From Candidatus Moraniibacteriota bacterium (GTDB lineage: Bacteria; Patescibacteriota; Minisyncoccia; Moranbacterales; UBA2206): a stretch of DNA of 64,000 bases. Positions within the stretch are counted from its first letter, which is position 1. The number at the start of each line of letters is the position of its first letter. The stretch covers positions 8,594 through 72,593 of the forward strand of contig JBAQNU010000004.1 of the NCBI GenBank assembly GCA_049304095.1, read 5' to 3'. Shown here piece after piece: positions 1-64,000 of the stretch. The position numbers and the translations under genes are program-made. The notes beneath the pieces are model-generated. The model saw nothing but the letters and a program-made list of their open reading frames with translations. It did not search any database and was not told the origin of the DNA.

Positions 1-1359
1 TATGACTCTAATTTGAAGGATTGCCTGGGTGATATAAAAAATTTATATACCAAATCCTTAGAGAATTCTCACACTAATTTCTATTTTTCACTATTGAGAT
101 TGTCCTTTCTGGGAAGATCTGCACAAACATTAAAAAGTATCATAGAAACAGGCATTGCGCTTAACTGCCTCTTTTTTGTCGTAGGCTTTTTCTTTTTCTA
201 TAAATTATTGCTTTTGCTCTATGAGGATCGCTTTCTCATTCTGGCTACCCTTTTTTGTGCGTCTGTTGCCGGAGGCGCCATCTCCAATACGATGTTTCTT
301 CGCCCCTATCAATTGCAATCGGCGATGCTTCTTATGCTGACATTTGTGATTGTAAAAATTATTGTTGAAAAAAAATTCACGCGAAAAATGTTTTGGACAC
401 TAGCTCTTTCCGTTTCTTTGGGATTACTTTCGGGATATTTCTCTATCATTTACATCATGCTCCTAATCTTGTTTATTTTATTTCATCATTTGCATCACAA
501 GGAGCGTGAAAAAATATCCTACTTCGGAGCTAGTTTTTTGACAGGAGCGATATTGACACCAATTTTGTATCCGAGATATTGGGTGGTTATCCTGCTGGGC
601 GCTAACCATGCCGGAGAAGCTTACACAAAAATGACATTCGGCTACTTTATTTCTCACCTGATTCCATCCACTCAACTTGTCTATAGATTTGTTTCTAGTT
701 ATGCTATCTATGGGCTGTCCCTTTTTCTATTACTTGTTATATTCAATGTACTTTTTATTTGGGCAAAAAGACAGAAGCTCGAAATCAACTATCTCGCCCT
801 AAATATTATCGTCATTGCTTTTCTATTTTCCGTGCTAACGATTTTGCTAGCACCTCTTCAAGCGATTCGCTATATTTTGCCCGTTTTTCCCCTACTAACC
901 TTGGCAATTCCATTGGGAATCGGTACTTTCAAAAATGATCTGCTAAAAAAAACCACTTTGTTTATTTTCATCATCCTATTCACACTCAATTGCTTTAATG
1001 ACAAAAAAATCAAGTACTTGTATGAAAACAAGGTGCCGGAAATTGATTTTTTAGCAGAAAGTGATGCTTCTGTTTGCATCTTGGGCGTGGCAAGCTGGAG
1101 ATTTTTAGAATGGACACCTTATGCCAAAGACGAACAAACATATCTATTCTTTCAAAAACCAGATGAATTTTTAAACTATATCAAAAACCACACTTCCACT
1201 CCCGGCTGTAACTATGCTATTATTGATACACTCTATGAAAAAGATAATCTTGAAGATATAAAAAATCACATAAGAAATAATTTCATTGTTTCCGACAGCC
1301 TTTTGACAGCTAAAGATGATGCGGTAGGGTTTGAGGTACTTAAATTACAATTAAAATAA
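1..1359 (+). CDS. 5'-partial polytopic membrane protein, GT-C-like glycosyltransferase candidate with C-terminal soluble domain
   Basis: Frame 1 is open to the window edge. There are at least 9 hydrophobic helices followed by a roughly 110-aa hydrophilic C-terminus. Context is a glycan locus. Confidence 0.5.
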   Translation, partial: YDSNLKDCLGDIKNLYTKSLENSHTNFYFSLLRLSFLGRSAQTLKSIIETGIALNCLFFVVGFFFFYKLLLLLYEDRFLILATLFCASVAGGAISNTMFLRPYQLQSAMLLMLTFVIVKIIVEKKFTRKMFWTLALSVSLGLLSGYFSIIYIMLLILFILFHHLHHKEREKISYFGASFLTGAILTPILYPRYWVVILLGANHAGEAYTKMTFGYFISHLIPSTQLVYRFVSSYAIYGLSLFLLLVIFNVLFIWAKRQKLEINYLALNIIVIAFLFSVLTILLAPLQAIRYILPVFPLLTLAIPLGIGTFKNDLLKKTTLFIFIILFTLNCFNDKKIKYLYENKVPEIDFLAESDASVCILGVASWRFLEWTPYAKDEQTYLFFQKPDEFLNYIKNHTSTPGCNYAIIDTLYEKDNLEDIKNHIRNNFIVSDSLLTAKDDAVGFEVLKLQLK

Positions 1360-1365
1360 TAACCT

Positions 1366-2337
1366 ATGAAAAAAGCGTTGATTACCGGGATACTTGGCCA
1401 AGATGGACCATATTTAGCTAAACTACTCCTGGAAAAAGATTATGAGGTCTATGGACTAATGCGGAGATATTCTTGTCCAAATTTTAGCAATACCGATTAT
1501 CTAGGTGTTACGGAAAAAATCAATTTTGTTTCCGGAGACTTGACGGATGAAGCTTCGATTATGCATATCATAAAAACCATCCGCCCGGACGAGGTATATA
1601 ATTTGGCGGCGCAATCTTTTGTCGGTTCTTCCTGGGAACAGTCAAAACTTACCACGGAAGTGAACGCACTTGGCGTGCTCTATTTGCTAAATGCAATCAA
1701 ATTTTTCTCACCCACCACAAGATTCTATCAAGCCTCTACTAGCGAGATGTTCGGCAACAGCCACGAAGAAGGCTTACAAAAAGAAGAAACTCCCTTTCAC
1801 CCCAGAAGTCCCTATGCGATAGCCAAGCTCTATGCCTATTGGATGACCATCAATTTCAAAGAAAGTTATGGCATGCATTGTTCTAATGGAATCCTATTTA
1901 ATCATGAGTCCCCTATCCGCGGAATAGAGTTTGTTACTCGCAAAATTTCTGATGGTGTAGTCAGAATAAAGTTGGGATTGGCAAATGAAATTCGCTTGGG
2001 CAATTTGGACAGTAAGCGAGATTGGGGTTTTGCCGGAGACTATGTTGAAGCAATGTGGCTGATGCTTCAGCAGGAAAAACCAGACAATTATATCGTCTCC
2101 ACCGGCGAAACACATTCGATCAGAGATTTTTTGGATCTCGCTTTCAATTGCGTGGGAATAACCGATTGGAAAGACTATGTCAAAATTGATCCCCGTTTCA
2201 AACGACCTGCTGAACTTTTTTCTCTGCACGGAACCAACAAAAAAGCGCAGGAAGTTTTGGGCTGGACACCAAAAGTGAAACTTGAAGAATTAGTAAAGAT
2301 GATGATGGACGCTGATCTAAAAAGATTGGAAAAATAA
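1366..2337 (+). CDS. gmd: GDP-mannose 4,6-dehydratase
   Basis: N-terminus ITGILGQDGPYLAKLLLEKDYEVYG (Rossmann GxxGxxG). Contains the SDR YxxxK motif (YAIAKLYAYW) and the NHESPIRG motif typical of Gmd. Confidence 0.9.
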   Translation: MKKALITGILGQDGPYLAKLLLEKDYEVYGLMRRYSCPNFSNTDYLGVTEKINFVSGDLTDEASIMHIIKTIRPDEVYNLAAQSFVGSSWEQSKLTTEVNALGVLYLLNAIKFFSPTTRFYQASTSEMFGNSHEEGLQKEETPFHPRSPYAIAKLYAYWMTINFKESYGMHCSNGILFNHESPIRGIEFVTRKISDGVVRIKLGLANEIRLGNLDSKRDWGFAGDYVEAMWLMLQQEKPDNYIVSTGETHSIRDFLDLAFNCVGITDWKDYVKIDPRFKRPAELFSLHGTNKKAQEVLGWTPKVKLEELVKMMMDADLKRLEK

Positions 2338-2338
2338 A

Positions 2339-3475
2339 ATGAAAAAGATTCTATTTTTATTCCCCCATTTTCTCTTGCCCGGTGGCGCGGCCAATTCCAC
2401 TGTTCGTTTTGCACGTGCGCTGAATGAAAAAGGTTATATTACTGAAATAATCTGCGCCGGAGCTAATCCTAATTTTCTCCAAGAAAACAAGGACTTGAAA
2501 TTTACAGTTCTTAATATCCCTGATAGTGGCACATTTTCCTATTGGGTTCTATTTCTTTTTTGGCAGATCAAGATCAACCATAAACTTTCACAATATCCTG
2601 ATTATATTTTCTTTCCCCAAGTGCTCCCTTCGAATTGGTGGGTCTGGTTTTTCAAACTGACACACAAAAATCAAAAGATTGTCTGGAATTGCAATGAACC
2701 AAGCGCCTTCATTCATTCAAAAACATGGATAAAAGCCATAAAAAATCCCCTGATGCGCGCCGGAGCCATTATTTTCAATCCTATTCTAAAAACAACGGAC
2801 ATCTATCTGGAAAAACAAAATAATTTTGTTTTTTGTAACAGTCGCTATTCCGCGTCTGATTATGAAAAAAGTTACCATAAAAAAGCTGACGCAGTTATTT
2901 ATCCGCCATCATACATCAAAACAGTTCCTTTGTCGGGAAATAAGCAAAACTATATTTTCACTGTCAGTCGCCTGTCGAAGTTCAAAAATGTCAATTTACT
3001 CGTCGAAGCATTTGCCAAAATAAGTGAAAAATTTCCAAACTACACATTGCTCATTGCTGGTGATGGAGAAGAAAAAGTAGCTCTACAAAAATTAGCAACT
3101 GACAAAAACCTCACCTCGCGCATCAAACTATTAGGCAAAGTTTCTGACGAAGATCTTTCACAGCTATACGCAAATGCCAGAGTGACGACGTTGTGCTCGA
3201 AAAATGAACCATTTGGACTTGTTCCGGTTGAATCGATGATGTATGGCACGCCAGTCATCGCCCACAAAAGTGGTGGGCCACTGGAAACAGTGCTTGACAC
3301 CAAAACTGGCTTTCTATATGCAACTACTGACGAGCTGGCGCTGTGCTTGGAGAAAATGCTAACATTGAATGATGAGAAATATGCTGAAATGCAAAAAGTG
3401 GCACAAATACAAGCAAAGGAATTTGATATCGCAAAATCAATGGAAAAATTAGAGGACGTTTTTAAAAAATTCTAG
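2339..3475 (+). CDS. GT4 (group 1) glycosyltransferase
   Basis: C-terminal EPFGLVPVESMMYGTPVIA motif (GT-B retaining family). One-nucleotide gap after gmd. Confidence 0.85.
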   Translation: MKKILFLFPHFLLPGGAANSTVRFARALNEKGYITEIICAGANPNFLQENKDLKFTVLNIPDSGTFSYWVLFLFWQIKINHKLSQYPDYIFFPQVLPSNWWVWFFKLTHKNQKIVWNCNEPSAFIHSKTWIKAIKNPLMRAGAIIFNPILKTTDIYLEKQNNFVFCNSRYSASDYEKSYHKKADAVIYPPSYIKTVPLSGNKQNYIFTVSRLSKFKNVNLLVEAFAKISEKFPNYTLLIAGDGEEKVALQKLATDKNLTSRIKLLGKVSDEDLSQLYANARVTTLCSKNEPFGLVPVESMMYGTPVIAHKSGGPLETVLDTKTGFLYATTDELALCLEKMLTLNDEKYAEMQKVAQIQAKEFDIAKSMEKLEDVFKKF

Positions 3476-3476
3476 T

Positions 3477-4286
3477 ATGAAACTATCCATAGTTACACCA
3501 AGTTATAACCAGGGCAAGTTTATCAAAAAAACATTCGAAAGTATTCTTGATCAAGCTATTGATTTTGAATTGGAATATATTTTGGTTGACGCTGTTTCCA
3601 CTGATGAAACGACAAAGATTATCGAGGAATTTATTCCCAAATTCAAGGCTAAAAATATTGAATTTATTTATATTTGCGAGAAAGACACAGGACAATCAAA
3701 CGCCATTAATAAAGGCTGGAAACTTGCAACGGGAGACATTCTAGCCTATCTTAATTCAGATGATTTCTATGAGCCAAACGTACTTCAAAAAATAATGAAC
3801 TATTTTATTCTCAACCCAAAAATTAAATGGGCTTATGGTGGGTGGAATTTTGTCAATAAAAATGGATTGCTGTATAAAAAAGTTCAGCCAACCATTTTTA
3901 AAAAACAAAGACTACTTGATTACTGCAATATCGGCCAGCCGAGTTGTTTTTTCAGAAAAGAATTATTAGAAAAATTTGGAATGCTTAATGAGGAATTGCA
4001 CCTAGCCATGGACTATGACCTATGGCTCAGATTTTCCACAAAATATCCTGCTGGAATTATGAGTTTTATCATTTCCAATATGCGTTATTATCCTGATGCA
4101 AAAAGTGGAGCAAAAACAATGGAGCATTTAAAAGAGGCTTTTGTACTATGTAAAAATTATTCGAAAATATTTTCTTGGCAGCGCTTTCGACAAATATTCT
4201 TTTTTATGCGTGGCTTTATGGTTGTTATTTCAAAAAAAGATATCACTAGGAGAGTGAACTCAATTAAGTCCATAAATCAAACTTAA
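3477..4286 (+). CDS. GT2 glycosyltransferase
   Basis: N-terminus LSIVTPSYNQGKFI plus a DAVSTDET(T) and NSDD (DxD-like) pattern of GT-A fold GT2 enzymes. Confidence 0.8.
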   Translation: MKLSIVTPSYNQGKFIKKTFESILDQAIDFELEYILVDAVSTDETTKIIEEFIPKFKAKNIEFIYICEKDTGQSNAINKGWKLATGDILAYLNSDDFYEPNVLQKIMNYFILNPKIKWAYGGWNFVNKNGLLYKKVQPTIFKKQRLLDYCNIGQPSCFFRKELLEKFGMLNEELHLAMDYDLWLRFSTKYPAGIMSFIISNMRYYPDAKSGAKTMEHLKEAFVLCKNYSKIFSWQRFRQIFFFMRGFMVVISKKDITRRVNSIKSINQT

Positions 4287-4294
4287 ACACGATT

Positions 4295-6418
4295 TTAACT
4301 TTGACACAAAACATAAGCCCCCGCCCTATATATTTCTCTGTCGCGACCCGAACAAACTCTATTGATTCCATACTTTGCCATTGAATCACCGGGAACTCTC
4401 AACTGCAGATAATTATTGTATACATATAATTCAGAAAAACTCGTGCTAACGGGCGTTTTTGGAGGTAGGGTATTTTTCGCATGATAATACACTCGAAACA
4501 AATCTCCGAAATATATAATATTTTGCAATTTAACTTCCCTGTCTTCACTTAATAGCGAAAGTGTTTTGGAAAGAGGAACTTTCCCAACATTTACAATAAA
4601 AAACGGCGCTGTCATGAAAAGCAAGCAAAGCACGAAAAAAAATCGATAGGCGGTATTCTCAATAATCTTCGCAAAATAAAAAATGGCCAAAATAATTCCG
4701 AAGAGGACAACGAGAATAAAAAGGAAATAATAAAATAACTCTATTTTATTAGCATAAAAGCTAACGTCCCTATCGATCTGGACAAAACTCATAATAAGCT
4801 TAAGTCCTAGACTGATTACGTCTTTCCTAAAAACACACAATAACAAAGCTCCCGCAAGCGATACCACAGAGAGCAATAATCTGTTTCTGAAAATATATTT
4901 AAATATGCTCCTTGCTATGGAGTCAAAATAGACAGCAACTAGTATTATTGAAAGTAGCGCCACAAACATATTATATTTTGGACTTCCAGACAAAACAATT
5001 GCCAGATCATTTTTATTTAGGTTAAGCGGATCGATAATAACAATGTAATAAATAGCCACAAATAACAGAATTGTTTTACCAAAGACAGAAGTCACTATCT
5101 CCTTAAGCTTCATTACTAAAATTAATAAAAAAGATAGAAAATAAAAACCATAGGCGCCCACATTGGTTATGGCCTGCAGTTTTCCTTTTAGGTATAAGTC
5201 CTTAAGGCTATTCATTTGATATGACTGAGCATGCATAGCTTTCACAGCCTGATCGCCCACCAACACCTGAGATGAGCCATTAGCATTAACAATTACACGA
5301 GTTGTCTTATCTGTCAGAGTACTAATCGTTGTTTCGTAGCCAAAAAAGCTCCTAATGGTATTTAGAAACATAAAACTAAAAGATTGCACCAACTCAAATG
5401 CACTAAAAAAAAGGCTTACACAGAATACAAGTAAGACTTGCTTGATTCTTTGCCAAAATGGTAGTTTTGAGAAAAAAAAGAGCGTTAGCAGAGAAAATAT
5501 TCCGATAAGAATTCCATGCATGTTCACGAAAGAATTCAATCCAAAAACAATACCCAATAGCACTTCTTTTTTTATGTCTCTATTTTTTTCCAAAATCAAC
5601 TCATATACAAGATAGATCCCGGCCAATGCAAAAAAATAGATGACAACCTCTTTATTGTTAAATATATAAAACCTTGTCATGTTCCAATAGAAAACGAAAA
5701 ATAGAAAAACAAGTATTCTAGACAAAAAAGGATCCTTTTTAAGTTCAATGGCAAGTCTGGAAACAACAAGTAGTAGCATTCCTATTAATAAATAATAATA
5801 ATACACGAAAAAAAAGCTAAATATAAAATAATTGCTCTCTTTCTGTCCAAGAAAAAACGAAGATGCCATAAAAGCCGGAATACCCGGGCGAATCATTTTA
5901 TTGTATGCGTATTGATTGGTGCCATTTAAAATAATTGCCCCTGACTCATACCAGCGAGCATCTTTACTTTGATACAATGCCTCACTTTGAGCAAAATACC
6001 AAGCTGAGTCATTTTCCGAGATAGGATAAACAAGCGCTTGAATAGAAAATATGATTGTAATCAACAGCACGATAGAATAAGCGCTATATTTTTTTATAGA
6101 AAAATCGTTTTTAATCGCCAGTGCGATACTTCGGTAAATATCACTGGCTTCTTTAATTTTATCTCGTGCAAAAAGTAATACGAAAAACCAAGCTGTCAAA
6201 AGGATAACTTCGTAAAAACTGCTACTTTTTTGAGGAAAAAACCAAATTAGATAATAGAAAAATAACCCACTTATTAATGGTCCGATTCCATAAGAAACAA
6301 GCAGTAGAAATGAGTTGCTGGTTTTTTCGTTCACTTTCCACTTCAACAAAAAAAGCCAAGTCAAATTAGCAGGAAGAACAAAAAATAATATTACTTTAAT
6401 AATACCCATATATAGCAA
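4295..6418 (-). CDS. large polytopic membrane protein (707 aa), GT-C-like / polymerase candidate
   Basis: More than 15 predicted TM helices with an ENDSAWY motif after an early TM. It is the last gene of a long minus-strand glycan operon. The C-terminal approximately 40 aa may be run-on. Confidence 0.55.
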   Translation of the reverse strand: MLYMGIIKVILFFVLPANLTWLFLLKWKVNEKTSNSFLLLVSYGIGPLISGLFFYYLIWFFPQKSSSFYEVILLTAWFFVLLFARDKIKEASDIYRSIALAIKNDFSIKKYSAYSIVLLITIIFSIQALVYPISENDSAWYFAQSEALYQSKDARWYESGAIILNGTNQYAYNKMIRPGIPAFMASSFFLGQKESNYFIFSFFFVYYYYLLIGMLLLVVSRLAIELKKDPFLSRILVFLFFVFYWNMTRFYIFNNKEVVIYFFALAGIYLVYELILEKNRDIKKEVLLGIVFGLNSFVNMHGILIGIFSLLTLFFFSKLPFWQRIKQVLLVFCVSLFFSAFELVQSFSFMFLNTIRSFFGYETTISTLTDKTTRVIVNANGSSQVLVGDQAVKAMHAQSYQMNSLKDLYLKGKLQAITNVGAYGFYFLSFLLILVMKLKEIVTSVFGKTILLFVAIYYIVIIDPLNLNKNDLAIVLSGSPKYNMFVALLSIILVAVYFDSIARSIFKYIFRNRLLLSVVSLAGALLLCVFRKDVISLGLKLIMSFVQIDRDVSFYANKIELFYYFLFILVVLFGIILAIFYFAKIIENTAYRFFFVLCLLFMTAPFFIVNVGKVPLSKTLSLLSEDREVKLQNIIYFGDLFRVYYHAKNTLPPKTPVSTSFSELYVYNNYLQLRVPGDSMAKYGINRVCSGRDREIYRAGAYVLCQS

Positions 6419-6430
6419 GATTTGTCTCTT

Positions 6431-7378
6431 TTATTTTAGTTTAATTTCGCAATATATGCAATCTCCCGATCTTCTATCGAAAAATTCATAAATTCTTAAT
6501 AAAATGGAGTAAAGGAGTTGTTTAGCCGCAGAAAAATCAAACTTAAAAGCCTCATTTGGCTTCCCTTTTTCGGATATTTTAAAATTTTTCTGAAGCAGAT
6601 ACCAGCCAGTTGGGGTGCAGGTAGAAAATTCAGTCATGACGAAACCGTACTTTTCGCACAAACTGGCTATGCCTTTTTTACTCAACAATGTTACGTGATA
6701 GGGCGTGTGCCAATTTATCCACCTAGCGCCATATTTTTTTCTGTATCGAGAATCAAAATTCGGCGTAGAAAAAATAATTCGGCCATTATTTTTTAAGCGT
6801 TTCTTGCAATTTTCAAAAAAATCATTTACATCATACTGATGTTCCAATGATTGCGCGGAAACAATATAGTCAAATTTATCCTTAATATCATTTAATTTGA
6901 TTGTTCCGTGAATCGCATTCAAATTATCTTTTTTTAATTTAGCAATCAAAGCTGCGTCAACCTCCAATCCGGTCCAATCTAAATTCTTGGCAGATGCGAC
7001 TTTTTTTAGTTTAGGAACGTAACCAGGACCTACTTCCAATACTTTTGAATTATCTTTAACATACTTAAGCAAGAACCTATTGCCCGCAAGCCATCCAACA
7101 ACCATTTCATCCAAGCCCATTTTCTCTAAAATCAATCCCAATTTATTTGGTCCAGCAGTTGGTTTATCCTTTTTTCCATAATACTTTCCATAAAGTTCGG
7201 CCAAGCTATCTTCTTGAATTTTATTCCCCAAGAAGGCCACATTACAATCATTGCAATAATAATATTCAAACAAATCTGGCTGTCCGAACCTGTCATCATA
7301 TTTCTGGATGAAAAACTCACTCTCAATTGATCCGCAAACTGGGCATTTTTTGTCTGAAACTTGCTTAAATTCTTCCAT
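6431..7378 (-). CDS. class I SAM-dependent methyltransferase with N-terminal zinc ribbon
   Basis: CPVCGS...CNDCN ribbon, then VLEVGPGYV (motif I) and a Rossmann methyltransferase core. Such genes are common in O-antigen clusters. Confidence 0.8.
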   Translation of the reverse strand: MEEFKQVSDKKCPVCGSIESEFFIQKYDDRFGQPDLFEYYYCNDCNVAFLGNKIQEDSLAELYGKYYGKKDKPTAGPNKLGLILEKMGLDEMVVGWLAGNRFLLKYVKDNSKVLEVGPGYVPKLKKVASAKNLDWTGLEVDAALIAKLKKDNLNAIHGTIKLNDIKDKFDYIVSAQSLEHQYDVNDFFENCKKRLKNNGRIIFSTPNFDSRYRKKYGARWINWHTPYHVTLLSKKGIASLCEKYGFVMTEFSTCTPTGWYLLQKNFKISEKGKPNEAFKFDFSAAKQLLYSILLRIYEFFDRRSGDCIYCEIKLK

Positions 7379-7399
7379 GGTTTTTTAGTTTTGTTAAGT

Positions 7400-8701
7400 T
7401 TATTTATTAGTCTTCGTGTAGCTCAATCTAATTATAAGTAAATTGAGAATAACGTAGAGACAGTAAGCCCACACGAAATAATTCAATGTTTTTGCGTCAG
7501 CCATAATCAAGACACTATAGATAGTAAAAAACAAAAGAGGGAGCCAGTAGGATATTTTTTTTAACCGCATATAGCTCTTTTCTATTGATGAAACTATGCT
7601 CCTATATAAACTGGTTATAATTTGCAAAAAGGCCGCAAAAGAGAAAATCAAGACATGGAGATTGTTAAATTGATATTTTGCGCCAAAAGCACTCATTATC
7701 GCGAAAGAAAACAGAAACATAAGCGCTGTTCCAGGAACCAGACTCAAAATCAACAACCTATCGACCTTTTTTATTATCACATCCTTATCTTCTATTTGAT
7801 TTATGGTGGGAGAAAAAACATTATCAAGTATTAAAATAATTTGACCAACGAAACCTGTCGTAGAAACAAGATAAGCGCTATAAATTCCAAGCTGCTCCAA
7901 ACCCAACGCTTTTCCAATAAAAATCCTGTCCATTGATACCATAACTATCCCTATTACCGTCAACACAATGGTTGCCCTGGAATATTTTATAATATTTTTG
8001 AATTTTTGCTTATCCCAACCAACCAACTGTCCGCTTATTTTTACAAAATAGATTATGCCTAGGCATAAATATCCCGCAATTAGAGAAAATATGTAATATT
8101 GATAGTTGCTTAATTTCAAAACAAAGAAAAAAAGCAAGAAAAAAAGCAAAATGATGATTCCTTCAATAATCTTCACTACCGATTGAAACTTAAAAAAATT
8201 AAAGCTCTTAATAAAACTGTCCAATAGAGATTTTAGATTTATTATAATTGCAAAAATGGTTGCCAACAAAAAAATATTTTTATCTACATGAAACAAGCCT
8301 GCTAGCTGAGAAGCGAAAAAAAGGAAAAATATGGATACACAAAAACTCGAACATAAAACAATGAAAAAAGAATTGGAAAGATACTGCCGCTTGTCTTCCA
8401 TTTCCTTGCTTGATGAAATATATTTTATCGAAGTTATATCCAATCCCAAAAGAATAAAAATAGATAGTATATTGACAATAATAAGCACTAAATTATATTT
8501 TCCATAACCAACTGGACCCAAAATTCTTCCCGCCAAAACATTTATTCCAAAAAGCATTAGCCCATTAAAAAATATTCCCAAAAATGACCAGGAAAGGTGC
8601 CCCAGGAAATCTCGCATAGTCGGACTCATCTCATGACCGAAGACCCACAAATGCACTGCTTCCAAAATTTCAAATATTTTATTTTTTGCGTGAAATAACA
8701 T
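7400..8701 (-). CDS. Wzx-like oligosaccharide flippase (MOP superfamily)
   Basis: 433 aa with about 12 TM helices and the typical polysaccharide-biosynthesis-protein layout. Sits in a GT operon. Confidence 0.7.
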   Translation of the reverse strand: MLFHAKNKIFEILEAVHLWVFGHEMSPTMRDFLGHLSWSFLGIFFNGLMLFGINVLAGRILGPVGYGKYNLVLIIVNILSIFILLGLDITSIKYISSSKEMEDKRQYLSNSFFIVLCSSFCVSIFFLFFASQLAGLFHVDKNIFLLATIFAIIINLKSLLDSFIKSFNFFKFQSVVKIIEGIIILLFFLLFFFVLKLSNYQYYIFSLIAGYLCLGIIYFVKISGQLVGWDKQKFKNIIKYSRATIVLTVIGIVMVSMDRIFIGKALGLEQLGIYSAYLVSTTGFVGQIILILDNVFSPTINQIEDKDVIIKKVDRLLILSLVPGTALMFLFSFAIMSAFGAKYQFNNLHVLIFSFAAFLQIITSLYRSIVSSIEKSYMRLKKISYWLPLLFFTIYSVLIMADAKTLNYFVWAYCLYVILNLLIIRLSYTKTNK

Positions 8702-8711
8702 AAATTATCAT

Positions 8712-9998
8712 TTAGTATTTACTGATTATCTCATAGATACCACCAGAAATTAGTCTGAGAACAATCACAACAGGCATTGTATCGCAATATGAAACTAATG
8801 ACCAGCCACATAGAGGCACGCCTATGAGGATAGGCATTGCATAGATCATGCTTACTGACTGTGGAAAAAAATAATCCCAAGCGCTATTTAGCTTAACGCT
8901 AATCCTTTTTATAAATTCCGGAAACAACATTGGGAGTGTTTTGTCTGGCATTATGACCAACACTGAAAATGACGAGGCAGTCCATAAAAATATCCAGCGC
9001 CCATAATCCCATCCTAAGATAAAAAGTGGAGCGGTCGCCATAAGCTGATAGACTAAAATACTGGAGATTCCTTCCCTTACGCAACTATCTGCACAAGCAC
9101 GCCTACGCATTGTCTTAATTTTACTAAAATTAGAAAGGAAAAAATATATCGAGAGAATAATAATAATCCACACGAGAGGTGCATAAAAACCATCATTGAA
9201 ATTTTCTAACGTTCGCAACGAAAAAGAAAGTCCTTGTTTTAATGAAAATGATAAGCCCTCTATTGCAGCTGGAACAACGTTATGATCTCCAGATTGAATG
9301 GGAAAGGAAATATTTTCCCACGACCTACATATCATTGACGAAATATTCATTGACCCTTTATAAAATAAACAAGCAAAAAAAGTTACTATAGCGGGAAATA
9401 ATTTTAACCCAGAAAAAAATACTGATTTCAAACTATTTCTTACTCCATCTATCTTGCTATGCGCGCTTAGAATAAGCATCGTAATTGGAAGACCAAAGAA
9501 ACCAATTGATTCGTGCATTAGCAATGCCACCATAAAAAGCAAATTCATTAGCAGGAGCTGCCCCCTTATTTTTTTTGTGGAGCAATGGATTGCCGCAATA
9601 AAAAAAAGTATTACTAAGACATCCTTTCTTACCCAAAAATCATTAATAATTGGCCCGCCAAGAAAAAAAACAAACGGTAACACCGTCAAAGAATAACCTT
9701 TTTTAATAAACGATTTTGCAAAAAAACCCGCCAACATCAAATAGGCAAAAAAACTCGTTGCCAATATTGCTCTATAGGGAGCGATATTGAAAAATATATA
9801 AGCTTTCAATATGATTTCCCCTGCTAGTCCCCTTCTCACAAAACCTCCTTCATAATTAATGAGCCATTCTGAGATTTGCCAGCTTTCTTTTGAATATCCT
9901 GTCCTAAGTTGTTTATAAAAATCTAGGCATAGAGCAATGGCAAGAAGAATATAAAATAAATAGAAATAAAAATATTTTTTTTGTAACAAAGCTTTCAT
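8712..9998 (-). CDS. polytopic membrane protein, Wzy/EpsG-like polymerase candidate
   Basis: 428 aa with about 10 TM helices, located between a flippase and a GT2. Confidence 0.5.
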   Translation of the reverse strand: MKALLQKKYFYFYLFYILLAIALCLDFYKQLRTGYSKESWQISEWLINYEGGFVRRGLAGEIILKAYIFFNIAPYRAILATSFFAYLMLAGFFAKSFIKKGYSLTVLPFVFFLGGPIINDFWVRKDVLVILFFIAAIHCSTKKIRGQLLLMNLLFMVALLMHESIGFFGLPITMLILSAHSKIDGVRNSLKSVFFSGLKLFPAIVTFFACLFYKGSMNISSMICRSWENISFPIQSGDHNVVPAAIEGLSFSLKQGLSFSLRTLENFNDGFYAPLVWIIIILSIYFFLSNFSKIKTMRRRACADSCVREGISSILVYQLMATAPLFILGWDYGRWIFLWTASSFSVLVIMPDKTLPMLFPEFIKRISVKLNSAWDYFFPQSVSMIYAMPILIGVPLCGWSLVSYCDTMPVVIVLRLISGGIYEIISKY

Positions 9999-10016
9999 AA
10001 AAAAATAATCTGCATT

Positions 10017-10748
10017 TTACCTTATTATTGGCGGTTTAAGTTTTAGTCGAAGAAAAAAATAGTGCAATAATACCTCAAGTGAATTTTTAATTGCTTTTTT
10101 GGAAACACTCGGCGATGGAGCCCTGTAGTGGATTGGGATCTCCGCGTAGCGACTATCGCGAAGCAAATAACGTAATTCCGTTTGATAAAAATGAGCTTTA
10201 GAAAGTAATCTATATGGGATAAATTTTTCAACTATGCCAGCATGAAATCCTTGAAAACCAGACGTCATATCATACATTTTAGTTCCCAATAGCATATTAG
10301 CCAGAATAGTGCCAGCCCTAGATAGGAATGTTCTTTTCCACGTGGAATCACAAATAGATCCTCCATTCATAAAGCAGCTACCAAAGGCACACTCATTTCC
10401 TTCATTTAGCACTCGCAGAAACATTGGAAGCGCTCTTGGATCATGCGACAGACCAGCATCCATCTCTATTATAATTGAATGGTTATTTTTTAATGCTTCC
10501 CTATAGCCTCGCATATACGCATCAACCACGTTCTTGTTTTCAGGTGCCCAAATCGTCACGAAACGTTCATCTGATGCCGACAAGTTATTACACAATTCCA
10601 GCGTATTGTCTTTTGACACTTCATCGACAACAAAATAAACCTTGCCACATTTGAGCATATTTAAAACTTCACTCAAAGAAGCAATAAAAAGATTGAATTC
10701 TTTTTGTTCATTTGCCATCGGCACTACCACCGCAAAATCAACCATCAT
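10017..10748 (-). CDS. GT2 polyprenyl-phosphate sugar synthase (DPM1/GtrB-like)
   Basis: VVVPMANE start and DAGLSHD (DxD). Soluble, short GT2. Overlaps the upstream GT-C gene by 4 nt. Confidence 0.75.
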   Translation of the reverse strand: MMVDFAVVVPMANEQKEFNLFIASLSEVLNMLKCGKVYFVVDEVSKDNTLELCNNLSASDERFVTIWAPENKNVVDAYMRGYREALKNNHSIIIEMDAGLSHDPRALPMFLRVLNEGNECAFGSCFMNGGSICDSTWKRTFLSRAGTILANMLLGTKMYDMTSGFQGFHAGIVEKFIPYRLLSKAHFYQTELRYLLRDSRYAEIPIHYRAPSPSVSKKAIKNSLEVLLHYFFLRLKLKPPIIR

Positions 10749-12331
10749 TCCGTTTTATTTTTATAATAAATAACGTACCCATCAAAACTTTTTCGCACAA
10801 AAGCATCACTTCCCAACAACTCCTTATCGGGAAAATTACTGAGAAAAGTTTTTTCCATTTTAGGGAAAAGGATTATAACATTAAATGTTTTATCCGTATT
10901 ATTTTCATATCTGTTTTTTCCATAAGCACTTCCAAACCCCATTATCAACTGCTTTTCAAAGTCAGAATATGATGCTTTCTTGTATACTGGATATACATAT
11001 AAACTCTTTCTGTCTAATTCATATCTAATATAATAATTGATTGAATCTGTCCATTCAGTATTTGCAGCCGGTTCGCCAACAATTAAAAAATTATCTTCCC
11101 TGGAAGTTTCCGACTTGATGATACTAGATATATTTCCGATATTCCTTCCCTCTTGCGCGAAATCTTGTGCGCCGCTAAAAGTGCTCCGCGCGTCGCCCAT
11201 GATGAAAAGCGCTGTCAAAATAAGCATGCCTGACCATATAATTTTATTGCCTTTTTTAATTTGTCCAAACAAATAAACAACCGCTAACGCATACGCTAGG
11301 GCGGCTGGCACCAAGTATCTTTCGAAAAATCCTGATTTTGCATAAAGAATAACTTGCGGTATTAAAATGGCCAAAAAAAGAGCTACTGGAAATATAAATT
11401 CCTTTAACACTTCTACTTTTTCGTTACGCGCCTTTATCCTCCAGATGAAAACGACTATCAGGACTACCTGCATAAAAACAATAATACTCGCGTGAACATT
11501 TTTTGCCAATTGCAAAAATGCCATAACATAGGATTTTAGATCAAAGCCATAGACTCCTGCATATCCCGTTCCGCCAGTCCCAATAAAAATTTTTATATAC
11601 AGTATGCACCCCGCAAAAACAACCGAAAGTGCGCCGATGCTCACGAGATTTTTTTTAATTGCGTCTCTCAATGAAAACTTATTTTTAAGCATTGAAAGAT
11701 AGACTGAAAACAAAATAAGTGCTGGCAAAAGAAGCAAGAAGCTTTCCTTCGACAGCGCCATAAAAGTTGCCATTGCGACAAACAACACCTTAAATGCTTT
11801 TTCTCTTTTTCCTGCAGTAATCTTAATTAACCCAAGAAAAAACAACGTCACGGACATCAAAAACATACCCAGTGTTTCGTTGGGTCCCAGTCGCCACCAG
11901 ATTGACGCCTGAGGACCAACAAGCACCAGAAAGGGAAATAGGCTCGATTCAATAAGAGAAAAACCCAGTAATTGCAAAAAACAAAAAAGGAAAAAAGAGG
12001 TGAAAATCGCAAGGCAAGCAGTATATACCGACCAAGTAGTAAAATTAGTGCTAAATATTTTTGTCTCTATCACTCGATGGATAAAATATAAAGGGCGAAA
12101 GCGATGAGTAGAAATCTGATCATTTTTCATCCATTTTCCTGCCACGGCAATGGTGCTTTCCGTTTTCAAATCGTTGTTTATCCGCACAATCTCATGATCA
12201 TCGGTCAGGTGATATCCAGAAGTGAGTGTGCCGGAAAAGCCCAAAAACGCCAGCCAGAAAATGGCAAAAAAAAGGAACGCCGCGTAGTAGTTTTTGTGTT
12301 TGATTTCCTTTAATTTCTTAATAATTTCCAT
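10745..12331 (-). CDS. GT-C fold membrane glycosyltransferase candidate (ArnT/PMT-like)
   Basis: First TM is followed by HLTDDHEIV (a DD/DE loop motif of GT-C enzymes). Has more than 10 TM helices and a C-terminal soluble domain. Confidence 0.6.
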   Translation of the reverse strand: MEIIKKLKEIKHKNYYAAFLFFAIFWLAFLGFSGTLTSGYHLTDDHEIVRINNDLKTESTIAVAGKWMKNDQISTHRFRPLYFIHRVIETKIFSTNFTTWSVYTACLAIFTSFFLFCFLQLLGFSLIESSLFPFLVLVGPQASIWWRLGPNETLGMFLMSVTLFFLGLIKITAGKREKAFKVLFVAMATFMALSKESFLLLLPALILFSVYLSMLKNKFSLRDAIKKNLVSIGALSVVFAGCILYIKIFIGTGGTGYAGVYGFDLKSYVMAFLQLAKNVHASIIVFMQVVLIVVFIWRIKARNEKVEVLKEFIFPVALFLAILIPQVILYAKSGFFERYLVPAALAYALAVVYLFGQIKKGNKIIWSGMLILTALFIMGDARSTFSGAQDFAQEGRNIGNISSIIKSETSREDNFLIVGEPAANTEWTDSINYYIRYELDRKSLYVYPVYKKASYSDFEKQLIMGFGSAYGKNRYENNTDKTFNVIILFPKMEKTFLSNFPDKELLGSDAFVRKSFDGYVIYYKNKTE

Positions 12332-12344
12332 AACTTTATAATCC

Positions 12345-12674
12345 TTATTTTAAAATCAAAATAATCGATGCCAGGCCCAAAAGAATTCCTAGGGATTGTT
12401 TCAATGTGATAGTCTCTTTGAAAAACAGCGCGCCGGTGGCGACCACAATCAGCATCACGCCAATGGTCATTATGGGACTGATTTTGCTCAAATCAAAAAT
12501 TTTGAGCACATAGGCATAGAGGCCAAAAGACACGACATAGAATAGTCCCCCGAGCACGAAAAACAAGAAAAAATCAAACTCTTTGAAAAAGGCGAACTGA
12601 CTGGATTTTTTGAGCATAATTTGCGCCAGGGCGCTGGTGATGATGCCGAGTGCGACAAGAAGATAGGCAAGCAT
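12345..12674 (-). CDS. 4-TM SMR/EamA-like small transporter (ArnE/ArnF- or GtrA-type lipid-linked sugar flippase candidate)
   Basis: 109 aa with four hydrophobic helices. Sandwiched between GT-C-like and GT2 genes. Confidence 0.55.
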   Translation of the reverse strand: MLAYLLVALGIITSALAQIMLKKSSQFAFFKEFDFFLFFVLGGLFYVVSFGLYAYVLKIFDLSKISPIMTIGVMLIVVATGALFFKETITLKQSLGILLGLASIILILK

Positions 12675-12692
12675 ATTTTTTATTTGAAAAAA

Positions 12693-13964
12693 TTATTTAA
12701 TTGTAATTGAATCTACTCCATAGAAGCGACTGGCGCCCAAGTGATTGTGGCGAGAAAGCGTTTCGCCGAGCAATTTTTCATTTTTAACCCTGCCAATTCG
12801 TTCCACCATAATATCTTTTTTATTATCCGCTTTTTGCGTTGAAATTGAGTTTTCTCTTTGAGCATATTCTTTTGCCAGCGCGTCAGACTCAACGAGCGTC
12901 TTTTGAACAGAGAAAGCTAGGACGGGGAAAATCGCAAGCACCAGCGCGTATTTTATTTTCCAAAAACTCGTCTGCAACAAAAATCGACTGGCAAAAATGA
13001 TGAGAAAAATACTGCTGAAAAAATAGGCGCGAGGTGGAAAATAGGGAAAAAAGATGCTCAAGGCGTCAAGCGCAATTGCCGTGACTAGCGCAATTTGCAT
13101 TACCCGGTCAATAACGATTCCCCTCTTTCTAAATAATAACCTATCTAAGAAATAGACGCAAAAAATAGCCCCTGCAATAATCCACAGCCAAGATTGATGT
13201 TCCGGCGCGCCGGGAATAAGTTTGGTCAGGTTATGAGAAATCGTGCCTGCGATTTTTTCAGTTTGCCCGTTAGTGCCAAATTTTATAAAATTACCCGGGG
13301 CAAGCAGTTGCACAGATAGTCCCCCGAAAACTCCCACGACACCAGAAATACTCCAATGCAAAAACAATTGTTTTTGTTTCCAAAAAACCAGACTGCCCAA
13401 AAAACTTAAAAACAAAATAATCGGCGCCAAAAGTTCGTGCGAATTGCCTGCGAAAAATCCAAGCAAAAACATGAGGCAAATCCCTCCGAGAGATTTTTTC
13501 AAAAATAGATCTTGCTTTTCAATGAGCAGTTTTTTATAGGGCCACAAAAACATAAGACCTAAAACAGCCATCCAAAGATAGACGACCGATCCGCACATCC
13601 AAAACAGCGTCTGATTGGGAGCGGGCAGGCAAAACCACAGCAAACTGAAAATTCCCAACAGTCCGACTGGTTTTAGTTTTTTTTCTTCGCTGGAGAAAAA
13701 ATATATCGCAACACCCAAAAGCACAAACATCAAAGCGTTGAAAATAGCAAAAATAGGCTTACCCCAAAGCACAAAAAGTTCGATGAGAAAATTAGCCACA
13801 CTGCGACCATTGAGGCCAAAATAGAAAGTGGGCAGTGACGCAAGTACGTCCGAAAAATGCTCGACTCTTTTTTCTCCGTAGGCAAAATAGAACGCCCAAT
13901 CATCTGACCAAATTGGCGTTCGTTTGTTGAGGAGATAAAATATTACAAAAACAGCAACAAGCAT
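12693..13964 (-). CDS. GT-C-like polytopic membrane protein
   Basis: SDDWAFYFAY motif after the first TM. The track ORF extends to 14093, but an internal ATG at 13964 avoids a 90-nt overlap with the upstream GT2. Confidence 0.55.
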   Translation of the reverse strand: MLVAVFVIFYLLNKRTPIWSDDWAFYFAYGEKRVEHFSDVLASLPTFYFGLNGRSVANFLIELFVLWGKPIFAIFNALMFVLLGVAIYFFSSEEKKLKPVGLLGIFSLLWFCLPAPNQTLFWMCGSVVYLWMAVLGLMFLWPYKKLLIEKQDLFLKKSLGGICLMFLLGFFAGNSHELLAPIILFLSFLGSLVFWKQKQLFLHWSISGVVGVFGGLSVQLLAPGNFIKFGTNGQTEKIAGTISHNLTKLIPGAPEHQSWLWIIAGAIFCVYFLDRLLFRKRGIVIDRVMQIALVTAIALDALSIFFPYFPPRAYFFSSIFLIIFASRFLLQTSFWKIKYALVLAIFPVLAFSVQKTLVESDALAKEYAQRENSISTQKADNKKDIMVERIGRVKNEKLLGETLSRHNHLGASRFYGVDSITIK

Positions 13965-14004
13965 CAGAAAAGAAACAAGTGCGTCGCTTTTTTTAAAAAA
14001 AGTT

Positions 14005-14937
14005 TTAATCACAATTCTTTTCCTTAATAATATAGTTCGGCCGGCCCTTGGCTTGCATAAACAGCTTTCCAATATATTCCCCCATAATACCAAAAGTAAT
14101 GAGTTGTATGCCAGACAAAAAGAGCACGCTCACGAGCACTGAAGTCCAACCGGAAAGCGCGCTGTCGGTGAAAATTTTGACATAGAGCGCATAGATTGCA
14201 TAGAGAAAAGCCAAAAAAGCAATTACAAAGCCAACTACTGTGGCCAAGCGAAGTGGTTTTACGCTAAAAGACGTGATGCCGGTGATGGCAAAGGAGATCA
14301 TTTTTTTCAAAGAATATTTGGTTTTGCCGGCAAAGCGCTCTTCCGGCGCATATTCAATGGCAAATTGGTCAAAACCAAGCCACGCCACAAGACCGCGCAA
14401 GAAAAAAGTATTTTCCTCAATTTTCAAAATAATCTCCACAATTTGGCGGTCGAGCAAACGAAAATCGGCCGCACCACGCGGAATGTTCACATCCGACAGT
14501 TTTGCCATGAGAGCATAGAACAATTTAGCAGTGCCTTTTTTGAAAAAAGACAGTTTTTGCGAATCTTGACGCACAGTATAGACGATTTTGAAACCTTCTT
14601 GCCATTTTTCTACTAACTTCGGAATTAGTTCCGGCGGGTGTTGCAAATCGCCGTCCATGGAAACCACGCAGTCTCCGCTGGCATAAGCGAGCCCGGCGCG
14701 CAAAGCATTTTGATGGCCGAAATTGCGCGAAAAAGACAGATATTTGATTTTTTCATTTTCCACGCTCAATTTTTTGATAAGCGAAAGCGTCTTGTCTTTT
14801 GAGCCATCATCAACAAAAATCACTTCATAATTTTCTATTGTCGCAAGCGCTTTTGTCAGGCGCCCATTTAATTCCAAAATATTTGGCTCTTCATTGAAAA
14901 TAGGCACGACAACGGATAGTTTGAAATTGTTGTTCAT
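14005..14937 (-). CDS. GT2 polyprenyl-phosphate glycosyltransferase (GtrB/ArnC-like) with C-terminal TM pair
   Basis: LSVVVPIFNEE, VFVDDGSKD and DGDLQHP motifs, plus two C-terminal TM helices typical of GtrB. Confidence 0.85.
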   Translation of the reverse strand: MNNNFKLSVVVPIFNEEPNILELNGRLTKALATIENYEVIFVDDGSKDKTLSLIKKLSVENEKIKYLSFSRNFGHQNALRAGLAYASGDCVVSMDGDLQHPPELIPKLVEKWQEGFKIVYTVRQDSQKLSFFKKGTAKLFYALMAKLSDVNIPRGAADFRLLDRQIVEIILKIEENTFFLRGLVAWLGFDQFAIEYAPEERFAGKTKYSLKKMISFAITGITSFSVKPLRLATVVGFVIAFLAFLYAIYALYVKIFTDSALSGWTSVLVSVLFLSGIQLITFGIMGEYIGKLFMQAKGRPNYIIKEKNCD

Positions 14938-14943
14938 TTTATT

Positions 14944-15120
14944 TAGGAGCTACGCATTTCCCCTCACAGCCATATTGACTAAAAAAATGACTCGAATGCT
15001 CTTTTTTCTTTTCAAAACTTTCCCTCATTCGACGGCATCCGGTGGAAAGTTTTGAAGAAAAAAGGCATTCTCAAACAGGATTTTTTTAGCCAATACGGCT
15101 GCTTCGGGCAAGTGCGTAAG
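14944..15120 (+). repeat. MITE-like structured intergenic repeat, copy 1
   Basis: About 175 bp. Outer imperfect inverted repeat cagccatattgactaaaaaaa / tttttttagccaatacggctg. Inner 13-bp hairpin ttcaaaactttcc-(17 nt)-ggaaagttttgaa. More than 90 percent identical to copies at 24988, 27165, 44568 and 47317. Confidence 0.9.
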
Positions 15121-15143
15121 ATACGTTATTATGTTAGATTATG

Positions 15144-16913
15144 TTATTGCATTTTTTCAAAATAGAATCCGGCGCCCAAATTTTGACTGTCAAACGCTTT
15201 GACTTCCGGCGAATAATAGGGCGTGCAGGGCAAGGGCAGGCTGCGACACTCATTATCATTTTTCGGTCGATAGACTGTGCTAATTTTGCCGTCTCTCGTC
15301 TTCATCTCTTTTTCATAAAACTGATTTGAATCGGTAAATGTGACATAGAAAACATTTTTAGGTTTTTTATTGATTCTTTCAATCGGACCCGCAATGATGA
15401 AAAGTTCGAAAGAAATAATCAGCACAAAGAAAATAACAAATCTAAGTGCATATTTATTCAGTACCCTATCTGCAATAGTAGCATAAATATCAACTAAAAA
15501 CAAACTGAAAATGGCGAGGCCGGAAGCAAAAAACATTATGAAAAACAAAAGGCTAAAGCGAATGTCTGGAGCGGAAAAAAACCAATATGCTAGATTCAAA
15601 ATCTGTACCAAGAACAACCAATAATACTTTTTTTGTTTTTTAAAGCTCAAAAAAAGATTAACCACCCAGACAATCAGCCCCGCAATAAACGGCATGGCGA
15701 CCAAATTTAAAAATAGGCGATCCGCCAAATTTCTTTTTAGCCAAGGCAAAAGCCAATAGAAAAGACCATTGTCCGCTGAGCTCATAAAATTTTCTCCTGG
15801 TAAGCGTGCCCAATAACGAATGGAATTATAGGCACCAAAAATTGCGCCTTCTGAGGCAGTCCAAGGAAAATTCGCGCGCAAAAAAGGCAAAGGAAAAAGC
15901 GGATAACCACTGGTTATTAAATTAGCGATAATGCTACCCAAAAAACCAAGAAATGGCAGAAAAAAAATCTTGCTTAAATTTTTCCAACTTACCAGTTTAT
16001 TCTTGATCAACAAATACAAAGAGAAAATTGCCACCATAAGCACGATTGCAGCAGCGTTTTGTTTCGACAGGTAGGCGGAAATGGAAAGCAAATTGATGGT
16101 AAAAAGAAATTCCAAAAGGGTACTTTTTTCATCAACCTCTCCACTCAAAAAATATTTCATTATTTCATTGATAATGATTGCGCCAAGAAACATCGGCAAA
16201 AGATCATAATATAGATTTGGAGCACTATTATAGGTGCCAAAATAATAAACAATGCTGGCCACAAGCAGTGGCACGACATAAGCAATCCGCCAAATTGTCA
16301 AACGCTTCTTCCCTTTTTCTGCAAGCATCAAAAAAACTTCCCAAATAAAATAGGCGCCAAAAGCAAAAAAGAATAGCCCTGGCATCACGAATGGGCTTTC
16401 ATTATCCCAAAGAGCATTATCGAACACAGCAGACAACTGCAAATAGCTTGAAAAACTTGCGAGACGAAAATGCAAATTAGCCAGTCCCGGCACCAACGGA
16501 TAGTGATTGAGCCAAGAAACGATGCCCATGTGATAGCCGGTCGTGTCCCCCTCTTTGGGAAATTTTTGTCCGCCAAGTGATGTAGATATGGTCAAAAGCA
16601 AAAGACTAATTACGAAAACAAGCAAAAATATCTGCTTGCGAGAAAAATCAATCGCCAAAAGCTTTGTTTTTTTTCTTGAAATAAAAAAAAGACTCAAAAG
16701 TCCAAAAAGCAAAACAAATAAAAGCACTGGTGTGTCAAATTTTCGAAAAAAAGACAAATAGCTAAGCGGAATGATTAAGGCGCTATAGCCCAAAAAAAAT
16801 AGCAGAACGGGATTTTCAACAACTCTTTTGTGCTTAAAAATTTTTCTGATTAGTTTTCCCCAACCAAAAAGCACGAGAAAAAACAAAATTATCGAACAAA
16901 AAATAAATAGCAT
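15144..16913 (-). CDS. polytopic membrane protein (589 aa), GT-C-like candidate
   Basis: More than 12 TM helices. Lies 4 nt downstream of a GtrB/GtrA fusion gene. Confidence 0.55.
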   Translation of the reverse strand: MLFIFCSIILFFLVLFGWGKLIRKIFKHKRVVENPVLLFFLGYSALIIPLSYLSFFRKFDTPVLLFVLLFGLLSLFFISRKKTKLLAIDFSRKQIFLLVFVISLLLLTISTSLGGQKFPKEGDTTGYHMGIVSWLNHYPLVPGLANLHFRLASFSSYLQLSAVFDNALWDNESPFVMPGLFFFAFGAYFIWEVFLMLAEKGKKRLTIWRIAYVVPLLVASIVYYFGTYNSAPNLYYDLLPMFLGAIIINEIMKYFLSGEVDEKSTLLEFLFTINLLSISAYLSKQNAAAIVLMVAIFSLYLLIKNKLVSWKNLSKIFFLPFLGFLGSIIANLITSGYPLFPLPFLRANFPWTASEGAIFGAYNSIRYWARLPGENFMSSADNGLFYWLLPWLKRNLADRLFLNLVAMPFIAGLIVWVVNLFLSFKKQKKYYWLFLVQILNLAYWFFSAPDIRFSLLFFIMFFASGLAIFSLFLVDIYATIADRVLNKYALRFVIFFVLIISFELFIIAGPIERINKKPKNVFYVTFTDSNQFYEKEMKTRDGKISTVYRPKNDNECRSLPLPCTPYYSPEVKAFDSQNLGAGFYFEKMQ

Positions 16914-16917
16914 TTTT

Positions 16918-18051
16918 TTAGTCCGCTTTGCGCTTATAAATTATCTCCTCCAATTTTTTCTTGAAAACCAATTTGTCATAACCGAAAAAATTAAGCACGA
17001 TGGCTAGGGCGACTCCGATGAGGGTGTTGGTCATATAGTCCACTCCGGACGACGCCAGGATAGGGAAAAGAATTAGTCTTGCTAGAAATGAAATTCCGGT
17101 GACAAGATGAAAATAGAAAAAAACTTTGAGAAAATTGCGCGTGGTTTCATATTTGTAGCGCCAAGTGATGAATGAGTGCAAAAATAGTCCCACCAGAACG
17201 CTCACTTCGATGCTTATAATATTAGCCACTTCCAAAAGACCACGCGTGTTGAAATTGCCATATTGCACTAATGCGTAGATGGCCAAAATTTGCGACAAGG
17301 CCACAAACACGCCATTGATGCCATATTTCACAAAATGGGCAAAGCCCGAAGTGTTATATTTAAAAATACACCAAAGAGCCCGCACACCGTCTTTCCAGCC
17401 AATATGCTTGCCTTCGTTATAGGTCCGGCCGTAATAGGAAATACCCACTTCATAGACCCGCACGTTTTTGGTGCGCGACAATTCCCCCACTTTGGCGGTG
17501 ATTTCCGGTTCAAAGCCAAACCGATTTTCTTCGATGGCAATTTGATCAAGCACGCTTTTGCGAAAAACCTTATAACAAGTTTCCATGTCAGTCAGATTCA
17601 AATCGGAAAAAACATTGGAAAGCAGTGTGAGAAATTTGTTCATCGTGGTGTGCCAGAAATAGAGAATGCGGTGCGATTGTCCGCCGATAAAACGCGAGCC
17701 AAAAACCACGTCAGCCTTTTCTTCCAAGATTGGCTTCAAAAGTTTGGGATATTCATTAGGGTCATATTCCAAATCAGCGTCTTGAATGATTACCAAGTCG
17801 CCAGTCGCTTTGCGAAATCCGGTGTTGAGCGCTCCGCCTTTGCCCTTGTTTTTGGCATGATAGAAAACGCGAATTTCCGGATCATTGATGTTTTTCAAAA
17901 TTTCACGCGTGCCATCCTTGGAACAGTCGTCCACCAAAATGAGCTCGCGCTCAGTGATTTTTTCCGGCAAAGTAACACTTTTGACAATTCCCACAATTTG
18001 GAGAATCGTCTTTTTTTCGTTGTAGATTGGGATGACGATGGATAGTTTCAT
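16918..18051 (-). CDS. GT2 polyprenyl-phosphate glycosyltransferase fused to a C-terminal GtrA-like membrane domain
   Basis: LSIVIPIYNE, LVDDCSKDGT and QDADLEYDP motifs, then four C-terminal TM helices (GtrA family pattern). Start placed at the internal MKLSIV. Confidence 0.8.
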   Translation of the reverse strand: MKLSIVIPIYNEKKTILQIVGIVKSVTLPEKITERELILVDDCSKDGTREILKNINDPEIRVFYHAKNKGKGGALNTGFRKATGDLVIIQDADLEYDPNEYPKLLKPILEEKADVVFGSRFIGGQSHRILYFWHTTMNKFLTLLSNVFSDLNLTDMETCYKVFRKSVLDQIAIEENRFGFEPEITAKVGELSRTKNVRVYEVGISYYGRTYNEGKHIGWKDGVRALWCIFKYNTSGFAHFVKYGINGVFVALSQILAIYALVQYGNFNTRGLLEVANIISIEVSVLVGLFLHSFITWRYKYETTRNFLKVFFYFHLVTGISFLARLILFPILASSGVDYMTNTLIGVALAIVLNFFGYDKLVFKKKLEEIIYKRKAD

Positions 18052-18070
18052 TTTTTGTATGGCGAAATGC

Positions 18071-18466
18071 TTAGAGATTTGCTTTTTCCTTGATTTTTCC
18101 GGCAATCAGATCAGCTATCTGCCAATACTGGACCAGTCTCGCATATAGCTCGTTGGCCATTTTTTCAGAATAGGTATGCACGGACAAGTTTCGATCATCG
18201 GTCATTGCCATACACTGCTCAATATTTTCCTCAGATAAATCTAAAATCACACGAATTTCCCGAAAGCAGGCCTTGGGAGAATTGCATTCAATTCCCTCAT
18301 ATTCCTTCAAATACATCTTCACCGTTTTCCAAAGCAATTCAAGGGAAAATTCATAGCGTTGAATTGTCGCATCACGATTGAGATCAGAAAATGGAGCATC
18401 CAATGCTTTTTTCCAAGCAATGAGTGCTTGCTCTAAATCAGAAAATTTTTCTTTTAGATAATCCAT
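18071..18466 (-). CDS. HEPN-domain nucleotidyltransferase substrate-binding protein (HI0074 family) toxin
   Basis: Typical HI0074-like sequence, 131 aa. Overlaps the partner MNT gene by 13 nt. Confidence 0.8.
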   Translation of the reverse strand: MDYLKEKFSDLEQALIAWKKALDAPFSDLNRDATIQRYEFSLELLWKTVKMYLKEYEGIECNSPKACFREIRVILDLSEENIEQCMAMTDDRNLSVHTYSEKMANELYARLVQYWQIADLIAGKIKEKANL

Positions 18467-18741
18467 ATTTTTGGTCCACCCATAACGCGCTCGCGAAATG
18501 GATCTTTAGTGTTATTGATATTAATTACATCGAATCTATAGGGCAAAGATGATTCGTCAAGGGCGTCTTTAATTTTGGAGATTGTCTTGTCTATTTCCTT
18601 TCTTTCACTGACAATCGCCAAGTCCACATCGTTGAATTTCGTGCCTTCCACGCTCGAGCCAAAAACAAAAACCCGCTCACCTTTTTCGAGTTGATGACTA
18701 AAAAGCTCTTTGATTTTGGCAATATATTTTTCCTCAAGCAT
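18454..18741 (-). CDS. minimal nucleotidyltransferase (MNT) antitoxin partner
   Basis: GSSVEGTKFNDVDLAIV, a polymerase-beta-type NTase motif (GS...DxD). Confidence 0.8.
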   Translation of the reverse strand: MLEEKYIAKIKELFSHQLEKGERVFVFGSSVEGTKFNDVDLAIVSERKEIDKTISKIKDALDESSLPYRFDVININNTKDPFRERVMGGPKIWII

Positions 18742-18794
18742 ATCCCTATCATAACCAATATTTCCGGTAAATGCAATAAAAGGCCACTATTCTC

Positions 18795-21305
18795 TCAATT
18801 TATTGGCAAATTTAGTGGTTTTTTCGAAAAATATATAGCAAATATTAGGATGATCAAGCTCAAAATCCCAAGCATCCTTCTAGTGTTTGATTTTGGTTCT
18901 GGCTTTTTATCACTACTACTTTCTTCTCCGGCTATTTGCTGCTGGGACTTGTTTTCTATTTGTCCGGCACTGAACGGATTTTCTTTGCTGGCAAGAAGTA
19001 GGTTATTTTCAACATTATCCTTATTGCTAAAACCCAATGAAGCCACTAAATTGGTTCCTAAATTTGTCTTTTTATTGTTATTTTTTTTATGATCAGAGTT
19101 TGAATCATCCGAATCATTAGAATCATCGTCTGAATCGCTAGTCTCTTCACCCAAAACACTTGTTTCGGCTTCAGTCTCCGTCACCTTCTCATCCGGATTA
19201 GTGACTTTGTCACCACTGATTTTTGCTTTTAGCGTTTCCGTGCTACCGACTGAAGCTGTGCCAATGAAAGTGGCAGTTGATTCTTTCGCGTCTCCCGAGC
19301 TGTCCTCAAAAATCTTCGTCGCTTCAATTTTATAATCCCCTGCTCCAGTGCCTTGAGTAATAATTTGATATTCCCCATCTTCTGGATTAGGAATGGAAAC
19401 AATTTCATTGTCCGTATTATAGCCGGTGTAATAGGCACCGTCGATTTGATTTTTAGTCGTGTTATGTTCAAAATCCTTTCCAACAATTTTTCCGCTAGGA
19501 GAAATAACTTGGACGTCGATGGGGGAAAAAATAAAGACCACAAATATATTATCAATAAAAGAGGCTGGCATTTCTTTGCTTGGAAGTTGCCCAGTTACAG
19601 CTTCAAAAATTTCATCGGCTCCTTTGGATGGAAGCTCTGTGTGTGCTAGCGCCAGTTCGATTTTCCGATCTTCAACAGCTCTCTCTCCGACTTCCAAGGG
19701 TAAGGTTAGTTGCGTCGATTCAAATGGAACAGTTCCGTCGCCATCGCCATAGCTCAATCCATGATCACCAGAAAGTGCGTCAAAATTTTCCGGCTTTCCG
19801 TGCGCCCAAAGAGAATTTTCGTCTATTGATGGCTTTCCTACTTTGATTTCACTAATTGTTTTGCTGTCATCCAGCTTACCAACAATATTGATAAATTCGA
19901 CGCTACTTAGCTTGTCCAAATTTTCAGGCAAGTTTAAATTTTCCAAAAAAGTATTTTTGGGATAATGACTATCATATTGACGCATCTCACCAGAATCAGC
20001 GCTCTTCAAATAATCATATGTCGGCAAAAGCTCCCTGACCGATTTCATTGGTAAATTATGCACATAATCAAAAATATCAACATAACCATTTTCTTGCGCC
20101 TCTTGTTTAAAAATTAATTTTGCAAACTCATTCAAGACACTTATCTTTGAAAAATTTACATAACCACCATCCCAAGTTAAATAATCTTCCGGCGCTCCAT
20201 TGTGTGGCGTGCCAACGGTAACTAGTTGGTCAATATCATTTTGATAATCAGCGGATTCGATATATTCACGCGCAAGCAATCCCCCCATCGAATGCGCTAC
20301 GAGATCAACTTTTGGCCAATTTTTATCCTCTCTTATCGCTTTTATCTTGGCTTGCAACAAATTGGCATTGTTCACATTACTATCGCGCCACTGATAGGGA
20401 AAAACAAATAGATCTTCGTTTTCCGTATAACCATTTTCTTCAAAGGTTTCCACTAAGTTATCATACATCTTGAAAATCGGATCTAGTTTCCATTCTCCGT
20501 TATTTGTCCATTGCCAAGAACCCAAGATTCCCGGGATAATAATCACGGGATCATGGAAATCTTCTTCTGTCAGCCAATCGGAAGCATCAACATCGCCATC
20601 CATTTTGTCATAATAACAACCACTTCCCTCATAGCATGTTTTTGGCGGTCCGTCGGCATCGCCCCACCAGTTATATTTGAAATTAACAGTTTTCGTGCCA
20701 TCAAAATTATTAAAAGCCACGTCCAACTGAGAGCTATTACTAAATTTTGAACGATTAACAATTACTTTTCCCGCACTGGCAGCGCTCGCATATATCGCGA
20801 CAACGTTATCATGGAAATTACAGCCCTGAGCGTCCAATGACCCACCATTTAAATGAATACCTCCTTGAAAATAGGCATTTGCCGTATTTAGAATGGAATT
20901 ATTTTGAATCATCCGAATGGACGCTCCGGCGCCACTGACATCCACATTTTTCATTATAACTTTTCCGCCAGTTTGAACTGTAATTGAATAATACCCTCGC
21001 GCATCAGCTGCTCTTCTCAGCTTAACGGGATTTTCGGACGTTCCGCCAATAACTATTTTCCCCTGAACATTTATATTGCTGGCACCATCAAAAGTTAGTG
21101 TTACGCCATTTCGAATAAACAGCGTCGCGCCCGCATTAATAGTTATACTTCTTGTGATCATTCTGTCAGTTAGCCATTCTTGGTCGGAAGCAATTATTTC
21201 GGAATCATCTGCTTGAGAATATTCAATCAGCGCTGAAAATGATATTGGAGTTAGCGTAAAAGCCAAAACAAGAAGCATTGCACTTGTTTTTTTGATTTTC
21301 GACAT
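18795..21305 (-). CDS. secreted right-handed beta-helix / alpha-beta-hydrolase lipase (GHSMGG) protein with acidic repeat linker and C-terminal TM anchor
   Basis: Signal peptide, then a pectate-lyase-like NxxG repeat region. Lipase nucleophile elbow VAHSMGGLLA, an Ig-like domain, a D/S-rich low-complexity stretch and a C-terminal TM helix. Confidence 0.75.
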   Translation of the reverse strand: MSKIKKTSAMLLVLAFTLTPISFSALIEYSQADDSEIIASDQEWLTDRMITRSITINAGATLFIRNGVTLTFDGASNINVQGKIVIGGTSENPVKLRRAADARGYYSITVQTGGKVIMKNVDVSGAGASIRMIQNNSILNTANAYFQGGIHLNGGSLDAQGCNFHDNVVAIYASAASAGKVIVNRSKFSNSSQLDVAFNNFDGTKTVNFKYNWWGDADGPPKTCYEGSGCYYDKMDGDVDASDWLTEEDFHDPVIIIPGILGSWQWTNNGEWKLDPIFKMYDNLVETFEENGYTENEDLFVFPYQWRDSNVNNANLLQAKIKAIREDKNWPKVDLVAHSMGGLLAREYIESADYQNDIDQLVTVGTPHNGAPEDYLTWDGGYVNFSKISVLNEFAKLIFKQEAQENGYVDIFDYVHNLPMKSVRELLPTYDYLKSADSGEMRQYDSHYPKNTFLENLNLPENLDKLSSVEFINIVGKLDDSKTISEIKVGKPSIDENSLWAHGKPENFDALSGDHGLSYGDGDGTVPFESTQLTLPLEVGERAVEDRKIELALAHTELPSKGADEIFEAVTGQLPSKEMPASFIDNIFVVFIFSPIDVQVISPSGKIVGKDFEHNTTKNQIDGAYYTGYNTDNEIVSIPNPEDGEYQIITQGTGAGDYKIEATKIFEDSSGDAKESTATFIGTASVGSTETLKAKISGDKVTNPDEKVTETEAETSVLGEETSDSDDDSNDSDDSNSDHKKNNNKKTNLGTNLVASLGFSNKDNVENNLLLASKENPFSAGQIENKSQQQIAGEESSSDKKPEPKSNTRRMLGILSLIILIFAIYFSKKPLNLPIN

Positions 21306-21310
21306 TGGTT

Positions 21311-21559
21311 TTATTTTTTTTGTTTTTTAATAAAAAATATTACAAGACCGACGAAAAAAAGTCCAAGATAAAATATAGCCGTTGTAGTCATCTGAGCTAG
21401 GTAAAAAAAGATACTAGCCAGCAACATAAAAATAGAAAACACCCAGTTTCTCTTAAGAATCATTGACAGCCCGATAGCAAAAATTAAAATTATTGCCAAA
21501 GAACCACCAAAAAGCAACGACCCCAAAAATGCATACTGACCAAAAAATCCATTAAACAT
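21311..21559 (-). CDS. small 2-TM membrane protein
   Basis: 82 aa and hydrophobic. The duplicated extended -10 promoter module lies 40 nt upstream. Confidence 0.4.
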   Translation of the reverse strand: MFNGFFGQYAFLGSLLFGGSLAIILIFAIGLSMILKRNWVFSIFMLLASIFFYLAQMTTTAIFYLGLFFVGLVIFFIKKQKK

Positions 21560-21600
21560 ATATTTTCATTTTTTAACTTTCATTTAACCCCCTATAAATA

Positions 21601-21645
21601 TTATACCACAAAAACAATTTTTGCCTATTTTTGTTAATTTTTTGA
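21601..21645 (-). promoter_or_regulatory. extended -10 promoter module (TGgTATAAT), copy A
   Basis: Minus strand reads acaaaaataggcaaaaattgtttttgtggtataatat. Thirty-six of its bases recur at 23437-23480. Confidence 0.5.
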
Positions 21646-21735
21646 TATTTTCCAATATCCGCCTTTATCAGGACCGATTCTTTCAAGCAATCCCCTTTCC
21701 TTGAGTTCGGCTATATTATTTCTAATATTTTTTAT
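21634..21735 (-). pseudogene. 3' remnant of an AlbA_2/HATPase_c_4-type regulator gene (C-terminal wHTH only)
   Basis: Minus strand translates to IKNIRNNIAELKERGLLERIGPDKGGYWKISKN*. This aligns with the C-terminus TIERWIKKLKEDGFVEFIGSSKSGGYFIKK* of 21992..23323. No upstream ORF is left. Confidence 0.45.
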
Positions 21736-21977
21736 TTACATTGAAATTCAGCTAGGAGTTTTTCAAATTTTTTAAGACTCTTCAGTTCTTTAAAGTCCCA
21801 TTTTTCTCTAAAAGCAAACCATTCCTTGGTTGGCGGAGTAGCAAATCTCAACTCGTTTATTGCCCATTGTTCATCGTCTTTGAAAATTTCAACCCTTCCA
21901 AAGCACCAATCTTGGTATTCTGGTTTTACATTCCAATATTCTTCAATGAAATTCAAAAAATACATATTTTTTAACAT
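21732..21977 (-). CDS. hypothetical small protein (81 aa)
   Basis: ORF only. Lies 14 nt downstream of the AlbA_2 gene. Confidence 0.4.
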   Translation of the reverse strand: MLKNMYFLNFIEEYWNVKPEYQDWCFGRVEIFKDDEQWAINELRFATPPTKEWFAFREKWDFKELKSLKKFEKLLAEFQCK

Positions 21978-21991
21978 TTAAGCAGTACGAC

Positions 21992-23323
21992 TTATTTCTT
22001 AATGAAGTATCCTCCCGACTTAGAGCTTCCAATAAATTCTACAAAACCATCTTCCTTTAATTTCTTGATCCACCTTTCAATTGTTTTTTGCGGAGCAATT
22101 CCGGCGCTCATCATTTGGTTGGTTCTTTTGCCTGGATTATTGGCAATGAAGTTTTTCAATTTATTTGCTCCCTCATTTGCTCCCTCATTTGCTCCCTCAT
22201 TTGCTCCCTCATTTTGTTTCCTTTTCTCAAAAGTAATCACAAAAGCACCGACTTTTTCTGAGAACTCGGGCAGTTTATTGCCGTTTTTTTCACACTCTTC
22301 AATTATTCTTTGAAAACCTGTGCCCCAATTTTCAACTAGCTCGATTTGATGAAAAATTTCCACCAGCTTTTTGTTTCTGGGAATAGATCTGTTTTCTGTG
22401 AGAATGCTTTTTGTATTGATTTCTTTCGGCAGAAGTCCCGGGCTCCAAATTTCCAGCGAATTGTCAAAAATCCTAATTTGAATATTTCCCGAATCATTAT
22501 AGTCCCGATGCATGAGAGCATTGATAACAGCTTCTCGGAGCGCCAAAAGCGGATAGTCCCAAATTTCATCTCGTTTCGGCTTTCCCGTGATGACAAATTC
22601 CCTGTTAATATGCCTTTTGATGAAATCCATAATCTGTTCAACGGCCTCGATGATGTTGCCATTAAACTCTTTTTCGTCTAAAAATTTAACCACGCTCTGG
22701 CCTTTGAATCTCGCGGCTCTCACAGTGGCGTTATAGATTTCAGTATTATTTTTCACAAAACAAAGATAACCGGCATTAGTAACTTTATTTTTAGTTGCCA
22801 GTCCAGTTTTTTTCAAAAAATCAATTGCGGATGTTGTCTTGAGCTTATAATATTCCTTGTTTACTTTTTCAATCAGTTTGTCATCAAATTCAATTGTCTT
22901 GAGTTCTTTGTCTTGATACATTTTGTCGAAATCCGACAAAGCATATCTTTTGATCAGCTCCCGCACTTCCGTTTGGGACATTTTCTGATTGGTTTTGCCT
23001 ACTCTGATATAGGCCCTCTCAAAGGCAAAGACTGGCTTGTTGTCAGACTCGGAAACTTCAATCTCCACGATTTCACCAAGACCAAATGTTTTCACATTGA
23101 TCGATGGATATAGAATCGGATCGGTATGATTTTTTACTTTATTAGCAAAATCTTCGATTGTTTTTTTCCCTAGCTGAAGCTCGTTGGCTGTGCCATCATC
23201 TTTCATGCCAATAATAACCTTGCCACCTTTTTTGTTGGCAAAAGCGCAAAGACTAACAATTGCCTCTTTCCATTCGGAAAAAGAGCTCTTAAGTTCTAAT
23301 TTTTCAGATTCTTTTAGTTGCAT
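21992..23323 (-). CDS. AlbA_2 (Schlafen-like) + HATPase_c_4 + C-terminal wHTH putative transcriptional regulator/ATPase
   Basis: N-terminal LELKSSF...ANKKGGKVIIGMKDDG AlbA_2 signature. The central ATPase-like region is followed by a (NEGA)x4 repeat and a winged HTH. Confidence 0.8.
   Translation of the reverse strand: MQLKESEKLELKSSFSEWKEAIVSLCAFANKKGGKVIIGMKDDGTANELQLGKKTIEDFANKVKNHTDPILYPSINVKTFGLGEIVEIEVSESDNKPVFAFERAYIRVGKTNQKMSQTEVRELIKRYALSDFDKMYQDKELKTIEFDDKLIEKVNKEYYKLKTTSAIDFLKKTGLATKNKVTNAGYLCFVKNNTEIYNATVRAARFKGQSVVKFLDEKEFNGNIIEAVEQIMDFIKRHINREFVITGKPKRDEIWDYPLLALREAVINALMHRDYNDSGNIQIRIFDNSLEIWSPGLLPKEINTKSILTENRSIPRNKKLVEIFHQIELVENWGTGFQRIIEECEKNGNKLPEFSEKVGAFVITFEKRKQNEGANEGANEGANEGANKLKNFIANNPGKRTNQMMSAGIAPQKTIERWIKKLKEDGFVEFIGSSKSGGYFIKK
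22163..22212. repeat. perfect 12-bp tandem repeat x4 (tttgctccctca) inside CDS, encoding (NEGA)4
   Basis: Read directly from the sequence. In-frame, in the linker between the ATPase and HTH domains. Confidence 0.9.
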
Positions 23324-23379
23324 ATTTTTTTATTTAGGCTGAAAAATAAGCTATTTTTCTTTATTCCTATGGGCTAATT

Positions 23380-23415
23380 ATAGACGATCATTAGACGATT
23401 ATTAGACGATTGTCA
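23380..23415. repeat. three tandem 11-bp direct repeats (tagacgatYat) in the 5' leader of the AlbA_2 gene
   Basis: tagacgatcat tagacgattat tagacgattgt, located between the promoter module and the start codon. Confidence 0.6.
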
Positions 23416-23436
23416 AATTTGTAAACTTGTTTTTTA

Positions 23437-23480
23437 TATTATACCACAAAAACATTTTTTGCCTATTTTTGTCCACTTGT
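23437..23480 (-). promoter_or_regulatory. extended -10 promoter module (TGgTATAAT), copy B, driving 21992..23323
   Basis: Thirty-six-base match to 21601-21645. On the plus strand a second TATAAT lies 6 nt before the ATG of 23495, which suggests a leaderless start. Confidence 0.5.
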
Positions 23481-23494
23481 AGTATAATTGACTC

Positions 23495-24982
23495 ATGATG
23501 AGATTGCGAAAAATACTTACTTTTTGTCAAAAGCCCGGCTTTTTGCTTGGTTTAATTTTAGCGGCCTTTTTTTTGAAAGGTCTGCTTTTAGTGTCGGCCT
23601 TTCCTATTTTTGGCGGACAAGACGAATCGCGGCACTATAACACCATTCAATATTTAGCTGAGCCGAAAGAAAAGACATGGCCCATCACAGTGCAGACCAA
23701 AGAGCAAGCTACGGCGCAAAAGGAAGCGCAGGACAAAGATGACCTCGCCACCTATCGTTATTCGCAGGAGATTCAAAATACCGCCATAGCCACCGACACG
23801 GACGCTCTGCGCGGAGATATTTTCAACACGATTGCTTTTTCCGAAAATTCCCAAGGCCTCAACGAAAACGAAATCAATGCGCATAGTTGGAAGGCCTACA
23901 ATTTCGTCTCCCCAGCGGACATGGTGAGTGGAACTGTGTTCTATCACAAACTCGGCACGCTTATTGAAAAAGCTTTTGCTGACCAAAGTATTTTAGTGCG
24001 TTTCTATTTGATCCGTATTTTTTCGGTCTTCTTGGGGATGCTAGTGATTCTTTTAGCATACCTCACTGCCAAAAAAATGGGCTTTTCGGCGCGCCACAGC
24101 CTCCTTCTCACTGCCATTATTTCTTTCCAACCCAAATTTTCTTTCTACTATTCCAACATCAACTATGACGTACTACTCATTTTAATGTTCGCGCTTTTCA
24201 CCTATGCCGGAATTTTGACCCTCAAAGATGGTCCGAACTGGAAAAATATGGCGCTCCTGGTTTTTTCCATTTTTGTAGCGAGAGAAACAAAAGCGACTGG
24301 AACAATCCTCTTGGTTGCTTTTATTTTTCTGCTGGCGTATTTATTCTATAAAAAATTCGAGGCTCGCGTGAAAAGCCAAGTTTCTCCCTATTCAATTTTA
24401 GCCATTACACTTTCTGTCGTGATCGCCTTTGCACTCATAACGCTTTCGCTTGATCTCACCAATTTGGGGAAAGTCATCACCGCTACTGGCGCTTATTTAG
24501 GAAAAAGTCTCACCTTGGGAAGATTGGCCCTTTCAGCGCGCACCTATTGGGGCACGCTCAGCTGGACCAACAGCTTCTTTATGGATTATATTATCAACTT
24601 CATCTGGCTCATTGAATTTTTCGCAATCATTGGACTGGGATTTTTCTTTTTTGGCAAAACTGAAAAGCCTAAATTTTTGCCAGAAAAAAAATATCTCACA
24701 TTTCTAGTTGGAATGATTGTTGCCCTGCAATTGGGCATTCGTGTGGCTGATTGGTCAATTTTTCAACAGCTAGGAAAACTGGAGATTGGCGCGCCGGGAC
24801 GCTATTTCTTGCCCAACCTAACCGCGCACATTATTTTAGTTTTTTCCGGTCTCGGGATGCTTTTCACACGCTTTAAAAAAGAAACTTATTTCGACAATTC
24901 ACTCCTCCTCGGCGCAATTTTGATGCTAGCTTTTTCACTCTATTTGATTTTTGATGTGATTATTTTTAGATTTTATTTATAA
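23495..24982 (+). CDS. GT-C-like polytopic membrane protein (DUF2142-like)
   Basis: First TM is followed by GGQDESRHY (DE motif). More than 10 TM helices. Confidence 0.55.
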   Translation: MMRLRKILTFCQKPGFLLGLILAAFFLKGLLLVSAFPIFGGQDESRHYNTIQYLAEPKEKTWPITVQTKEQATAQKEAQDKDDLATYRYSQEIQNTAIATDTDALRGDIFNTIAFSENSQGLNENEINAHSWKAYNFVSPADMVSGTVFYHKLGTLIEKAFADQSILVRFYLIRIFSVFLGMLVILLAYLTAKKMGFSARHSLLLTAIISFQPKFSFYYSNINYDVLLILMFALFTYAGILTLKDGPNWKNMALLVFSIFVARETKATGTILLVAFIFLLAYLFYKKFEARVKSQVSPYSILAITLSVVIAFALITLSLDLTNLGKVITATGAYLGKSLTLGRLALSARTYWGTLSWTNSFFMDYIINFIWLIEFFAIIGLGFFFFGKTEKPKFLPEKKYLTFLVGMIVALQLGIRVADWSIFQQLGKLEIGAPGRYFLPNLTAHIILVFSGLGMLFTRFKKETYFDNSLLLGAILMLAFSLYLIFDVIIFRFYL

Positions 24983-24987
24983 CAAGA

Positions 24988-25152
24988 CTCATGCATTTAC
25001 ACTAGCCGGTATTTTTCTAAAAAATAACTCGAACGCTCTTTTTTCTTTTCAAAACTTTCCCTCATTCGACGGCATCCGGTGGAAAGTTTTGAAGAAAAAA
25101 GGCATTCTCAGACAAGATTTTTTAGAAAAATACCGGCTGTGAAATGAAATAC
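24988..25152 (+). repeat. MITE-like structured intergenic repeat, copy 2
   Basis: Same core as copy 1. The outer arms differ but remain perfectly complementary (agccggtatttttctaaaaaa / ttttttagaaaaataccggct). Confidence 0.9.
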
Positions 25153-25169
25153 TTAATCGCTATATAATT

Positions 25170-25805
25170 ATGCAACTAAATTCTACCAAAAAAATATTCT
25201 TATCTATCTTGGCATTTTTTGTTTTGCTTATTTTCGCCAGATTTTTCACGCTATTGTCTTTTCCTGACTCACGCGTTGCCTTGCAAAAAGGCGCGCTCGC
25301 TAAGTTGGAACCGAAAAGTTCGCTCACCCAAGAATTCACAGCCAACCACGCGGGACTTGCCAAGATTGAAGTGCTACTGCGCACACCCGGCATTAAAAGT
25401 GAAAATGGCGACCGAGTGGAAGCCAAGTTGATGAGTGAAAATTGCGACCAAACGCTGCGCGCCGGCGAATTGGAAAAAGCCTTTCTTGCTTCGGAAAATC
25501 TCTATGAGTTTTCTTTTGCTCGCCTCCCCGATTCACTAGGAAAGGATTTTTGTCTCAAGTTGACTTTTCTACCTCAAAAAGACAGTGCCAAAAACATTCA
25601 AATTTTTACTATGAGTGAAGCCGAAAACCAGCCACTTTCCGTGCGCCCGGTTTATGTTAATCAATATTTTTGGCAAGATTTTGCCGAATTAGGCCAGCGC
25701 ATGTCTCAGTATAAGCCGTGGTTTTTGAAAGATATATTTTTGTTTTTGCTTGTTTTTGGCTTTTTATTTGTTTCGATTTTTATCCTTCTTTTGTTTATTT
25801 TATAA
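25170..25805 (+). CDS. hypothetical bitopic envelope protein (N- and C-terminal TM)
   Basis: 211 aa. An N-terminal anchor and a C-terminal TM flank a roughly 150-aa hydrophilic domain. Confidence 0.5.
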   Translation: MQLNSTKKIFLSILAFFVLLIFARFFTLLSFPDSRVALQKGALAKLEPKSSLTQEFTANHAGLAKIEVLLRTPGIKSENGDRVEAKLMSENCDQTLRAGELEKAFLASENLYEFSFARLPDSLGKDFCLKLTFLPQKDSAKNIQIFTMSEAENQPLSVRPVYVNQYFWQDFAELGQRMSQYKPWFLKDIFLFLLVFGFLFVSIFILLLFIL

Positions 25806-25823
25806 CCATAGTATAATTAAAAT

Positions 25824-27158
25824 ATGCTGGATTTTACTAAAAACACTACTCTTGAGCCAACTTGGCAAAAGCGTTATGAACGCTTGCGCGCGTTGCTCTA
25901 TGCACTGGCATTTGCCTGGGCGCTAGCTTTGGCCTATGGCCTCATTTTTCCAACGCTTGCTTTTGACTATTTTTTCAATCCCGATGCTTTTTCCAAGAAA
26001 AATACCATCCTTGATCCGCGTGACCAAAATAATGCGCCGTTGGAAAATGGCAAGCTAACCAAAGACAAAAAATTACTGATGGATACAGCTCTTTTGGGCA
26101 ATTTTTCTGACGCAACGCTTAGCATTACGGCGGGAAATGATGTTGATCTTTCTGGTTCAACTCTTTTGGCACACAAATCCTACCGCGCTTTTCTCTATCC
26201 CGTCGGTGATCCGGTCGGTTTTCGCGAAGGCAGTTTGCTTTTTTCGGCAGGTGATTTCTATCTCGTCTCCAATGGAGAAAGACGCCAATTCGCCTCACAA
26301 GATTTGGCCACTGAACTTGGCTTCACTCCAGACATGTTTTTGATGGTTGATGCTAATGAGTTGGATTATAACAAACAGGGTGAAAAAATAACCCAAACGA
26401 ATTATCCGGACGGAACAACTTTTGTGATTGAAGATACATATTATCAACTGAAAAATAATTTGCTCTATCCTTTCGTGAGCGCAGGCGCTTTTCTTTCTCG
26501 CTATGAAGCGCGAACGGCACTCAAAAAGGACCGGGACTTTTTGAGCAAATTTGAAGTGTCGCAGGAGCAACTTGGTTTGGCAGACGGAACACTAGCAGCG
26601 ATTGGCATTTCTGTCTATATCCTAAGCGCAGGCAAAAGCTACCCCGTTGCGAGTCCTCAAGTTTTTGAAGAGTTAGGCTATGATTGGAACGCGCTTTACG
26701 TTGCCAATTCGGAAGAGGTGGGAATCTATAAAAAACAAAAACAGTTTGGAGAAGGCTCCACGCATCCTGATGGCACTATTTTTCAAGACGAAAAGATTGA
26801 AACTTATTATTTAATCGAGAATGGAAAAAAGCGTCCACTACTTGGAACGCATCTAATTGCTTCCTATGCGACAAAAATCAAACCTGTAGTTGCAGACAGC
26901 ACTAGTCTCAACCAAACCGCTTCATGCTCTCTAAAAAAAGCCGCTTTTTGGCAAAAAAATACCTACACTTGTCGGATGCCACTCGCTCAAGTCGTCGCTC
27001 AAAAAGGCAATGATTATCAATTCCTGGGGCAATTCAATGCGACTGTGGCTATTGATCAAATTCATGCGAAGTTCCACACTGCCCTCAATTTCCAAAATGC
27101 CCGCAACTCACTCTCGCGCATAAAAAATTCCGCTATCACTTTGAATGTACCTAAATAA
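25824..27158 (+). CDS. hypothetical membrane-anchored protein with four ~45-aa internal repeats
   Basis: Repeats of pattern Y(Y/L)LxxNGxxRxxxSxxxxxxLGF, for example YLVSNGERRQFASQDLATELGF, YILSAGKSYPVASPQVFEELGY and YYLIENGKKRPLLGTHLIASYA. Confidence 0.5.
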   Translation: MLDFTKNTTLEPTWQKRYERLRALLYALAFAWALALAYGLIFPTLAFDYFFNPDAFSKKNTILDPRDQNNAPLENGKLTKDKKLLMDTALLGNFSDATLSITAGNDVDLSGSTLLAHKSYRAFLYPVGDPVGFREGSLLFSAGDFYLVSNGERRQFASQDLATELGFTPDMFLMVDANELDYNKQGEKITQTNYPDGTTFVIEDTYYQLKNNLLYPFVSAGAFLSRYEARTALKKDRDFLSKFEVSQEQLGLADGTLAAIGISVYILSAGKSYPVASPQVFEELGYDWNALYVANSEEVGIYKKQKQFGEGSTHPDGTIFQDEKIETYYLIENGKKRPLLGTHLIASYATKIKPVVADSTSLNQTASCSLKKAAFWQKNTYTCRMPLAQVVAQKGNDYQFLGQFNATVAIDQIHAKFHTALNFQNARNSLSRIKNSAITLNVPK

Positions 27159-27164
27159 ATAGAA

Positions 27165-27335
27165 TCGGTGCTTTTTTCCTCGCAGCCGCATTGACTAAAA
27201 AAATAACTCGAACGCTCTTTTTTCTTTTCAAAACTTTCCCTCCCTCGACGGCATCCGGTGGAAAGTTTTGAAGAAAAAAGGCATTCTCAAACAAGATTTT
27301 TTTAGCCAATACGGCTGACTCGGGAAAATGCGTAA
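27165..27335 (+). repeat. MITE-like structured intergenic repeat, copy 3
   Basis: Same element. The inner-loop variant is ctccctcgacgg. Confidence 0.9.
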
Positions 27336-27356
27336 TTTATAAAATTTACCTAAATT

Positions 27357-27764
27357 ATGAAAAAGATTTTCACTTTTAATTTCAATCGCAAGCAAGCGCT
27401 ACTGCTTGTCTATAAACTACTGCATGATCTCTCTTTTTTGCTATTCGTCATTTTCGCCGGACTGCTTTTGGCAGAGGCGGTGATACCTGGTCTTTTGTCC
27501 TTTCATTTGAGTATTCCCCTATTTGTTTTTTTGATGCTTTTCTCACTTGGCATAATCGGACAAATTGGCCGTAAATTTGATTTGCACTATCCACTTGTTT
27601 CCGTGCGCAAAAATAAATTTATGCCTTTTTTCGTGCTCATCATTATCCTCCTTTTAGGCGGTTCAATGCTAAAATTTTCTCTTTGGGAGAATTTGCTAAT
27701 CCTTTCGGGAACACTCTATCTACTTTTTCTTTTCTACCGCATCATGCTTAGAGCGCAACGCTGA
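27357..27764 (+). CDS. small polytopic membrane protein
   Basis: 135 aa with 4 hydrophobic helices. Converges on the pseudo-HtrA gene. Confidence 0.4.
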   Translation: MKKIFTFNFNRKQALLLVYKLLHDLSFLLFVIFAGLLLAEAVIPGLLSFHLSIPLFVFLMLFSLGIIGQIGRKFDLHYPLVSVRKNKFMPFFVLIIILLLGGSMLKFSLWENLLILSGTLYLLFLFYRIMLRAQR

Positions 27765-28893
27765 TAGTCATTTCTTGCGAGTTGCGCAAGACGGAAAGAT
27801 CGATTTGTTCGCCTTTTTTATGCTTGTATAATAAATCAGGCAAAGAATGCGTTTGGTCTATTTTCTCACCAGCCACAGCGATAATAATGTCGTTTAGTTT
27901 TAGTCCGGCTTTGGCAGCACTGGAGTTGGCAATAATGGCGAGACCTTGTTGCGCTGAAGGAGAATAGATAAGCGCGCCAGATTCTGTTGGCAAGCCATTC
28001 ACCAGTGCGTACGACTTAGTAATAGAACGATGGTAGATTCCCAAGATTGGATTAGTACCAAGCTCTTTGCGAATTTCCTTATCGAGCACCGTTTTGATTT
28101 TGTTGGCCGGGATTTGGAAATACACATTTTTGCCATCACGCACATTGGCGCCAGTGAGAGCAATCGCTTGACCGGAATAGTCCACAATCGGTCCGCCGAC
28201 ATAATTTTCTCCGCGACCGAGATCAGTTTCGAAAACGCCTTCCATTTTTTCTGAAGAAGCAATCGCATTTTCAGATAAATTGTATTCGTAGTTGAGATTG
28301 CCCAAAATTCCGGCAGCAAAAAAAGAATTATAGGCTCCAGAGTTGTTGCCAATAGCAATAATTTTTTGACCGGAAATGACATCGTCCGAATTGCCAAAAG
28401 AAATTGCCGGGAGATTACTAGCATTAATTTTCAAAAAAGCTAGGTTGCTATAGGAATCAGTGTCCACCAGCGTCGCGTCATAGACATTATTGTCACTGGT
28501 TATAACCTTATAGCTAGCATTTTCCAAAAAAACTGCACTAGCATAGGTCATGACGAGCCCATCGCTTGTCGCGATAAGTCCGGTGCCATTTTTGATTGTC
28601 ATTGACGCTGGCAATTTTTTGTCTGCAGACACACCCGTGGAAGAAATGATGTTTACCACCGAAGGAGCTACTTGACTGGCAATCTTGCTAACTGAAACAT
28701 CTTCTTTGACAAAGACTTGCTCGGTCTTGTTGATGATGGTCACGTCTTCCGAGGCTTTTTTGAAAAAAGTATATTTAGCAAAAAATTTGGTCGCCGCCAA
28801 ATGAGGGAAAATAAAACGATCAGCTACGACTCCACTAATCCCGGCCACAATGATGACGCCCAATACAAATAATAGTTGTTTTAGCTTACTCAT
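27748..28893 (-). CDS. HtrA/DegP-family paralogue with PDZ domain but all three catalytic residues replaced (pseudo-protease)
   Basis: The residues that align with the H, D and S of the neighbouring active HtrA are substituted. NKHVV becomes TYASAV, DIAVIKID becomes NLAFLKIN, and GNSGGP becomes ENYVGGP. Confidence 0.7.
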   Translation of the reverse strand: MSKLKQLLFVLGVIIVAGISGVVADRFIFPHLAATKFFAKYTFFKKASEDVTIINKTEQVFVKEDVSVSKIASQVAPSVVNIISSTGVSADKKLPASMTIKNGTGLIATSDGLVMTYASAVFLENASYKVITSDNNVYDATLVDTDSYSNLAFLKINASNLPAISFGNSDDVISGQKIIAIGNNSGAYNSFFAAGILGNLNYEYNLSENAIASSEKMEGVFETDLGRGENYVGGPIVDYSGQAIALTGANVRDGKNVYFQIPANKIKTVLDKEIRKELGTNPILGIYHRSITKSYALVNGLPTESGALIYSPSAQQGLAIIANSSAAKAGLKLNDIIIAVAGEKIDQTHSLPDLLYKHKKGEQIDLSVLRNSQEMTISVAL

Positions 28894-28917
28894 AAATTGA
28901 AATTATAACTTAAATTA

Positions 28918-29667
28918 TTAGATTACTGGGATCCATTTGGAAGTCAAAAGAATAATGAGAACCAGGAAAGAAAACAAAACTGCGCTAGAAATTGCCCTTT
29001 TTTGGCTTAGAATGTCCAGGAAATGACACTGGATGATGTCCCAGAGCATATAATAGAGTATAAGAGCAATTACGCCTGTGGTCAAATAGCCAAACGGCCA
29101 AAAAGTCATTGACCAAATTAGCTCCATCATGGCGAGACTAAGCAAAAAACTATATAGCCAAACAGTATTTCCTTGATCAGGACCGATAATGGAGAAATAT
29201 TGATAGCTAACGAAAAGTGTGATAAGAAAATAGGCTAGCATCAGCACATAGAGTGGAACCAGAAAATTCAAATACAGTCCATAGGCGCTGGCATAGGCAA
29301 AAAAAATCGTAGTTGAGGTGGCGGCCATATTCATCCCTCTGGCGGTTTGATCCTTCTCATATGCCCCCAAACGACTGGCGCCAAAAATAGCCAGATAATA
29401 CATTCCACTAGCGAGCAAAATAAAAGCTTGCTGTTCATAGAAAAGTCCGATGAGATAGAGCAAGGCCACGGAAGAAAGGGCGAAGAAAAAAGGCAAGACA
29501 GCAAACTTCCATTTTGTTCCAATATTTTTCCCTTCTCGCAGGGAAAACAACAACAAAAGAACGGTAATCGCAATCACCCAATTAGTCTCGCTGCGCACAA
29601 AAATTATCGCCTCAAGGCTCAAGAAAAACAGCAGGCTATAGAAAAATAAACGCAGCTTTAGAAACAT
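28918..29667 (-). CDS. polytopic membrane protein (249 aa)
   Basis: About 8 TM helices. Lies between the two HtrA genes, 1 nt from the upstream gene. Confidence 0.5.
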   Translation of the reverse strand: MFLKLRLFFYSLLFFLSLEAIIFVRSETNWVIAITVLLLLFSLREGKNIGTKWKFAVLPFFFALSSVALLYLIGLFYEQQAFILLASGMYYLAIFGASRLGAYEKDQTARGMNMAATSTTIFFAYASAYGLYLNFLVPLYVLMLAYFLITLFVSYQYFSIIGPDQGNTVWLYSFLLSLAMMELIWSMTFWPFGYLTTGVIALILYYMLWDIIQCHFLDILSQKRAISSAVLFSFLVLIILLTSKWIPVI

Positions 29668-29668
29668 A

Positions 29669-30970
29669 TTAATTTTTTCTTTCTTCCAATTTTACTTTAA
29701 CATCTTTTGCATCTCCTTTATGCCAAACCTTCAGAGTTGCTTCGTCGCCCACATTCAGCTTGGAGACTAAATTGACTAAACTATTTTTATCATCAATTTT
29801 TGTACTATTTATTTCCAAAATAACATCATTCTCTACGATCCCCGCTTTGTCCGCCGGAGAACCAGGAACAACCGCAAAATCAGTCATGGATTGCCCCCGC
29901 AAAACCAAAACACCATAATCAAAAGAAAGGTTAAGTTGTTTTTGTAGCACCGCATCAATGGGGATATAACGCACTCCAAGATAGGGCGTGGAAATTTTTC
30001 CCGTTTGTTTGACTTGATTGGTCACTTTTTTGACTTGCGCCGCTGGAATGGCAAAGCCGACGTTTTGCGCGCCCTGGGCCATTGCCACGTTGATGCCAAT
30101 CACATTTCCCGCAATATCCAACAGCGGTCCGCCAGAATTACCTGGATTAATTGCTGCGTCAGTCTGGATAATGTTGCTCAGCTGTTCACTTTCTCCTGAA
30201 TTTCCGCCAGCCGTTAGATTTCTTTTGAGACCGGAAATTATGCCTTTGCTCACTGTGTTAGAAAATTCTCCCAAAGAATTGCCAATTGCTACCACGGTCT
30301 GACCGATCTTCAAAGAATCCGAATCGCCAAAATTGAGCGTGGGAAAATTGGTTCCGTCAATTTTAATGACAGCAATATCATTCACAGGGTCTCGCGCCAA
30401 AACTTTAGCCACATATTCCTTGCCATCATTAGTCATCACCGTATAGTCCGCACTCGTATCGGAAACAACGTGCTTGTTGGTTACAATCATTCCGTCGGAT
30501 GTAATGATAAAGCCAGTTCCTCCGCCGATTTTTTCTTTTTGCGTTGCACCTCCGGCGGAATCATCCTGACCAGTCCCCATTCCGCTACCATCACCAAAAA
30601 AACCAAACGGATCAAAAAACCTGTTTTGCAATTTAGGAATATCTTTGCTGATTATAATGCTAACCACCGCCGGCGTCGATTTTTCCACCACATCAATCAC
30701 AGCCGAATCTTCTTCCACAATTTTCTCTCGCGAAACAGTCGAATCGTTTTTTGCCGCGCTTTTGCCAGCAGTTCCGAAAATTTCAGGCAACTTTTTCGAA
30801 AGACTGAGCGACAACTTATTGCCAAAGCCTCCCGCTACAAAGCCAAATAGCGCTCCAAAAGTAGCTGAAACGAACACAACTAGAAGTAGCGTAAAAATAA
30901 GATAGACTATCCGCGAACGTCCTTGTTTTTTTTCTATTGGTTTTTCTAATTTAATTTCTTCGTTTTCCAT
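29669..30970 (-). CDS. HtrA/DegP trypsin-like serine protease with PDZ domain
   Basis: TGFIITSDGMIVTNKHVV (His), DIAVIKID (Asp), GNSGGPLLD (Ser) and a C-terminal PDZ domain. N-terminal TM anchor. Confidence 0.85.
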   Translation of the reverse strand: MENEEIKLEKPIEKKQGRSRIVYLIFTLLLVVFVSATFGALFGFVAGGFGNKLSLSLSKKLPEIFGTAGKSAAKNDSTVSREKIVEEDSAVIDVVEKSTPAVVSIIISKDIPKLQNRFFDPFGFFGDGSGMGTGQDDSAGGATQKEKIGGGTGFIITSDGMIVTNKHVVSDTSADYTVMTNDGKEYVAKVLARDPVNDIAVIKIDGTNFPTLNFGDSDSLKIGQTVVAIGNSLGEFSNTVSKGIISGLKRNLTAGGNSGESEQLSNIIQTDAAINPGNSGGPLLDIAGNVIGINVAMAQGAQNVGFAIPAAQVKKVTNQVKQTGKISTPYLGVRYIPIDAVLQKQLNLSFDYGVLVLRGQSMTDFAVVPGSPADKAGIVENDVILEINSTKIDDKNSLVNLVSKLNVGDEATLKVWHKGDAKDVKVKLEERKN

Positions 30971-31060
30971 ATATTTAAGCGTTAATCATTTTTTGAAATT
31001 ATTATGGCTGCCCTTCTTTTGCAGAAGAGCAGAAAAATTTTTCCAAGCTACACTCTCTTT

Positions 31061-31243
31061 CTATTCTTCCATAGAAATTGCGCTCACTGGGCAACTATCG
31101 ATCACGTTTTGGCAATCACACTCACCGCAATCCTCCGCAATCACTTTGGATTTTCCGTCCTCAATTTTGAAAACTTCTGGACAAAGAGATTCGCAGGTTC
31201 CACAACCAATGCAAAGGTCTTCGTTGACTTTGGCTTTTGACAT
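31061..31243 (-). CDS. 4Fe-4S ferredoxin
   Basis: CIGCGTCESLCP ... CGECDCQ ... CP cysteine pattern, 60 aa. Confidence 0.8.
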   Translation of the reverse strand: MSKAKVNEDLCIGCGTCESLCPEVFKIEDGKSKVIAEDCGECDCQNVIDSCPVSAISMEE

Positions 31244-31273
31244 ATTATTTATTTTTAAAAATTAACTAATTAG

Positions 31274-32323
31274 CTAGAACAAAACAGAAATATCTCCGGG
31301 GGAATTTTTACTGAGGTTTTCTTCGAAATTTTTCAAATCCGCATTGCGAAATTCAACTTGCCCATTGTTTTTGTTCCAAAATAGGTCTTTGGCCAAAACA
31401 TGAATGTTCATTTTTTTCTCCGTCTCAAACAACCAATCGGAAAAATTCAATGTGCGCACGAAAATTTGCTTCAATTTGAGCTTGGGCACATCCCCTTCTG
31501 TCTTTTGATCCTCTACTAGAATAATGTGATAACCCAGTTGACTTTCGATAACATCACTCATGGCGCCTTTTTTCAGACTAAAAACAGTATTGGCAATTTC
31601 CGGCAGCATCTCTATTGCACTAAACCAACCCAGCTCGCCATCATTTTTCACACTCTCTCCCTCAGAATATTTTTTGACTGTTTCGGTGAAATCCTTTCCG
31701 CCTTTCAAATCCCCAAGCGCCGTCTCAATCTTATTTTTTGCCGTTTTAGTTTTCGCATCATTTTCACGCAAATTGGCCGACAGCTTTTCCCTGTACATAT
31801 CCGGCTTCACAATATTATTTTCAAAATCAGCGATTGTCCAGCCATAGAGCTTGGCCAAATTATTTTTGAGATATTCCTCGCTGTCATAGGCTTTCATCTG
31901 GCGAGAAACTTCTTGAGAAATGTCTTCCGCGCTCAATTTCAAACCTCTGCTCACAGCCTCGTTTTCGATTATCCGATTTTCAATCAACTTGTTTAGGATA
32001 TTTTTTTCCTTGATTTTTAGCCGTTTTTTTCCATCTTCGGTGGCAAAATCAACCCGCATACCAATATCAGAGAAATCCTGATGCTCATAGAACATACGCG
32101 CAGAATTAAGGCTATCTTTCAACTCAGCCATAGAGATGAAGTTCGCGCCCCAAAACGCTGCCGGATATGGCACATAGACAGCCGTTTTTTGCACGATTTT
32201 ATTTGTGCTGTCAAAAGCATAGAGTAAAACCGCGTTAGCTACTAAATATAGTCCGAGAAAAATGAGTAGGCCCCATAGGACCACTTGCACTTTTATTTTT
32301 TTCTCGTTTGATTTTTCTTGCAT
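31274..32323 (-). CDS. parvulin-type peptidyl-prolyl isomerase (PrsA/SurA-like foldase), membrane anchored
   Basis: N-terminal TM. Parvulin domain DGELGWFS...LGYHIILVED. Confidence 0.75.
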   Translation of the reverse strand: MQEKSNEKKIKVQVVLWGLLIFLGLYLVANAVLLYAFDSTNKIVQKTAVYVPYPAAFWGANFISMAELKDSLNSARMFYEHQDFSDIGMRVDFATEDGKKRLKIKEKNILNKLIENRIIENEAVSRGLKLSAEDISQEVSRQMKAYDSEEYLKNNLAKLYGWTIADFENNIVKPDMYREKLSANLRENDAKTKTAKNKIETALGDLKGGKDFTETVKKYSEGESVKNDGELGWFSAIEMLPEIANTVFSLKKGAMSDVIESQLGYHIILVEDQKTEGDVPKLKLKQIFVRTLNFSDWLFETEKKMNIHVLAKDLFWNKNNGQVEFRNADLKNFEENLSKNSPGDISVLF

Positions 32324-32343
32324 AATCGCAAATTACTAGCAAA

Positions 32344-32754
32344 TTAATATTTGAAAAAATAGTTCCACCATTTTTCCGGATTAGTTGTTTTGACTACCAG
32401 CTTTTGACTTTCTGGTGCTTGATTTTTTTCGTTATTAGTAGCGGCCTTCCCTGTTGGGCTGGATTTGACAATTACCACGTTTTCCTCGGGACTTTGCAAA
32501 TTCAATTTATCGCGAATCTCCTTTTCTTGATAATCCCGTCCTTCCAGATAGGTCAACTTATCCGCTAGGCGCGAATTATCCACCTGGATTTTTTTGGCCT
32601 CTTCTTCCAGCGCGCTAATTTCTTTTTGAATCTGTTTTTTGCGATAGGTCTCCTTGACGATTGCGAGAATAATGAAAACCAAAGCCACCAAGCCCAAAAA
32701 AACAATGAGCCGCACTAGCCACGAATTTTCCCTCGCCTCTTCTTTGTCTCGCAT
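32344..32754 (-). CDS. FtsB/DivIC-like septum formation initiator
   Basis: N-terminal TM, then a heptad coiled coil (IQKEISALEEEAKKIQVDNSRLADKLTYLE). Confidence 0.55.
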   Translation of the reverse strand: MRDKEEARENSWLVRLIVFLGLVALVFIILAIVKETYRKKQIQKEISALEEEAKKIQVDNSRLADKLTYLEGRDYQEKEIRDKLNLQSPEENVVIVKSSPTGKAATNNEKNQAPESQKLVVKTTNPEKWWNYFFKY

Positions 32755-32755
32755 A

Positions 32756-32875
32756 TTATTGTCCCAACATCGAAAGTGCCGGAGCGATTGTGAAGGCTAC
32801 CATAGATAATACGGCCAGGATGGAAATCACGACCCAAATCCGATATATTTTTTTGTTACGTTTTTTGAAACTCAT
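32756..32875 (-). CDS. unannotated 39-aa single-TM small protein
   Basis: MSFKKRNKKIYRIWVVISILAVLSMVAFTIAPALSMLGQ. Its stop is 1 nt before the ftsB-like start. It is below the size cutoff of the ORF track. Confidence 0.3.
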   Translation of the reverse strand: MSFKKRNKKIYRIWVVISILAVLSMVAFTIAPALSMLGQ

Positions 32876-32926
32876 AGAGAAATTATAGCAAATTAATAAC
32901 TAAAGGACAAATTTTTTATTTATATC

Positions 32927-33079
32927 CCCTTCTCCCTCCGGGAGAAGGTGGCCGAAGGCCGGATGAGGGAGCTTTCAATATCATCAACGTTTTAATTCAA
33001 CTGTTACATTTTCTTTTCATTAGTGAGAACCCTCACCTGTCACGTGCTCGTGACATCCTCTCCCGGAGGGCGAGGAGGA
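32927..33079. other. GC-rich multi-hairpin intergenic region (candidate structured RNA / terminators / palindromic elements)
   Basis: ccttctccc-tcc-gggagaagg (9-bp stem), ggcc-gaa-ggcc (UUCG tetraloop on the minus strand), gtcacg-tgct-cgtgac, and cctctcccggagggcgaggagg. Much higher GC than the surroundings. Confidence 0.5.
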
Positions 33080-33086
33080 ATTTTGC

Positions 33087-34958
33087 CTATTTTTTCAAAA
33101 CCGCCAAAAATGCCTCCGATGGAATAGCCACTTTTCCAATGTTTTTCATCTTCTTTTTGCCTTTTTTCTGCTTTTCCAAAAGCTTTCTTTTTCTGGTGAT
33201 GTCTCCGCCATAAAGGCCACTAGTCACATCTTTGCGAAAAGCTTTGACAGTTTCACGTGCCAAGACTTTTCCGCCAATCGCCGCTTGAATGGCTATTTGG
33301 AAATTTTGCCGTGGAATGGAATCTTTCAATTTTTCCACAATGCGCTTGCCTTCACTGAACGCCCAAATTTTTGGCACAATGCGCGAAAAAGCTTCCACTT
33401 TTTCCTCAGCAATTATAATATCTAATTTGATAAGTTCATTGGCCCGATAGTCAGAAAGTTCATAATTCATTGAAGCGTAACCGGAAGAAGCGCTTTTGAG
33501 ATCATCATGCAAATTTGTAATGACATCCGTCAACGGACAATCAAATTTCAAAATCATCCGTTCGCTGTTGAGATATTCCGTATCAAGATACTGCGCGCGC
33601 GTATTTCGCATCATTTCCATGATCACACCGAGATAGCTTGATGGCGAAACAATTTCTAGATGCACATAGGGCTCAAAAATCGCTTCAATGGCGGAAGGGT
33701 CGGGCAATTCTGAGGGCGAATAGACTTTCAGGCGCTGCTCATTACTTTTGCCAACCAATTGAATTTCATAGACCACGCCAGGAGTCGTTATGGTTGGGCT
33801 GAGTTCAAATTCCGCTTCCAGACGAGCTTGGATTATTTCCAGGTGAAGTAGGCCCAAAAATCCGCAACGAAAACCCCGGCCAAGCGCCAGATTGCTTTCT
33901 GGCTCAAAAACAAATGCCGCGTCGTTCAATTTCAACTTAGAAAGTGCGTCGCGCATTAAATTATAATCATCGCCAGAAGTGGGATAGAATGAAGCATAAA
34001 CCATTGGACTGACTTCGCGATACCCTGGCAATTTTTCGATTTGTTTTTCAAATTTCGATAGTGTGACAGTATCGCCCACCTTGCAAAATTCCACACTTTT
34101 GAATCCCGTTGCAATGTAGCCAATTTCGCCAACTTTTAGCTTCGCTGTTTTTTGAAAGGCAGGCTTGAAATAGCCCACCTCAATCACGTCACTCTTGGCA
34201 CCAGTCGCCAGCATCAAGATTTCTTCTTCGGCGGAAATTCCCCCGTCAATCACGCGCACATAGGCTAGCACTCCTTTATAGGTGTCGTATTTCGAATCAA
34301 AAACAAGCGCACGCAAAGGTTTCGTTTCATCTCCACTCGGCGCTGGCACAACCTCAACAATTCGCTCTAAAAGTTTGTCCACGCCTTCGCCGGTTTTTCC
34401 CGACACTTCCAAAATATCCTCCTCTTTGCAACCAATAATATGCATAATTTCCGCCTTGGTTTTTTCCACGTCAGCATTGGGCAAATCAATTTTATTGGCC
34501 ACGGGAATAATCGTCAAATTATGCTCAATCGCTTGATAGAGGTTAGCCAGCGTCTGTGCCTGCACACCTTTCGTCGCATCCACCAAAAGCACCGCCCCTT
34601 CCACCGCCGCGAGAGAACGCGAAACCTCATAACCAAAATCAACATGCCCAGGAGTATCTATTAAATTTAAAATGTATTTCTCTTGTCCCCTCTCCTTACC
34701 AAGGAGAGGGTTAGGGTGAGGTGAATTTTGTTTGGAATTTGTATCTTGTAACTTGGAATTTTCCGTATGATACTCCATACGGACCGGTTGCATCTTAATC
34801 GTAATCCCCCGCTCACGCTCAAGATCCATCTGATCGAGCAGTTGTTCTTTCATCTTGCGCATCTCAACCGTGCCGGTAATTTCCAGCATTCGATCGGCCA
34901 AGGTCGACTTTCCATGGTCGATGTGGGCAATTATACAGAAATTTCGAATATTTTTCAT
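33087..34958 (-). CDS. lepA: elongation factor 4 (LepA)
   Basis: AHIDHGKST, DTPGH and NKID GTPase motifs plus the LepA C-terminal domain. Carries a roughly 24-aa in-frame insertion relative to canonical LepA before the DTPGH motif. Confidence 0.95.
   Translation of the reverse strand: MKNIRNFCIIAHIDHGKSTLADRMLEITGTVEMRKMKEQLLDQMDLERERGITIKMQPVRMEYHTENSKLQDTNSKQNSPHPNPLLGKERGQEKYILNLIDTPGHVDFGYEVSRSLAAVEGAVLLVDATKGVQAQTLANLYQAIEHNLTIIPVANKIDLPNADVEKTKAEIMHIIGCKEEDILEVSGKTGEGVDKLLERIVEVVPAPSGDETKPLRALVFDSKYDTYKGVLAYVRVIDGGISAEEEILMLATGAKSDVIEVGYFKPAFQKTAKLKVGEIGYIATGFKSVEFCKVGDTVTLSKFEKQIEKLPGYREVSPMVYASFYPTSGDDYNLMRDALSKLKLNDAAFVFEPESNLALGRGFRCGFLGLLHLEIIQARLEAEFELSPTITTPGVVYEIQLVGKSNEQRLKVYSPSELPDPSAIEAIFEPYVHLEIVSPSSYLGVIMEMMRNTRAQYLDTEYLNSERMILKFDCPLTDVITNLHDDLKSASSGYASMNYELSDYRANELIKLDIIIAEEKVEAFSRIVPKIWAFSEGKRIVEKLKDSIPRQNFQIAIQAAIGGKVLARETVKAFRKDVTSGLYGGDITRKRKLLEKQKKGKKKMKNIGKVAIPSEAFLAVLKK
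34689..34709. repeat. perfect 9-bp GC-rich palindrome (cctctcctt-acc-aaggagagg) inside the lepA insertion
   Basis: Seen in the sequence. Encodes part of NSPHPNPLLGKERGQ, which has no equivalent in canonical LepA. Confidence 0.8.
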
Positions 34959-35181
34959 AAATTTAATTAACTAACTTCCTGATTTTAACCTATTTTCAGC
35001 CAAAAAGCAATGGCTAGAATTAAACTTGATTTTTACTTTATAAAAAGGAAAAAATATGCTACATTGAAAACATACTAAGATGCATTTAATATTCAAAAAT
35101 ATTTCACATAATCTGCAAATCTTTGTCATTATTAAACAAAAAGTTCGTATATAAACGAGTTTAGCTAAAACAAAAAAAATC

Positions 35182-35499
35182 ATGTTCACAATCACATTCC
35201 TGCGCCAATTTAGAATCGGAGAATATGCTATTTTTGATTTTAGCGTAGCATTTTTGGGATTAGCTGTTTTATCCCCTCTGCTTTCATGGTTATGCCGTAA
35301 ACTTTTTAAACTGGAAATTCCTAAAAAGAATTGGGTAATTTTGACTTTACCAATTGGGATTGCGACCCACCTCATCACCGGCCCAGTAACACCAATGACC
35401 AAAAATTTTCTTGATCCAACTGGACACTATTTTTTGAAAATTTTTATCCTGGCTTTGTTGTTTTTCGGACTGCAAAATATTAGGAAGGTTAAGACGTAA
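35182..35499 (+). CDS. small membrane protein
   Basis: 105 aa with 3 hydrophobic helices. Confidence 0.4.
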   Translation: MFTITFLRQFRIGEYAIFDFSVAFLGLAVLSPLLSWLCRKLFKLEIPKKNWVILTLPIGIATHLITGPVTPMTKNFLDPTGHYFLKIFILALLFFGLQNIRKVKT

Positions 35500-35509
35500 T
35501 CAAAAAAAA

Positions 35510-35788
35510 ATGCAAACATTCACTGAAAAAGTCTACGCGGTCGTGAAAAGAATTCCCAAGGGGACGGTTTTGAGCTATTCCCAAGTTGCCGCCTTGGCGG
35601 GCAGTCCCAAAGCTTGGCGCTCTGTAGGCACAATTCTCAACAAAAATGTTGATCCGAGAATTCCCTGTCATCGCGTGATTCGCACAGATGGAACGGCTGG
35701 CGGCTATAACCGTGGCGCAAAAAAGAAAGCCGAAATCCTCAAGGAAGAAGGCTTGTCCTTTTTTGCTCGCAAATATGAAAATATTTAG
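35510..35788 (+). CDS. MGMT-family DNA-binding domain protein (O6-alkylguanine-DNA alkyltransferase-like, PCHRV active-site motif)
   Basis: VYAVVKRIPKGTVLSYSQVA...RIPCHRVI. Only 92 aa and standalone. Confidence 0.75.
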   Translation: MQTFTEKVYAVVKRIPKGTVLSYSQVAALAGSPKAWRSVGTILNKNVDPRIPCHRVIRTDGTAGGYNRGAKKKAEILKEEGLSFFARKYENI

Positions 35789-37169
35789 TTACACCATAGA
35801 AGCAAAGCATCAAAAAATCATCATTTTTTTGACGATGTTCTTTTTCTTGGCCTGGAAATTCACGAGTCTCACTTTTCGTTTTGGCGACAGCAACGCCTAT
35901 TTCTATATGGCTGACCAATTTTCGAAAGGTATACTCCCCTATCGCGACTATTTCTTGGCTGACCCTCCAGTTATGATTATGTTTTTGGGCAGTCTAAAAT
36001 TATTCATAGGGAAAAACATTATCCTGCTCCAAGCCGTTCCGTTTCTCTTGGAAGTTGCCAGCGCCGGATTGCTCTATTTGATTTTAAAAAAAGAGAAAAA
36101 CCCACTCGCTTTTCTGGCGCCTCTTTTCTATCTATTTTCTTTTTCCGTCCTCGCCACTTCCGATTTTCTCACTGGCGTTCAATTGGTCAATCTTTTTTCG
36201 CTTAGTGCTTTCTACTTCTATCAAAAAACTCAGCTTAAGACTTCCGGCTTCTTTTGGGGCTTGGCAATCCTCACCAAACTCTATGCACTTTTTTTACTTT
36301 TGGGCTTTCTTTTTTTTCTACTCAGTCAAAAAAAATTCAGGGCTATTTTTTCTCTGTGCCTTGGTGCAGTTTTCGCCGCCCTTCTTTTTCTCTTTCCTTT
36401 TCTAATTCTGGCACCACGAGAAACTTTTGACTATTTGATTTTGCATCATTTCAATCGTCCGGGAGGTGGAAATCGCTCGGCTGTTTTTTTCTTTTTTTTC
36501 CAAAAAGAATGGCTTTTGCTTTTGCTAGCTATCGCTGGACTAGTGCACAGCAAAAAATGGTCGCTGGGTTTGCCACTCGCTACTTTTTTTGTTTTTCTGC
36601 TTTTCTTCCAAGATCTCTACTATACCTATTTTGCTGCTCTATTGCCGTTTTCCATTCTTTTAGCAATTATCTTTCTCGCGTCAATCTTTGAAAGTCCGCG
36701 TTTTTCCAAATTCTTTTCCGCGCTAGTTTTTCTCTATTTGCTTTTTCTGCTCCTCGGCACTGGCAGCTATCAAGAAAACCATCTGCCCTTCGGTCAGTTT
36801 TCCAATACCCAAGAGATCGCCAACTATCTCTCTACGCAAGAAAAGCGACCCCTCTATGGTTCGCACGAAGTCGCTCCGCTTATTGCTCTTCTTTCGGGAA
36901 ATAATTTGCTAGAAAACTACATCGACACCAATCCGCAAACTTTTGGCTCAGGGGCAAATAATAAAGAAGGGATTAGTCAGCAAGTGCTGGAAAAAAACGC
37001 CTACCTGATTGCCCGCATCGCTAGAAGACCGGAATATGGCCCCGAAGACATCGGCACGGAAGGTTATTTTTCCGAAAATTTATTTCGAACTAACTGTCAC
37101 GAACTAAAAACCTTTCCCAGTCCGTCAAAAGAATGGGACAATTTGATCATCATCTACGTTTGCTCTTAA
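35775..37169 (+). CDS. GT-C-like polytopic membrane protein
   Basis: More than 10 TM helices. The internal ATG at 35775 is used as the start (14-nt overlap with the MGMT-like gene). Hydrophilic C-terminus. Confidence 0.5.
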   Translation: MKIFSYTIEAKHQKIIIFLTMFFFLAWKFTSLTFRFGDSNAYFYMADQFSKGILPYRDYFLADPPVMIMFLGSLKLFIGKNIILLQAVPFLLEVASAGLLYLILKKEKNPLAFLAPLFYLFSFSVLATSDFLTGVQLVNLFSLSAFYFYQKTQLKTSGFFWGLAILTKLYALFLLLGFLFFLLSQKKFRAIFSLCLGAVFAALLFLFPFLILAPRETFDYLILHHFNRPGGGNRSAVFFFFFQKEWLLLLLAIAGLVHSKKWSLGLPLATFFVFLLFFQDLYYTYFAALLPFSILLAIIFLASIFESPRFSKFFSALVFLYLLFLLLGTGSYQENHLPFGQFSNTQEIANYLSTQEKRPLYGSHEVAPLIALLSGNNLLENYIDTNPQTFGSGANNKEGISQQVLEKNAYLIARIARRPEYGPEDIGTEGYFSENLFRTNCHELKTFPSPSKEWDNLIIIYVCS

Positions 37170-37222
37170 ATAAAAGTGTCGCTATTTTCCAAATATTGCC
37201 ATAGTCAAAAAATAAATCACAA

Positions 37223-37265
37223 AAAAAGAGACTCTTACAATTCAGATTCTCTTTTTATCTTTTTT
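37223..37265. terminator. bidirectional intrinsic terminator between convergent genes
   Basis: aaaaagagactct-tacaattc-agattctcttttt. The 13-bp stem is flanked by A-run and T-run sequence. Confidence 0.55.
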
Positions 37266-37322
37266 GACATTTTAAAATTTAGATTTGATTTGAAATTTGA
37301 AATTTAGCCTTTGAATTTTTAT

Positions 37323-38990
37323 TTATACTCCACTCACTTCACCGGTATTTTCGGTGATGGTTTTTTTGGCCTTGAACATTTTTCTAGTTAGGGAATTTTT
37401 AAAACCCCAGTATTCTTCTAGCCCGAGAACGTGGCAGATTGCCAGGAATATGAGAATGCCAACTAATCCAGAAATGATTAGTTGAAAAAATACACCTAAA
37501 AATGTATCCATATCCACTAGACCAGCAACGATATATTTGGTCATTTGCAAACCCATGCCAGAAAAGATTGCCGCAAGAGCAATCTGCCCAATTGATTTCA
37601 CAATCTTTTTATCACCTAAATCATCAAACTTGGAGCGCAGGGCAAAAAACAAAAGTAGCATTTGAACAATGCTAGTGAGAGAAAAAGCCATCGCCAGACC
37701 TTGAATTTCATACCTACCAATCAAAAACAAAACAGCGGCAATATTGATTATTTCACTAAAGATAGCGATATAGAAAGGCGTCTTGGTGTTGTGGATGGCA
37801 TAGAAAGAACGCGTGAGCAAAGGAACAACACTTTGAGCAAAAAGACTAAGCGTGAACCATTTCAAACATTCGTAGGTTAGGATTGTGTCCTCCCAGTCAA
37901 ACTTTCCCGCTCCCAACGTTACACGAACAATCTGTGCTCGCAAAAGCAAAATGAAAATGCTAAGCGGAATGACAAAAAACATGATCTGGCAAAACGTCTC
38001 GGCAAAAGTTTTAGCAAAACCCTGTCTTTTTTCCGTCGCCCAAAAAGCAGACAGTGTGGGAAAGGCAGCAATGGAAAATGAAACACCAAAAATTCCCAGT
38101 GGCACGCTTTGCAAATTTTGAGCAAAGTTGAAAATAGCTAAACTTCCAGCAGCTAGCGTTGAAGCAAAAATTGTAATTATGAAAAGGTTTGCTTGGGACA
38201 CAGCGATTCCCAACGTGCGCGGAATCATCAGTTTCAGGATATGCCGGATATCTTTATTGAAAAAATATTTACGAATAGCAAAGCTATGCCTAAAGCCAAG
38301 ATTTCTCGCCGCAGGATATTGCACAAGCATGTGCAAAAATGCACCAAAAACCACGCCCCAAGCCAGGCCAATCGGACCCCAAAATTTTACAAAAAAAATG
38401 ACACCAAAAATAATGCCTAAATTATAGAAAATAGGGGCAAAAGAATAGACCAAAAAGCGCTTAAAAGACGTCAGTATCCCCCCAAAAATGCCACTGATTC
38501 CCAAAAATACCGGACTAAGAAACATTATCCGCGTGAACATTACGACTTGCGCCATTTTTTCCGCCGGAAAACCTGGCGTGATTATTTTCATGAGATAGGG
38601 AGCGAAAAAACAAAAAATCAAAGAAAGTGCAATCACGAAAGTCAACGCCAAATTCATCACACCATTGGCCGCTTCCCAAGCTTCCTTGTCTTTTTTTTGA
38701 CTAATGAGCCCCGTAAAAACTGGAATGAACGCGGCACTGAGCGCACCCAGAATGAGAATGTTATAGATTAAATCCGGAACACGAAAAGCGGCATAATAGA
38801 TATCAAGCGTGTCTCCAGCGCCAAAAGACGCCGCTAAAAAACGATCGCGAATCAGTCCGAGAATTCGGCTCGCCAAACCAGCAATGGTGATTATGAATGC
38901 AGCGGAAATAATGGAGTTTGATGGACTTGAATCCAAAAGCAATTTATTGCTAAATAGTTTTTTAATCATAGTGTTATTGATTTTTTCCAA
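37323..38990 (-). CDS. murJ: lipid II flippase MurJ (MviN)
   Basis: 555 aa with 14 TM helices and the N-terminal GLIRDRFLAASFGAGDTLDIYYAAFRVPDL signature of MurJ. Confidence 0.85.
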   Translation of the reverse strand: MEKINNTMIKKLFSNKLLLDSSPSNSIISAAFIITIAGLASRILGLIRDRFLAASFGAGDTLDIYYAAFRVPDLIYNILILGALSAAFIPVFTGLISQKKDKEAWEAANGVMNLALTFVIALSLIFCFFAPYLMKIITPGFPAEKMAQVVMFTRIMFLSPVFLGISGIFGGILTSFKRFLVYSFAPIFYNLGIIFGVIFFVKFWGPIGLAWGVVFGAFLHMLVQYPAARNLGFRHSFAIRKYFFNKDIRHILKLMIPRTLGIAVSQANLFIITIFASTLAAGSLAIFNFAQNLQSVPLGIFGVSFSIAAFPTLSAFWATEKRQGFAKTFAETFCQIMFFVIPLSIFILLLRAQIVRVTLGAGKFDWEDTILTYECLKWFTLSLFAQSVVPLLTRSFYAIHNTKTPFYIAIFSEIINIAAVLFLIGRYEIQGLAMAFSLTSIVQMLLLFFALRSKFDDLGDKKIVKSIGQIALAAIFSGMGLQMTKYIVAGLVDMDTFLGVFFQLIISGLVGILIFLAICHVLGLEEYWGFKNSLTRKMFKAKKTITENTGEVSGV

Positions 38991-41553
38991 ACGCTACGCC
39001 AATAAATTTATCCGTATTGAGCCTATCTTCCCATTTAATCCCCTCTGAGCTAGCTATATTTTCAGGATATTGCCAAATAATTTTATAACTCTCCGGATAG
39101 GTCACAACGGAAGAAATGGCACTGCCCAGACTGCCGGATTGTTTTTGAAAAAGGATTGAATAGGCATCAGCTGGATTGGCCGTGAGATTAGTGTCTAGCT
39201 TGAATGGCAATAGATAGGAATAGGTAATTGTCGTGGACTCTTGCGGACTGACATAGACCCAGTTGGCAAAAACCGTTTTTCCTGAGTCTTCATAGATCTT
39301 TGTTCCGCTCGCACTATCAATCTCAGCTGAATCATCTTCCATGCCAACTTGCGGGTCATGCTTGAAACCAAGTGATTGATAATCCAGTGGCGGAGAATTA
39401 AATTCTTTGGTTTGACCAGAAACACTAATCAGCTTTGCCCCTTTAGGCACATAGACGCGCATATAGTCAGCGTTCACCTTATTCCACCAATCATAGGGCG
39501 TATTACCTCCATTATGATGCCTGGTTATGGCTACGGTGTCAATAATCGAACCATCCGATTGAATCTGGGCTTTATGCGAGATAGTCTCATCAATCACGCC
39601 GTCTGTTTTGTAGCCATTAATATTGGTGTTAATCACCGATAAATAGTCTTTTCGTGTGTCCAAAACCTCTCCCGACCAACCGTTTTCGGAAATGATTTTT
39701 TCAATCGCATAATTCTTCGAATAAATCAAAATCTGCTTTTCATTGAGGCTAGTGAGAAGCACATCCATCGTTTTTGTCAGGTCAGTAATGCCCCGCGCAT
39801 TAAAAATACGATCGAGAATCAGCGGAGCCAAATCAGCCAAAACTTTCTTGGGTTGATTCAACTCCTTGTCATAATTCACTTCCACTTCCGTTTGAATATT
39901 TTCCAAAAAATTATCTTTGTCAATCGTCAAGTTGTATTCCGGCATTTCAATCGGACCAGTAATTTCCAAGAGTTTTTGCATCACAGTTGGCGTCATCGTG
40001 ATCACACCATCCACTGTTGGGCCACCAGTTTTTTCATAGAACCAAGAAGCTTTTTCAGCCGAAGTGGGAAAATCAGGAAACCAATTGCTGTCATGTAAAC
40101 TCCAAGTGGCGCTGATTTTTTGAATCGGAGCAGGCGGAATAATTTTTTCTCGCAGTTGTCCATCGGGATTAAAAATGCCATCCACAAAGAAATTTTTAAT
40201 GTTGCCATTGAAGATATCCAAAACGGCGTAGGTACCAATAAATCCCCCTGTCGCTCGCATCTCTTGGTTATTTTGAAATAAAAACAAATATTTTCGCGGA
40301 CCATTTCCCCCAAAAACATCAGTGAGAATTTTTTCTTCTTCTGAAAAGCCAGTCATAAATTGATTAATTTCGGGCAATTTTTGCTTGAGGTCGGCAAAGC
40401 GCGACCGCTCATTTTCCGGAATATCCTCCAGATTAATCTTGTCTAAATTATCCTCCAAGTCATTCAAAGCCAGCGAAATTTCTTCAATGTTTTTATTGGA
40501 GTCTTCAAAAATTTTCAAAAAAGAAATTGATTCGCCCTCTTTTAGCGGATTTTTGATTTGATTGAGGATGGAAAGTGTATCACTGGCCAACTCTCCAATT
40601 CTCGAGATGTCCTTGCCAGCTTCAGCCAGATGGGACCCAGTAGAAAGCTTCGAAAGATAGGGCACAAAACGAGAAGCTTCGACAAGAATTTTTCCTAGAC
40701 CATCGACATTTTCCTGGATAGCGCTGAAACGCTCATAAGCCTCATCAAAACTGAGCGAAGCTTTTTCGAAATTACGACTCTTGATTTCGTCTTTCGCTTG
40801 CGTCAGGTTGGCATAGGCCAACTTGCCGTTTTCAATCGCTAACCCCCGCACATTCAAACTGCGATAGAAAAAGCTGACACCGAAAATGAGCAAAAATATC
40901 GCGGCAGTATAGGCAAAAAAAGCAAAAGAATAGTGTTTGCGATCTTTTTTTTCAAAATAGCGATAGCTTTTTTGCGCTTTGAGCTTTTTTCCAAAATTCA
41001 AAATTAGCGCCAATCTTTCCTGCAATTCTTTTTGTCTATTCTCCCAAAAAACCGCTCGGCGTCTTTTGCGTTCAACTCTTTTGGCTTTTTTCTCCAGTTT
41101 TTTGCGTTCCTTGGCGCTGCGCCTCTTCTCCAATTGCTCTCGTTGTTTTTCTTGCAAAAGAAACGCTGTCCGACTGCGCACTTCTCGTTCCTTTTGCCGT
41201 TCTTCTCGCGCTCTATTTTTTTGAGCTAAAAGCTTGTCATTAGCTTCCTTTTCTCGACTAGCCGTTTCTTTCCAAAGCAGTGCTTTTTGAAAATCTTCCC
41301 AATCGCGTCGACTTTTTTCCGCTTGAATAAAACTTTGAAAGCGCCTTTTTTCATCTTCCACAGGATCAGCTTGACGCACGTCGTGCAACGTGCAACAACC
41401 CAGATTCTTTTTTATTTTCGGAACAAATCGAGCAGTACTCCTAGCAGCAGTTCTAATACTTTTTATTTTTTCCAAATCCAACTGACCGTGTGCATCCACC
41501 GGTCTAACATCAAACATCTGAGGCAAAATTTTATTCTTCACGTTCTTTGCCAT
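38974..41553 (-). CDS. DUF4012-like large bitopic envelope protein with ~190-aa K/R/E-rich N-terminal cytoplasmic extension
   Basis: Charged coiled-coil N-terminus, a single TM, then a 640-aa extracytoplasmic domain (NNQEMRATGGFIGTYAV). Confidence 0.6.
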   Translation of the reverse strand: MAKNVKNKILPQMFDVRPVDAHGQLDLEKIKSIRTAARSTARFVPKIKKNLGCCTLHDVRQADPVEDEKRRFQSFIQAEKSRRDWEDFQKALLWKETASREKEANDKLLAQKNRAREERQKEREVRSRTAFLLQEKQREQLEKRRSAKERKKLEKKAKRVERKRRRAVFWENRQKELQERLALILNFGKKLKAQKSYRYFEKKDRKHYSFAFFAYTAAIFLLIFGVSFFYRSLNVRGLAIENGKLAYANLTQAKDEIKSRNFEKASLSFDEAYERFSAIQENVDGLGKILVEASRFVPYLSKLSTGSHLAEAGKDISRIGELASDTLSILNQIKNPLKEGESISFLKIFEDSNKNIEEISLALNDLEDNLDKINLEDIPENERSRFADLKQKLPEINQFMTGFSEEEKILTDVFGGNGPRKYLFLFQNNQEMRATGGFIGTYAVLDIFNGNIKNFFVDGIFNPDGQLREKIIPPAPIQKISATWSLHDSNWFPDFPTSAEKASWFYEKTGGPTVDGVITMTPTVMQKLLEITGPIEMPEYNLTIDKDNFLENIQTEVEVNYDKELNQPKKVLADLAPLILDRIFNARGITDLTKTMDVLLTSLNEKQILIYSKNYAIEKIISENGWSGEVLDTRKDYLSVINTNINGYKTDGVIDETISHKAQIQSDGSIIDTVAITRHHNGGNTPYDWWNKVNADYMRVYVPKGAKLISVSGQTKEFNSPPLDYQSLGFKHDPQVGMEDDSAEIDSASGTKIYEDSGKTVFANWVYVSPQESTTITYSYLLPFKLDTNLTANPADAYSILFQKQSGSLGSAISSVVTYPESYKIIWQYPENIASSEGIKWEDRLNTDKFIGVAFGKNQ

Positions 41554-42685
41554 TTTTGTTTTCTAAACTATTTTCATAAACCTCCAATGTTTCTCGAGCC
41601 ATTTTTTTCCAACTATATTTTCGGATTTGCTGATAGCCTTTTTTAATTAAACTGGCACGTAATTTTTCATTTTCCAGCACTTCTTCGATTGCTGTAGCCA
41701 TCTTCTTCACCTCTTTTCCGACGAAAAAGTGTGCACTATCCCCCAAAATTTCTTGCATACAAGGATGATTAGAGGAAACGATCGGCACACCTTTGGCCAT
41801 TGCTTCCAGTGGTGGCAACCCAAAGCCTTCATAGAGTGAGGGGAAAACATAGGCGCAGGCGTGATGTTGCAAAATATCCAAATGATGATCCGGCACATAA
41901 CCGGGGAAAATAATTTTTTTGATTTTTCGTTCTGCCACGAGGGCTATCAAGCGCTGATAGAAATAGTCTTTTTTGCCCACCAGCACCAGAGATAGTTCTT
42001 TTTGTGTTTTTTTCAAGCCTTCAAAAGCCTCCACCAATCGTTCCAAATTTTTGTGCGGATAGGCGTTTCCCACATAAATGATATATGGTTTTATTATAGC
42101 ATAATCGGCCAAAATTTCCTCGTCCTTGTTGGGACTGAGCATGCAAAAATCTTCGCAAGCTTCATAGGTAACGACTATCTTATCCTTCGTGATTTCCTTG
42201 TAATTATCTAAAATGTCATTTTTAGTAAAATTGGAAACAGTAATAATTTTTTCCGAGCGCCTAATGGCAAAACTAATCACCCAACGATAAGCAAAAAACT
42301 TAAGCCGATAAAACAGCGGATGGAGTGTGCTGTTTTTGGTGGTGGGAAAATGAATCAAAATCAAATCATGCACGGTCACTAAAAATTTTCGACCATAGAA
42401 AAGTGGCACATTGAAATGAGGAAAATGCATTAAATCCAAGTCATATTTTCGTAAAAGTCGCGGAAAAAGCAGTTGCTCGGAAAAAGAATACCACGCATAA
42501 TGGGCTAAAACTTTTTGAAAATTCTTATTTTGTGGCACATAATCATCAAAATTTTCTTTTTTTAAAAAGATAAAATATTGATTGACTGTGTCGATTCGCT
42601 CCAAATTTTCGATCAATTTTTGCGTATAGCGCCCCAGTCCCTTGCCAATCGGACCAAAAAAACGCGCGTCAATGCCAATTTTCAT
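41531..42685 (-). CDS. GT4 glycosyltransferase
   Basis: MKIGIDARFF ... EGFGLPPLEAMAKGVPIV. Confidence 0.85.
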   Translation of the reverse strand: MKIGIDARFFGPIGKGLGRYTQKLIENLERIDTVNQYFIFLKKENFDDYVPQNKNFQKVLAHYAWYSFSEQLLFPRLLRKYDLDLMHFPHFNVPLFYGRKFLVTVHDLILIHFPTTKNSTLHPLFYRLKFFAYRWVISFAIRRSEKIITVSNFTKNDILDNYKEITKDKIVVTYEACEDFCMLSPNKDEEILADYAIIKPYIIYVGNAYPHKNLERLVEAFEGLKKTQKELSLVLVGKKDYFYQRLIALVAERKIKKIIFPGYVPDHHLDILQHHACAYVFPSLYEGFGLPPLEAMAKGVPIVSSNHPCMQEILGDSAHFFVGKEVKKMATAIEEVLENEKLRASLIKKGYQQIRKYSWKKMARETLEVYENSLENKNGKEREE

Positions 42686-42776
42686 AAAATTTTTCTACCC
42701 TGTCTACCGACAGACAGGCGAATTAGATACTAACAATGAACAGTTTTATTATATCACCTTTTATTAGAATAAAAAA

Positions 42777-43940
42777 CTAATTAGCCAGCAATTTGAGAGT
42801 TTTTTTAGCCGTTTTTTCCCAAGAAAATTGTTTGGCTCTTTCCAGCCCCACTGCGATTAATTTTTCACGTAACGCGCGATTTTCCAAAATTTGCTCCATC
42901 GCGCGAGCAATTTCTCCCGGCTGATCGGGATCAATAAGCATCCCCGCCTCAGCGCAAATTTCCGGCAATGATGAATTGTTTGAAGTGATTACCGGCACGC
43001 CACATTGCATTGCTTCTAGCGGTGGAAAACCAAAACCTTCAAAAAAAGATGGGTAGACAAATAGCGTTGCCAGATTATAGACATAGACTTTGTCCTCATT
43101 GGAAATAAAGCCTGGTAAAATAATCTTTTCTTTAAATTTAGAATTGGCAATTTCACGAAAAATCTCCCCGTCAAGCCAACCATTCGAACCGGCAATCACC
43201 AGCTTATATTTCAAAAGTTCCAAATTATTGCTTTTTTGGGCAAACTCTTGCAACTGCGAGTAGGCACGAACGAGTCCGCTGATATTTTTTCTTGGCTCAA
43301 TTGTGCCAAGATAAAGAATAAATTTAAATGGCAAATTATATTTTTCCTTAACTCTAATTAAATTTTCATCATTGCGATCAATGAAACGAAAATTAGCCGC
43401 AACGGCGCTATGAATCCAGACTGCTTTTTGTTCCTCTAGTCCATAGAAATTGACAACATCGCGCCAAGAAGATTGCGACACGGAGATTATTCGGTCCGCC
43501 CGTTCACACAGTTTTTTAGAATTAATAAATATATGCCAAAAACGCCGCTTCCAAGAAAAATACTCGGGATAACGTTCAAAAGATAGGTCGTGAATGGTGG
43601 CGAGCATTTTCACTTGCGCACTTACTGCGCCAAAAATAATATTAGGCAAGAAGACCACGTCCGCTCCCCCAACCAGTTTGTCAATTTTGGGCCAACTAAA
43701 ATACCAAAAAGAAAAATTCAAAAGTTTATTCGGCAAGCGAATTTTTTTCACCGTCACATTGGAATATTTTTCAAACATCCCAAAATCAAACGCCGGCTTT
43801 TTCCAGGAGTTAAAAAATAGCACATACTCGTTAGTGTGATCAATCTCAAAAATGTGCAAAAGCAATTCTTGAGTATATTCCTCCACGCCCGTTCTTCTTC
43901 CCTCCATTAGACACCGAACATCAATGCAGATTCTTGCCAT
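42777..43940 (-). CDS. GT4 glycosyltransferase
   Basis: EGFGFPPLEAMQCGVPVI C-terminal GT-B motif. Confidence 0.85.
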   Translation of the reverse strand: MARICIDVRCLMEGRRTGVEEYTQELLLHIFEIDHTNEYVLFFNSWKKPAFDFGMFEKYSNVTVKKIRLPNKLLNFSFWYFSWPKIDKLVGGADVVFLPNIIFGAVSAQVKMLATIHDLSFERYPEYFSWKRRFWHIFINSKKLCERADRIISVSQSSWRDVVNFYGLEEQKAVWIHSAVAANFRFIDRNDENLIRVKEKYNLPFKFILYLGTIEPRKNISGLVRAYSQLQEFAQKSNNLELLKYKLVIAGSNGWLDGEIFREIANSKFKEKIILPGFISNEDKVYVYNLATLFVYPSFFEGFGFPPLEAMQCGVPVITSNNSSLPEICAEAGMLIDPDQPGEIARAMEQILENRALREKLIAVGLERAKQFSWEKTAKKTLKLLAN

Positions 43941-43951
43941 AGACTTTTAGC

Positions 43952-44554
43952 TCACTCGAGATAATGCTTAAAAAGAATTCCAAAAAAAGCCAGGAAAATA
44001 GCAGAGCAAAAAATAACTACCACTGCGACAGGATTAACCTCTCTCACCCTAGTTACTGAATCACCAGAAACAATTTCAAACCACGTCGCCTCTTTTTGAT
44101 CTTGGTTAAGTTTTGCAATATTTTGAGAAATCACCTTGGAAACTGAACTAGCAAGACTTTTGGCCAAAGCTTCACTGGGAACAGAAAAACTGACCGCCAC
44201 TAGCTGTGCTGATCTTTTCTCTGCCACAATACTGCTCATCAATTTTTTCAGACTATAGTCAGAAACATCGATTCCGGAATTGACATAGATATCTTCTTCT
44301 GTTCTTGGGCTTTTGAGCCATTCCACAATTGTTTCAGCGAATTTTTCATCCGCTTGCAAACGATAGAAATCATCATATTCATAGTTATCCGAAACTTGCG
44401 CGCCCGAACGGGTAATATTCAATGTGAGCGAGGTGTCAAAAGAAACAGGACGAAAAAACACATAGACCAATCCAGTAACGACAATCAATCCAAAAATTGC
44501 AAGAAATAATTTGAACTGTTTTTTGATGATTAGAAAATATTCTTTCAGTTCCAT
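43952..44554 (-). CDS. Wzz-like polysaccharide co-polymerase / chain-length determinant (bitopic)
   Basis: N-terminal TM, periplasmic domain and C-terminal TM, in an EPS operon. Start placed at MELKEY because the track ATG lies inside repeat copy 4. Confidence 0.45.
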   Translation of the reverse strand: MELKEYFLIIKKQFKLFLAIFGLIVVTGLVYVFFRPVSFDTSLTLNITRSGAQVSDNYEYDDFYRLQADEKFAETIVEWLKSPRTEEDIYVNSGIDVSDYSLKKLMSSIVAEKRSAQLVAVSFSVPSEALAKSLASSVSKVISQNIAKLNQDQKEATWFEIVSGDSVTRVREVNPVAVVVIFCSAIFLAFFGILFKHYLE

Positions 44555-44567
44555 AGTTTTTTTATTA

Positions 44568-44746
44568 TAGGAGTTACGCATTTCACCTCACAGCCATATT
44601 GACTAAAAAAATAACTCGAACGCTCTTTTTTCTTTTCAAAACTTTCCCTCACTCGACGGCATCCAATGGAAAGTTTTGAAGAAAAAAGGCATTCTCAAAC
44701 AGGATTTTTTTAGCCAATACGGCTGATTCGGATAAATGCGTAAGTC
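44568..44746 (+). repeat. MITE-like structured intergenic repeat, copy 4
   Basis: Same element. Sits intra-operonic between a GT4 gene and the Wzz-like gene. Confidence 0.9.
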
Positions 44747-44754
44747 GTGTGCTA

Positions 44755-45879
44755 CTAATTAATTTGGCATGCTCGCGCTTCCAGATGTTTATTTAATTCT
44801 TCTTCAATATATTTTTTAACTTTCTCTTTGAAAAAAATCTTATCAAATTTTCGCACACTTTCCCTGATATAATCTGGGTCATAATCGGCACTGCGGAATT
44901 TCTTGACCGCAGAAATTATATCCTCGGCAGTTTGTTTATCGAAAAAAATACCAGATTTCCCCTCTTCCATATGTTCCAAGATGTCCCCGCCTCGATAAGC
45001 AATAAGTGGCCGACCTGAGGCCATTGCTTCAATCGCCACGATACCAAAATCCTCCTCCTGGGGAAAAACAAAAGCTTGACAATTGGCATAATACTGCGCC
45101 AATTTTTCTTCTGGAACACGTCCTAAAAATTCGATATTTGGCTTGGCCATTTTTTTAAGCCTATTCAGTTCTGGTCCGCGACCGATAATTTTGAGTGGCA
45201 ATCCCAATTGATTAAAAGCTTGGATGGCGATATCAAAACGCTTATAGGCAATCACACGCCCAACCATTAAAAAATAATTCTGACTCTTGTCTCCGCTGGC
45301 AATGTGAAAATTGTCGATATTCACCGGCGGATGGATAACCAAACTGTCTTTTCGATAATATTTTTGGATTCTTCTGGCGACAAATTTGGAATTAGCAATT
45401 ATCTTGTCCACTCTTTCCGCACTAATCTTATCCCAGATGCGGATATAGTTCATGAAAAAAGGCACCAGCTTTTTGACAAAATGTGGAAAATAGAAATCAC
45501 TAGTATATTTTTGACAATCATCCCAAGCATAACGCATTGGGGTGTGAATATAGCTGACGTGCAGTGTTTCCGGTCCGGTGATGATCCCCTTGGCATAGCT
45601 TGAAGAGTCAGAAAGCACAATGTCATAGGCGGAAAAATCAAACTGCTCAATCGCCGCCGGCATCAATTGCGGAAAAATACGATGACGATTTTTGACAAAT
45701 GGTAAGCGTTGCAAAAAAGACGTGCGGATATCTTTGCCAGCAAAAACTCCGTGCATTAATTTTTCGTCGTAGACTAATGTATAGATGGGGGCATCAGGGA
45801 AAAGTTCGCAAAAACATTCCAACACTCTTTCCGCGCCACCATATTGAACCAGATAATCATGTACGAGAGCAATTTTCAT
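44755..45879 (-). CDS. GT4 glycosyltransferase
   Basis: MKIALVHDYLVQYGGAERV (GT4 N-terminus) and a C-terminal GT-B motif. Confidence 0.85.
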   Translation of the reverse strand: MKIALVHDYLVQYGGAERVLECFCELFPDAPIYTLVYDEKLMHGVFAGKDIRTSFLQRLPFVKNRHRIFPQLMPAAIEQFDFSAYDIVLSDSSSYAKGIITGPETLHVSYIHTPMRYAWDDCQKYTSDFYFPHFVKKLVPFFMNYIRIWDKISAERVDKIIANSKFVARRIQKYYRKDSLVIHPPVNIDNFHIASGDKSQNYFLMVGRVIAYKRFDIAIQAFNQLGLPLKIIGRGPELNRLKKMAKPNIEFLGRVPEEKLAQYYANCQAFVFPQEEDFGIVAIEAMASGRPLIAYRGGDILEHMEEGKSGIFFDKQTAEDIISAVKKFRSADYDPDYIRESVRKFDKIFFKEKVKKYIEEELNKHLEARACQIN

Positions 45880-45880
45880 A

Positions 45881-47293
45881 CTAATTTCTTCTTTTATGGA
45901 ATAACACGCCAATGGTTTTGAGGCAAATAATCACATCCAGCATAAGCGACCAATTCTCAATGTAATAGAGATCCAATTTATACTCATCTTCAAAATCCAA
46001 ATCCGATCGCCCGGAAACCTGCGCCATTCCGGACACGCCGGGTTTGATGGTAAGCAGTCTCCTGTGATAGTCCATATATTTTTCAATTTCTCGCTCTTGA
46101 TGCGGCCGCGGACCGATGAGACTCATCGAACCGAAAAGCACGTTGAACAATTGTGGCAGTTCATCAATAGAATATCTTTCAATGAATGTTCCCACGCGAG
46201 TTTTTCGTGGATCATTTTTAATTTTATAGAGCGGACCGCGACGGACGCTTTGTTTTTCAATCAGTTCATGCTCAAACTGCAAAGCTTCTTTCAGCTTTGG
46301 ATTTTCCTTGGAAATACAAAATTCATTTTTGAAATAGCGGAATTTGTAGACAAAAAATTTCTTTCCATCTGCTCCAATGCGTTCATTTTTATAGATAATC
46401 GGCCCCTCGCTATCCAGCCTCACTGCAATGGCGGTTGCTAGAAGAATGGGTGAAGTCAAAATAATTCCACAAACAGAAAAAAACAAGTCAAAAATTCTTT
46501 TGGCAATCCGGCCCCAGCCGTCTAGTGGCGTATTTTTAATTTCAATCAAAGGCTCGCCGTGAAACACGCCGATCTCAAATTTTGAGGTTTGCAACCCAGT
46601 GGGAATATATTTATAGACCACGTTGTGAATCGCACAATAGTCAATCAATTTTTCCTGTTCATCATCGGTAATAGATGATTCGCACAAAATTATCTCATCA
46701 ATCCCCCGCTCTTCTTTGATTTTCTTGATCACTTTGAGATGCGCCGTGTCAATCTGATCAATTATTTTATAACCCAAGTTTTTATTTCTATCAATTGTGT
46801 GAGCAATAATATCCAACTTGGCATTTTTGCCAATCAGCAGCACCCGATGAACACCAATGCCCCGGTTACGCAAAAACCATTTTTGCACCATCTGCAAGAT
46901 ATATCTGGCAATGACAACATAGGCCACCGCCAAAAACCAGGCGGCGAGAATTATGAAGCGAGAAGAAAACCACTCTCTTTTGAGAAAGATTGCAACAATA
47001 ATAATAACCAGGCCAATGGAAGTTGCACCAAAGACTTTGAGCATTTCTTTCCAAAATTTTCGCGTAACTCGATTATCATAGAGCCCTTCAATCGCATAAA
47101 TAATCAGAAATAACGGGGTAATGCTCAAAACTATTTTGACGTATTGTTGCAAGGGAAAGGAATATAGTTTCGGTTGAAGCGCAACAATACTGGGAACATT
47201 GCGAACCAAAAAAGCCGTGAGGGCCGCAAGCACAATCATTGCAAAATCAACAGGAACTTGCACGGCACTGAATAATAATTCCGATTTTTTCAT
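45881..47293 (-). CDS. undecaprenyl-phosphate sugar phosphotransferase (WbaP/WcaJ-like bacterial sugar transferase)
   Basis: N-terminal TM helices, then a C-terminal catalytic domain containing [21 protein letters not shown]. Confidence 0.9.
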
Positions 47294-47316
47294 TAGTTTA
47301 TTTTTAATACTAATAT

Positions 47317-47495
47317 GACTTACACATTTTCTCGAATCAGCCGTATTGGCTAAAAAAATCCTGTTTGAGCATGCCTTTTTTCTTCAAAACTTTCCATTGG
47401 ATGCCGTCGAATGAGGGAAAGTTTTGAAAAGAAAAAAGAGCGTTCGAGTTATTTTTTTAGTCAATATGGTTGTGAGGGGAAATGTGTAACTCCTA
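47317..47495 (-). repeat. MITE-like structured intergenic repeat, copy 5 (inverted orientation)
   Basis: Reverse complement of the consensus. Lies 16 nt from the 3' end of rnpB. Confidence 0.9.
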
Positions 47496-47510
47496 GCTAA
47501 ATCAAACATT

Positions 47511-47862
47511 GATCAAAGCAAATCTATAAGCCGGATTCTGTTGAAAATAGTAATTTATCTAGCGCCGACGTTACCGTCGGAGTCAAGCGGCACTTCCTGT
47601 ATTTAGCTAAAAACACAGGACACGACCTTGCATTCAGATAAGGATTTAGCCGTTTCACCCCCAAGGTTACCCTTGGGATTCACCCCAACGTAACGCCGGG
47701 GTGCTCTTTTCATTGCTGAAAAAAGCGTCTCTGCTCGCACCTCGCGGATCACTCCGTATGGGTATTACCCATTACCTTTCCCCCGACGTGACGTCGGGGA
47801 TGAATGTCCGGACTTTCCTCCCCGACGAATCGTCGGGGCTACTATTCAATTTGCTTTGATAA
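47511..47862 (-). ncRNA. rnpB: RNase P RNA, bacterial type A
   Basis: Minus strand carries the P4 strands GGAGGAAAGUCCGGAC (CR-I) and ACAGAAUCCGGCUUAUAG. P1 pairs AUCAAAGCAAAUU with AGAUUUGCUUUGAU. P3 hairpin CCCCGACGAUUCGUCGGGG. A GGGGUGAAACGG CR-II-like motif is present. Confidence 0.8.
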
Positions 47863-47926
47863 ATGGCCAATTTAAGCCAATATTTATCAAAATGCACCAC
47901 TGCATCCTTATTTAATCCTAGCACAT

Positions 47927-50536
47927 TTAGAGCAAATTATCAAGTAGCTCTGTTTGAATTTTCAACTTATCACTATATTCGACTAGCTTTACCTTATTAT
48001 TTGCAATGATTTCCTTTGGAGCACTTTTAACAAACTTCTTATTTCTAAGCAGTGTTTCGGTTTTTGCGATCAAATTTTTCAAATTTTCTATTTCTTTTTC
48101 CAGTCTCGCCTTTTCTTTTTCCACATCAACGAAGTCTGAGATTGCCAAAGTCAGCTTGATATTTTTTCCAGCAATCACAATACCTCTGGATTCGATTTTT
48201 GAGACTATATCAATTTTTATCCGCGCTAATTTTTCCAACACTTCTTTGTTTTCTATTTTTTTAGCGTAGACTTGGATTGTTTTTCCTGGATCAATGCGAT
48301 AGCTTGTGCGGATATTTCTAATCTTAGTTACTATTTGTTGGAAGTGTGCGAAATCCACTTGGGATTTTTTATCCAAAAGCTTCTTGTCCGCCACTGGCCA
48401 TTTTTCAACCATCAAAATACGCTTACTATTATACATATCTTGCCAAATTTTTTCTGTCACAAATGGCGCGAATGGGTGGGATAATTTCAAAATTTTATCA
48501 AGAACGTAGCCAAGCACTTTCGAATTCTTTTCGATTTTATTTATCTCAAGATACCAATCGGCAAAATCATTCCAAATAAATTTCTCGAGTGTCTCGCCTG
48601 CCAATGAAAATTTATATTCATTGAGGTTTTTGGTGATTTCTTCAATGGCTTTTCCAAGTTGAGTGACAATCCATTTGTCCGAAAGTGATTTCAAGTCTTT
48701 TTTACCAATGCTTTCAATCAAAGAAAATTTGCTGTCCGCGTGATCGCAGTAGCGATAAATGTTCCAGAGTTTAGTGACAAAATTTCGGTAACTGGAAATT
48801 TTTTCTTCGGAAAGTCGCATATCATTTCCCGGTGTTGAACCGATGAGAAGTGACAGTCGCACAGCGTCAGTGCCAAATTTTTCAATCATATCCACAGGAT
48901 TAATGCCATTACCTTTCGACTTGGACATTTTTTTGCCAAATTGATCCAGGACCATTCCGTGTAAATAGACATTTTCAAAAGGAATCTCATTCATCGCAAA
49001 CAGCGACATCATAATCATCCGCGAAACCCATAGCGTCAAAATTTCATAACCAGTTTCCAAAACTTGCGTTGGATGAAATTTGGCCAAATCCCCTGTCTTT
49101 TTTTCATTCTTAATATTTGTTGGCCAGCCTAGCGTTGAAAATGACCACATTCCCGAAGAAAACCAGGTATCAAAAGTGTCTGGGTCTTTTGTCCAGCCCT
49201 TGCCTTTTGGCGCTTTTTCGCCGACGAATATTTCTTTTTTATCACCTTCTCCTTTATACCAAACAGGAAATTCATGCCCAAACCAAATTTGACGAGAGAT
49301 ACACCAATCATGCAACTTAGTCATCCAATCAATGTAGCGTTTCGTGAAGCGAAAAGGGTGAAATTTAATTTTGCCATTCTTCGCCACTTCGAGTGCTTTT
49401 TCTTTAAGTGATTTTCCACCAAAACGTTTCAGTTTTTTGTCCACCGCCAAAAACCATTGTTCAGAAGGAATTGGTTCGATTGTAGTTCCGCAACGATAAC
49501 ATGTTGCCAGATTATGTTTATAGCCCTCCTCGACATGATCAATAAGCCCCATCTTTTCCATATCCGCTACAATTGCCTTTCTCGCTTCTGTCGTCGTCAT
49601 GCCAGCATATTTTCCGCAATTAGCCATCATTTTTCCGTCCTCATTGATAATTTGTTTCATGGCGATGTTGTGACGCTGGGAAATTGCATAGTCCGTAAAA
49701 TCATGCGCCGGAGTAACCTTAATTGCTCCGCTACCAAATTTAGGATCCACTTCTTTATCCGCCACAACAACAATTTCAAATTCTCCCAACACTCCGGGAA
49801 TCATAAATTTCTTACCCACCATTTTCGCATAACGCTTGTCGCCAGGATAGACTGCCACAGCCGTGTCACCAAGTTTCGTTTCCGGTCGCGAAGTCGCCAA
49901 AACAAACGGACCGTATTTAATCCAATACAATTTTCCAATTTCTTCCTTATACTCCACTTCGTCATCCGCCAAAGTGGATTTGCAACGCGGACACCAATTC
50001 ACAATTCTTTTTCCGCGATAAACCAACCCTTCGGCGTGCATATCCAAAAACATTTTCGTCACCGCCTTTTGCCTCTGGGCGTCTAACGTGAAAGCTTCAC
50101 GTGACCAATCAAAAGAGCCTCCCATTTTGCGCGCTTGTTTCAAGATCGTCGCCTGAGTCACTCGCAAAAATTTCCACACTTCTTCCAAAAATTTTTCCCG
50201 ACCCAAATCATGGCGAGTCAGTCCTTGTTCTTTGAGTAGCTTTTTCTCTACCACGTTTTGCGTGGCAATTGAAGCATGATCAGTTCCAGGAAGGTAGAGC
50301 GCCCGATATCCTTTCATGCGATGAAAGCGAATAAGCAAATCTTCAATGGCAATAATCGAAGCGTGCCCAAGATGCAGTTTGTCCGTAATATTCGGTGGCG
50401 GAAGAATAATCGTGTATGGTTTGGCATTTTTCGGCAACTTCAAATTATCCGGATTAAATTTTCCGCTCTTTTCCCAAAGCGCATAAATCTTGTCTTCATA
50501 TTTTTGGGGTTCGTAGGTTTTTGGGATTTCTTTCAT
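47927..50536 (-). CDS. valS: valyl-tRNA synthetase
   Basis: HLGHASIIAIEDLLIRFHRMKGY (HIGH), KMSKSKGN, 869 aa, plus a C-terminal coiled coil. Confidence 0.95.
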   Translation of the reverse strand: MKEIPKTYEPQKYEDKIYALWEKSGKFNPDNLKLPKNAKPYTIILPPPNITDKLHLGHASIIAIEDLLIRFHRMKGYRALYLPGTDHASIATQNVVEKKLLKEQGLTRHDLGREKFLEEVWKFLRVTQATILKQARKMGGSFDWSREAFTLDAQRQKAVTKMFLDMHAEGLVYRGKRIVNWCPRCKSTLADDEVEYKEEIGKLYWIKYGPFVLATSRPETKLGDTAVAVYPGDKRYAKMVGKKFMIPGVLGEFEIVVVADKEVDPKFGSGAIKVTPAHDFTDYAISQRHNIAMKQIINEDGKMMANCGKYAGMTTTEARKAIVADMEKMGLIDHVEEGYKHNLATCYRCGTTIEPIPSEQWFLAVDKKLKRFGGKSLKEKALEVAKNGKIKFHPFRFTKRYIDWMTKLHDWCISRQIWFGHEFPVWYKGEGDKKEIFVGEKAPKGKGWTKDPDTFDTWFSSGMWSFSTLGWPTNIKNEKKTGDLAKFHPTQVLETGYEILTLWVSRMIMMSLFAMNEIPFENVYLHGMVLDQFGKKMSKSKGNGINPVDMIEKFGTDAVRLSLLIGSTPGNDMRLSEEKISSYRNFVTKLWNIYRYCDHADSKFSLIESIGKKDLKSLSDKWIVTQLGKAIEEITKNLNEYKFSLAGETLEKFIWNDFADWYLEINKIEKNSKVLGYVLDKILKLSHPFAPFVTEKIWQDMYNSKRILMVEKWPVADKKLLDKKSQVDFAHFQQIVTKIRNIRTSYRIDPGKTIQVYAKKIENKEVLEKLARIKIDIVSKIESRGIVIAGKNIKLTLAISDFVDVEKEKARLEKEIENLKNLIAKTETLLRNKKFVKSAPKEIIANNKVKLVEYSDKLKIQTELLDNLL

Positions 50537-50569
50537 TTGTATATATTAAAAAGGTTTTTTATAGATTCT

Positions 50570-50598
50570 GGAGCGTGCTTTGATTCGAAGCACGCTCC
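50570..50598. terminator. GC-rich hairpin (11-bp stem) downstream of the zinc-ribbon gene / upstream of valS
   Basis: ggagcgtgctt-tgattcg-aagcacgctcc. Confidence 0.4.
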
Positions 50599-50607
50599 AT
50601 GATAAAC

Positions 50608-50853
50608 CTAAACGGTAAATGGCTGCGCTATTGTTTTGAAAAAAGCTCTCTCTCCTTCCGTAGAGACATTTTTTGCCAAAAGATACAGCCGTCCACAATT
50701 TTGGCAAGTTGGAGAAGAATAATAAATTCTCCCTTGATAATAACTGCTCACTTTCTTGGTGACTTTTCCTCCGCAGTCATGACAAATATTGTCAAGAAGT
50801 GGGGTATGTTTGGCAACATATCCATCCAAACAATCCTTCATGCAATTAAACAT
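50608..50853 (-). CDS. small zinc-ribbon protein (CxxC...CxxC)
   Basis: CHDCGG ... CQNCG, 81 aa. Confidence 0.4.
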   Translation of the reverse strand: MFNCMKDCLDGYVAKHTPLLDNICHDCGGKVTKKVSSYYQGRIYYSSPTCQNCGRLYLLAKNVSTEGERAFFKTIAQPFTV

Positions 50854-50879
50854 TACGCACCTCCTTTTGGTTTGAATTC

Positions 50880-53237
50880 TTATTTCCTAACTTCAACTTT
50901 CAATTCCTTTTCTAACTTCAAAACTATCTTTTCCATCACCGCATCAATTTCGACGCTTTCCAGTGTTCGGTCTTTCGCACTCATTTCAATTCTAATCGCC
51001 ATACTATTTTTTGCTTCGAAACGATCAAATAGTAAAACATTATTCACCAATTCTCCACCATTTTTTTTGACCAATACTTCAATTTCTGAATATTTCACAA
51101 CATTAGGAACAATCATAGAAATATCGCGCGAAACAACTGGGAACTTATTGATTGGCTTGTATTCTAGGATATTTCTAGCAACATCTCGCAGTGTTTCCAG
51201 ATTTATTTCTGCTACCACCAAGCGCTTGGAAATTTTATAACTTGCGAGCACGGATTGATTGACTTCGCCAATAAAGCCGACGACTTTTTCACCTGCAATA
51301 ATTTTAGCCGCTCTTCCTTGATTCATAATCGTTCCAGGTTTTTCGATTTCCAAAAATTCCACACTTTTAATATTAAACGCTTCAAGCAAATCCTCCATTG
51401 CGCCTTTCAAGTTATAAAATGTTTCTGAATTACCATCACGCCCCAAGACTTTTGCCAAAATCAAATTGTGTTCTTCGACTGGTTCATTATTTTTCAATGT
51501 GTAACATTTTCCGATTTCAAAAATACTAACTTCCGAAAAATTCTTGAGATTCTCTCGGACATTTTTTAAAATATTTGGCACCATATAGGCTCGCACAAAT
51601 TCTTGTTCGGGATTCATCGGATTAGCCAGTTGCAAATGATCACTCGCAGAAAGACCGGTTTTTTTCAGATCATCCGCACCATAGAAAGAATAATTATAGA
51701 CCTCATCGAAGCCAAGACCAGTGAGCACATCCTGCATTCTTCTTTCAAAGAAAACCTGCTCATTCAGTTTTGCTGGCAAAACTTCCGCGAGCATTGGCCT
51801 TGGAGCAATTTTTTCATAACCCCAAATGCGTCCGATATCTTCAATCAAATCTTCCTGCGTTCGCAAGTCTAGGCGGTAGGTTGGAATTTGGCACTCAATT
51901 AATTTGGCTTTCTTTGTCCTGATGCCTAACAAATTCAATATATTCAGCAATTCTTTCTCCGGCACTTTCTCGCCCAAAAGCTGATTAACATATGCTAAAT
52001 CTAATTTTACTGTCCAAGGACTAATTTTTTTGGGATAAATATCAACGATTCCCTCTACTTTTCCGTCAGCAATATGTTCCAAGATTTCAATCACCCGAAC
52101 CATCGCCTTTTCAGTCAGATTTGGATCAAGATCTTTTTCAAAGCGATAGGATGAATCCGTATTGAGTCCCAATGCCGTTCTTGTCCTTCGAATATTCACC
52201 GCATCAAAACTGGCCGCCTCAAGCACAATCGTTTTGGTATTTTCGTTTATCCCAGAATCCTTTCCACCCATAATCCCAGCCAGTACTAGTGGCGTTTTTC
52301 CGTTTGTAATGAGTAGGTTGTTTTCTGACAGCTTAATTTCAGTATCATCCAAAAGTGTCATCTTCTCATCTTTTACGGCCCCACGAACCACTATCTGACA
52401 TTTCTTATTAGCATCTTGAATTAAATCACAATCAAAAGCGTGCAATGGTTGCCCGAGTTCCAGCATCACATAATTCGTTGCGTCAACAACATTATTAATT
52501 GGTCGCAATCCGCAAATTTCTAGTCGCTCTTTCAGCCATTTTGGCGACTCTTTGATTGTAATATTTTCCATCACCGTTCCAATATATCTTTTGCATAAAT
52601 CATTATCTTTGATTTCCACTTTTAGTTTCTGGCTTTTTTTAGTAGGCAAAACTAATTCGTCAAAAGCATAATCATATTTTCTTTTTTCCAAAATAGACAA
52701 TTCTCTCGCTACTCCCACATGACTCAAAATATCATGCGCACGATCAGGTAAAACTTTAATTTCCAATGTAATATCATCATTTCCGCCCAGATATTTTTCC
52801 ACTGACTCGCCAACCTTCGCTTTCTTATCCAAAATCAAGATTCCCGCATGATCACTGCCAAGACCCAATTCATCTTGGGCGCATAACATTCCAAAAGATT
52901 TCACTCCGCGAATTTCTGCTTCTTTAATCTCAAAATTTCCAGGAAGAATTGTACCGATTGTCGCCACGGGTACTTTTTGACCGACGGCGATATTTGATGC
53001 ACCACAGACGATCTGCAATTCTTTTTTGTCAATATCAACACAAGCGATCTGCAATTTATCTGCGTTCGGATGTTTTGTGATTTCTAAAATTTCACCAGCA
53101 ACTACGCCGTCAAAATTGGAATTATTTTTCTCCAATCCTTCAATCTCAAACGAATGCATTGTCAAAAGCTCCGCCGCTTTTTCGGGAGATAATTTTGTTC
53201 CGCTTAATTCTTTCAACCAATTATAGCTGTACTTCAT
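50880..53237 (-). CDS. pheT: phenylalanyl-tRNA synthetase beta subunit
   Basis: MKYSYNWLKE N-terminus, B3/4 and B5 domains, 785 aa. Confidence 0.95.
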   Translation of the reverse strand: MKYSYNWLKELSGTKLSPEKAAELLTMHSFEIEGLEKNNSNFDGVVAGEILEITKHPNADKLQIACVDIDKKELQIVCGASNIAVGQKVPVATIGTILPGNFEIKEAEIRGVKSFGMLCAQDELGLGSDHAGILILDKKAKVGESVEKYLGGNDDITLEIKVLPDRAHDILSHVGVARELSILEKRKYDYAFDELVLPTKKSQKLKVEIKDNDLCKRYIGTVMENITIKESPKWLKERLEICGLRPINNVVDATNYVMLELGQPLHAFDCDLIQDANKKCQIVVRGAVKDEKMTLLDDTEIKLSENNLLITNGKTPLVLAGIMGGKDSGINENTKTIVLEAASFDAVNIRRTRTALGLNTDSSYRFEKDLDPNLTEKAMVRVIEILEHIADGKVEGIVDIYPKKISPWTVKLDLAYVNQLLGEKVPEKELLNILNLLGIRTKKAKLIECQIPTYRLDLRTQEDLIEDIGRIWGYEKIAPRPMLAEVLPAKLNEQVFFERRMQDVLTGLGFDEVYNYSFYGADDLKKTGLSASDHLQLANPMNPEQEFVRAYMVPNILKNVRENLKNFSEVSIFEIGKCYTLKNNEPVEEHNLILAKVLGRDGNSETFYNLKGAMEDLLEAFNIKSVEFLEIEKPGTIMNQGRAAKIIAGEKVVGFIGEVNQSVLASYKISKRLVVAEINLETLRDVARNILEYKPINKFPVVSRDISMIVPNVVKYSEIEVLVKKNGGELVNNVLLFDRFEAKNSMAIRIEMSAKDRTLESVEIDAVMEKIVLKLEKELKVEVRK

Positions 53238-53961
53238 TTTGATTTTGAGTTAATTGTTGTTCTTTGAAAAACTTTAAGTATTTCACAAGCAAAACTGCTG
53301 AGATAATTAAATATAAAATATCACTTCCGATGTATGCATAAAGTCCTTTTTTGTCTGCTTGAGCAAAAAACTGAAAAAAAACAAATAAGAAGGTTATTGA
53401 AAAATACACAATTGGAATATTATATAATTTTCTAGATAAATTAAAAACTGGTACAAGCAAGATACTAATTGCTAAAATAATCCATGGCAAAGTAAGTATG
53501 CTCACCATAGGGCCACCAGACTCGCCAAAAGTACCATAAATAAGCATGTACAATATTCTCGCAAAAATAATAATATTCACGATAAAATAGCCATAAATAA
53601 CAAAGATGCTACTGGAGATTTTTTTTACTTCCCTATCCTTAAGAATAATATTATCAGCTACATTTGAGTTGTCTTTAGTGCTATTTTCAATAATTTTTGC
53701 TGTTTTTTTGAGTGTATAAAAAAAATAAAATAAGGAAATTATTACTGAGAATGGAATAAATAGTACAATAGAAAATCCTTGCAAAATATAGTCACCGAAA
53801 AACAAAGGACAAACTGAAAGAATGAGACCAATGCCTAAAACAACAAACGGTGCCGTATTTATCATCCGCTCATTTTTGTTGGCATAAAAAATTCCAGATA
53901 GTATCGACAAAATAATTGCGATAGAAACAGGGTTGCAAAACACTAAAATATTACTATCCAT
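53221..53961 (-). CDS. polytopic membrane protein inserted between pheS and pheT
   Basis: 246 aa with 7 to 8 TM helices. Overlaps the pheT start by 17 nt. Confidence 0.5.
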   Translation of the reverse strand: MDSNILVFCNPVSIAIILSILSGIFYANKNERMINTAPFVVLGIGLILSVCPLFFGDYILQGFSIVLFIPFSVIISLFYFFYTLKKTAKIIENSTKDNSNVADNIILKDREVKKISSSIFVIYGYFIVNIIIFARILYMLIYGTFGESGGPMVSILTLPWIILAISILLVPVFNLSRKLYNIPIVYFSITFLFVFFQFFAQADKKGLYAYIGSDILYLIISAVLLVKYLKFFKEQQLTQNQNEVQL

Positions 53962-53981
53962 TTTTTAAATAATTAAACTAA

Positions 53982-55013
53982 TTAAAATTGCCTAATAAAC
54001 CTCAAATCCCCGCCGTGGAAAAGCCTACAATCATCAATCTTATATTTCATCATCGCGAGGCGTTCGAGGCCAAAGCCCCAAGCAAAGCCGGTGTATTGAT
54101 TGCGCCTGTATCCGACTGCTTCAAAAACATTTTGATTAACCATCCCCGCTCCACCCAGCTCTAGCCATTTATTGTATTTGCAAGCTCGGCAACCTTTTCC
54201 ACCACAAACAGTGCAAGAAATATCAAATTCAAAACTAGGCTCAGTGAAAGGAAAATAGCTTGGTCGCAAACGCACTTTGATTTCGCGTCCAAAAAACTGC
54301 GAGAAAAAATCTTCCGCTACTTGCTTTAGATGTCCAACATTGATGTTTTCTCCAACTACCAATGCTTCAAATTGATAGAAAGTATGATCATGAGTCGTGT
54401 CGGTTGCTTCACGGCGAAAACATTTTCCCGGCACAATAATCCGCAAGGGTGGTTTGTGTTTTTCCATATACTTCGCTTGCACAGCCGAAGTCTGAGAACG
54501 CATTGCCAAGCTTTCTTTGTTTTTTTTATTTTTCAACCAAAACGTATCTTGCAAATCACGCGCGGGATGATCAGCAGGCATGTTGAGTGCATCAAAGTTG
54601 TAGAACTCGGTTTCGATTTCCGGTCCGTCCGCAATTTCAAATCCCATGCCCGTGAAAATATCTTCGATATCTCTTCGCACAATTGAAATTGGATTGAGGT
54701 GACCGACACTTCGTCTTTTGCCTGGAATCGTCACATCAATTTTTTCCTTTTCCGCGTTTGGCCCGGTCTTTGACAAATCGGCTTTTTTTCCGTTGATAAT
54801 GTCGAGAATTTCTAGCTTAGTTTTATTAGCCAACTCGCCAATTTGCTTTCTCTCCTCTGGCGCCAAATTTTTCAAATTCTTGAGAAATCCGACAAATTCG
54901 CTTTTCCTTCCTAGATACTTTTTTTCCAACTCAAAAAGCGCGTCACTATTTTTGACTTTCTCAATTTCTTCCAAAACTTGCTTTTTCACCTCTTCAATTT
55001 TCGCTTTTAGCAT
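53982..55013 (-). CDS. pheS: phenylalanyl-tRNA synthetase alpha subunit
   Basis: Class II motifs FRREATDTTHDHTFYQFE, GLERLAMMKY and FPFTEPSFEFDI. Confidence 0.95.
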   Translation of the reverse strand: MLKAKIEEVKKQVLEEIEKVKNSDALFELEKKYLGRKSEFVGFLKNLKNLAPEERKQIGELANKTKLEILDIINGKKADLSKTGPNAEKEKIDVTIPGKRRSVGHLNPISIVRRDIEDIFTGMGFEIADGPEIETEFYNFDALNMPADHPARDLQDTFWLKNKKNKESLAMRSQTSAVQAKYMEKHKPPLRIIVPGKCFRREATDTTHDHTFYQFEALVVGENINVGHLKQVAEDFFSQFFGREIKVRLRPSYFPFTEPSFEFDISCTVCGGKGCRACKYNKWLELGGAGMVNQNVFEAVGYRRNQYTGFAWGFGLERLAMMKYKIDDCRLFHGGDLRFIRQF

Positions 55014-55035
55014 ACTATTATTCTAGCCTCAAAGG

Positions 55036-55078
55036 TTAAAAAAGTCAAAAAATAAGGGCACCTGATGATTTGGTGCCC
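55036..55078 (-). terminator. intrinsic terminator
   Basis: Minus strand reads gggcacc-aaatcatca-ggtgccc followed by uuauuuuuugacuuuuuu. Confidence 0.6.
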
Positions 55079-55095
55079 GTTCTGACTTCGCAGAG

Positions 55096-55302
55096 TTAAA
55101 ATTCTTCATGAAGAAGATCATCTTTTGGCGGCAACCAAAAAAGAATCCTAGTCGCCACGACCAACAGACAACTCCTCATTTCTGCGCCTGAAAACTGAGC
55201 CCAGAATACAAGATAAATAATTACTCCGTAGCAAATGTAAGTTCGTTCATTTAGTAGAAAATTTGCCAATACGGGCTTCCAGAAATCAGCTGTTATCGTC
55301 AT
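55096..55302 (-). CDS. small membrane protein
   Basis: 68 aa and hydrophobic. Overlaps the upstream small ORF by 17 nt. Confidence 0.3.
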   Translation of the reverse strand: MTITADFWKPVLANFLLNERTYICYGVIIYLVFWAQFSGAEMRSCLLVVATRILFWLPPKDDLLHEEF

Positions 55303-55483
55303 AGTCCTTCCCCTTTATTTTTGAAGGATAAATTCTAACAACCATCCAAATTACCAGCAGTGCAAAAATGCCGCTGATCATCTCGCCCCAGAAAAAATAC
55401 AAGGCAACAGCAAGCACAATGCCGAATAAAAAAATACTGCTTCTTTTATAGAAAACGATGTTGCGCCAAATTTTTTTTGCCAA
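55286..55483 (-). CDS. small 2-TM membrane protein
   Basis: 65 aa. Two hydrophobic helices with a charged tail. Confidence 0.3.
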   Translation of the reverse strand: MAKKIWRNIVFYKRSSIFLFGIVLAVALYFFWGEMISGIFALLVIWMVVRIYPSKIKGKDYDDNS

Positions 55484-55566
55484 CTTTTAACTCCTTTCCC
55501 TTAAATTAAAGAACGAAAGCCATTTCTACAAAATGCATAAAATAGCAAAAATATCTCCAAGCTTTC

Positions 55567-55842
55567 CTATACTCCCATTTTTTCTTTGGCCAATCTGTAT
55601 TGTTCTTCCGAAATCTGTCCACTCTTTCGCATCATTTCCATCGCGCCGAGAAGTTTATCTTTATTTTCCGGTTTCATCACCTCTTGCAACATCTTGGCTT
55701 TTTCCTGCGGACTCATCCGCTCCATCTTTTTCATCGCCAGACGTTGCAGCATATTCATCTTTGGAGAATTATCTGCTTTCACAGCATTATTAGCTTGAGT
55801 TGCATTTGATTTTTGATTGTTATTTTTGAATGGATTCCACAT
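55567..55842 (-). CDS. hypothetical small hydrophilic protein
   Basis: 91 aa, K/E/M-rich. Lies downstream of secF. Confidence 0.35.
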   Translation of the reverse strand: MWNPFKNNNQKSNATQANNAVKADNSPKMNMLQRLAMKKMERMSPQEKAKMLQEVMKPENKDKLLGAMEMMRKSGQISEEQYRLAKEKMGV

Positions 55843-55889
55843 AGTAAATGAAAAATGTAAAAATCAAAATGAAAAATTATTTTGAAATT

Positions 55890-56786
55890 TTATTTTTTAA
55901 TTTGTAAATTATAGCTAGTTACTAATAATGCCGACGCGATGAAAATCGATGAATAAGTTCCAAATGTTATGCCAACCAAAAGCGCCAGGGAAAAATATTT
56001 AATCGATTCTCCACCAAAAACATAGATGGCGAGTAGCGTGATAATCACCGTTAGCGAAGTGTTAATTGAACGCACCAAAGTTTCATTGAGACTGCGATTC
56101 ACAATTTCAGGAAATTTTTCTTTGGACGAACTGCGTTGCAGATTTTCGCGTGTGCGATCATAAACCACAATCGTATCATGCACCGAAAAACCCAAAATTG
56201 TGAGGAGCGCTGCCACAAACGGCACACCCACTTCTACTCCCCAAAAATGCCCCAAAACCGAAAAGGCGCCAACCGTTATGAGAACGTCATGCATAAGTGC
56301 AACTACCGCTCCAGCGCCATACTTCCAAGACGCGACCGGATGAGACACGCGCCGAAAAGCCCAAGCGATATAAGCCATAATACCAACAATTGCCCAAATA
56401 ATGGCCATAAGCGATTTGGTTTTGAGCTCTTGTGAAACCGAGGCATTGGCATAATCAGTGCGTAAATTTTGTGAGTCAGGATATTTTTCCGCTAAAGTAG
56501 CTGTCACTTTTTGATTAGTTTTATCATCCTCGGAAGCATAGCGAATAAGCACGGAATTATTGCCGGTTGATTGCAAAGTTAAACTCTTGAGGTTTAAATC
56601 TTTCAGCGAGGCTTCTAGCTCAGCATTTACTGGTAAAGTATTGGCAAATTTCACCTCCATCAAAGTTCCTCCGGTAAAATCAATCCCGTATTTTAGCCCC
56701 CAAGTAAAAAGCGCCATAACACTAAGCACTGTAAGTGTGATGGAAAAAATATAGGCGTATTTGGTTTTGGAAATAATATTGAACAT
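55890..56786 (-). CDS. secF: protein translocase subunit SecF
   Basis: GIDFTGGTLMEV and six TM helices, 298 aa. Confidence 0.9.
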   Translation of the reverse strand: MFNIISKTKYAYIFSITLTVLSVMALFTWGLKYGIDFTGGTLMEVKFANTLPVNAELEASLKDLNLKSLTLQSTGNNSVLIRYASEDDKTNQKVTATLAEKYPDSQNLRTDYANASVSQELKTKSLMAIIWAIVGIMAYIAWAFRRVSHPVASWKYGAGAVVALMHDVLITVGAFSVLGHFWGVEVGVPFVAALLTILGFSVHDTIVVYDRTRENLQRSSSKEKFPEIVNRSLNETLVRSINTSLTVIITLLAIYVFGGESIKYFSLALLVGITFGTYSSIFIASALLVTSYNLQIKK

Positions 56787-56792
56787 AGATTT

Positions 56793-58475
56793 TTATAATT
56801 CATTTTTCTTAGCCCCTATGAGCCACATCTTATCTTCAATCCACGGGCCCAGGATAAATCGCAAAATTGTTCGCGTAATCACAACCGCTGTAAACATTGA
56901 GGCAAGCACTCCAATGACGAGCGTGACAGCAAAACCTTTCACAAACCCTGTTCCCATTTCCACCAAAATTAGCGCCGTGATGATTGACGACATATTGCCA
57001 TCCAAAATGGAAGTCCAGGCACGCTTGAAACCCTCTTCAATCGCACTCAAAATATTGCGACCTTTCCGTACTTCCTCTTTAGTCCTCTCAAAAATCAAAA
57101 TGTTCGCATCAACTGCCATTCCGATTGAGAGTACAAACCCAGCAATGCCAGGAAGAGTTAAGGTAATCTGCCACGGGGTAAAACCAGATAGCTTGAAAAT
57201 TGAAATCATCAGTGCAGAATAGATCAAAAGTGAAAAAGATGCGATTAATCCCAAGAAACGATAATAGATAAGCATAAAAATGATCACCAAAATCAACCCA
57301 ATCATTCCCGCTTTCAAACTCTTTTCCAGGGAAACTTGCCCTAAAGTTGCTTCCACGGATTGCTGACCGACCAAACTGATTGGCACAGGAAGCGCTCCTT
57401 CATTAAGTCTTTTAACCAAAGTTTTCGCTTCTTCCACAGTATAGTTTCCAGTAACGACCGCTTCACCATTCAAAATTTCGCTCTGCACGGTTGGCGCGGT
57501 AATAATTTCTCCATCCAAATAAATTGCTACTCGTTTCCCAATATTTTTTTTAGTAATTTCTGCAAACAGTCTCGTTCCTTCATCATCAAATTTTAGTGAT
57601 ACTTCCGGCTCAGATAGTCCTTGACTCTTAAATTGGACCGATGCACTTTTTAGATTTTTGCCAGTCAGCCCAGTTTCCGCCCAAGTGATTTGCGGCTGAG
57701 GTTGGGCTGTTTTCATAATTAAAATGTGCGCGCTTTTGAATTCTTGCTCATCTCCTTCTCCACGAATTTCAATTTTTTTGACAATATGCCAACCAAATTG
57801 AGATTCCACTAATTTTGAATAAACTTCTCCATCTTTGAGGTTCGAATCAAAAATTGCCGCTTCATATTCCGGCACGAAAGAGCCTTTCTTTTGAAAATCA
57901 TACACCCCGCCGTTATCTTTTGATCCTGGATCTTGACTATTGTCCTTAGCTAGCTGGGCAAAGTCCGCACCAGCCAAAGCTTTTTTTAAAATATCTTCCG
58001 CCTTAGCCTTAGCATCTGCATTCATTTTATCCAATTGATCTTGGGGAATTTGTTCCGGAGTGGCTTGACTCTCTTCTTTGAATTCCAAAAATGGCGTCTC
58101 GCTGATCATTTTTTTGGCTTCATTGATATCTTTCACTCCAGCCAGCTCCACCACTAAGCGCTGTTCTCCGCCTGATTTCGTTGTGTAGACAACTGGTTCA
58201 GCCACACCGAAAGCGTTCACACGCCGTTCAATTACATCCTGCACTGCTTGCATCGCATCCCCAACTTGAGAACTTTCCACTTGGCTCGTGTCCGCCTTGT
58301 ACTCCAGATGAATTCCGCCTTGCAAATCCAATCCAAGATTGATTTTTGGCTTATTTAGGACAGAAAAAAGACTCGGTATTTTTTGAACCGCTTGGGGATA
58401 TGCAATAAGCCCGGCAACAACAGCCAAAACAATTACAAGGCTAAATTTAAGACGTAGCTTCTGTCTATTGCTCAT
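56793..58475 (-). CDS. secD: protein translocase subunit SecD
   Basis: LGLDLQGGIHLEY, a large periplasmic domain and a C-terminal 6-TM bundle. Confidence 0.9.
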   Translation of the reverse strand: MSNRQKLRLKFSLVIVLAVVAGLIAYPQAVQKIPSLFSVLNKPKINLGLDLQGGIHLEYKADTSQVESSQVGDAMQAVQDVIERRVNAFGVAEPVVYTTKSGGEQRLVVELAGVKDINEAKKMISETPFLEFKEESQATPEQIPQDQLDKMNADAKAKAEDILKKALAGADFAQLAKDNSQDPGSKDNGGVYDFQKKGSFVPEYEAAIFDSNLKDGEVYSKLVESQFGWHIVKKIEIRGEGDEQEFKSAHILIMKTAQPQPQITWAETGLTGKNLKSASVQFKSQGLSEPEVSLKFDDEGTRLFAEITKKNIGKRVAIYLDGEIITAPTVQSEILNGEAVVTGNYTVEEAKTLVKRLNEGALPVPISLVGQQSVEATLGQVSLEKSLKAGMIGLILVIIFMLIYYRFLGLIASFSLLIYSALMISIFKLSGFTPWQITLTLPGIAGFVLSIGMAVDANILIFERTKEEVRKGRNILSAIEEGFKRAWTSILDGNMSSIITALILVEMGTGFVKGFAVTLVIGVLASMFTAVVITRTILRFILGPWIEDKMWLIGAKKNEL

Positions 58476-58480
58476 AAATT

Positions 58481-58978
58481 CTATTCTACCTGAATCTGAG
58501 AGTTTGGCAAATGTGAGACCAAAAACCGATTGGCTTTTTCCAACACTTTTTTAGAATTAAGATTGGTCACGCGATTGTAAGCCTGAGAGTATTCCATCCA
58601 AATATAATTTCTGTGCTCGTGCGATAAAACGATCTCCAGCTTTTGTGTTTCAGCCAAATAATAGAGCACTTTTTTGAAAATCCACCAACCACGCCTAGCC
58701 TTTAATCGCTTTTCCTTCTCTTCTCTTTTGGCAATATAAAAATATTTCTCTTGTCCTAAAAAACCGGGGATGATTTTCAAATCAGTGAGCGCCGTCTCTT
58801 CGCTAGATTCTCGCCGTAGCGTTTCCTCATCACTCTCTGCATTTTCACTATGACCTTTCACAAAACCCCAATGTCCTCCAAGATATTGCAAAAGCAAGAA
58901 TTTAATTTTCTCGCCTTCTCGCCGGAAAACCACCGCGCCAATTGATTTTTCAAAACTTAGGATTTTATTCATTGTCAT
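58481..58978 (-). CDS. NUDIX hydrolase
   Basis: GHWGFVKGHSENAESDEETLRRESSEETAL, a degenerate NUDIX box. Confidence 0.6.
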   Translation of the reverse strand: MTMNKILSFEKSIGAVVFRREGEKIKFLLLQYLGGHWGFVKGHSENAESDEETLRRESSEETALTDLKIIPGFLGQEKYFYIAKREEKEKRLKARRGWWIFKKVLYYLAETQKLEIVLSHEHRNYIWMEYSQAYNRVTNLNSKKVLEKANRFLVSHLPNSQIQVE

Positions 58979-59451
58979 TTGAAATTATTCACTATTTCTA
59001 AATTATACTTCAGAATTCCCGGTGTTTTTTCACAACTAAACAAAAATCTTCCTCGGAATCTCTCCCCTGCTAAAAATAACGGGAGCCACAGCCTGTCATC
59101 CGGCCACATTTTGTCATATGGAATATGATCAATTTCAAACCATTGCGGTCTCATTTCATTTGTTTCCTTTGGCATTCCACTGAAATTTTGCGTATGAAAA
59201 ACATGCACCTCGAGAATTTCCGAATTGCCTTGAAATTCAAAATCCAGAACTCCTCTTTTTTCCAAATTCTCGACAATCACGCTTGATTCTTCCTGCATCT
59301 CTCTTCTTGCCGCTTGCTCTATTGTTTCTCCGAAGTCCAACTTTCCACCAAATCCATTCCATTTACCCGCGCCAAAGCCATATTTTTTCATCCCTAAAAG
59401 GATCTGATTATCTTTCCTTAACAGGCATAGGGTTAGAATCTTTTTGGCCAT
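58975..59451 (-). CDS. NUDIX hydrolase (MutT-like)
   Basis: GKWNGFGGKLDFGETIEQAARREMQEESS, a canonical GX5EX7REUXEEXGU box. Confidence 0.75.
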   Translation of the reverse strand: MAKKILTLCLLRKDNQILLGMKKYGFGAGKWNGFGGKLDFGETIEQAARREMQEESSVIVENLEKRGVLDFEFQGNSEILEVHVFHTQNFSGMPKETNEMRPQWFEIDHIPYDKMWPDDRLWLPLFLAGERFRGRFLFSCEKTPGILKYNLEIVNNFK

Positions 59452-59454
59452 CTT

Positions 59455-62094
59455 TTATTTCCCACAACACTTTTTATACTTTTTACCCGACCCGCATGGA
59501 CAAGGATTATTGCGACCAATTTTGTCATCATTAATAATTGGTTTTTGCTTAGGTGCTTCGCGAACTTCTCCGTCTTGAATTTCTCTCGCTGCTGAAAAAG
59601 ATTCCGCTTCTTGAGCACCGCTAAAATTGAGATTTTTTTCTGGCATGGCTGATTGAGACTGAACCACTGGAGTAGCGGACACTCGAAAAATTGTCCGCGC
59701 AATTGTTGATTTCACATTGCCCATTAAATAGGAAAACATTGAAAAGGCCTCCCGTTTATATTCCACCAATGGATCGCGCTGACCATAACCACGAAGACCA
59801 ATGCCTTCACGCAAATAATCAATCTCATCCAGGTGCGCCATCCACATCACATCAATAGTTTGTAGTGCAATATTTTTCTCCACCGCGCGCATATTCGCCT
59901 CACCAAATTCCAATTCTTTTTTATTATAGATTTCCTTGGCAATGCCGGCCAGATATTCCGTCACGCTACCGATAATCTCGGCCATATTTTTTACCTTATC
60001 CTCAGAAATTTCCTTAATTTTATTTTCTGCTTCTTGAGTAATTGGCATTATTTGCTTGACATTTTCGATGATTTTTTCGCTCTCCAAATTTCCCTCTTCT
60101 GCGGTGATGCTCGTTGACACGGCAGTTTCAATTTCTTCTCGAATATCTTCCAAAATTTCTGGTTTGAGATTGATTGCTTCCAAGGTCGCCCGCCTTTTTT
60201 TGTAGACCACTTCGCGTTGTTTATTCATCACATCGTCATAATCCAAGATGTGTTTGCGAATATCAAAATTAAAACCTTCAATTTTCGACTGCGCATTTTC
60301 GATTGTTTTGGAAATAATCCCATTTTGAATTGGCTGATCTTCAGGAAGGCCGAGTTTTGTCATGAGGCTAATTAGATTGTCCCCGCCAAAACGGCGCATC
60401 AATTCATCCTCCAGAGAAACAAAAAATTGAGAAGCGCCCGGGTCACCCTGGCGACCGGCGCGACCGCGCAGCTGGTTGTCAATGCGACGCGCTTCATGAC
60501 GTTCTGTGCCAAGAATAAATAGTCCGCCCAGCTCTCGCACGCCTTCACCGAGTTTTATGTCTGTTCCGCGTCCAGCCATGTTGGTGGCAATTGTGACTGA
60601 GCCAAAATGTCCGGCTTTGGCCACAATCTGCGCTTCACGCTCATGATTTTTAGCATTAAGCACTTCATGCGCTACGCCTGATTTCAAAAGGAGCATACTC
60701 AAATATTCTGACTTTTCCACCGCAACTGTTCCCACCAGAATCGGTTGCCCGGCGCCACCTACTTCTTTAATTTTTTCCACAATGGCATTGAACTTGCCTT
60801 TTTCTGATTTATACACGACATCTGGAATGTCTTTTCTGATTGCGGGTTTATTAGTGGGAATTTCAATCACATCCATTTTATACACCTTGAAAAATTCTTC
60901 CGCCGAGGTGCTAGCTGTTCCTGTCATACCGGAAATTTTCTTATACATGCGAAAATAGTTCTGAAATGTGATGGTGGCTAAAGTTTTGGATTCTTTTTGC
61001 ACGTGCACATGTTCTTTTGCTTCAATTGCTTGATGCAACCCTTCGCTATAGCGCCGTCCCGGCATGAGGCGTCCCGTGAAATCGTCCACAATAATCACCT
61101 CACCGTCCTTTACCACATAATCGCGGTCGAGTTGAAAAATCACTTGAGCTTTCAGGGCTTGTTCCAAATGATGCACATAGTTGATTTTTCCTGCTTCATA
61201 AATATTGCCCACACCCAGCCATGATTCAATTTTTCCAATGCCACTTTCTGTGATTGTGACGGTTTTGGTTTTTTCTTCCACCATATAATCCTCTTCTCTT
61301 TTTAGCCTAGGAATAAGCGCCGCAAATTGTTCATACATCTTAGTCGACTCGCTGTCCGGAGCAGAAATAATGAGCGGCGTTCGCGCTTCATCAATCAGAA
61401 TCGAATCCACTTCATCAACAATCACATAATTCAAATCGCGCTGAACCATATGCTCTAAGGTCGGCACCATATTGTCGCGCAAATAATCGAAACCAAATTC
61501 ATTATTTGTACCATAAGTAATGTCCGCCGCGTAAGCTTCACGACGTGAGATTGGCACCAAATTTTCCATTTCCACACTCACTTCATCGTCATCTTCAACT
61601 TTCGGCTGATACATATATGAAGCGTCGTGAATGATGCAAGCGGTCGAGATTCCCAAGAAATGTAAAATTCCACCCATCCAATTGCAGTCGCGTCTTGCCA
61701 AATAATCATTAACTGTCACCAGGTGCACGCCTTTTTCGGTGAGCGCATTAAGATACATCGGCAAAAGCGAGGTATGTGTTTTTCCTTCACCCGTTTTCAT
61801 CTCTGCAATTTTGCCTTGATGCAAAACGATTCCACCCATCATCTGAACGTCAAACAAGCGCTTTCCATCCACCCGCTTCACCGTTTCCCGCACAACCGCA
61901 AAGGCTTCCGGCAAAAGCTCGTCAAGCGCTTCTTTTTCGGCAATGCGTTTTTTGAATTCATCTGTTTTTGAGCGCAACTGATCGTCAGATAATTTGATCA
62001 TCTGTTCTTCCAGGGCGTTTATTTTTTCTACGATTGGTTCCAATTTTCCAATCTCCCGTTCATTCGAACCGAATATTTTTTTGAGAATTGACAT
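59455..62094 (-). CDS. secA: preprotein translocase ATPase SecA
   Basis: 879 aa with DEAD-like motor motifs and a C-terminal zinc finger CPCGSGKKYKKCCG. Confidence 0.95.
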   Translation of the reverse strand: MSILKKIFGSNEREIGKLEPIVEKINALEEQMIKLSDDQLRSKTDEFKKRIAEKEALDELLPEAFAVVRETVKRVDGKRLFDVQMMGGIVLHQGKIAEMKTGEGKTHTSLLPMYLNALTEKGVHLVTVNDYLARRDCNWMGGILHFLGISTACIIHDASYMYQPKVEDDDEVSVEMENLVPISRREAYAADITYGTNNEFGFDYLRDNMVPTLEHMVQRDLNYVIVDEVDSILIDEARTPLIISAPDSESTKMYEQFAALIPRLKREEDYMVEEKTKTVTITESGIGKIESWLGVGNIYEAGKINYVHHLEQALKAQVIFQLDRDYVVKDGEVIIVDDFTGRLMPGRRYSEGLHQAIEAKEHVHVQKESKTLATITFQNYFRMYKKISGMTGTASTSAEEFFKVYKMDVIEIPTNKPAIRKDIPDVVYKSEKGKFNAIVEKIKEVGGAGQPILVGTVAVEKSEYLSMLLLKSGVAHEVLNAKNHEREAQIVAKAGHFGSVTIATNMAGRGTDIKLGEGVRELGGLFILGTERHEARRIDNQLRGRAGRQGDPGASQFFVSLEDELMRRFGGDNLISLMTKLGLPEDQPIQNGIISKTIENAQSKIEGFNFDIRKHILDYDDVMNKQREVVYKKRRATLEAINLKPEILEDIREEIETAVSTSITAEEGNLESEKIIENVKQIMPITQEAENKIKEISEDKVKNMAEIIGSVTEYLAGIAKEIYNKKELEFGEANMRAVEKNIALQTIDVMWMAHLDEIDYLREGIGLRGYGQRDPLVEYKREAFSMFSYLMGNVKSTIARTIFRVSATPVVQSQSAMPEKNLNFSGAQEAESFSAAREIQDGEVREAPKQKPIINDDKIGRNNPCPCGSGKKYKKCCGK

Positions 62095-62099
62095 AAATA

Positions 62100-63311
62100 T
62101 TAACTAATTTTAAGTTTTCTAAACTCCCGCTTCCCCGCTTTCAGAATTTTTCCATTAAAGCTCTTGTCCAATTTTAACTGCCAATCACGCATTACGTCAT
62201 TATCCACCTTTATTCCGCCTTGGTCAACCTTGCGCCGAGCGTCAGCTTTACTAGTCGCTAATTTGTTTTTTACGAGCACATCAATCAAAAATTCCCCGGC
62301 AGAAACTTTAATTTCCAAAATATCTGCTGGCAATTCTTTTTTGGAGAAAACTTGCTCAAAATGCGCTTGGGCCTTTTTGGCCGCAGCTTCACCTTTGATA
62401 ATTTTCACGATTTCATAGGCCATTTTTTTCTTGAAAATCATTGGGTTTTCGCCTTTTTCCATTGCCAATTTCATTTTTTCAATTTCCTTCATAGAAACTG
62501 ATGTCAAAAGCTCAAAACCAACTAAAATATGCTTGTCAGAATAGGACATGGCTTTGCCAAACATATCCTGCGGACTGTCGGCCAGGTTGATTCCATTGCC
62601 TTTGGTTTTGCTCATTGTGCGACCGTCTGGCGCGTCCATCATTTTGTTGGTGCGCACAAATTTTTCCTTGCCTAGATAACTTTTGATGAGATCGCGTCCG
62701 ACCAGCATATTGAAAGTTTGATCGGTTCCACCAATTTCCATGTCCACCTCCATTGCCACCCCGTCATAGCCTTGCATCAAAGGATAGATAAATTCATGCA
62801 GGCGAATTGGGTCACCATCTTTCATTCGACGCTCAAACATATCCCGCTCCAGCATTCGTTGCACGGTAATAGTTGACATCAATTTTATGAGATCATTCAG
62901 TTTCAATTTGGAAAGCCACTTATAATTTCTCTCAAACCTCACGGGATTTTCTCCGCCAAAATCAATCAGTTGCGCAGCTTGTTTTTTCCAGCTAGACATA
63001 TTGTTTTCAATCTCCTCATCAGTGAGCATTTTTCTGGTCGTATCTTTGTCTGGGTCACCCACTTTCGCTGTGTAATCCCCAACCAAAAAAATCACCTCAT
63101 GTCCCAATTTTTGCAAAATTCCCAAAGCGCGAATGCCCATGGCATGACCCACATGCAGGTGTGGTCCAGTCGGATCAAAACCTTCATAAATTTTCAAGCG
63201 CTCTCCTGACATTAATTTTTTGCGAAAAGCATCTTTGGAAGGATAAATCGCTTCCACTCCCCGCTCCAAAAATTCATCGATTAGTTTTTTGTCTTTTAGT
63301 ACCTTTGGCAT
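62100..63311 (-). CDS. tyrS: tyrosyl-tRNA synthetase
   Basis: GFDPTGPHLHVGH (HIGH), LVGDYTAKVGDP, MSKTKGN and a C-terminal S4 domain. Confidence 0.9.
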   Translation of the reverse strand: MPKVLKDKKLIDEFLERGVEAIYPSKDAFRKKLMSGERLKIYEGFDPTGPHLHVGHAMGIRALGILQKLGHEVIFLVGDYTAKVGDPDKDTTRKMLTDEEIENNMSSWKKQAAQLIDFGGENPVRFERNYKWLSKLKLNDLIKLMSTITVQRMLERDMFERRMKDGDPIRLHEFIYPLMQGYDGVAMEVDMEIGGTDQTFNMLVGRDLIKSYLGKEKFVRTNKMMDAPDGRTMSKTKGNGINLADSPQDMFGKAMSYSDKHILVGFELLTSVSMKEIEKMKLAMEKGENPMIFKKKMAYEIVKIIKGEAAAKKAQAHFEQVFSKKELPADILEIKVSAGEFLIDVLVKNKLATSKADARRKVDQGGIKVDNDVMRDWQLKLDKSFNGKILKAGKREFRKLKIS

Positions 63312-63427
63312 AAATTTTAGCTAATATAAATTAGTTTCCCTGTGAACACGCTCTATTGCTCCAGGGCTTGTCCTCTCACTTTTTAGTCAATTGTATTATA
63401 GAAGAATGGGAGAATAAAATCAAACCA

Positions 63428-63459
63428 ACAAAAAACCGGCCTCATGACGTCAAGGTCGG
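63428..63459 (-). terminator. candidate terminator (palindrome around TGACGTCA followed by T-run) after the response regulator gene
   Basis: Minus strand reads ccgaccttgacgtcatgaggccgg then uuuuuuguugg. Confidence 0.35.
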
Positions 63460-63489
63460 ATAGAAAAAGCTTGATGCTTTCAGCGTTGT

Positions 63490-63861
63490 TTAATTTTTTG
63501 CTAATATTTTTTTTACTTTTTCCGCTAATTCCGTTGGTGTGATTTTCGTTTTTATAAAAAAAGAGCTCACGCCCATCTTTTCAATCCGCTTTTGCGTCGC
63601 ATCATCTACCGAAGCTGAAATTACTACAATCGGCATATTTTGCGTTTTTTGATCATTTTTCAACTTAGCAATCATTTCCTCACCTCCCATTGCCGGCATT
63701 ACAATGTCTGTTATGAGCAAATCAAAACCACCGTTCAGCGCTTCCTTGATTCCCCAAGCACCATTTTTTGCTACTGTCACCTCAAAACCGGCGCGCTTTA
63801 GGCTGTCGCTAAACATTTCCACAAAAATCTCTTCGTCTTCAATCAATAAAATCCGAGACAT
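63490..63861 (-). CDS. single-domain response regulator (CheY-like receiver)
   Basis: MSRILLIEDEE, phospho-acceptor D in LLITDIVMP, and K in the beta5 region, 123 aa. Confidence 0.85.
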   Translation of the reverse strand: MSRILLIEDEEIFVEMFSDSLKRAGFEVTVAKNGAWGIKEALNGGFDLLITDIVMPAMGGEEMIAKLKNDQKTQNMPIVVISASVDDATQKRIEKMGVSSFFIKTKITPTELAEKVKKILAKN

Positions 63862-64000
63862 AGGCTTTTTGTAAGTTGATTTAGTTTTCTCCTCTGGTTC
63901 AATTATAGACTATCCCAAAAAACCTCGCAAGTACTTGGATAGTTCAGCTATTTTAATCCGCTCCTGCACCATCGTATCACGATCTCTCACTGTCACCGCC

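Follow-up and report, generated by a model that had tools for sequence, protein, structure and literature searches.

Gene content of the locus

The window, that is, the whole 64-kb stretch of DNA analysed here, comes from a metagenome-assembled genome of Candidatus Moraniibacteriota (Parcubacteria/CPR), and the features considered are listed in Table 1. The ORFs named in the original prediction for positions 10017–18051 are present on the minus strand at the positions given there, but for the DUF6056 gene a start at the GTG codon at 14012 is more likely, in agreement with the public gene call, yielding a 439-aa protein and an 8-nt overlap with the upstream GT2 gene. This region had been described as carrying three GtrB/DPM1-like GT2 enzymes, and the best PDB relatives of all three are indeed polyprenyl-phosphate synthases: Synechocystis GtrB sll0501 for the 310-aa protein (2.2e-82, full-length, as is the match to ArnC, 9e-49), the Pyrococcus furiosus DPM synthase 5mlz for the 377-aa protein (E 1.2e-25), and PfDPMS for the 243-aa protein (3.8e-14), all seven PDB matches of which are polyprenyl-phosphate GTs. 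The third GT2 is fused, as proposed, to a GtrA-like 4-TM domain (GtrA_DPMS_TM, 4.5e-10), and the standalone SMR/EamA-like gene encodes 109 aa with four TM helices and an EamA score above the cut-off (34.3 bits; cut-off 28.2). The acidic motifs expected just after the first TM helix were verified there for the 528-aa (TDDHEIV), DUF6056 (SDDWAF) and 495-aa (QDESRHY) proteins; in the 589-aa protein, for which a similar motif had been claimed, the conserved D123 instead follows the fourth TM helix.

Table 1. Features of the glycan locus and additional candidate genes in the window
Feature	Position	Strand	Basis
GDP-mannose 4,6-dehydratase (Gmd), GT4 and GT2; cytoplasmic glycan building	1366..4286	+	Pfam GDP_Man_Dehyd 8e-123, Glycos_transf_1 2e-40, Glycos_transf_2 9.5e-26
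707-aa protein of a rare family, ~16 TM helices	4295..6418	-	PMT_2 in few members
SAM-dependent methyltransferase	6431..7378	-	Pfam Methyltransf_23 7.7e-15
Wzx-type repeat-unit flippase	7400..8701	-	Pfam Polysacc_synt 7.2e-22, Polysacc_synt_3 4.9e-14
428-aa polytopic membrane protein, candidate Wzy/EpsG-like polymerase	8712..9998	-	Adjoins Wzx
Orphan DPM1/DPMS-like soluble GT2, 243 aa	10017..10748	-	PDB; Pfam Glycos_transf_2 1.4e-13
Module II transferase 2, predicted GT-C fold, 528 aa, TDDHE motif	10745..12331	-	AlphaFold and Foldseek
Module II candidate flippase, EamA/SMR-like 4-TM protein, 109 aa	12345..12674	-	Pfam EamA
Module II transferase 1, DUF6056 GtrC-type GT-C, SDDW motif	12693..14012	-	Pfam PF19528, 6.8e-84
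Module II synthase, GtrB-like polyprenyl-phosphate hexose synthase, 310 aa	14005..14937	-	PDB; Pfam Glycos_transf_2 3.4e-35
Palindromic repeat element between modules I and II	14938..15143	.	RNA fold
Module I candidate transferase, DUF8201/LIC_10190 polytopic membrane protein, 589 aa	15144..16913	-	NCBIfam LIC_10190 188.9 bits (cut-off 100); PF26626
Module I synthase, DPMS-like GT2 fused to 4-TM GtrA/DPMS domain, 377 aa	16918..18051	-	Pfam Glycos_transf_2 8.5e-38, GtrA_DPMS_TM; PDB match
PMT_2-family GT-C, 495 aa, QDESRHY after TM1	23495..24982	+	Pfam PMT_2 30.9 bits (cut-off 26.1), PMT 25.3 bits
Possible PMT_2-like GT-C, 493 aa, ~10 TM helices	35688..37169	+	Pfam PMT_2 21.7 bits, below threshold (26.1), E 2.6e-4

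The proposal of a single operon was borne out in part: eleven co-directional genes are tightly spaced, with gaps of at most 21 nt or overlaps, but a 206-nt gap containing a hairpin of about 160 nt (−81.4 kcal/mol, z −9.4) separates modules I and II. With this strong hairpin element between them, co-transcription of the two modules is unproven. The repeat is present in five copies in the window, all of them intergenic, and matched no Rfam family above threshold; it may be a terminator, an attenuator or a MITE-like insertion. In the relative L004, the junction between modules I and II is only 18 nt long.

Module II and the orphan GT2

The 528-aa protein has no Pfam or NCBIfam match and is named hypothetical by NCBI. 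In its family of about 70 homologs, D44 is invariant and D45 nearly so, both lying after TM1. The AlphaFold model (pLDDT 93.9) retrieved exclusively GT-C enzymes as its top 24 Foldseek matches in the PDB, including STT3 (2e-6) and ArnT (TM 0.51), and on this model the GT-C fold of the protein is a firm prediction. The DUF6056 protein is homologous to this family (hhalign 98.3%, E 1.5e-14), and the alignment brings their DD motifs into register. Of the checks originally suggested, structure prediction upholds the GT-C assignment for the 528-aa protein and profile searches uphold it for the DUF6056 protein, and the result for the 15144–16913 protein is weak.

A GtrB-like GT2 was found within 3 kb in 31 of the 60 metagenome loci of the 528-aa family; the two genes share a strand in 30 loci and are direct neighbours in 21. 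The SMR-like gene accompanies the family in 10 of the 60 loci, and no GT2 of the 243-aa type was found in any of them. The GtrB-like, DUF6056, SMR and 528-aa genes recur as a unit in loci L005, L012, L013, L015, L030 and L045. Synteny in relatives therefore links the 528-aa protein to the GtrB-like GT2, not to the 243-aa GT2, and supports a module II in which one synthase serves two GT-C transferases. The analysis shows homology, conserved gene linkage and, for the 528-aa protein, the fold. Counting against the favoured explanation, module II lacks a canonical GtrA and the 109-aa protein has only weak SMR, EbrA and ArnF matches (ArnF: 22 bits, cut-off 99).

The 243-aa GT2 has no predicted TM helix, and DAG replaces its DXD motif, with loss of the second Asp; the sequence EMDAGLSHDP is kept in the only ortholog found. 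In L004, GtrA and STELLO-like genes, both absent here, come after this ortholog. The 243-aa GT2 is DPM1-like but atypical and lineage-specific, and has no demonstrable or conserved partner; its missing Asp counts against the explanation that we favour. Comparative genomics supports two modules (I and II) plus this orphan, rather than the triplicated synthase/transferase pairs initially proposed.

Other membrane-protein candidates

The 707-aa family has 127 representatives among 1.84 billion proteins. PMT_2 matches were obtained for 4 of its 54 members (best value 2.2e-5), D137 is invariant after TM4, and in L004 and L005, too, the gene closes the locus; the protein is probably a PMT_2-like GT-C. 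The 495-aa protein aligned with the 528-aa family (hhalign 93.7%), and the 493-aa protein, for which hhalign gave no link to that family, is a possible PMT_2-like GT-C judging from its subthreshold Pfam score. No Pfam match was found for the 428-aa protein. Its N-terminal region weakly matched the 528-aa family (hhalign 37.6%), and EpsG was matched by 1 of the 36 members of its own family, one UniRef homolog also being named as EpsG family.

Module I

The 377-aa GT2 carries a canonical QDADLEYDP motif and four C-terminal TM helices, and its ortholog in L004 is also called at 377 aa. The fused GtrA-like domain completes the architecture of an archaeal DPM synthase and is therefore not necessarily a flippase. 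The fused gene adjoins the DUF8201 gene in L004 and L011. More generally, 27 of 79 genome loci of DUF8201 from many phyla (about 34%) have a DPMS- or GtrB-like GT2 no more than 3 kb away, which is adjacent in 17.

The AlphaFold model of the DUF8201 protein (pLDDT 87) had only GT-C enzymes (Pmt4, PglB, STT3) as its nine best Foldseek matches in the PDB (E 0.017–0.3, TM about 0.35), with the first transporter at rank 10. The invariant D123 (motif DTxxYH) lies in a predicted outside loop. Profile comparison revealed no similarity to the GT-C families of this locus, and there was no sequence match in the PDB. From its model, the protein is probably, but not demonstrably, GT-C-like; the weak fold similarity, the lack of a profile or PDB link and the roughly two thirds of loci without an adjacent synthase-like GT2 count against its role as the module I transferase.

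These same points favour an explanation in which only module II glycosylates. The DUF8201, 707-aa and 428-aa membrane proteins would then serve the polysaccharide pathway in another capacity, as polymerases, ligases, transporters or structural components, and the donor made by the DPMS-like GT2 would go to an enzyme encoded elsewhere. The Foldseek E value of at least 0.017 for DUF8201 and the EpsG label, that of a Wzy-type family, on a homolog of the 428-aa protein are consistent with this explanation. We nevertheless consider it unlikely, given the ranking of GT-C folds ahead of any transporter, the external invariant Asp and the usually adjacent and co-directional synthase in about a third of loci, whereas a gene class with a few copies per genome would adjoin by chance at a rate of the order of 1% (a rough estimate, not computed). 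Of the seven or more GT-C proteins originally counted, we regard three as firm and three as probable, and two are candidates only.

Proposed function and acceptor

We consider it likely that the 10017–18051 region belongs to a locus for surface-glycan biosynthesis and contains two three-component glycosylation modules, and the nearby Wzx, Gmd, GT4, GT2 and methyltransferase genes count in favour of this reading. The three-component mechanism itself has an established precedent (PMC11127046). We infer the enzymatic activities, the identity of the sugars, their flipping and the acceptor as follows. In module I, the 377-aa GT2 would transfer a sugar from its nucleotide-activated form to polyprenyl phosphate on the inner side of the membrane, and the DUF8201 protein, through its outside-loop Asp, would be the likely outer-face transferase. 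In module II, the GtrB-like GT2 would make a second polyprenyl-phosphate sugar, probably flipped by the 109-aa SMR/EamA-like protein, and the two paralogous GT-C enzymes would use it outside via the Asp-Asp of the first external loop, probably adding the same sugar at two different positions or to two different acceptors. The predicted lipid-linked sugar logic holds for synthesis by GT2 and transfer by GT-C enzymes, and flipping is probable; its one-to-one triplication is not supported. The likeliest acceptor would be the repeat-unit polysaccharide of the co-located Wzx pathway (Gmd, GT4, GT2, methyltransferase, Wzx and the candidate polymerase).

PMT_2-like relatives elsewhere glycosylate proteins rather than polysaccharides, which counts against a polysaccharide acceptor. 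The modules could instead be engaged in protein O-glycosylation, with the Ser/Thr-rich parts of secreted or membrane-bound proteins (such as S-layer, pilus or envelope proteins) receiving the lipid-linked sugars, as in the models provided by streptococcal PgfS/PgfM and actinobacterial PMT. The PMT_2 kinship of the 528-aa family and the 23495–24982 protein, and the location of separate PMT_2 genes outside polysaccharide operons, point in this direction, as does the top NCBIfam match of the 310-aa GT2, PgfS (312 bits), a component of a streptococcal protein glycosylation system (PMC12041528). However, that score is well under the equivalog cut-off of 500, the modules are embedded within a Wzx-type polysaccharide operon, the GtrC that the DUF6056 protein resembles is from an O-antigen-converting phage, and no Ser/Thr-rich target gene was found in the locus, making this alternative quite unlikely.

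Mycobacterial lipomannan, lipoarabinomannan and arabinan are assembled by Mpt, Emb and Aft enzymes. A similar processive building or extension of a glycan backbone outside the membrane, the polymer being made rather than decorated, would suit the six to eight GT-C-like genes in 64 kb, the two GT-C enzymes fed by one synthase in module II and the presence of AftA and EmbB among the fold matches, but it is very unlikely, as STT3, ArnT and PMT match at least as well, the complete Wzx-type route, which also has a phosphoglycosyl transferase and a Wzz-like protein, suffices for a backbone, and the modules come and go among relatives as optional decorations typically do.

Comparison with known systems

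The decoration of a polysaccharide, as favoured here, resembles O-antigen glucosylation by the Gtr systems (GtrA/GtrB/GtrC) of Salmonella, Shigella and temperate phages (epsilon34, P22; STM0557–0559). The module II synthase matches GtrB from end to end, with both C-terminal TM helices (residues 231–249 and 268–286) covered; the DUF6056 protein belongs to the Pfam family of the STM0557 GtrC (PF19528, GT_STM0557_N in newer Pfam) and resembles epsilon34 GtrC (tblastn, 2e-7); and the module lies beside a Wzx-type polysaccharide pathway. However, an SMR/EamA-like 4-TM protein takes the place of GtrA, one synthase is common to two GT-C transferases, and the host is a CPR bacterium without evidence of LPS and, at this locus, without a prophage context.

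The Arn system (ArnC, ArnE/ArnF, ArnT), which adds aminoarabinose to lipid A, likewise relies on a GT2 that makes the Und-P-sugar, a GT-C transferase and, as flippase, a small protein of SMR/EamA type, and the 528-aa protein has ArnT among its best fold matches. However, every score is far under the ArnC and ArnF equivalog cut-offs, the Ara4N biosynthesis genes ArnA, ArnB and ArnD were not seen in the window, and, to our knowledge, lipid A is not expected in a CPR bacterium. The 377-aa protein aligns with the archaeal type III DPMS of P. furiosus (residues 14–371 against residues 18–362 of 5mlz) across the catalytic domain, interface helices and 4-TM domain, and shares its DAD-type motif; it differs in being bacterial and paired with DUF8201, not with an oligosaccharyltransferase/PMT pathway.

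In Gram-positive bacteria, Lactococcus CsdAB/CD/EF with CflA, Listeria GtlA/GtlB/GtcA, Bacillus subtilis CsbB/YfhO and streptococcal GacI/GacL and PgfS/PgfM offer further parallels. As here, several independent synthase/GT-C pairs occur per genome; they decorate wall polysaccharides, teichoic acids or proteins, have small, possibly shared flippases, and are gained and lost between strains (PMC8035078, PMC10821137, PMC12041528). The GT-C proteins described here are of the 528-aa, DUF6056 and DUF8201 families, not of the YfhO or GacL types, and their modules, with predicted activities, are in tandem in a single locus. In the GT136 pentofuranose system of Citrobacter youngae (ORF12/13/15), a GT-C that had stood outside the classification became the founder of a new CAZy family, and this three-component system is attached to an O-antigen locus (PMC11127046); its PRPP-dependent phosphoribose synthase, MATE flippase and GT-C with a carbohydrate-binding module have no counterpart here. 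The system had been thought unusually elaborate, but it is not so beside lactococcal, listerial, Salmonella and mycobacterial precedents (PMC11127046, PMC8035078). The cluster adds a new member to the three-component glycosylation systems already known, a real and fairly ordinary variation on a familiar theme, in which one predicted transferase of module II, the 528-aa protein, comes from a family without a Pfam or NCBIfam name.

Two glycosylation modules supported by synteny

The original prediction described three modules, each with a polyprenyl-phosphate-sugar synthase of the GT2 family, a small flippase and a GT-C-like membrane transferase, within one operon. All the ORFs that it named between 10017 and 18051 were present, on the minus strand (see table). 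Nevertheless, comparison with homologous loci supports only two modules: module I, consisting of a DPM synthase-like (DPMS-like) GT2 and a DUF8201 protein, and module II, consisting of a GtrB-like GT2, a DUF6056 protein, an SMR-like protein and a 528-aa GT-C protein.

Coordinates of the features of the locus and its surroundings
Coordinates	Feature	Size	Module
13-1359	ORF truncated by the window edge		
4295-6418	Membrane protein, probably GT-C-like	707 aa	
7400-8701	Wzx		
8712-9998	Candidate Wzy-type polymerase	428 aa	
10017-10748	GT2 with DAG site	243 aa	
10745-12331	GT-C protein, motif TDDHEIV	528 aa	II
12345-12674	SMR/EamA-like protein	109 aa	II
12693-14012	DUF6056 protein, motif SDDWAF	439 aa	II
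14005-14937	GtrB-like GT2	310 aa	II
14938-15143	Gap with palindromic repeat copy	206 nt	
15144-16913	DUF8201/LIC_10190 protein	589 aa	I
16918-18051	DPMS-like GT2-GtrA	377 aa	I
16918-17331	Public call, "GtrA family protein"	137 aa	
18071-18741	MNT/HEPN-type toxin-antitoxin pair	95 and 131 aa	
18795-21305	LCAT/PGAP1-like lipase/acyltransferase	836 aa	
21992-23323	Schlafen AlbA_2 + HATPase_c_4 protein	443 aa	
23495-24982	PMT_2 protein, motif QDESRHY		
~24990-25130	Palindromic repeat copy		
~27170-27310	Palindromic repeat copy		
35688-37169	Protein with sub-threshold PMT_2 match		
37323-47293	Second envelope-glycan cluster		
~44580-44720	Palindromic repeat copy		
~47350-47490	Palindromic repeat copy		
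56793-58475	SecD with apparent PPIase domain		

In one homologous locus (L004, 69-79% identical), the GT2-GtrA and DUF8201 genes are followed by the GtrB-like, SMR-like and 528-aa GT-C genes, with no DUF6056 gene, and then by a 243-aa-type GT2, a GtrA, a STELLO-like and a 428-aa gene, before Wzx and the rest. A second locus (L005, a 52% relative) has only the GtrB-like, DUF6056, SMR and 528-aa GT-C genes, followed by Gmd and Wzx, and in a third (L011, 26% identical) the fused GT2-GtrA gene lies directly upstream of DUF8201. A GtrB-like GT2, counted at a score of at least 150 bits, was found within 3 kb of the 528-aa family gene in 31 of 60 metagenome loci, on the same strand in 30 and within 150 nt in 21; the same loci also included an SMR-like gene in ten cases and DUF6056 in five. 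The genome scan for DUF8201, carried out with a reduced alignment, gave 79 loci from Spirochaetota, Synergistota, Chloroflexota, Lachnospiraceae, Bacteroidota, Planctomycetota and CPR, 27 of which had a synthase-type GT2 within 3 kb (14 DPMS-type and 13 GtrB-type; 17 adjacent). The syntenies in these loci therefore support two units.

A third module, pairing the 243-aa GT2 with the 528-aa GT-C protein, was rejected. Despite the 4-nt overlap of the two genes, none of the 60 metagenome loci had a 243-aa-type GT2 near the 528-aa family, versus 31 with a GtrB-like GT2, and L005 has the GT-C gene without the 243-aa GT2. The 243-aa GT2 is an addition specific to its lineage; the GtrA gene that goes with it in L004 is missing here. 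Close relatives thus differ by gain and loss of modules, as is seen in variable surface-glycan loci.

Eleven genes of the same direction, from 18051 to 4295, are close-packed, with gaps of 21 nt or less or overlaps. The one exception is the 206-nt gap that separates module I from module II and folds as a ~160-nt hairpin (-81.4 kcal/mol, z -9.4); transcription of both modules as one unit is therefore putative. The gap contains one of five copies in 64 kb of a palindromic repeat of ~170 nt, all of them intergenic, with a core 23-mer (GGAAAGTTTTGAAAAGAAAAAAG) that is exact in all five copies, versus 0 expected. L004 has no such element at the corresponding junction, and an Rfam search returned only sub-threshold matches to generic hairpins and no family. 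The repeat appears to be either an element of the MITE/REP type or a mobile terminator.

Polyprenyl-phosphate sugar synthases

The Pfam Glycos_transf_2 model matched the 243-, 310- and 377-aa GT2 proteins (1.4e-13, 3.4e-35 and 8.5e-38, respectively). The 310-aa protein aligned along its entire length with GtrB of Synechocystis, whose structure is solved (2.2e-82), matched ArnC (9e-49) and has C-terminal TM helices at residues 231-249 and 268-286, typical of the GtrB class. It is predicted to be the GtrB of a Gtr-type three-component system.

In the 377-aa GT2, residues 14-371 aligned to residues 18-362 of the Pyrococcus furiosus DPM synthase (5mlz, 1.2e-25); the protein also matched Pfam GtrA_DPMS_TM (4.5e-10) and contains a DAD motif and four TM helices at 244-362. 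The predicted architecture is that of a type III DPM synthase, with the DXD catalytic domain, interface helices and 4-TM domain in a single polypeptide. The reading of its GtrA domain as a fused flippase was rejected, since the alignment is full length, includes the membrane domain and shows the entire protein to reproduce the architecture of the archaeal enzyme; the "fused GtrA" is therefore native to type III DPM synthases. The public annotation of this gene at NCBI consists only of a 137-aa "GtrA family protein", with no call for the GT2 half. Yet the 377-aa ORF runs without interruption, and products of 377 aa are recorded for the same cluster and for the L004 ortholog; the 137-aa call is likely to be an annotation error.

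The 243-aa GT2 is without TM helices, and its seven PDB matches were all polyprenyl-phosphate glycosyltransferases, with DPMS the best (3.8e-14), and similarity to DPMS, ArnC and GtrB is retained overall. However, its DXD site reads DAG (EMDAGLSHDP), rather than the DAD or DGD of the other synthases, and DAG is also kept in the only ortholog found (81% identity). The protein thus appears, from its sequence, to be devoid of a canonical metal-binding DXD motif; it may be an inactive paralog, serve as a regulatory subunit or catalyse in an unusual way.

Membrane glycosyltransferases and small membrane proteins

The motifs TDDHEIV, SDDWAF and QDESRHY lie, as predicted, directly after the first hydrophobic helix of the 528-aa, DUF6056 and PMT_2 proteins, respectively, all three of which carry the post-TM1 acidic motif of the GT-C_A class. 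The assignment of these three proteins to GT-C is firm.

The 528-aa protein, labelled "hypothetical" at NCBI, had no match among the models of Pfam and NCBIfam. About 70 relatives or clusters were identified among 5.8 billion proteins; in their alignment, D44 is invariant, D45 is conserved in at least 90%, and R79 and P80 are nearly invariant; TM1 (residues 13-33) is followed by TDDHE. Its AlphaFold model (pLDDT 93.9, pTM 0.93) was compared with the PDB by Foldseek, and ranks 1-24 were all GT-C (E down to 2e-6, TM up to 0.51 for ArnT), including STT3, DPY19, ALG12, AftA, PglB, ALG9, Pmt4 and ALG3. The modelled protein is therefore predicted to resemble solved GT-C enzymes in three dimensions. 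PMT_2 was matched by 5 of 56 family members, but not by the 528-aa protein itself, and a phage search with this protein gave no match.

The DUF6056 protein matched Pfam DUF6056 at 6.8e-84, a family now named GT_STM0557_N after a Salmonella GtrC, and showed similarity (2e-7) to the GtrC of the seroconverting phage epsilon34. The hhalign comparison with the 528-aa family (98.3%, E 1.5e-14) placed the DD motifs in the same columns, indicating that the two are homologous. The DUF6056 gene most likely starts at the GTG at 14012, located behind an AAGGA motif, which gives an 8-nt overlap with the GtrB-like gene and equals the public call. Its product is a polytopic GT-C protein, the putative GtrC, encoded beside the GtrB-like GT2. 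The PMT_2 protein scores as a member of the Pfam PMT_2 family (30.9 bits, cut-off 26.1) and is related to the 528-aa family (hhalign, 93.7%). Literature searches on DUF6056, and on CPR together with GT-C, returned nothing relevant.

The DUF8201 protein of module I matched the NCBIfam LIC_10190 family (188.9 bits, cut-off 100), and PF26626 is recorded for an identical protein; the family is without assigned function, and a literature search on DUF8201/LIC_10190 found no mention of it. The nine best Foldseek matches of its model (pLDDT 87) were GT-C, but weak (E 0.017-0.3, TM ~0.35 or lower), and hhalign revealed no link to the 528-aa family, DUF6056 or the PMT_2 protein. A conserved Asp (D123) is present, but after TM4 rather than TM1, in a loop that would face outwards by the positive-inside rule. 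We consider this protein a probable GT-C-like candidate.

The 707-aa protein, with ~16 TM helices, belongs to a family of 127 representatives among 1.84 billion proteins; 4 of 54 members, but not the protein itself, matched PMT_2, and hhalign gave no link to the 528-aa family, DUF8201 or the PMT_2 protein. Profile searches of PDB sequences with the 528-aa, DUF8201 and 707-aa families yielded nothing meaningful. The 707-aa gene is the last of the Wzx locus in both L004 (11830-13950) and L005 (15502-17559), despite other differences in gene content, and L005 has this gene but no 428-aa candidate polymerase. The protein is probably GT-C-like and could be a polymerase, ligase or oligosaccharyltransferase-like enzyme of the pathway.

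The count of at least seven GT-C-like proteins in the window breaks down into three firm, three probable and two unassigned cases. The product of 35688-37169 was below the PMT_2 cut-off (21.7 versus 26.1 bits), and neither it nor the truncated ORF at 13-1359 had a clear hhalign link to the 528-aa family. The 428-aa protein comes from a larger family, one member of which matches EpsG; its N-terminal part weakly resembles the 528-aa family, and it is treated as a candidate Wzy-type polymerase because it adjoins Wzx; neither this protein nor the truncated ORF has a GT-C assignment.

The small protein of module II has the four TM helices ascribed to it, scores above the threshold for EamA and matches SMR and ArnF weakly. 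It takes the place of a separate GtrA (PF04138) gene, which was not found in module II; the only GtrA-type domain is the one in the 377-aa fusion protein of module I.

Host and genomic setting

The window differs by 1 SNP over 21.6 kb from contig JBAQRM010000004.1 (GCA_049295935.1). The host is an uncultured MAG whose proteins carry the NCBI label "Candidatus Moraniibacteriota bacterium"; this label, with the lineage of a related candidate phylum, places it in the Parcubacteria group of Patescibacteria/CPR. The GC content is ~0.40 in the window and 0.33-0.34 across 4-10 kb (Wzx, methyltransferase, 428-aa and 707-aa genes), and the relatives of the 428-aa protein beyond its own clade are from Bacteroidota and Deltaproteobacteria (45-50% identity), which suggests that this part of the locus was acquired horizontally.

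A second envelope-glycan cluster encodes MurJ, an 859-aa DUF4012 protein, three GT4, a Wzz-like chain-length protein and a Bac_transf phosphoglycosyl transferase carrying a CoA_binding_3 domain; it is probably the source of the initiation step for the repeat-unit pathway. Directly upstream of the glycosylation cluster, the genes for a nucleotidyltransferase (Polbeta/NTP_transf_2, 95 aa) and an NTase_sub_bind (HEPN-like, 131 aa) protein overlap, forming a MNT/HEPN-type toxin-antitoxin pair. The stretch that separates the glycan cluster from the PMT_2 gene includes a membrane-anchored LCAT/PGAP1-like lipase/acyltransferase gene and a gene combining Schlafen AlbA_2 and HATPase_c_4, typical of defence or regulatory ATPases. 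SecD has an apparent PpiC/parvulin-type PPIase domain (Rotamase_3, residues 148-236, 2.1e-22) that interrupts the periplasmic P1 domain where its SecD_1st and P1-head subdomains meet, and would be a translocon accessory protein fused to a folding catalyst.

Proposed mechanism and comparison with known systems

Three-component extracytoplasmic glycosylation is a known mechanism and, by analogy with the Gtr, Arn and DPMS/PMT systems (PMC11127046, PMC8035078), both synthases would charge polyprenyl phosphate with a monosaccharide, taken from a nucleotide sugar, on the cytoplasmic side of the membrane. The lipid-linked sugar would be flipped, with the SMR/EamA-like protein as the candidate in module II and possibly the GtrA-type TM domain in module I, and the GT-C enzymes would transfer the sugar at the outer face by means of an acidic motif located in an external loop. 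The Gmd, GT4, GT2, methyltransferase and Wzx genes surrounding the modules suggest a repeat-unit polysaccharide as the acceptor; protein acceptors may be an alternative.

The 528-aa family has no record in Pfam, NCBIfam or the literature and is habitually coupled to GtrB, and DUF8201/LIC_10190 frequently occurs together with a DPMS- or GtrB-like synthase. It is conceivable, although we lean against it, that these are two functionally uncharacterised glycosyltransferase families founding new CAZy GT-C families. If so, and together with the 707-aa family, a reduced-genome CPR episymbiont would have six to eight GT-C proteins within 64 kb for extracytoplasmic glycosylation, and lipid-linked monosaccharide chemistry would be a principal means by which these cells make a variable surface. 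To our knowledge, CPR/Patescibacteria envelopes are almost unstudied, and it is plausible that the glycans on their surface help to determine attachment to the host and susceptibility to phages.

Membership of the Arn pathway was rejected: scores were far below the cut-offs for the ArnC (191.6 versus 529 bits) and ArnF (22.2 versus 99) models, and no ArnA-, ArnB- or ArnD-like genes for Ara4N synthesis were found in the window. As in the Gtr system, module II has counterparts of GtrB and GtrC, but that of GtrA is absent. Lactococci, Listeria, Salmonella and mycobacteria are already known to have genomes with several three-component modules and, as the mechanism is also established, the conceptual advance is modest. 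What is new here is the CPR host for this three-component logic, the functional hypothesis for DUF8201/LIC_10190, a multi-phylum family, and the confident, model-based assignment of the unannotated 528-aa family to GT-C. Also new is the conserved four-gene unit of module II, which is suited to heterologous reconstitution and, as predicted from sequence, combines one synthase and two paralogous GT-C proteins with a small protein of the SMR type rather than the GtrA type.

Follow-up and report, generated by a model that had tools for sequence, protein, structure and literature searches.

MITEs of bacteria are defined by small size, AT-richness, TA termini, terminal inverted repeats (TIRs) and target-site duplications (TSDs), together with co-transcription and transcripts that form long hairpins (PMC2229807; PMC3184786). 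The ∼155-bp bcr1 repeat of the Bacillus cereus group is interspersed, and even close strains carry it at different genomic positions; it is transcribed, has 5-bp direct repeats at its borders, and compensatory changes preserve its long double-stranded fold (PMC3184786; PMC6542083). ERIC (IRU) sequences of Enterobacteriaceae are imperfect palindromes with TA termini, TIRs and TSDs that reside in transcribed intergenic regions, are co-transcribed with their neighbours and affect mRNA in an orientation-dependent manner, while the Correia (NEMIS) element of Neisseria is a MITE co-transcribed with neighbouring genes whose RNA hairpin is a substrate for RNase III (PMC2229807). These three are the closest analogues of an element detected in a 64-kb stretch of a Candidatus Moraniibacteriota genome (hereafter, the window); the Chunjie MITE of Geobacter uraniireducens, going by the title under which it is cited in PMC3184786, also ranks among the closest systems. 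The host, whose identity follows from the source record and from ValRS homologues, is an uncultured member of the CPR (Moranbacteria) that does not use Shine-Dalgarno sequences and whose intergenic spacers are tiny.

The five copies listed in the preliminary description are all real, and their boundaries could be refined from the TSDs (Table 1). Each is 182 bp long (180 bp in copy 2), and together they make up ∼1.4% of the window. The core motif TTCAAAACTTTCCCTC has 10 matches with no more than three mismatches where 2.3 are expected, a number reached in none of 100 shuffles, and a profile search of the window found no sixth copy. Pairwise identity within the element is 92–95% among these copies, and mean column identity is 82% when the alignment includes flanking sequence. 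The inverted repeat had been thought confined to ∼38 bp, whereas the entire element is one long imperfect palindrome (TAGGAGTTACGC...GCGTAAGTCATA), within which the inner hairpin TTCAAAACTTTCC-17 nt-GGAAAGTTTTGAA is present in every window copy. The termini are TA-ended and the two ends are not identical, TAGGAGTTACGC matching the reverse complement TATGACTTACGC at 10 of 12 positions; the arms (∼45 nt) show 76% symmetry. The arms of copy 2 are indeed different and yet perfectly complementary (GCCGGTATTTTTCTAAAAAA / TTTTTTAGAAAAATACCGGC). A subfamily of 202 bp is distinguished by an additional GC-rich hairpin of 20 nt. No conserved ORF or notable coding potential was found in the element, the only ORFs starting inside it being chance read-throughs into clpP and a GT2 gene, and a simple consensus scan detected no promoter or terminator within the copies.

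Table 1. Copies of the element in the window, with their flanking duplications and neighbouring genes.
Feature	Position	Strand	Remark
MITE-like copy 1, 182 bp	14944..15125	+	antisense to flanking genes
Left TSD of copy 1, TTATT	14939..14943	.	identical to 15126-15130
Right TSD of copy 1, TTATT	15126..15130	.	
GT2 gene (PF00535), neighbour of copy 1	14005-14937	-	ATG 6 nt from element end
LIC_10190-family membrane protein gene, neighbour of copy 1	15144-16913	-	
MITE-like copy 2, 180 bp	24983..25162	+	sense orientation; swapped arm modules, perfectly pairing
Left TSD of copy 2, TATAA	24978..24982	.	contains stop codon of upstream gene
Right TSD of copy 2, TATAA	25163..25167	.	downstream ATG 2 nt further on
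PMT-like gene, upstream of copy 2	23495-24982	+	
Hypothetical gene, downstream of copy 2	25170-25805	+	
MITE-like copy 3, 182 bp	27160..27341	+	sense orientation; left terminus decayed, core intact
Hypothetical genes, neighbours of copy 3	25824-27158 and 27357-27764	both +	
MITE-like copy 4, 182 bp	44568..44749	+	antisense to both neighbours
Wzz-like gene, neighbour of copy 4	43952-44554	-	weak, 25.2 bits against a cut-off of 25.5
GT4/GT1 gene, neighbour of copy 4	44755-45912	-	
MITE-like copy 5, 182 bp	47314..47495	-	sense orientation
Upstream TSD of copy 5, TTAGC (minus strand)	47496..47500	-	
Downstream TSD of copy 5, TTAGT (minus strand)	47309..47313	-	4/5 match
RNase P RNA gene	47511-47857	-	copy 5 lies 15 nt downstream
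Sugar-transferase gene	45881-47293	-	copy 5 lies 20 nt upstream

The family extends beyond the five copies to which it might have been restricted. Sixteen more were recovered, 15 in metagenome Ga0172379, which holds a sister species with ∼92% ANI to the source MAG, and one on groundwater contig L020, and the source genome also contains an internally deleted 82-nt remnant orthologous to the full copy L032, giving a total of 21 copies and one remnant. Across 17 independent insertions the target-site duplication is exactly 5 bp and AT-rich, being perfect in six (0.7% in cross-paired controls; p=1.8e-9) and matching at four or more of the five positions in 11. The signal occurs only at offset 0, and the duplicated 5-mers are diverse (among them TTATT, TATAA, AAGTT, AATCT, AAACT, ATAAA). 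Duplications are poor in three or four insertions (copies 3 and 4, L040 and L033a), the flanking 5-mers of copies 3 and 4 matching at only two and at three of five positions, respectively. All window copies are intergenic, as had been reported, and insertions are found in the stop/start junctions of co-directional genes, with gaps of 0–21 nt to the stop codon and 5–20 nt to the start codon; neighbours include the housekeeping genes for ValRS, RNase P and clpP.

Comparison with the sister species provides direct evidence of insertion polymorphism. Copy 1 has an orthologous copy there (L038), as does copy 2 (L029), with an identical core, and contig L029 ends precisely at the start of copy 3. 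For copy 5 a clean empty site is present in both L047, whose flanks are near-identical, and L049; on the minus strand the empty site reads ...GATTTAGC|ATTAAAAAT... and the filled site ...GATTTAGC[element]TTAGT|ATTAAAAAT... Copy 4 is absent from relatives L046-L051, where the junction differs and does not constitute a clean empty site. Copies 4 and 5 are missing from relatives at 92–94% and 77–79% nucleotide identity. The earlier characterization of the repeat as MITE-like is borne out by the 5-bp duplications, the TIRs, the clean empty site and presence/absence between ∼92%-ANI relatives, and features general to bacterial MITEs were observed in a non-coding size below ∼300 bp, multiple copies, TIRs, a TSD of fixed length and insertion polymorphism.

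The element represents a new family within a familiar class, and no description of MITEs in CPR/Patescibacteria was found in the literature searched. It is apparently unrelated in sequence to bcr1 and differs from it in that the latter has a fixed TTTAT motif rather than varied AT-rich 5-mers and belongs to a different phylum. ERIC is of similar size and is likewise an imperfect palindrome with TA termini, TIRs and TSDs, but it is 127 bp long and unrelated in sequence, and the orientation effect in the Moranbacteria element is a statistical bias only. ERIC also has a highly conserved central inverted repeat. Correia elements have a TA duplication, well-conserved 24–26-bp TIRs and an IHF site, whereas the present element has a 5-bp duplication and its termini are its least conserved part. 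Tn3-derived inverted-repeat miniature elements (TIMEs) likewise duplicate 5 bp of target and are non-autonomous. The ends of the Tn3 family, ∼38 bp long, begin with GGGG, while those of the Moranbacteria element start TAGGAG and so lack the defining feature of that family. A gathering-threshold Rfam scan detected only RNase P, and no similarity to phages or plasmids was found.

A structured intergenic palindrome that folds unlike on its two strands could also be an integron attC site, a REP/RAYT element or an IS200/IS605-derived palindrome-associated element, and the two-gene unit bracketed by copies 2 and 3 might be read in this way, yet such an origin is exceedingly improbable. IS200/IS605 and REP make no duplication, and the fixed tetra- or pentanucleotide insertion of such elements is contradicted by variable, exactly duplicated 5-bp flanks, so both were rejected. 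An attC identity was likewise rejected, as copies 1, 2 and 5 each have their own TSD, the copies are dispersed among housekeeping genes, and ORF domain scans of the window and flanks found no integrase, RAYT or TnpA/TnpB near the copies.

The element is very probably a non-coding MITE, mobilized in trans into AT-rich inter-gene junctions, with a fold asymmetry inherited from its founder. The window had been said to lack a transposase, and Pfam and NCBIfam scans found none among its ORFs, several of which gave no hit at all. Nor did the 64-kb window, a further 18.5 kb of flanking sequence, the viral contigs or the other contigs examined yield an autonomous element or transposase whose ends match, which counts against this reading and leaves mobilization in trans as an inference. 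A transposase encoded elsewhere would make a 5-bp staggered cut at AT-rich targets. Surviving insertions occur almost only in the few AT-rich bases between a stop codon and the next co-directional start, and the family was active after the two ∼92%-ANI sister species had split. Given their position between co-directional genes, the insertions are presumably transcribed together with them, and as RNA would form a long hairpin. Also against the MITE reading, variability is highest at the termini and conservation highest in the centre, which is the opposite of what simple TIR-dependent transposition with neutral decay would give.

The preliminary description had proposed selection on RNA structure, on the grounds that arm mismatches in every copy are A/C on one strand and so G·U on the other. 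In each of the 19 full copies the complement strand is indeed the better folder (mean of −79 versus −64 kcal/mol), the advantage being 6–27 kcal/mol per copy with z-scores of −8 to −12, and in the more stable antisense-strand RNA the hairpin abuts a U7 run with a 0-nt spacer, compared with 10 nt on the other strand. The mismatch pattern holds for three shared positions (29, 35 and 54) and was otherwise overstated: each copy has 5–9 other mismatches and up to three G·T pairs on the same strand as A·C, and two of the three A·C positions are missing from copy 2. The asymmetry can be traced to three A·C mismatches from a common ancestor, that is, three same-direction events (p∼0.25) rather than many independent ones. 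Private stem transitions show no pair-keeping bias on either strand (∼9 versus 12 in sense-oriented copies). Double, pair-preserving changes occur at nine predicted pairs, all deriving from two lineages (copy 2/L029 and L042), while in 38 of 47 predicted pairs the two sides have not both changed, and most show no variation. Compensatory changes in the arms are real, but all of them go back to two lineages in which arm modules are swapped; they would be explained equally well by templated repair from one arm to the other or by the need for a DNA hairpin.

Minus-strand glycan genes flank copies 1 and 4, which are situated 5′ of the GT2 gene and the weak Wzz-like gene, respectively, and where a transcript would carry the better-folding strand, as originally noted. 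Among 18 independent insertions, however, that strand is the transcribed one in only three, so that orientation is significantly biased towards the other strand (15 sense, 3 antisense; p=0.0075). A structured antisense or intra-operonic RNA, selected on the better-folding strand and tolerating A·C as G·U, would account for the uniform folding advantage, the nine doubly changed pairs and the orientation of copies 1 and 4, but is largely refuted by this orientation count. Since, in addition, the asymmetry rests on three inherited positions, private transitions have no strand preference, double changes are limited to two lineages and TSDs and empty sites indicate spread as DNA, selection on that strand is not supported and such an RNA is very unlikely. 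It also lacks a match to any Rfam family at threshold; the top scores, 25.8 bits for Phe_leader (threshold of 55) and 25.6 bits for mir-616 (threshold of 100), represent generic hairpin matches.

Under the MITE interpretation the folding asymmetry would be an inherited property of the founder sequence, and insertions that place the more stable, terminator-like hairpin in mRNA appear under-represented, most likely through greater polarity or harm inside operons. Alternatively, the bias could be made at insertion and not by selection on RNA, for example if the replication fork or one strand directs targeting or if target preference is asymmetric. In 14 of 18 insertions the TAGGAG end is carried by the G-rich strand, putatively the leading one, the G-rich strand predicts orientation almost as well as gene direction does, and the two element ends differ; on these data (14:4 by GC skew) the orientation bias is not separable from a replication-strand bias. 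On short contigs, however, gene orientation itself drives GC skew, copies 2 and 3 agree with gene direction and not with skew, and TIR/TSD transposons usually insert both ways, so that bias arising at insertion is unlikely.

Conservation of the centre suggests a further possibility. Core stems differ from the consensus in 1.4% of cells compared with 15.7% for arms and termini, and within orthologous pairs 3 of 182 core positions differ versus 12 of 144 in the arms (Fisher p=0.006), where the flanking genes diverge by 8–11%. Copies with decayed termini (copy 3 and L036b) retain perfect cores. The ∼110-nt central hairpin may hence have been exapted and be under purifying selection for a host role in the sense orientation, such as intercistronic mRNA processing, stability or insulation like ERIC, or as a protein-binding DNA site, for which the 15:3 sense bias and the orientation-dependent mRNA effects documented for ERIC (PMC2229807) would also speak. 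Exaptation is nonetheless only a tentative, rather unlikely proposition, given that a ∼92%-ANI relative does without copies 4 and 5, one copy has lost the entire core, and core conservation is inflated by the retrieval of non-window copies as exact matches to 22 core bases. Gene conversion between copies would likewise hold the centre constant while allowing the edges to change; in agreement with this, loop variants in copy 1 and its orthologue L038 follow the variants typical of their genome. It is improbable, though conceivable, that the ∼110-nt core is actively maintained after insertion while ∼35 nt at either end can vary provided that they remain complementary, either since mobilization reads the hairpin or core or since the core has been recruited as an intercistronic module. 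Reading of hairpin or core instead of terminal sequence would be unusual for a fixed 5-bp duplication, whereas recruitment would make the core an orientation-dependent module for processing, termination or insulation between cistrons.

As a MITE, the element shows that a non-autonomous element has transposed recently in a genome of the reduced CPR/Patescibacteria type, with insertions at operon stop/start junctions, among them sites in glycan-synthesis loci and just downstream of the RNase P RNA gene. Insertion at such precise junctions could alter operon polarity and help strains diverge. The invariant core, variable ends and sense bias together offer a concrete, testable case for the evolution of MITEs after insertion. 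The repeat breaks metagenome assemblies, several contigs terminating in or at the element, and it probably helped the mis-binning of a 40%-GC contig into a 'Hyphomicrobium' MAG.

The preliminary description placed five copies of a MITE-like repeat in the window, and all five are borne out. The core 16-mer has 10 matches at ≤3 mismatches in the window (2.3 expected; 0 shuffles reach 10), which form five palindromic pairs, and a profile search found no sixth copy there. Borders set with the flanking duplications as a guide enclose 182 bp (Table). The entire element is a single long imperfect palindrome, TAGGAGTTACGCATTT...AAATGCGTAAGTCATA, consisting, from the outside inward, of outer arms, an A7/T7 helix, an asymmetric internal loop, a 26-bp-class central stem and a 17-nt loop. 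A small ORF within the element was rejected, since loop changes would be non-synonymous and no start context is conserved, as was a composite transposon formed by copies 2 and 3, because copy 2 carries its own perfect target site duplication (TSD).

Table. Coordinates of element copies and other features in the window and on compared contigs (L-numbers; L058 is the source contig, including DNA outside the window).
Feature	Location	Coordinates	Strand	Basis or remark
Copy 1	window	14944-15125	+	flanking duplications
Copy 2	window	24983-25162 (180 bp)	+	flanking duplications
Copy 3	window	27160-27341	+	flanking duplications
Copy 4	window	44568-44749	+	flanking duplications
Copy 5	window	47314-47495	-	flanking duplications
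202-bp subfamily	L028	605-806		CCTGCCTACCGGCAGGCAGG in right arm
202-bp subfamily	L032			CCTGCCTACCGGCAGGCAGG in right arm
202-bp subfamily	L036	~1574-1775		CCTGCCTACCGGCAGGCAGG in right arm
202-bp subfamily	L039	1878-2079		CCTGCCTACCGGCAGGCAGG in right arm
202-bp subfamily	L040	1536-1737		CCTGCCTACCGGCAGGCAGG in right arm
ORF into clpP	L028	713-1402	+	starts within element
ORF into GT2 gene	L039	1093-1971	-	starts within element
Remnant	L058	1607-1688 (JBAQRM010000004.1:1607-1688)	-	just outside window
Accessory genes	L058	4869-8199		left of window
Direct repeat, 37 nt	window	21598-21634; 23436-23472		97% identical
Schlafen/AlbA_2 + HATPase_c_4 gene	window	21992-23323	-	between the 37-nt repeats
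RNase P RNA (class A)	window	47511-47857	-	134 bits (threshold 100)
pheT	window	50880-53237
246-aa ORF	window	53221-53961	-	no Pfam/NCBIfam match
pheS	window	53982-55013

At copy 5, the window and the sister species (a ~92% ANI relative present in metagenome Ga0172379) form a clean pair of filled and empty sites, the filled one bearing a 5-bp duplication. The empty site in the sister species reads ...GATTTAGC joined directly to ATTAAAAATAAAC..., and the filled site in the window reads ...GATTTAGC, the 182 bp of the element, TTAGT and then ATTAAAAATAAAC.... Relatives' contigs were fetched via ValRS, three from the sister species (92-94% nucleotide identity; one from Ga0172379) and five more distant (77-79%), and none of the eight carries the element. 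Of the 17 insertions for which both ends are available, six have identical 5-mers on the left and right and 11 match at ≥4 positions, compared with 0.7 and 10%, respectively, of cross-paired controls; the signal occurs only at offset 0 and only at length 5 (p = 1.8e-9), and the duplicated 5-mers are variable and AT-rich. The filled/empty pair and the duplication signal demonstrate that the element inserts in the manner of a transposon and was active after two ~92%-ANI species diverged, so that the term MITE-like was correct. Copies 1 and 2 and the site occupied in contig L032 predate the sister-species split, and copies 4 and 5 are either younger than the split or were lost. Copy 4 was rejected as a clean empty site because its junction differs in the relatives.

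A scan of a genome collection holding one genome per species, using an exact match with the palindromic core, gave 23 matches, of which one is a true copy (94% identical) and the other 22 are unrelated terminator-like hairpins. The true copy lies on L020 (JBAZYB010000045.1), a contig of 40% GC with Patescibacteria-like compact genes; its assignment to a 'Hyphomicrobium sp.' MAG is probably a binning error. A metagenome scan yielded 15 copies, every one from sample Ga0172379. Copies 1 and 2 have orthologues on the window-orthologous contigs L038 (89% identity) and L029 (92% identity), respectively; L029 ends at the exact start of copy 3, and several further contigs end within the repeat. The copies total 21 and stem from 19 independent insertions; in addition there is one remnant, which was all that an nhmmer profile search for diverged copies across the compared relatives found. 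This 82-nt remnant is internally deleted, with its arms joined at A-runs and the whole core missing, and its orthologue is the full 202-bp-type copy in L032. The 202-bp subfamily, five copies in which the right arm holds an extra 20-nt GC-rich hairpin, was seen only in the Ga0172379 sister species and is absent from the window. In two subfamily members, an ORF starting within the element (MKKKGIPCLPAGRSN...) runs in frame into the downstream gene (clpP or GT2); such starts are probably chance read-through and can mislead gene callers.

The element represents a new family of bacterial MITE, a class for which small size, AT-richness, TA termini, terminal inverted repeats, TSDs, long-hairpin transcripts and co-transcription are textbook traits (PMC2229807). 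Its closest counterpart is the Bacillus cereus group repeat bcr1, which is ~155 bp long, is flanked by 5-bp direct repeats, is transcribed and exhibits fold-preserving compensatory changes (PMC3184786); however, bcr1 uses a fixed TTTAT motif (PMC6542083), whereas the 5-mers duplicated here are variable. Among other families, the mRNA effects of ERIC depend on orientation and RNase III cleaves the RNA of Correia (PMC2229807). Membership in bcr1, ERIC or Correia was rejected, as no sequence match was found and the TSD is unlike that of Correia; an IS200/IS605 or REP-type element was rejected because those make no duplication, and an integron attC site was also rejected. No match was found in phage and plasmid collections by blastn, or in viral contigs to the core, arm or inner motifs. 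The reduced CPR genome that serves as host and the precise placement at operon junctions are notable, and the literature searched held no account of MITEs from CPR bacteria.

Two patterns stand out, namely an invariant core with variable ends and a sense bias toward the weaker hairpin. Core stems depart from the consensus in 25 of 1729 cells (1.4%), compared with 218 of 1387 (15.7%) in arms and termini, and copy 3 and L036b, a copy outside the window, retain perfect cores although their termini are badly decayed. Copies outside the window were picked up because 22 of their core bases matched exactly, and those in the window were found independently; despite this ascertainment, the remaining 69 core positions vary just as little. 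Between the members of the two orthologous pairs, whose flanking genes diverge by 8-11%, there are 3 differences over 182 core positions and 12 over 144 arm positions (Fisher p = 0.006). Purifying selection may act on the core. Gene conversion among copies would also produce a core-to-end conservation gradient, because conversion tracts need homology on both sides, and the apical loop (e.g., window 44651-44667) bears on this. Five loop positions are hypervariable (A/C/T, C/T, A/G, AA/AG/GG) and occur in many combinations, and each of the four loop differences between copy 1 and its L038 orthologue is toward variants common in the copy's own genome, as conversion would predict; recurrent mutation in an exposed loop fits these variants as an alternative.

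It had been proposed that the repeat is selected as RNA structure on one strand. RNAfold finds the complement of the alignment orientation more stable in 19/19 full copies (mean -79.3 vs -64.3 kcal/mol), and arm-vs-arm alignment traces the asymmetry to three A·C mismatches (positions 29, 35 and 54), which, being common to nearly all copies, were inherited from the founder. Three such same-direction events are not significant. Private transitions give G·U about equally often on either strand (in sense copies, the transcribed strand has ~9 and the opposite strand ~12). Fifteen independent insertions lie in sense orientation, which would put the weaker-folding strand in the transcript of the flanking genes, and only three (copy 1, copy 4 and that in L032) in the opposite one (binomial p = 0.0075), a bias that is confounded with the GC-skew strand (14:4) and runs against the expectation for a functional RNA carried by the better-folding strand. 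With three inherited mismatches, no bias in private transitions and only 3 of 18 insertions in the fitting orientation, the data do not support selection for RNA on the better-folding strand. Rfam searches at gathering and permissive thresholds returned no family, only generic hairpin matches.

A plausible mechanical reason for the sense bias is that the rarer orientation sets a hairpin of -43 kcal/mol against a U7 run with 0 spacer, compared with 10 unpaired bases between them in the common orientation, so that the rarer one should act more like a terminator and be more polar within operons. Consensus scans flagged neither strand of the elements as an intrinsic terminator and no sigma-70 promoter inside them.

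The compensatory arm changes reported earlier are real. RNAalifold predicts 47 pairs, of which nine are changed on both sides, all of them from copy 2 with its orthologue in L029 and from the copy in contig L042. These carry the arm module GGTATTTTTCT/AGAAAAATACC in place of ATATTGACT/AGCCAATAC, inside which CCGG has switched to TTGG/CCAA, and the swapped arms are perfect palindromes. Multi-base mirrored changes of this kind are the product expected of arm-to-arm templated quasi-palindrome repair, and a DNA-hairpin requirement would likewise yield them; the changes therefore do not discriminate between RNA-level and DNA-level constraint.

The window corresponds to positions 8594-72593 of contig JBAQRM010000004.1 in GCA_049295935.1, and the valyl-tRNA synthetase (ValRS) encoded near the element shares 100% identity with a protein from a Candidatus Moraniibacteriota MAG. 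Other products of the region are glycosyltransferases, flippases, a Wzz-like protein, further tRNA synthetases, SecA/SecDF and RNase P RNA. Pfam and NCBIfam detected no transposase among window ORFs and called flank genes, several window ORFs having no match at all. The stop codon of the upstream gene lies 0-21 nt from the left end of the element and the start codon of the downstream gene 5-20 nt from its right end, and removing the element with one duplication restores the junction (e.g., TATAA-TT-ATG at copy 2), showing that it fills minimal AT-rich spacers between co-directional genes. Gene leaders in the window are A/T-rich, and many genes are 0-20 nt apart or overlap. Shine-Dalgarno sequences are not used by the genome (of 47 gene starts checked in the window, just 2 have a similar motif upstream), and the left-end TAGGAG, which is directed into the element, was therefore rejected as a ribosome-binding site.

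Copy 5 sits 15 nt beyond the 3′ end of the RNase P RNA, in the same orientation; that RNA scores only 134 bits. By alignment, the interval from ValRS to RNase P is ~300 bp longer in sister-species contigs than in the window, and the extra DNA contains a called 76-aa ORF. Between pheS and pheT, a 246-aa ORF overlaps the start of pheT in DNA of low GC (0.345); pheT follows pheS directly in sister-species contig L046, marking the ORF as a lineage-specific inserted gene. The 37-nt repeat pair around the Schlafen/AlbA_2 and HATPase_c_4 gene may delimit a defence-type gene that was inserted there. Small accessory genes, including 23S_rRNA_IVP, PDDEXK_3 and AbiEii with a partner gene, lie amid glycosyltransferase genes to the left of the window on the same contig.

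Follow-up and report, generated by a model that had tools for sequence, protein, structure and literature searches.

On the minus strand of the window, by which we mean the whole stretch of 64,000 nucleotides, three neighbouring genes code for an HtrA protease, a multi-pass membrane protein of the DUF5656 family and a second HtrA-like protein, here called pseudo-HtrA. The three open reading frames, as well as all six motifs quoted in an earlier sequence-only reading of this DNA, are present. The genes are separated by 1 nt (TAA-T-ATG) and 24 nt, and the suggestion that they are co-operonic agrees with this spacing and with the common strand, i.e. with the anatomy of the locus. The same-strand run probably begins with a gene for a DivIC/FtsB-like protein (Table 1), upstream of which a 332-nt gap carries a promoter-like TTGTCC-17-TATAAT (32910..32882), a kind of site that occurs overall at chance level. 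Promoter and terminator scans for operon boundaries gave counts at or below shuffle expectation. The PPIase encoded in the run has an N-terminal hydrophobic segment and its upstream position is conserved, as is, by synteny across the clade, the position of the ferredoxin gene between the PPIase and HtrA genes. No ClpB was found in the window by tblastn.

Table 1. Features of the gene run. Nucleotide positions refer to the window, residues (res) to pseudo-HtrA.
Feature	Position	Strand	Basis or remark
Pseudo-HtrA, 381 aa	27748..28893	-	Pfam, AF2 and Foldseek, dN/dS
N-terminal hydrophobic anchor or signal	res 7-24		
Linker motif TIINKTEQ, conserved	res 52-59		
Trypsin-like domain	res ~66-275		
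PDZ domain, single	res ~280-381		
Codon S119 (catalytic His position)	28537..28539	-	alignment
Codon N150 (catalytic Asp position)	28444..28446	-	alignment
Codon V232 (nucleophilic Ser position)	28198..28200	-	alignment
DUF5656 membrane protein, 249 aa	28918..29667	-	Pfam PF18900, AF2, topology count
DUF5656 C-terminal tail S-K-W-I-P-V-I-COOH	28921..28941	-	conserved, predicted extracytoplasmic
Active HtrA, 433 aa	29669..30970	-	N-terminal TM anchor, long LA loop, one PDZ
Active HtrA codon H167	30470..30472	-	catalytic triad
Active HtrA codon D198	30377..30379	-	catalytic triad
Active HtrA codon S279	30134..30136	-	catalytic triad
4Fe-4S ferredoxin, 60 aa	31061..31243	-	Pfam Fer4_13 2.3e-11
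Membrane-anchored PpiC/SurA-N type PPIase (PrsA/SurA-like foldase)	31274..32323	-	Pfam Rotamase 2e-20, SurA_N_3
DivIC/FtsB-like septum protein	32344..32754	-	Pfam DivIC 4.9e-9

The active HtrA is canonical. It matches Pfam Trypsin_2 (1.6e-36) and PDZ_2 as well as TIGR02037 (1.9e-89), and it has the fold, the GNSGGP loop and the intact triad of the HtrA/DegP family (MEROPS S1C); the codons of the full His/Asp/Ser triad claimed for it were verified. Its TIGR02037 score of 300.6 lies under the cutoff of 416, a shortfall that probably comes from a model geared to Do-type proteins with two PDZ domains, of which this protein has one.

The trypsin fold and PDZ domain proposed for pseudo-HtrA are seen in its Pfam domains (Trypsin_2 1.6e-14, PDZ_2 5e-12, with PDZ_2/PDZ_6 above cutoffs) and in an AF2 model (pLDDT 83.9) which Foldseek matches to DegP, DegQ, MucD and Mtb HtrA with E from 1e-24 to 1e-19. 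Among the best fold matches are the Mtb HtrA structures and substrate-bound nucleophile mutants of DegP type. Like members of the HtrA/DegP family (MEROPS S1C), which have one or more PDZ domains, pseudo-HtrA has a PDZ domain after a trypsin-like fold, whereas the His-Asp-Ser triad and the GNSGGP loop of that family are absent. Under the curated NCBIfam models for HtrA/Do/DegS the protein stays below the cutoffs (NF047968 144 versus 470 bits; TIGR02037 126 versus 416). Judged by its sequence, pseudo-HtrA is a homologue of the HtrA/DegP family and not a peptidase member of it. A sensor of the DegS/RseA type is a PDZ-gated active protease that cuts an anti-sigma factor in the membrane, which does not fit a protein lacking the triad, and no sigma or anti-sigma genes were found in the conserved neighbourhood. 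In databases the protein is labelled 'S1C family serine protease' or 'serine protease Do', which is misleading.

The layout of an N-terminal TM anchor, a protease domain and one PDZ domain is shared with HtrA/HtrB/HtrC of B. subtilis and HtrA/PepD of M. tuberculosis. Such membrane-anchored single-PDZ HtrAs of monoderm bacteria form multi-paralogue families and take part, alongside a foldase of PrsA type, in quality control outside the cytoplasm. To our knowledge the HtrA paralogues of these two species all keep the triad, and we know of no DUF5656-like partner for them.

Pseudo-HtrA and active HtrA align by BLASTP with 28% identity (E 7e-41) and without gaps in the motif regions, and H167, D198 and S279 of the active protein fall on S119, N150 and V232. 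The equivalences were identical when the family profile of pseudo-HtrA was aligned to solved HtrA/DegP/HTRA1 chains (E 1e-35). The loss of all three catalytic residues is therefore borne out by pairwise, family and PDB-profile alignments, which agree. Rescue of the triad by a differently gapped alignment, which the sequence-only reading had named as the result that would overturn it, is ruled out, since histidines occur only at residues 31, 288, 349 and 358, none of them within the protease domain (66-275). This domain is without any His in 53/81 orthologues.

Across the pseudo-HtrA family the position of S119 is variable (S/D/N/G/E/T/K/A), Asn is strongly conserved at the position of N150 (motif SYSNLAFLKI) and the nucleophile position holds V, I or L. 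The oxyanion-hole Gly, i.e. the first G of GNSGGP, is replaced by N230 here and by N/H/R/K/D in relatives; G233-G234-P235 and the PDZ 'LG' loop are kept, and most of the LA loop is gone. The family has conserved motifs of its own, TvINKTEQ, sssEKlEGVfe and SgqqGLA. The family-specific conserved residues S213, S214, E215, K216 and E218, together with T57, E58 and Q59, could be taken for a non-canonical hydrolase site, e.g. Ser/Lys or Ser/Glu drawn from the SSEK or TEQ motifs. Such an enzyme is very improbable, as it would have to work with an aliphatic residue at the nucleophile position, without the oxyanion Gly and with a hypervariable His position in a domain lacking His; a precedent for such a mechanism on the trypsin-like HtrA fold was not found.

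Complete loss of the catalytic residues might also be expected of a decaying pseudogene or of an annotation artefact without function. The dN/dS values of pseudo-HtrA are 0.065 and 0.060, on par with those of its neighbours (active HtrA 0.083, DUF5656 0.045-0.078, PPIase 0.061); LepA has 0.031. The gene is under strong purifying selection and is not decaying. More than 150 species have the open reading frame intact and at full length, and the family has a mean column identity of 64% and many invariant residues. With dN/dS near 0.06 and this conservation, a functionless gene is ruled out for practical purposes.

The triad is dead in all 120 of the 120 closest relatives of pseudo-HtrA and also, at the level of 50%-identity clusters, throughout one large clade; the top-ranked representatives in a library of 1.84 billion proteins are nearly all triad-dead. 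The dead representatives form a single clade in a neighbour-joining (NJ) tree. The dead members make up a large, monophyletic group inside the Moranbacteria-like CPR bacteria.

The membrane protein between the two HtrA genes had been described as having eight TM segments, which was not confirmed; nine TM helices are predicted by both the AF2 model (pLDDT 86.6, pTM 0.82) and the topology count, with the N-terminus in and the C-terminus out (positive-inside count 13.3 versus 2.1 K+R). DUF5656 (PF18900) is its sole Pfam match, with no TauE, at 28.8 bits against a gathering threshold of 23.3 and over profile positions 47-237 of 242, and all its homologues carry PF18900. The invariant motifs YEQQ, NFxVP and FWPFGYLTTG are predicted to lie on the outer face together with the C-terminal tail, and E19, E78, R99, D106 and E182 are invariant polar residues in the membrane or at its interface. 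No homologue of known function was detected in Pfam, NCBIfam or Foldseek, and the model had no match in PDB with E<1 (Foldseek).

By synteny, about 72 of 74 species loci have DUF5656 immediately upstream of the dead HtrA, with a median spacer of 32 nt, and a reciprocal scan found the two genes side by side in 61/61 loci. In the two exceptions among loci with enough upstream DNA, DUF5656 is farther off or undetected. The pairing is kept even in the most divergent dead-HtrA members. The position of the active HtrA relative to DUF5656 varies over 80 species-level loci, where it stands right next to DUF5656 in 14, has ClpB in between in 42 and is missing from several; the classifier is approximate, as in a few 'ClpB upstream' loci DUF5656 is immediately preceded by another gene, e.g. 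a PEP-utilising enzyme in L016 and a helicase in L072. A 90%-identical relative has the order Fdx-DUF5656-dead in a locus without active HtrA. The invariant partner of the dead HtrA is DUF5656, not the active HtrA. In other CPR lineages DUF5656 is followed by HtrAs with E-D-S, N-D-F or an intact H-D-S, which argues that the DUF5656-HtrA pairing is older than the loss of catalysis. Since DUF5656 is constant, the active HtrA is not, and intact or decayed HtrAs are paired in the same way, the functional unit is likely to be DUF5656 plus an HtrA-fold partner.

These observations bear on the suggestion that pseudo-HtrA is a regulatory or chaperone partner of HtrA. The part of it that stands is a genuine, conserved triad-dead paralogue beside an active HtrA, and the conservation of a pair in relatives was found with DUF5656; the frequent separation or absence of the active HtrA speaks against the remainder. 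A dead paralogue that mainly partners the active HtrA, by hetero-oligomerisation or by allosteric activation or restraint, with DUF5656 as a bystander or anchor, would fit the occurrence of both genes in a single same-strand cluster in 56 of about 74 informative species loci and is in line with a dead-active mirror-tree partial correlation of 0.43 [0.27-0.58]. The corresponding value for dead HtrA and DUF5656 given active HtrA is 0.60 [0.51-0.71], versus 0.22 for DUF5656 and active HtrA; because adjacent genes share history, all of these are weak evidence. HtrA partners of this kind have precedents in MamO (PMC4794232) and DEG7 (PMC3194040). The two HtrAs are only 28% identical, however, pseudo-HtrA has lost most of the LA loop, which makes inter-subunit contacts in HtrA, and in other lineages DUF5656-linked HtrAs occur without a second HtrA nearby, though on short contigs. 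We consider a main role of this kind unlikely, and an effect on the active HtrA may be possible but secondary.

MamO shares with pseudo-HtrA the HtrA/trypsin-2 type, a degenerate triad and a non-Gly residue at oxyanion-hole position 193 (PMC4794232). It is needed for MamE-dependent proteolysis, and its membrane domain is required for this activating role (PMC4794232). Like pseudo-HtrA, MamO is kept beside an active HtrA (MamE) and is linked to a multi-pass membrane module, and it works without catalysis, as pseudo-HtrA would. MamO carries a fused C-terminal TauE-like membrane domain and is without a PDZ partner logic, whereas pseudo-HtrA keeps its PDZ domain, ends after it and has its membrane partner encoded by a separate gene. 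MamO also has a di-His motif on its surface with which it binds metal, in contrast to the His-free protease domain of pseudo-HtrA, and the CPR lineage and PPIase/ClpB/HtrA context of the latter are unrelated to magnetosomes. Plants offer a second parallel with DEG7 and further inactive Deg proteins (PMC3194040, PMC3473262), in which an HtrA protease domain was duplicated, likewise lost the triad and is kept for protein-protein interaction, the degenerate domains of DEG7 driving trimerisation (PMC3194040). The dead domain of DEG7 is fused to an active one, and the plant Deg proteins are eukaryotic, soluble and without a dedicated membrane partner. Chaperone-only DegP S210A variants show that an HtrA scaffold without the nucleophile still binds and holds unfolded clients; S210A is an engineered single-residue mutant in an otherwise intact site, whereas pseudo-HtrA has lost the whole apparatus and most of loop LA and has gained new conserved motifs. 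The arrangement had been called not commonly described, and the literature search gave no account of pseudo-HtrA and nothing relevant on DUF5656, PF18900 or HtrA in Patescibacteria or the Candidate Phyla Radiation.

Our preferred explanation, to which as a whole we give a probability of roughly 0.6, is that pseudo-HtrA is a selected, catalytically dead HtrA member which forms an obligate two-gene module with the upstream DUF5656 and would act in a complex with it. The two genes look like a cell-envelope module of a non-catalytic and undescribed kind, and not like a mere accessory of the active HtrA. Both proteins would be membrane-anchored. The HtrA-fold body would lie on the outer face of the cytoplasmic membrane, as would the C-tail and the conserved loops of DUF5656, and there the two would form the complex. 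Most likely, we infer, pseudo-HtrA docks on DUF5656 from outside and acts there, without catalysis, as a binding or adaptor subunit; it would bind peptide or protein without cleaving it (as holdase, adaptor or gate) through its retained PDZ domain and strand-binding cleft and thereby serve the activity of DUF5656. In Moranbacteria proteolysis would be left to the second, PPIase-linked HtrA of the same envelope-proteostasis run (DivIC - PrsA-like PPIase - ferredoxin - HtrA - [ClpB] - DUF5656 - pseudo-HtrA).

It is speculative that the DUF5656 tail, ending in KWIPVI-COOH, docks in a PDZ groove. The tail is conserved (W is present in 75/75 species, P and a terminal I/V/L in 72/75 each), and the full motif W-[IL]-P-[VI]-[IVL] is specific to Moranbacteria. 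Distant lineages keep only [KR]-W, and their tails end 2-5 residues past the Trp, sometimes in S, R, G or H, which weakens the idea; a universal PDZ ligand is only partly supported.

DUF5656 could instead be a transporter, a channel or an envelope-polymer assembly protein with pseudo-HtrA as its extracytoplasmic sensor or gate, the module then serving transport or envelope biogenesis and not protein quality control. Nine TMs with invariant polar residues, the envelope glycopolymer genes that recur just downstream of the pair (Wzz/GNVR, Wzy_C, GT4, LytR-CpsA-Psr, PMT_2) and the analogy to MamO, a pseudoprotease fused to a TauE-like domain, would fit. However, Pfam and Foldseek show no resemblance of DUF5656 to any transporter in sequence or fold, the upstream context is one of proteostasis (PPIase, HtrA, ClpB) and the downstream neighbours differ from locus to locus, which leaves this alternative even less likely than a primary partnership with the active HtrA.

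Beyond the two-gene module, it is possible, if on balance doubtful, that DUF5656 and an HtrA-fold subunit make up an ancient and undescribed envelope machine of CPR/Patescibacteria, in which a nine-TM protein of novel fold would use a membrane-tethered HtrA scaffold as its extracytoplasmic subunit for client binding or gating. The repeated, graded loss of the triad (H-D-S, then E-D-S or N-D-F, then dead) would then show that cleavage is dispensable for the core function.

CPR bacteria have genomes of about 1 Mb and have discarded most non-essential genes. A pseudoenzyme held at dN/dS near 0.06 in more than 150 species, beside a constant membrane protein, points to an important unannotated function in the envelope. 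For DUF5656 the obligate HtrA-fold partner is a first functional handle, and to the few HtrA pseudoproteases such as MamO and DEG7 a large and clean bacterial case is added. The series from intact through half-decayed to dead lends itself to work on the repurposing of protease scaffolds; if the envelope machine is real, it would be a natural experiment in the conversion of a protease to a pseudoenzyme in minimal genomes.

The active HtrA of the window is of the standard single-PDZ, membrane-anchored type, with H167 (NKHVV), D198 (NDIAVIKI) and S279 (GNSGGP) as its full triad. The second HtrA-like protein, here called dead HtrA, has the Pfam domains Trypsin_2 and PDZ and aligns to the active protein at 28% identity (E 7e-41), ungapped near the catalytic motifs, with S119 at the His site, N150 at the Asp site and V232 at the Ser site. 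Aligning a family profile with the solved chains of DegP and HTRA1 gave identical equivalences. The oxyanion-hole Gly position is N230, and the G-G-P that follows is retained. Histidines are found only at positions 31, 288, 349 and 358; none lies in the protease domain, which is also His-free in 53 of 81 orthologues, and therefore no realignment can restore the triad. The AF2 model (pLDDT 83.9, pTM 0.74) has the HtrA protease and PDZ fold, with DegP, DegQ, MucD, AlgW and M. tuberculosis HtrA as best Foldseek matches (E 1e-24 to 1e-19). The sequence-only reading, which had an intact triad in one protein and all three residues lost from a kept trypsin fold and PDZ in the other, is thus borne out, also under gapped realignment.

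The triad is missing from each of the 120 nearest database relatives (51-97% identity, around 380 aa): the Asp site has a conserved Asn, the Ser site keeps V, I or L, and the His site is hypervariable. When the profile was run against 1.84 billion cluster representatives, dozens of triad-dead 50%-identity clusters ranked above canonical H-D-S (His/Asp/Ser) HtrAs, and residues at all three triad sites were highly varied among these clusters. That dead HtrA is a hydrolase with non-canonical residues seems to us very improbable. The dead proteins form one clade without H-D-S members in a rough NJ tree. Compared with the active neighbour, the family has a loop LA shorter by about 25 residues; it retains GGP and the PDZ 'LG' loop, and has motifs of its own in the linker (TvINKTEQ), protease domain (sssEKlEGVfe) and PDZ (SgqqGLA). 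Against near relatives at 97% and 90% amino-acid identity, dead HtrA has a dN/dS of 0.065 and 0.060, a constraint indistinguishable from that of its neighbours in the same comparison (active HtrA 0.083, DUF5656 0.045-0.078, PPIase 0.061). Dead HtrA is a functional gene and a member of a large family, annotated in databases as serine proteases; a junk explanation is refuted.

Positions of features in the window and in loci of related species (L plus number)
Feature	Position	Strand
DivIC-like protein	window 32344..32754	-
PpiC/SurA-N peptidyl-prolyl isomerase (PPIase), membrane-anchored	window 31274..32323	-
4Fe-4S ferredoxin, 60 aa, single-cluster	window 31061..31243	-
HtrA (active)	window 29669..30970	-
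DUF5656 (PF18900) membrane protein	window 28918..29667	-
Second HtrA-like gene (dead HtrA)	window 27748..28893	-
Hydrophobic 135-aa ORF	window 27357..27764	+
444-aa ORF	window 25824..27158	+
211-aa ORF	window 25170..25805	+
LepA (EF4)	window 33087..34958	-
Class A bacterial RNase P RNA	window 47511..47857	-
Glycopolymer genes downstream of pair	window 23495..24982	+
Glycopolymer genes downstream of pair	L081 7229..13164; L088 2793..4732; L091 4332..5093; L003 7179..9236	
ClpB between active HtrA and DUF5656	L003 2580..5195; L014 2599..5208; about 40 other loci	
DUF5679 protein, ~50 aa	L088 271..429; L091 1894..2043	

By the names that close homologues carry, the organism belongs to Candidatus Moranbacteria / Patescibacteria (CPR). 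The six genes from DivIC-like to dead HtrA form a tight run on the minus strand. A single base separates the active HtrA stop from the DUF5656 start (TAA-T-ATG), and 24 nt lie between the DUF5656 stop and the dead HtrA start. The run ends at the convergent 135-aa ORF, which overlaps the final 17 nt of dead HtrA; it has no Pfam match and is kept in near relatives (L001, L002, L067, L085-L087) at a dN/dS of 0.03-0.12, and is therefore a real gene. The ferredoxin (67-92% identity, conserved across the clade between the PPIase and HtrA genes) is an odd companion among extracytoplasmic quality-control genes. The 211-aa and 444-aa ORFs, which fill the interval from a PMT_2 glycosyltransferase gene to the HtrA cluster, have no Pfam match and are kept in the closest relatives only (27-56% identity). 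LepA has an apparent extra low-complexity segment, …ENSKLQDTNSKQNSPHPNPLLGKERGQEKY…, directly before the GTPase-domain DTPGH motif, and is 8 aa longer than its counterpart in a relative at 90% identity. Rfam matched nothing in the window but the RNase P RNA (134 bits).

Synteny was scanned with the family alignment against one genome per GTDB species, giving 151 relatives, from which 80 loci were retrieved. DUF5656 lies directly upstream of the dead gene (median spacer 32 nt) in all loci with sufficient upstream DNA but two, where it is farther off or undetected. In a reciprocal scan of metagenome contigs from DUF5656, all 61 loci that had 700 nt or more of downstream sequence carried a dead-type HtrA next to it, and even the dead proteins that diverge most keep the arrangement. 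The position of active HtrA varies far more: it adjoins DUF5656 upstream, as in the window, in 14 loci, is separated from it by a ClpB gene of about 870 aa in 42, and is missing between ferredoxin and DUF5656 in several, including the 90%-identical relative (LepA-DivIC-PPIase-Fdx-DUF5656-dead). ClpB is a presence/absence polymorphism within the cluster, present in most related species; tblastn found none in the 64-kb window, between active HtrA and DUF5656 or elsewhere. A mirror-tree of 58 genomes agrees with a tight dead-DUF5656 link, with partial correlations of divergence of 0.60 (dead-DUF5656), 0.43 (dead-active) and 0.22 (DUF5656-active), although linkage of the genes makes this weak evidence. 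Many species-representative MAGs with the Moranbacteria-type locus (L022, L024, L032, L038, L042 and others) have records named 'uncultured Bdellovibrionales bacterium'; these are probably CPR bins with the wrong taxonomic label.

HtrA pseudoproteases are already known. MamO, which is required for proteolysis by MamE, binds metal and combines a degenerate triad and a non-Gly residue at position 193 with a fused TauE-like membrane domain (PMC4794232). Among plant Degs, DEG7 has an inactive second domain, and several others are inactive as well (PMC3194040, PMC3473262). The dead HtrA family has the principle of an inactive HtrA-type domain in common with these. Unlike MamO, it lacks a di-His site, a fusion or a TauE match, keeps its PDZ, and occurs in a different lineage and context with a dedicated partner, DUF5656, of no known fold match. 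A full-text literature search gave nothing relevant for DUF5656, PF18900, or HtrA with Patescibacteria/CPR. By analogy with MamO/MamE and DEG7, the main role of the dead protein would be to modulate active HtrA, the partnership proposed from the sequence. The two do share a cluster in the window, but active HtrA is absent or ClpB-separated in many loci, and we consider this role unlikely.

Three further HtrA-like homologues are encoded directly downstream of DUF5656: P0173 (E-D-S, His alone lost), P0159 (N-D-F) and P0152, with an intact H-D-S/GNSGGP site. Therefore, the DUF5656-HtrA pairing predates catalytic loss, and the Moranbacteria-type dead clade is its fully degenerate end. In non-Moranbacteria CPR loci the gene just before DUF5656 encodes a DUF5679 protein, which may have belonged to the ancestral module as a third component; the HtrA beside them is intact or half-decayed.

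The DUF5656 product scores above the Pfam threshold and has no NCBIfam match. Its AF2 model (pLDDT 86.6, pTM 0.82) has nine long helices, not the eight TM segments first counted, and no Foldseek match in the PDB. Over 75 species, K+R averages about 13.3 on the N-terminal membrane side and about 2.1 on the other, which predicts an N-in, nine-TM, C-out topology. The invariant YEQQ, NFxVP and FWPFGYLTTG and the C-terminal tail would therefore face outward, where the HtrA-fold body is also expected because of its N-terminal anchor. The tail reads [KR]-W-[IL]-P-[VI]-[IVL]-COOH, and its Trp is invariant across the 75 species. HtrA PDZ domains bind hydrophobic C-termini; docking of this tail in the PDZ is speculation, since distant lineages keep [KR]-W alone, followed by 2-5 variable residues.

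Dead HtrA is a conserved, selected HtrA-fold pseudoprotease obligately linked to DUF5656. As the most likely mechanism we infer a membrane complex of the two at the extracytoplasmic face, in which dead HtrA would supply non-catalytic peptide or protein binding as holdase, adaptor or gate. Apart from this complex, the operon would serve proteostasis of the envelope and the cytoplasm (PrsA-like PPIase, HtrA and often ClpB), with proteolysis coming from the PPIase-linked HtrA. Just beyond the DUF5656-HtrA pair, on its downstream side, genes for envelope glycopolymers (Wzz/GNVR, Wzy_C, GT4 glycosyltransferases, LytR-CpsA-Psr, PMT_2-type glycosyltransferases) are a recurrent feature in different lineages; they would suit a role of DUF5656 in transport or envelope assembly, with the pseudoprotease as its gate, to which we give a rather low probability, somewhat below that of modulation of active HtrA. 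More broadly, DUF5656 and its HtrA-fold partner may be a CPR-wide envelope machine for which catalysis would be dispensable, a plausible reading to which we give a fairly low probability.
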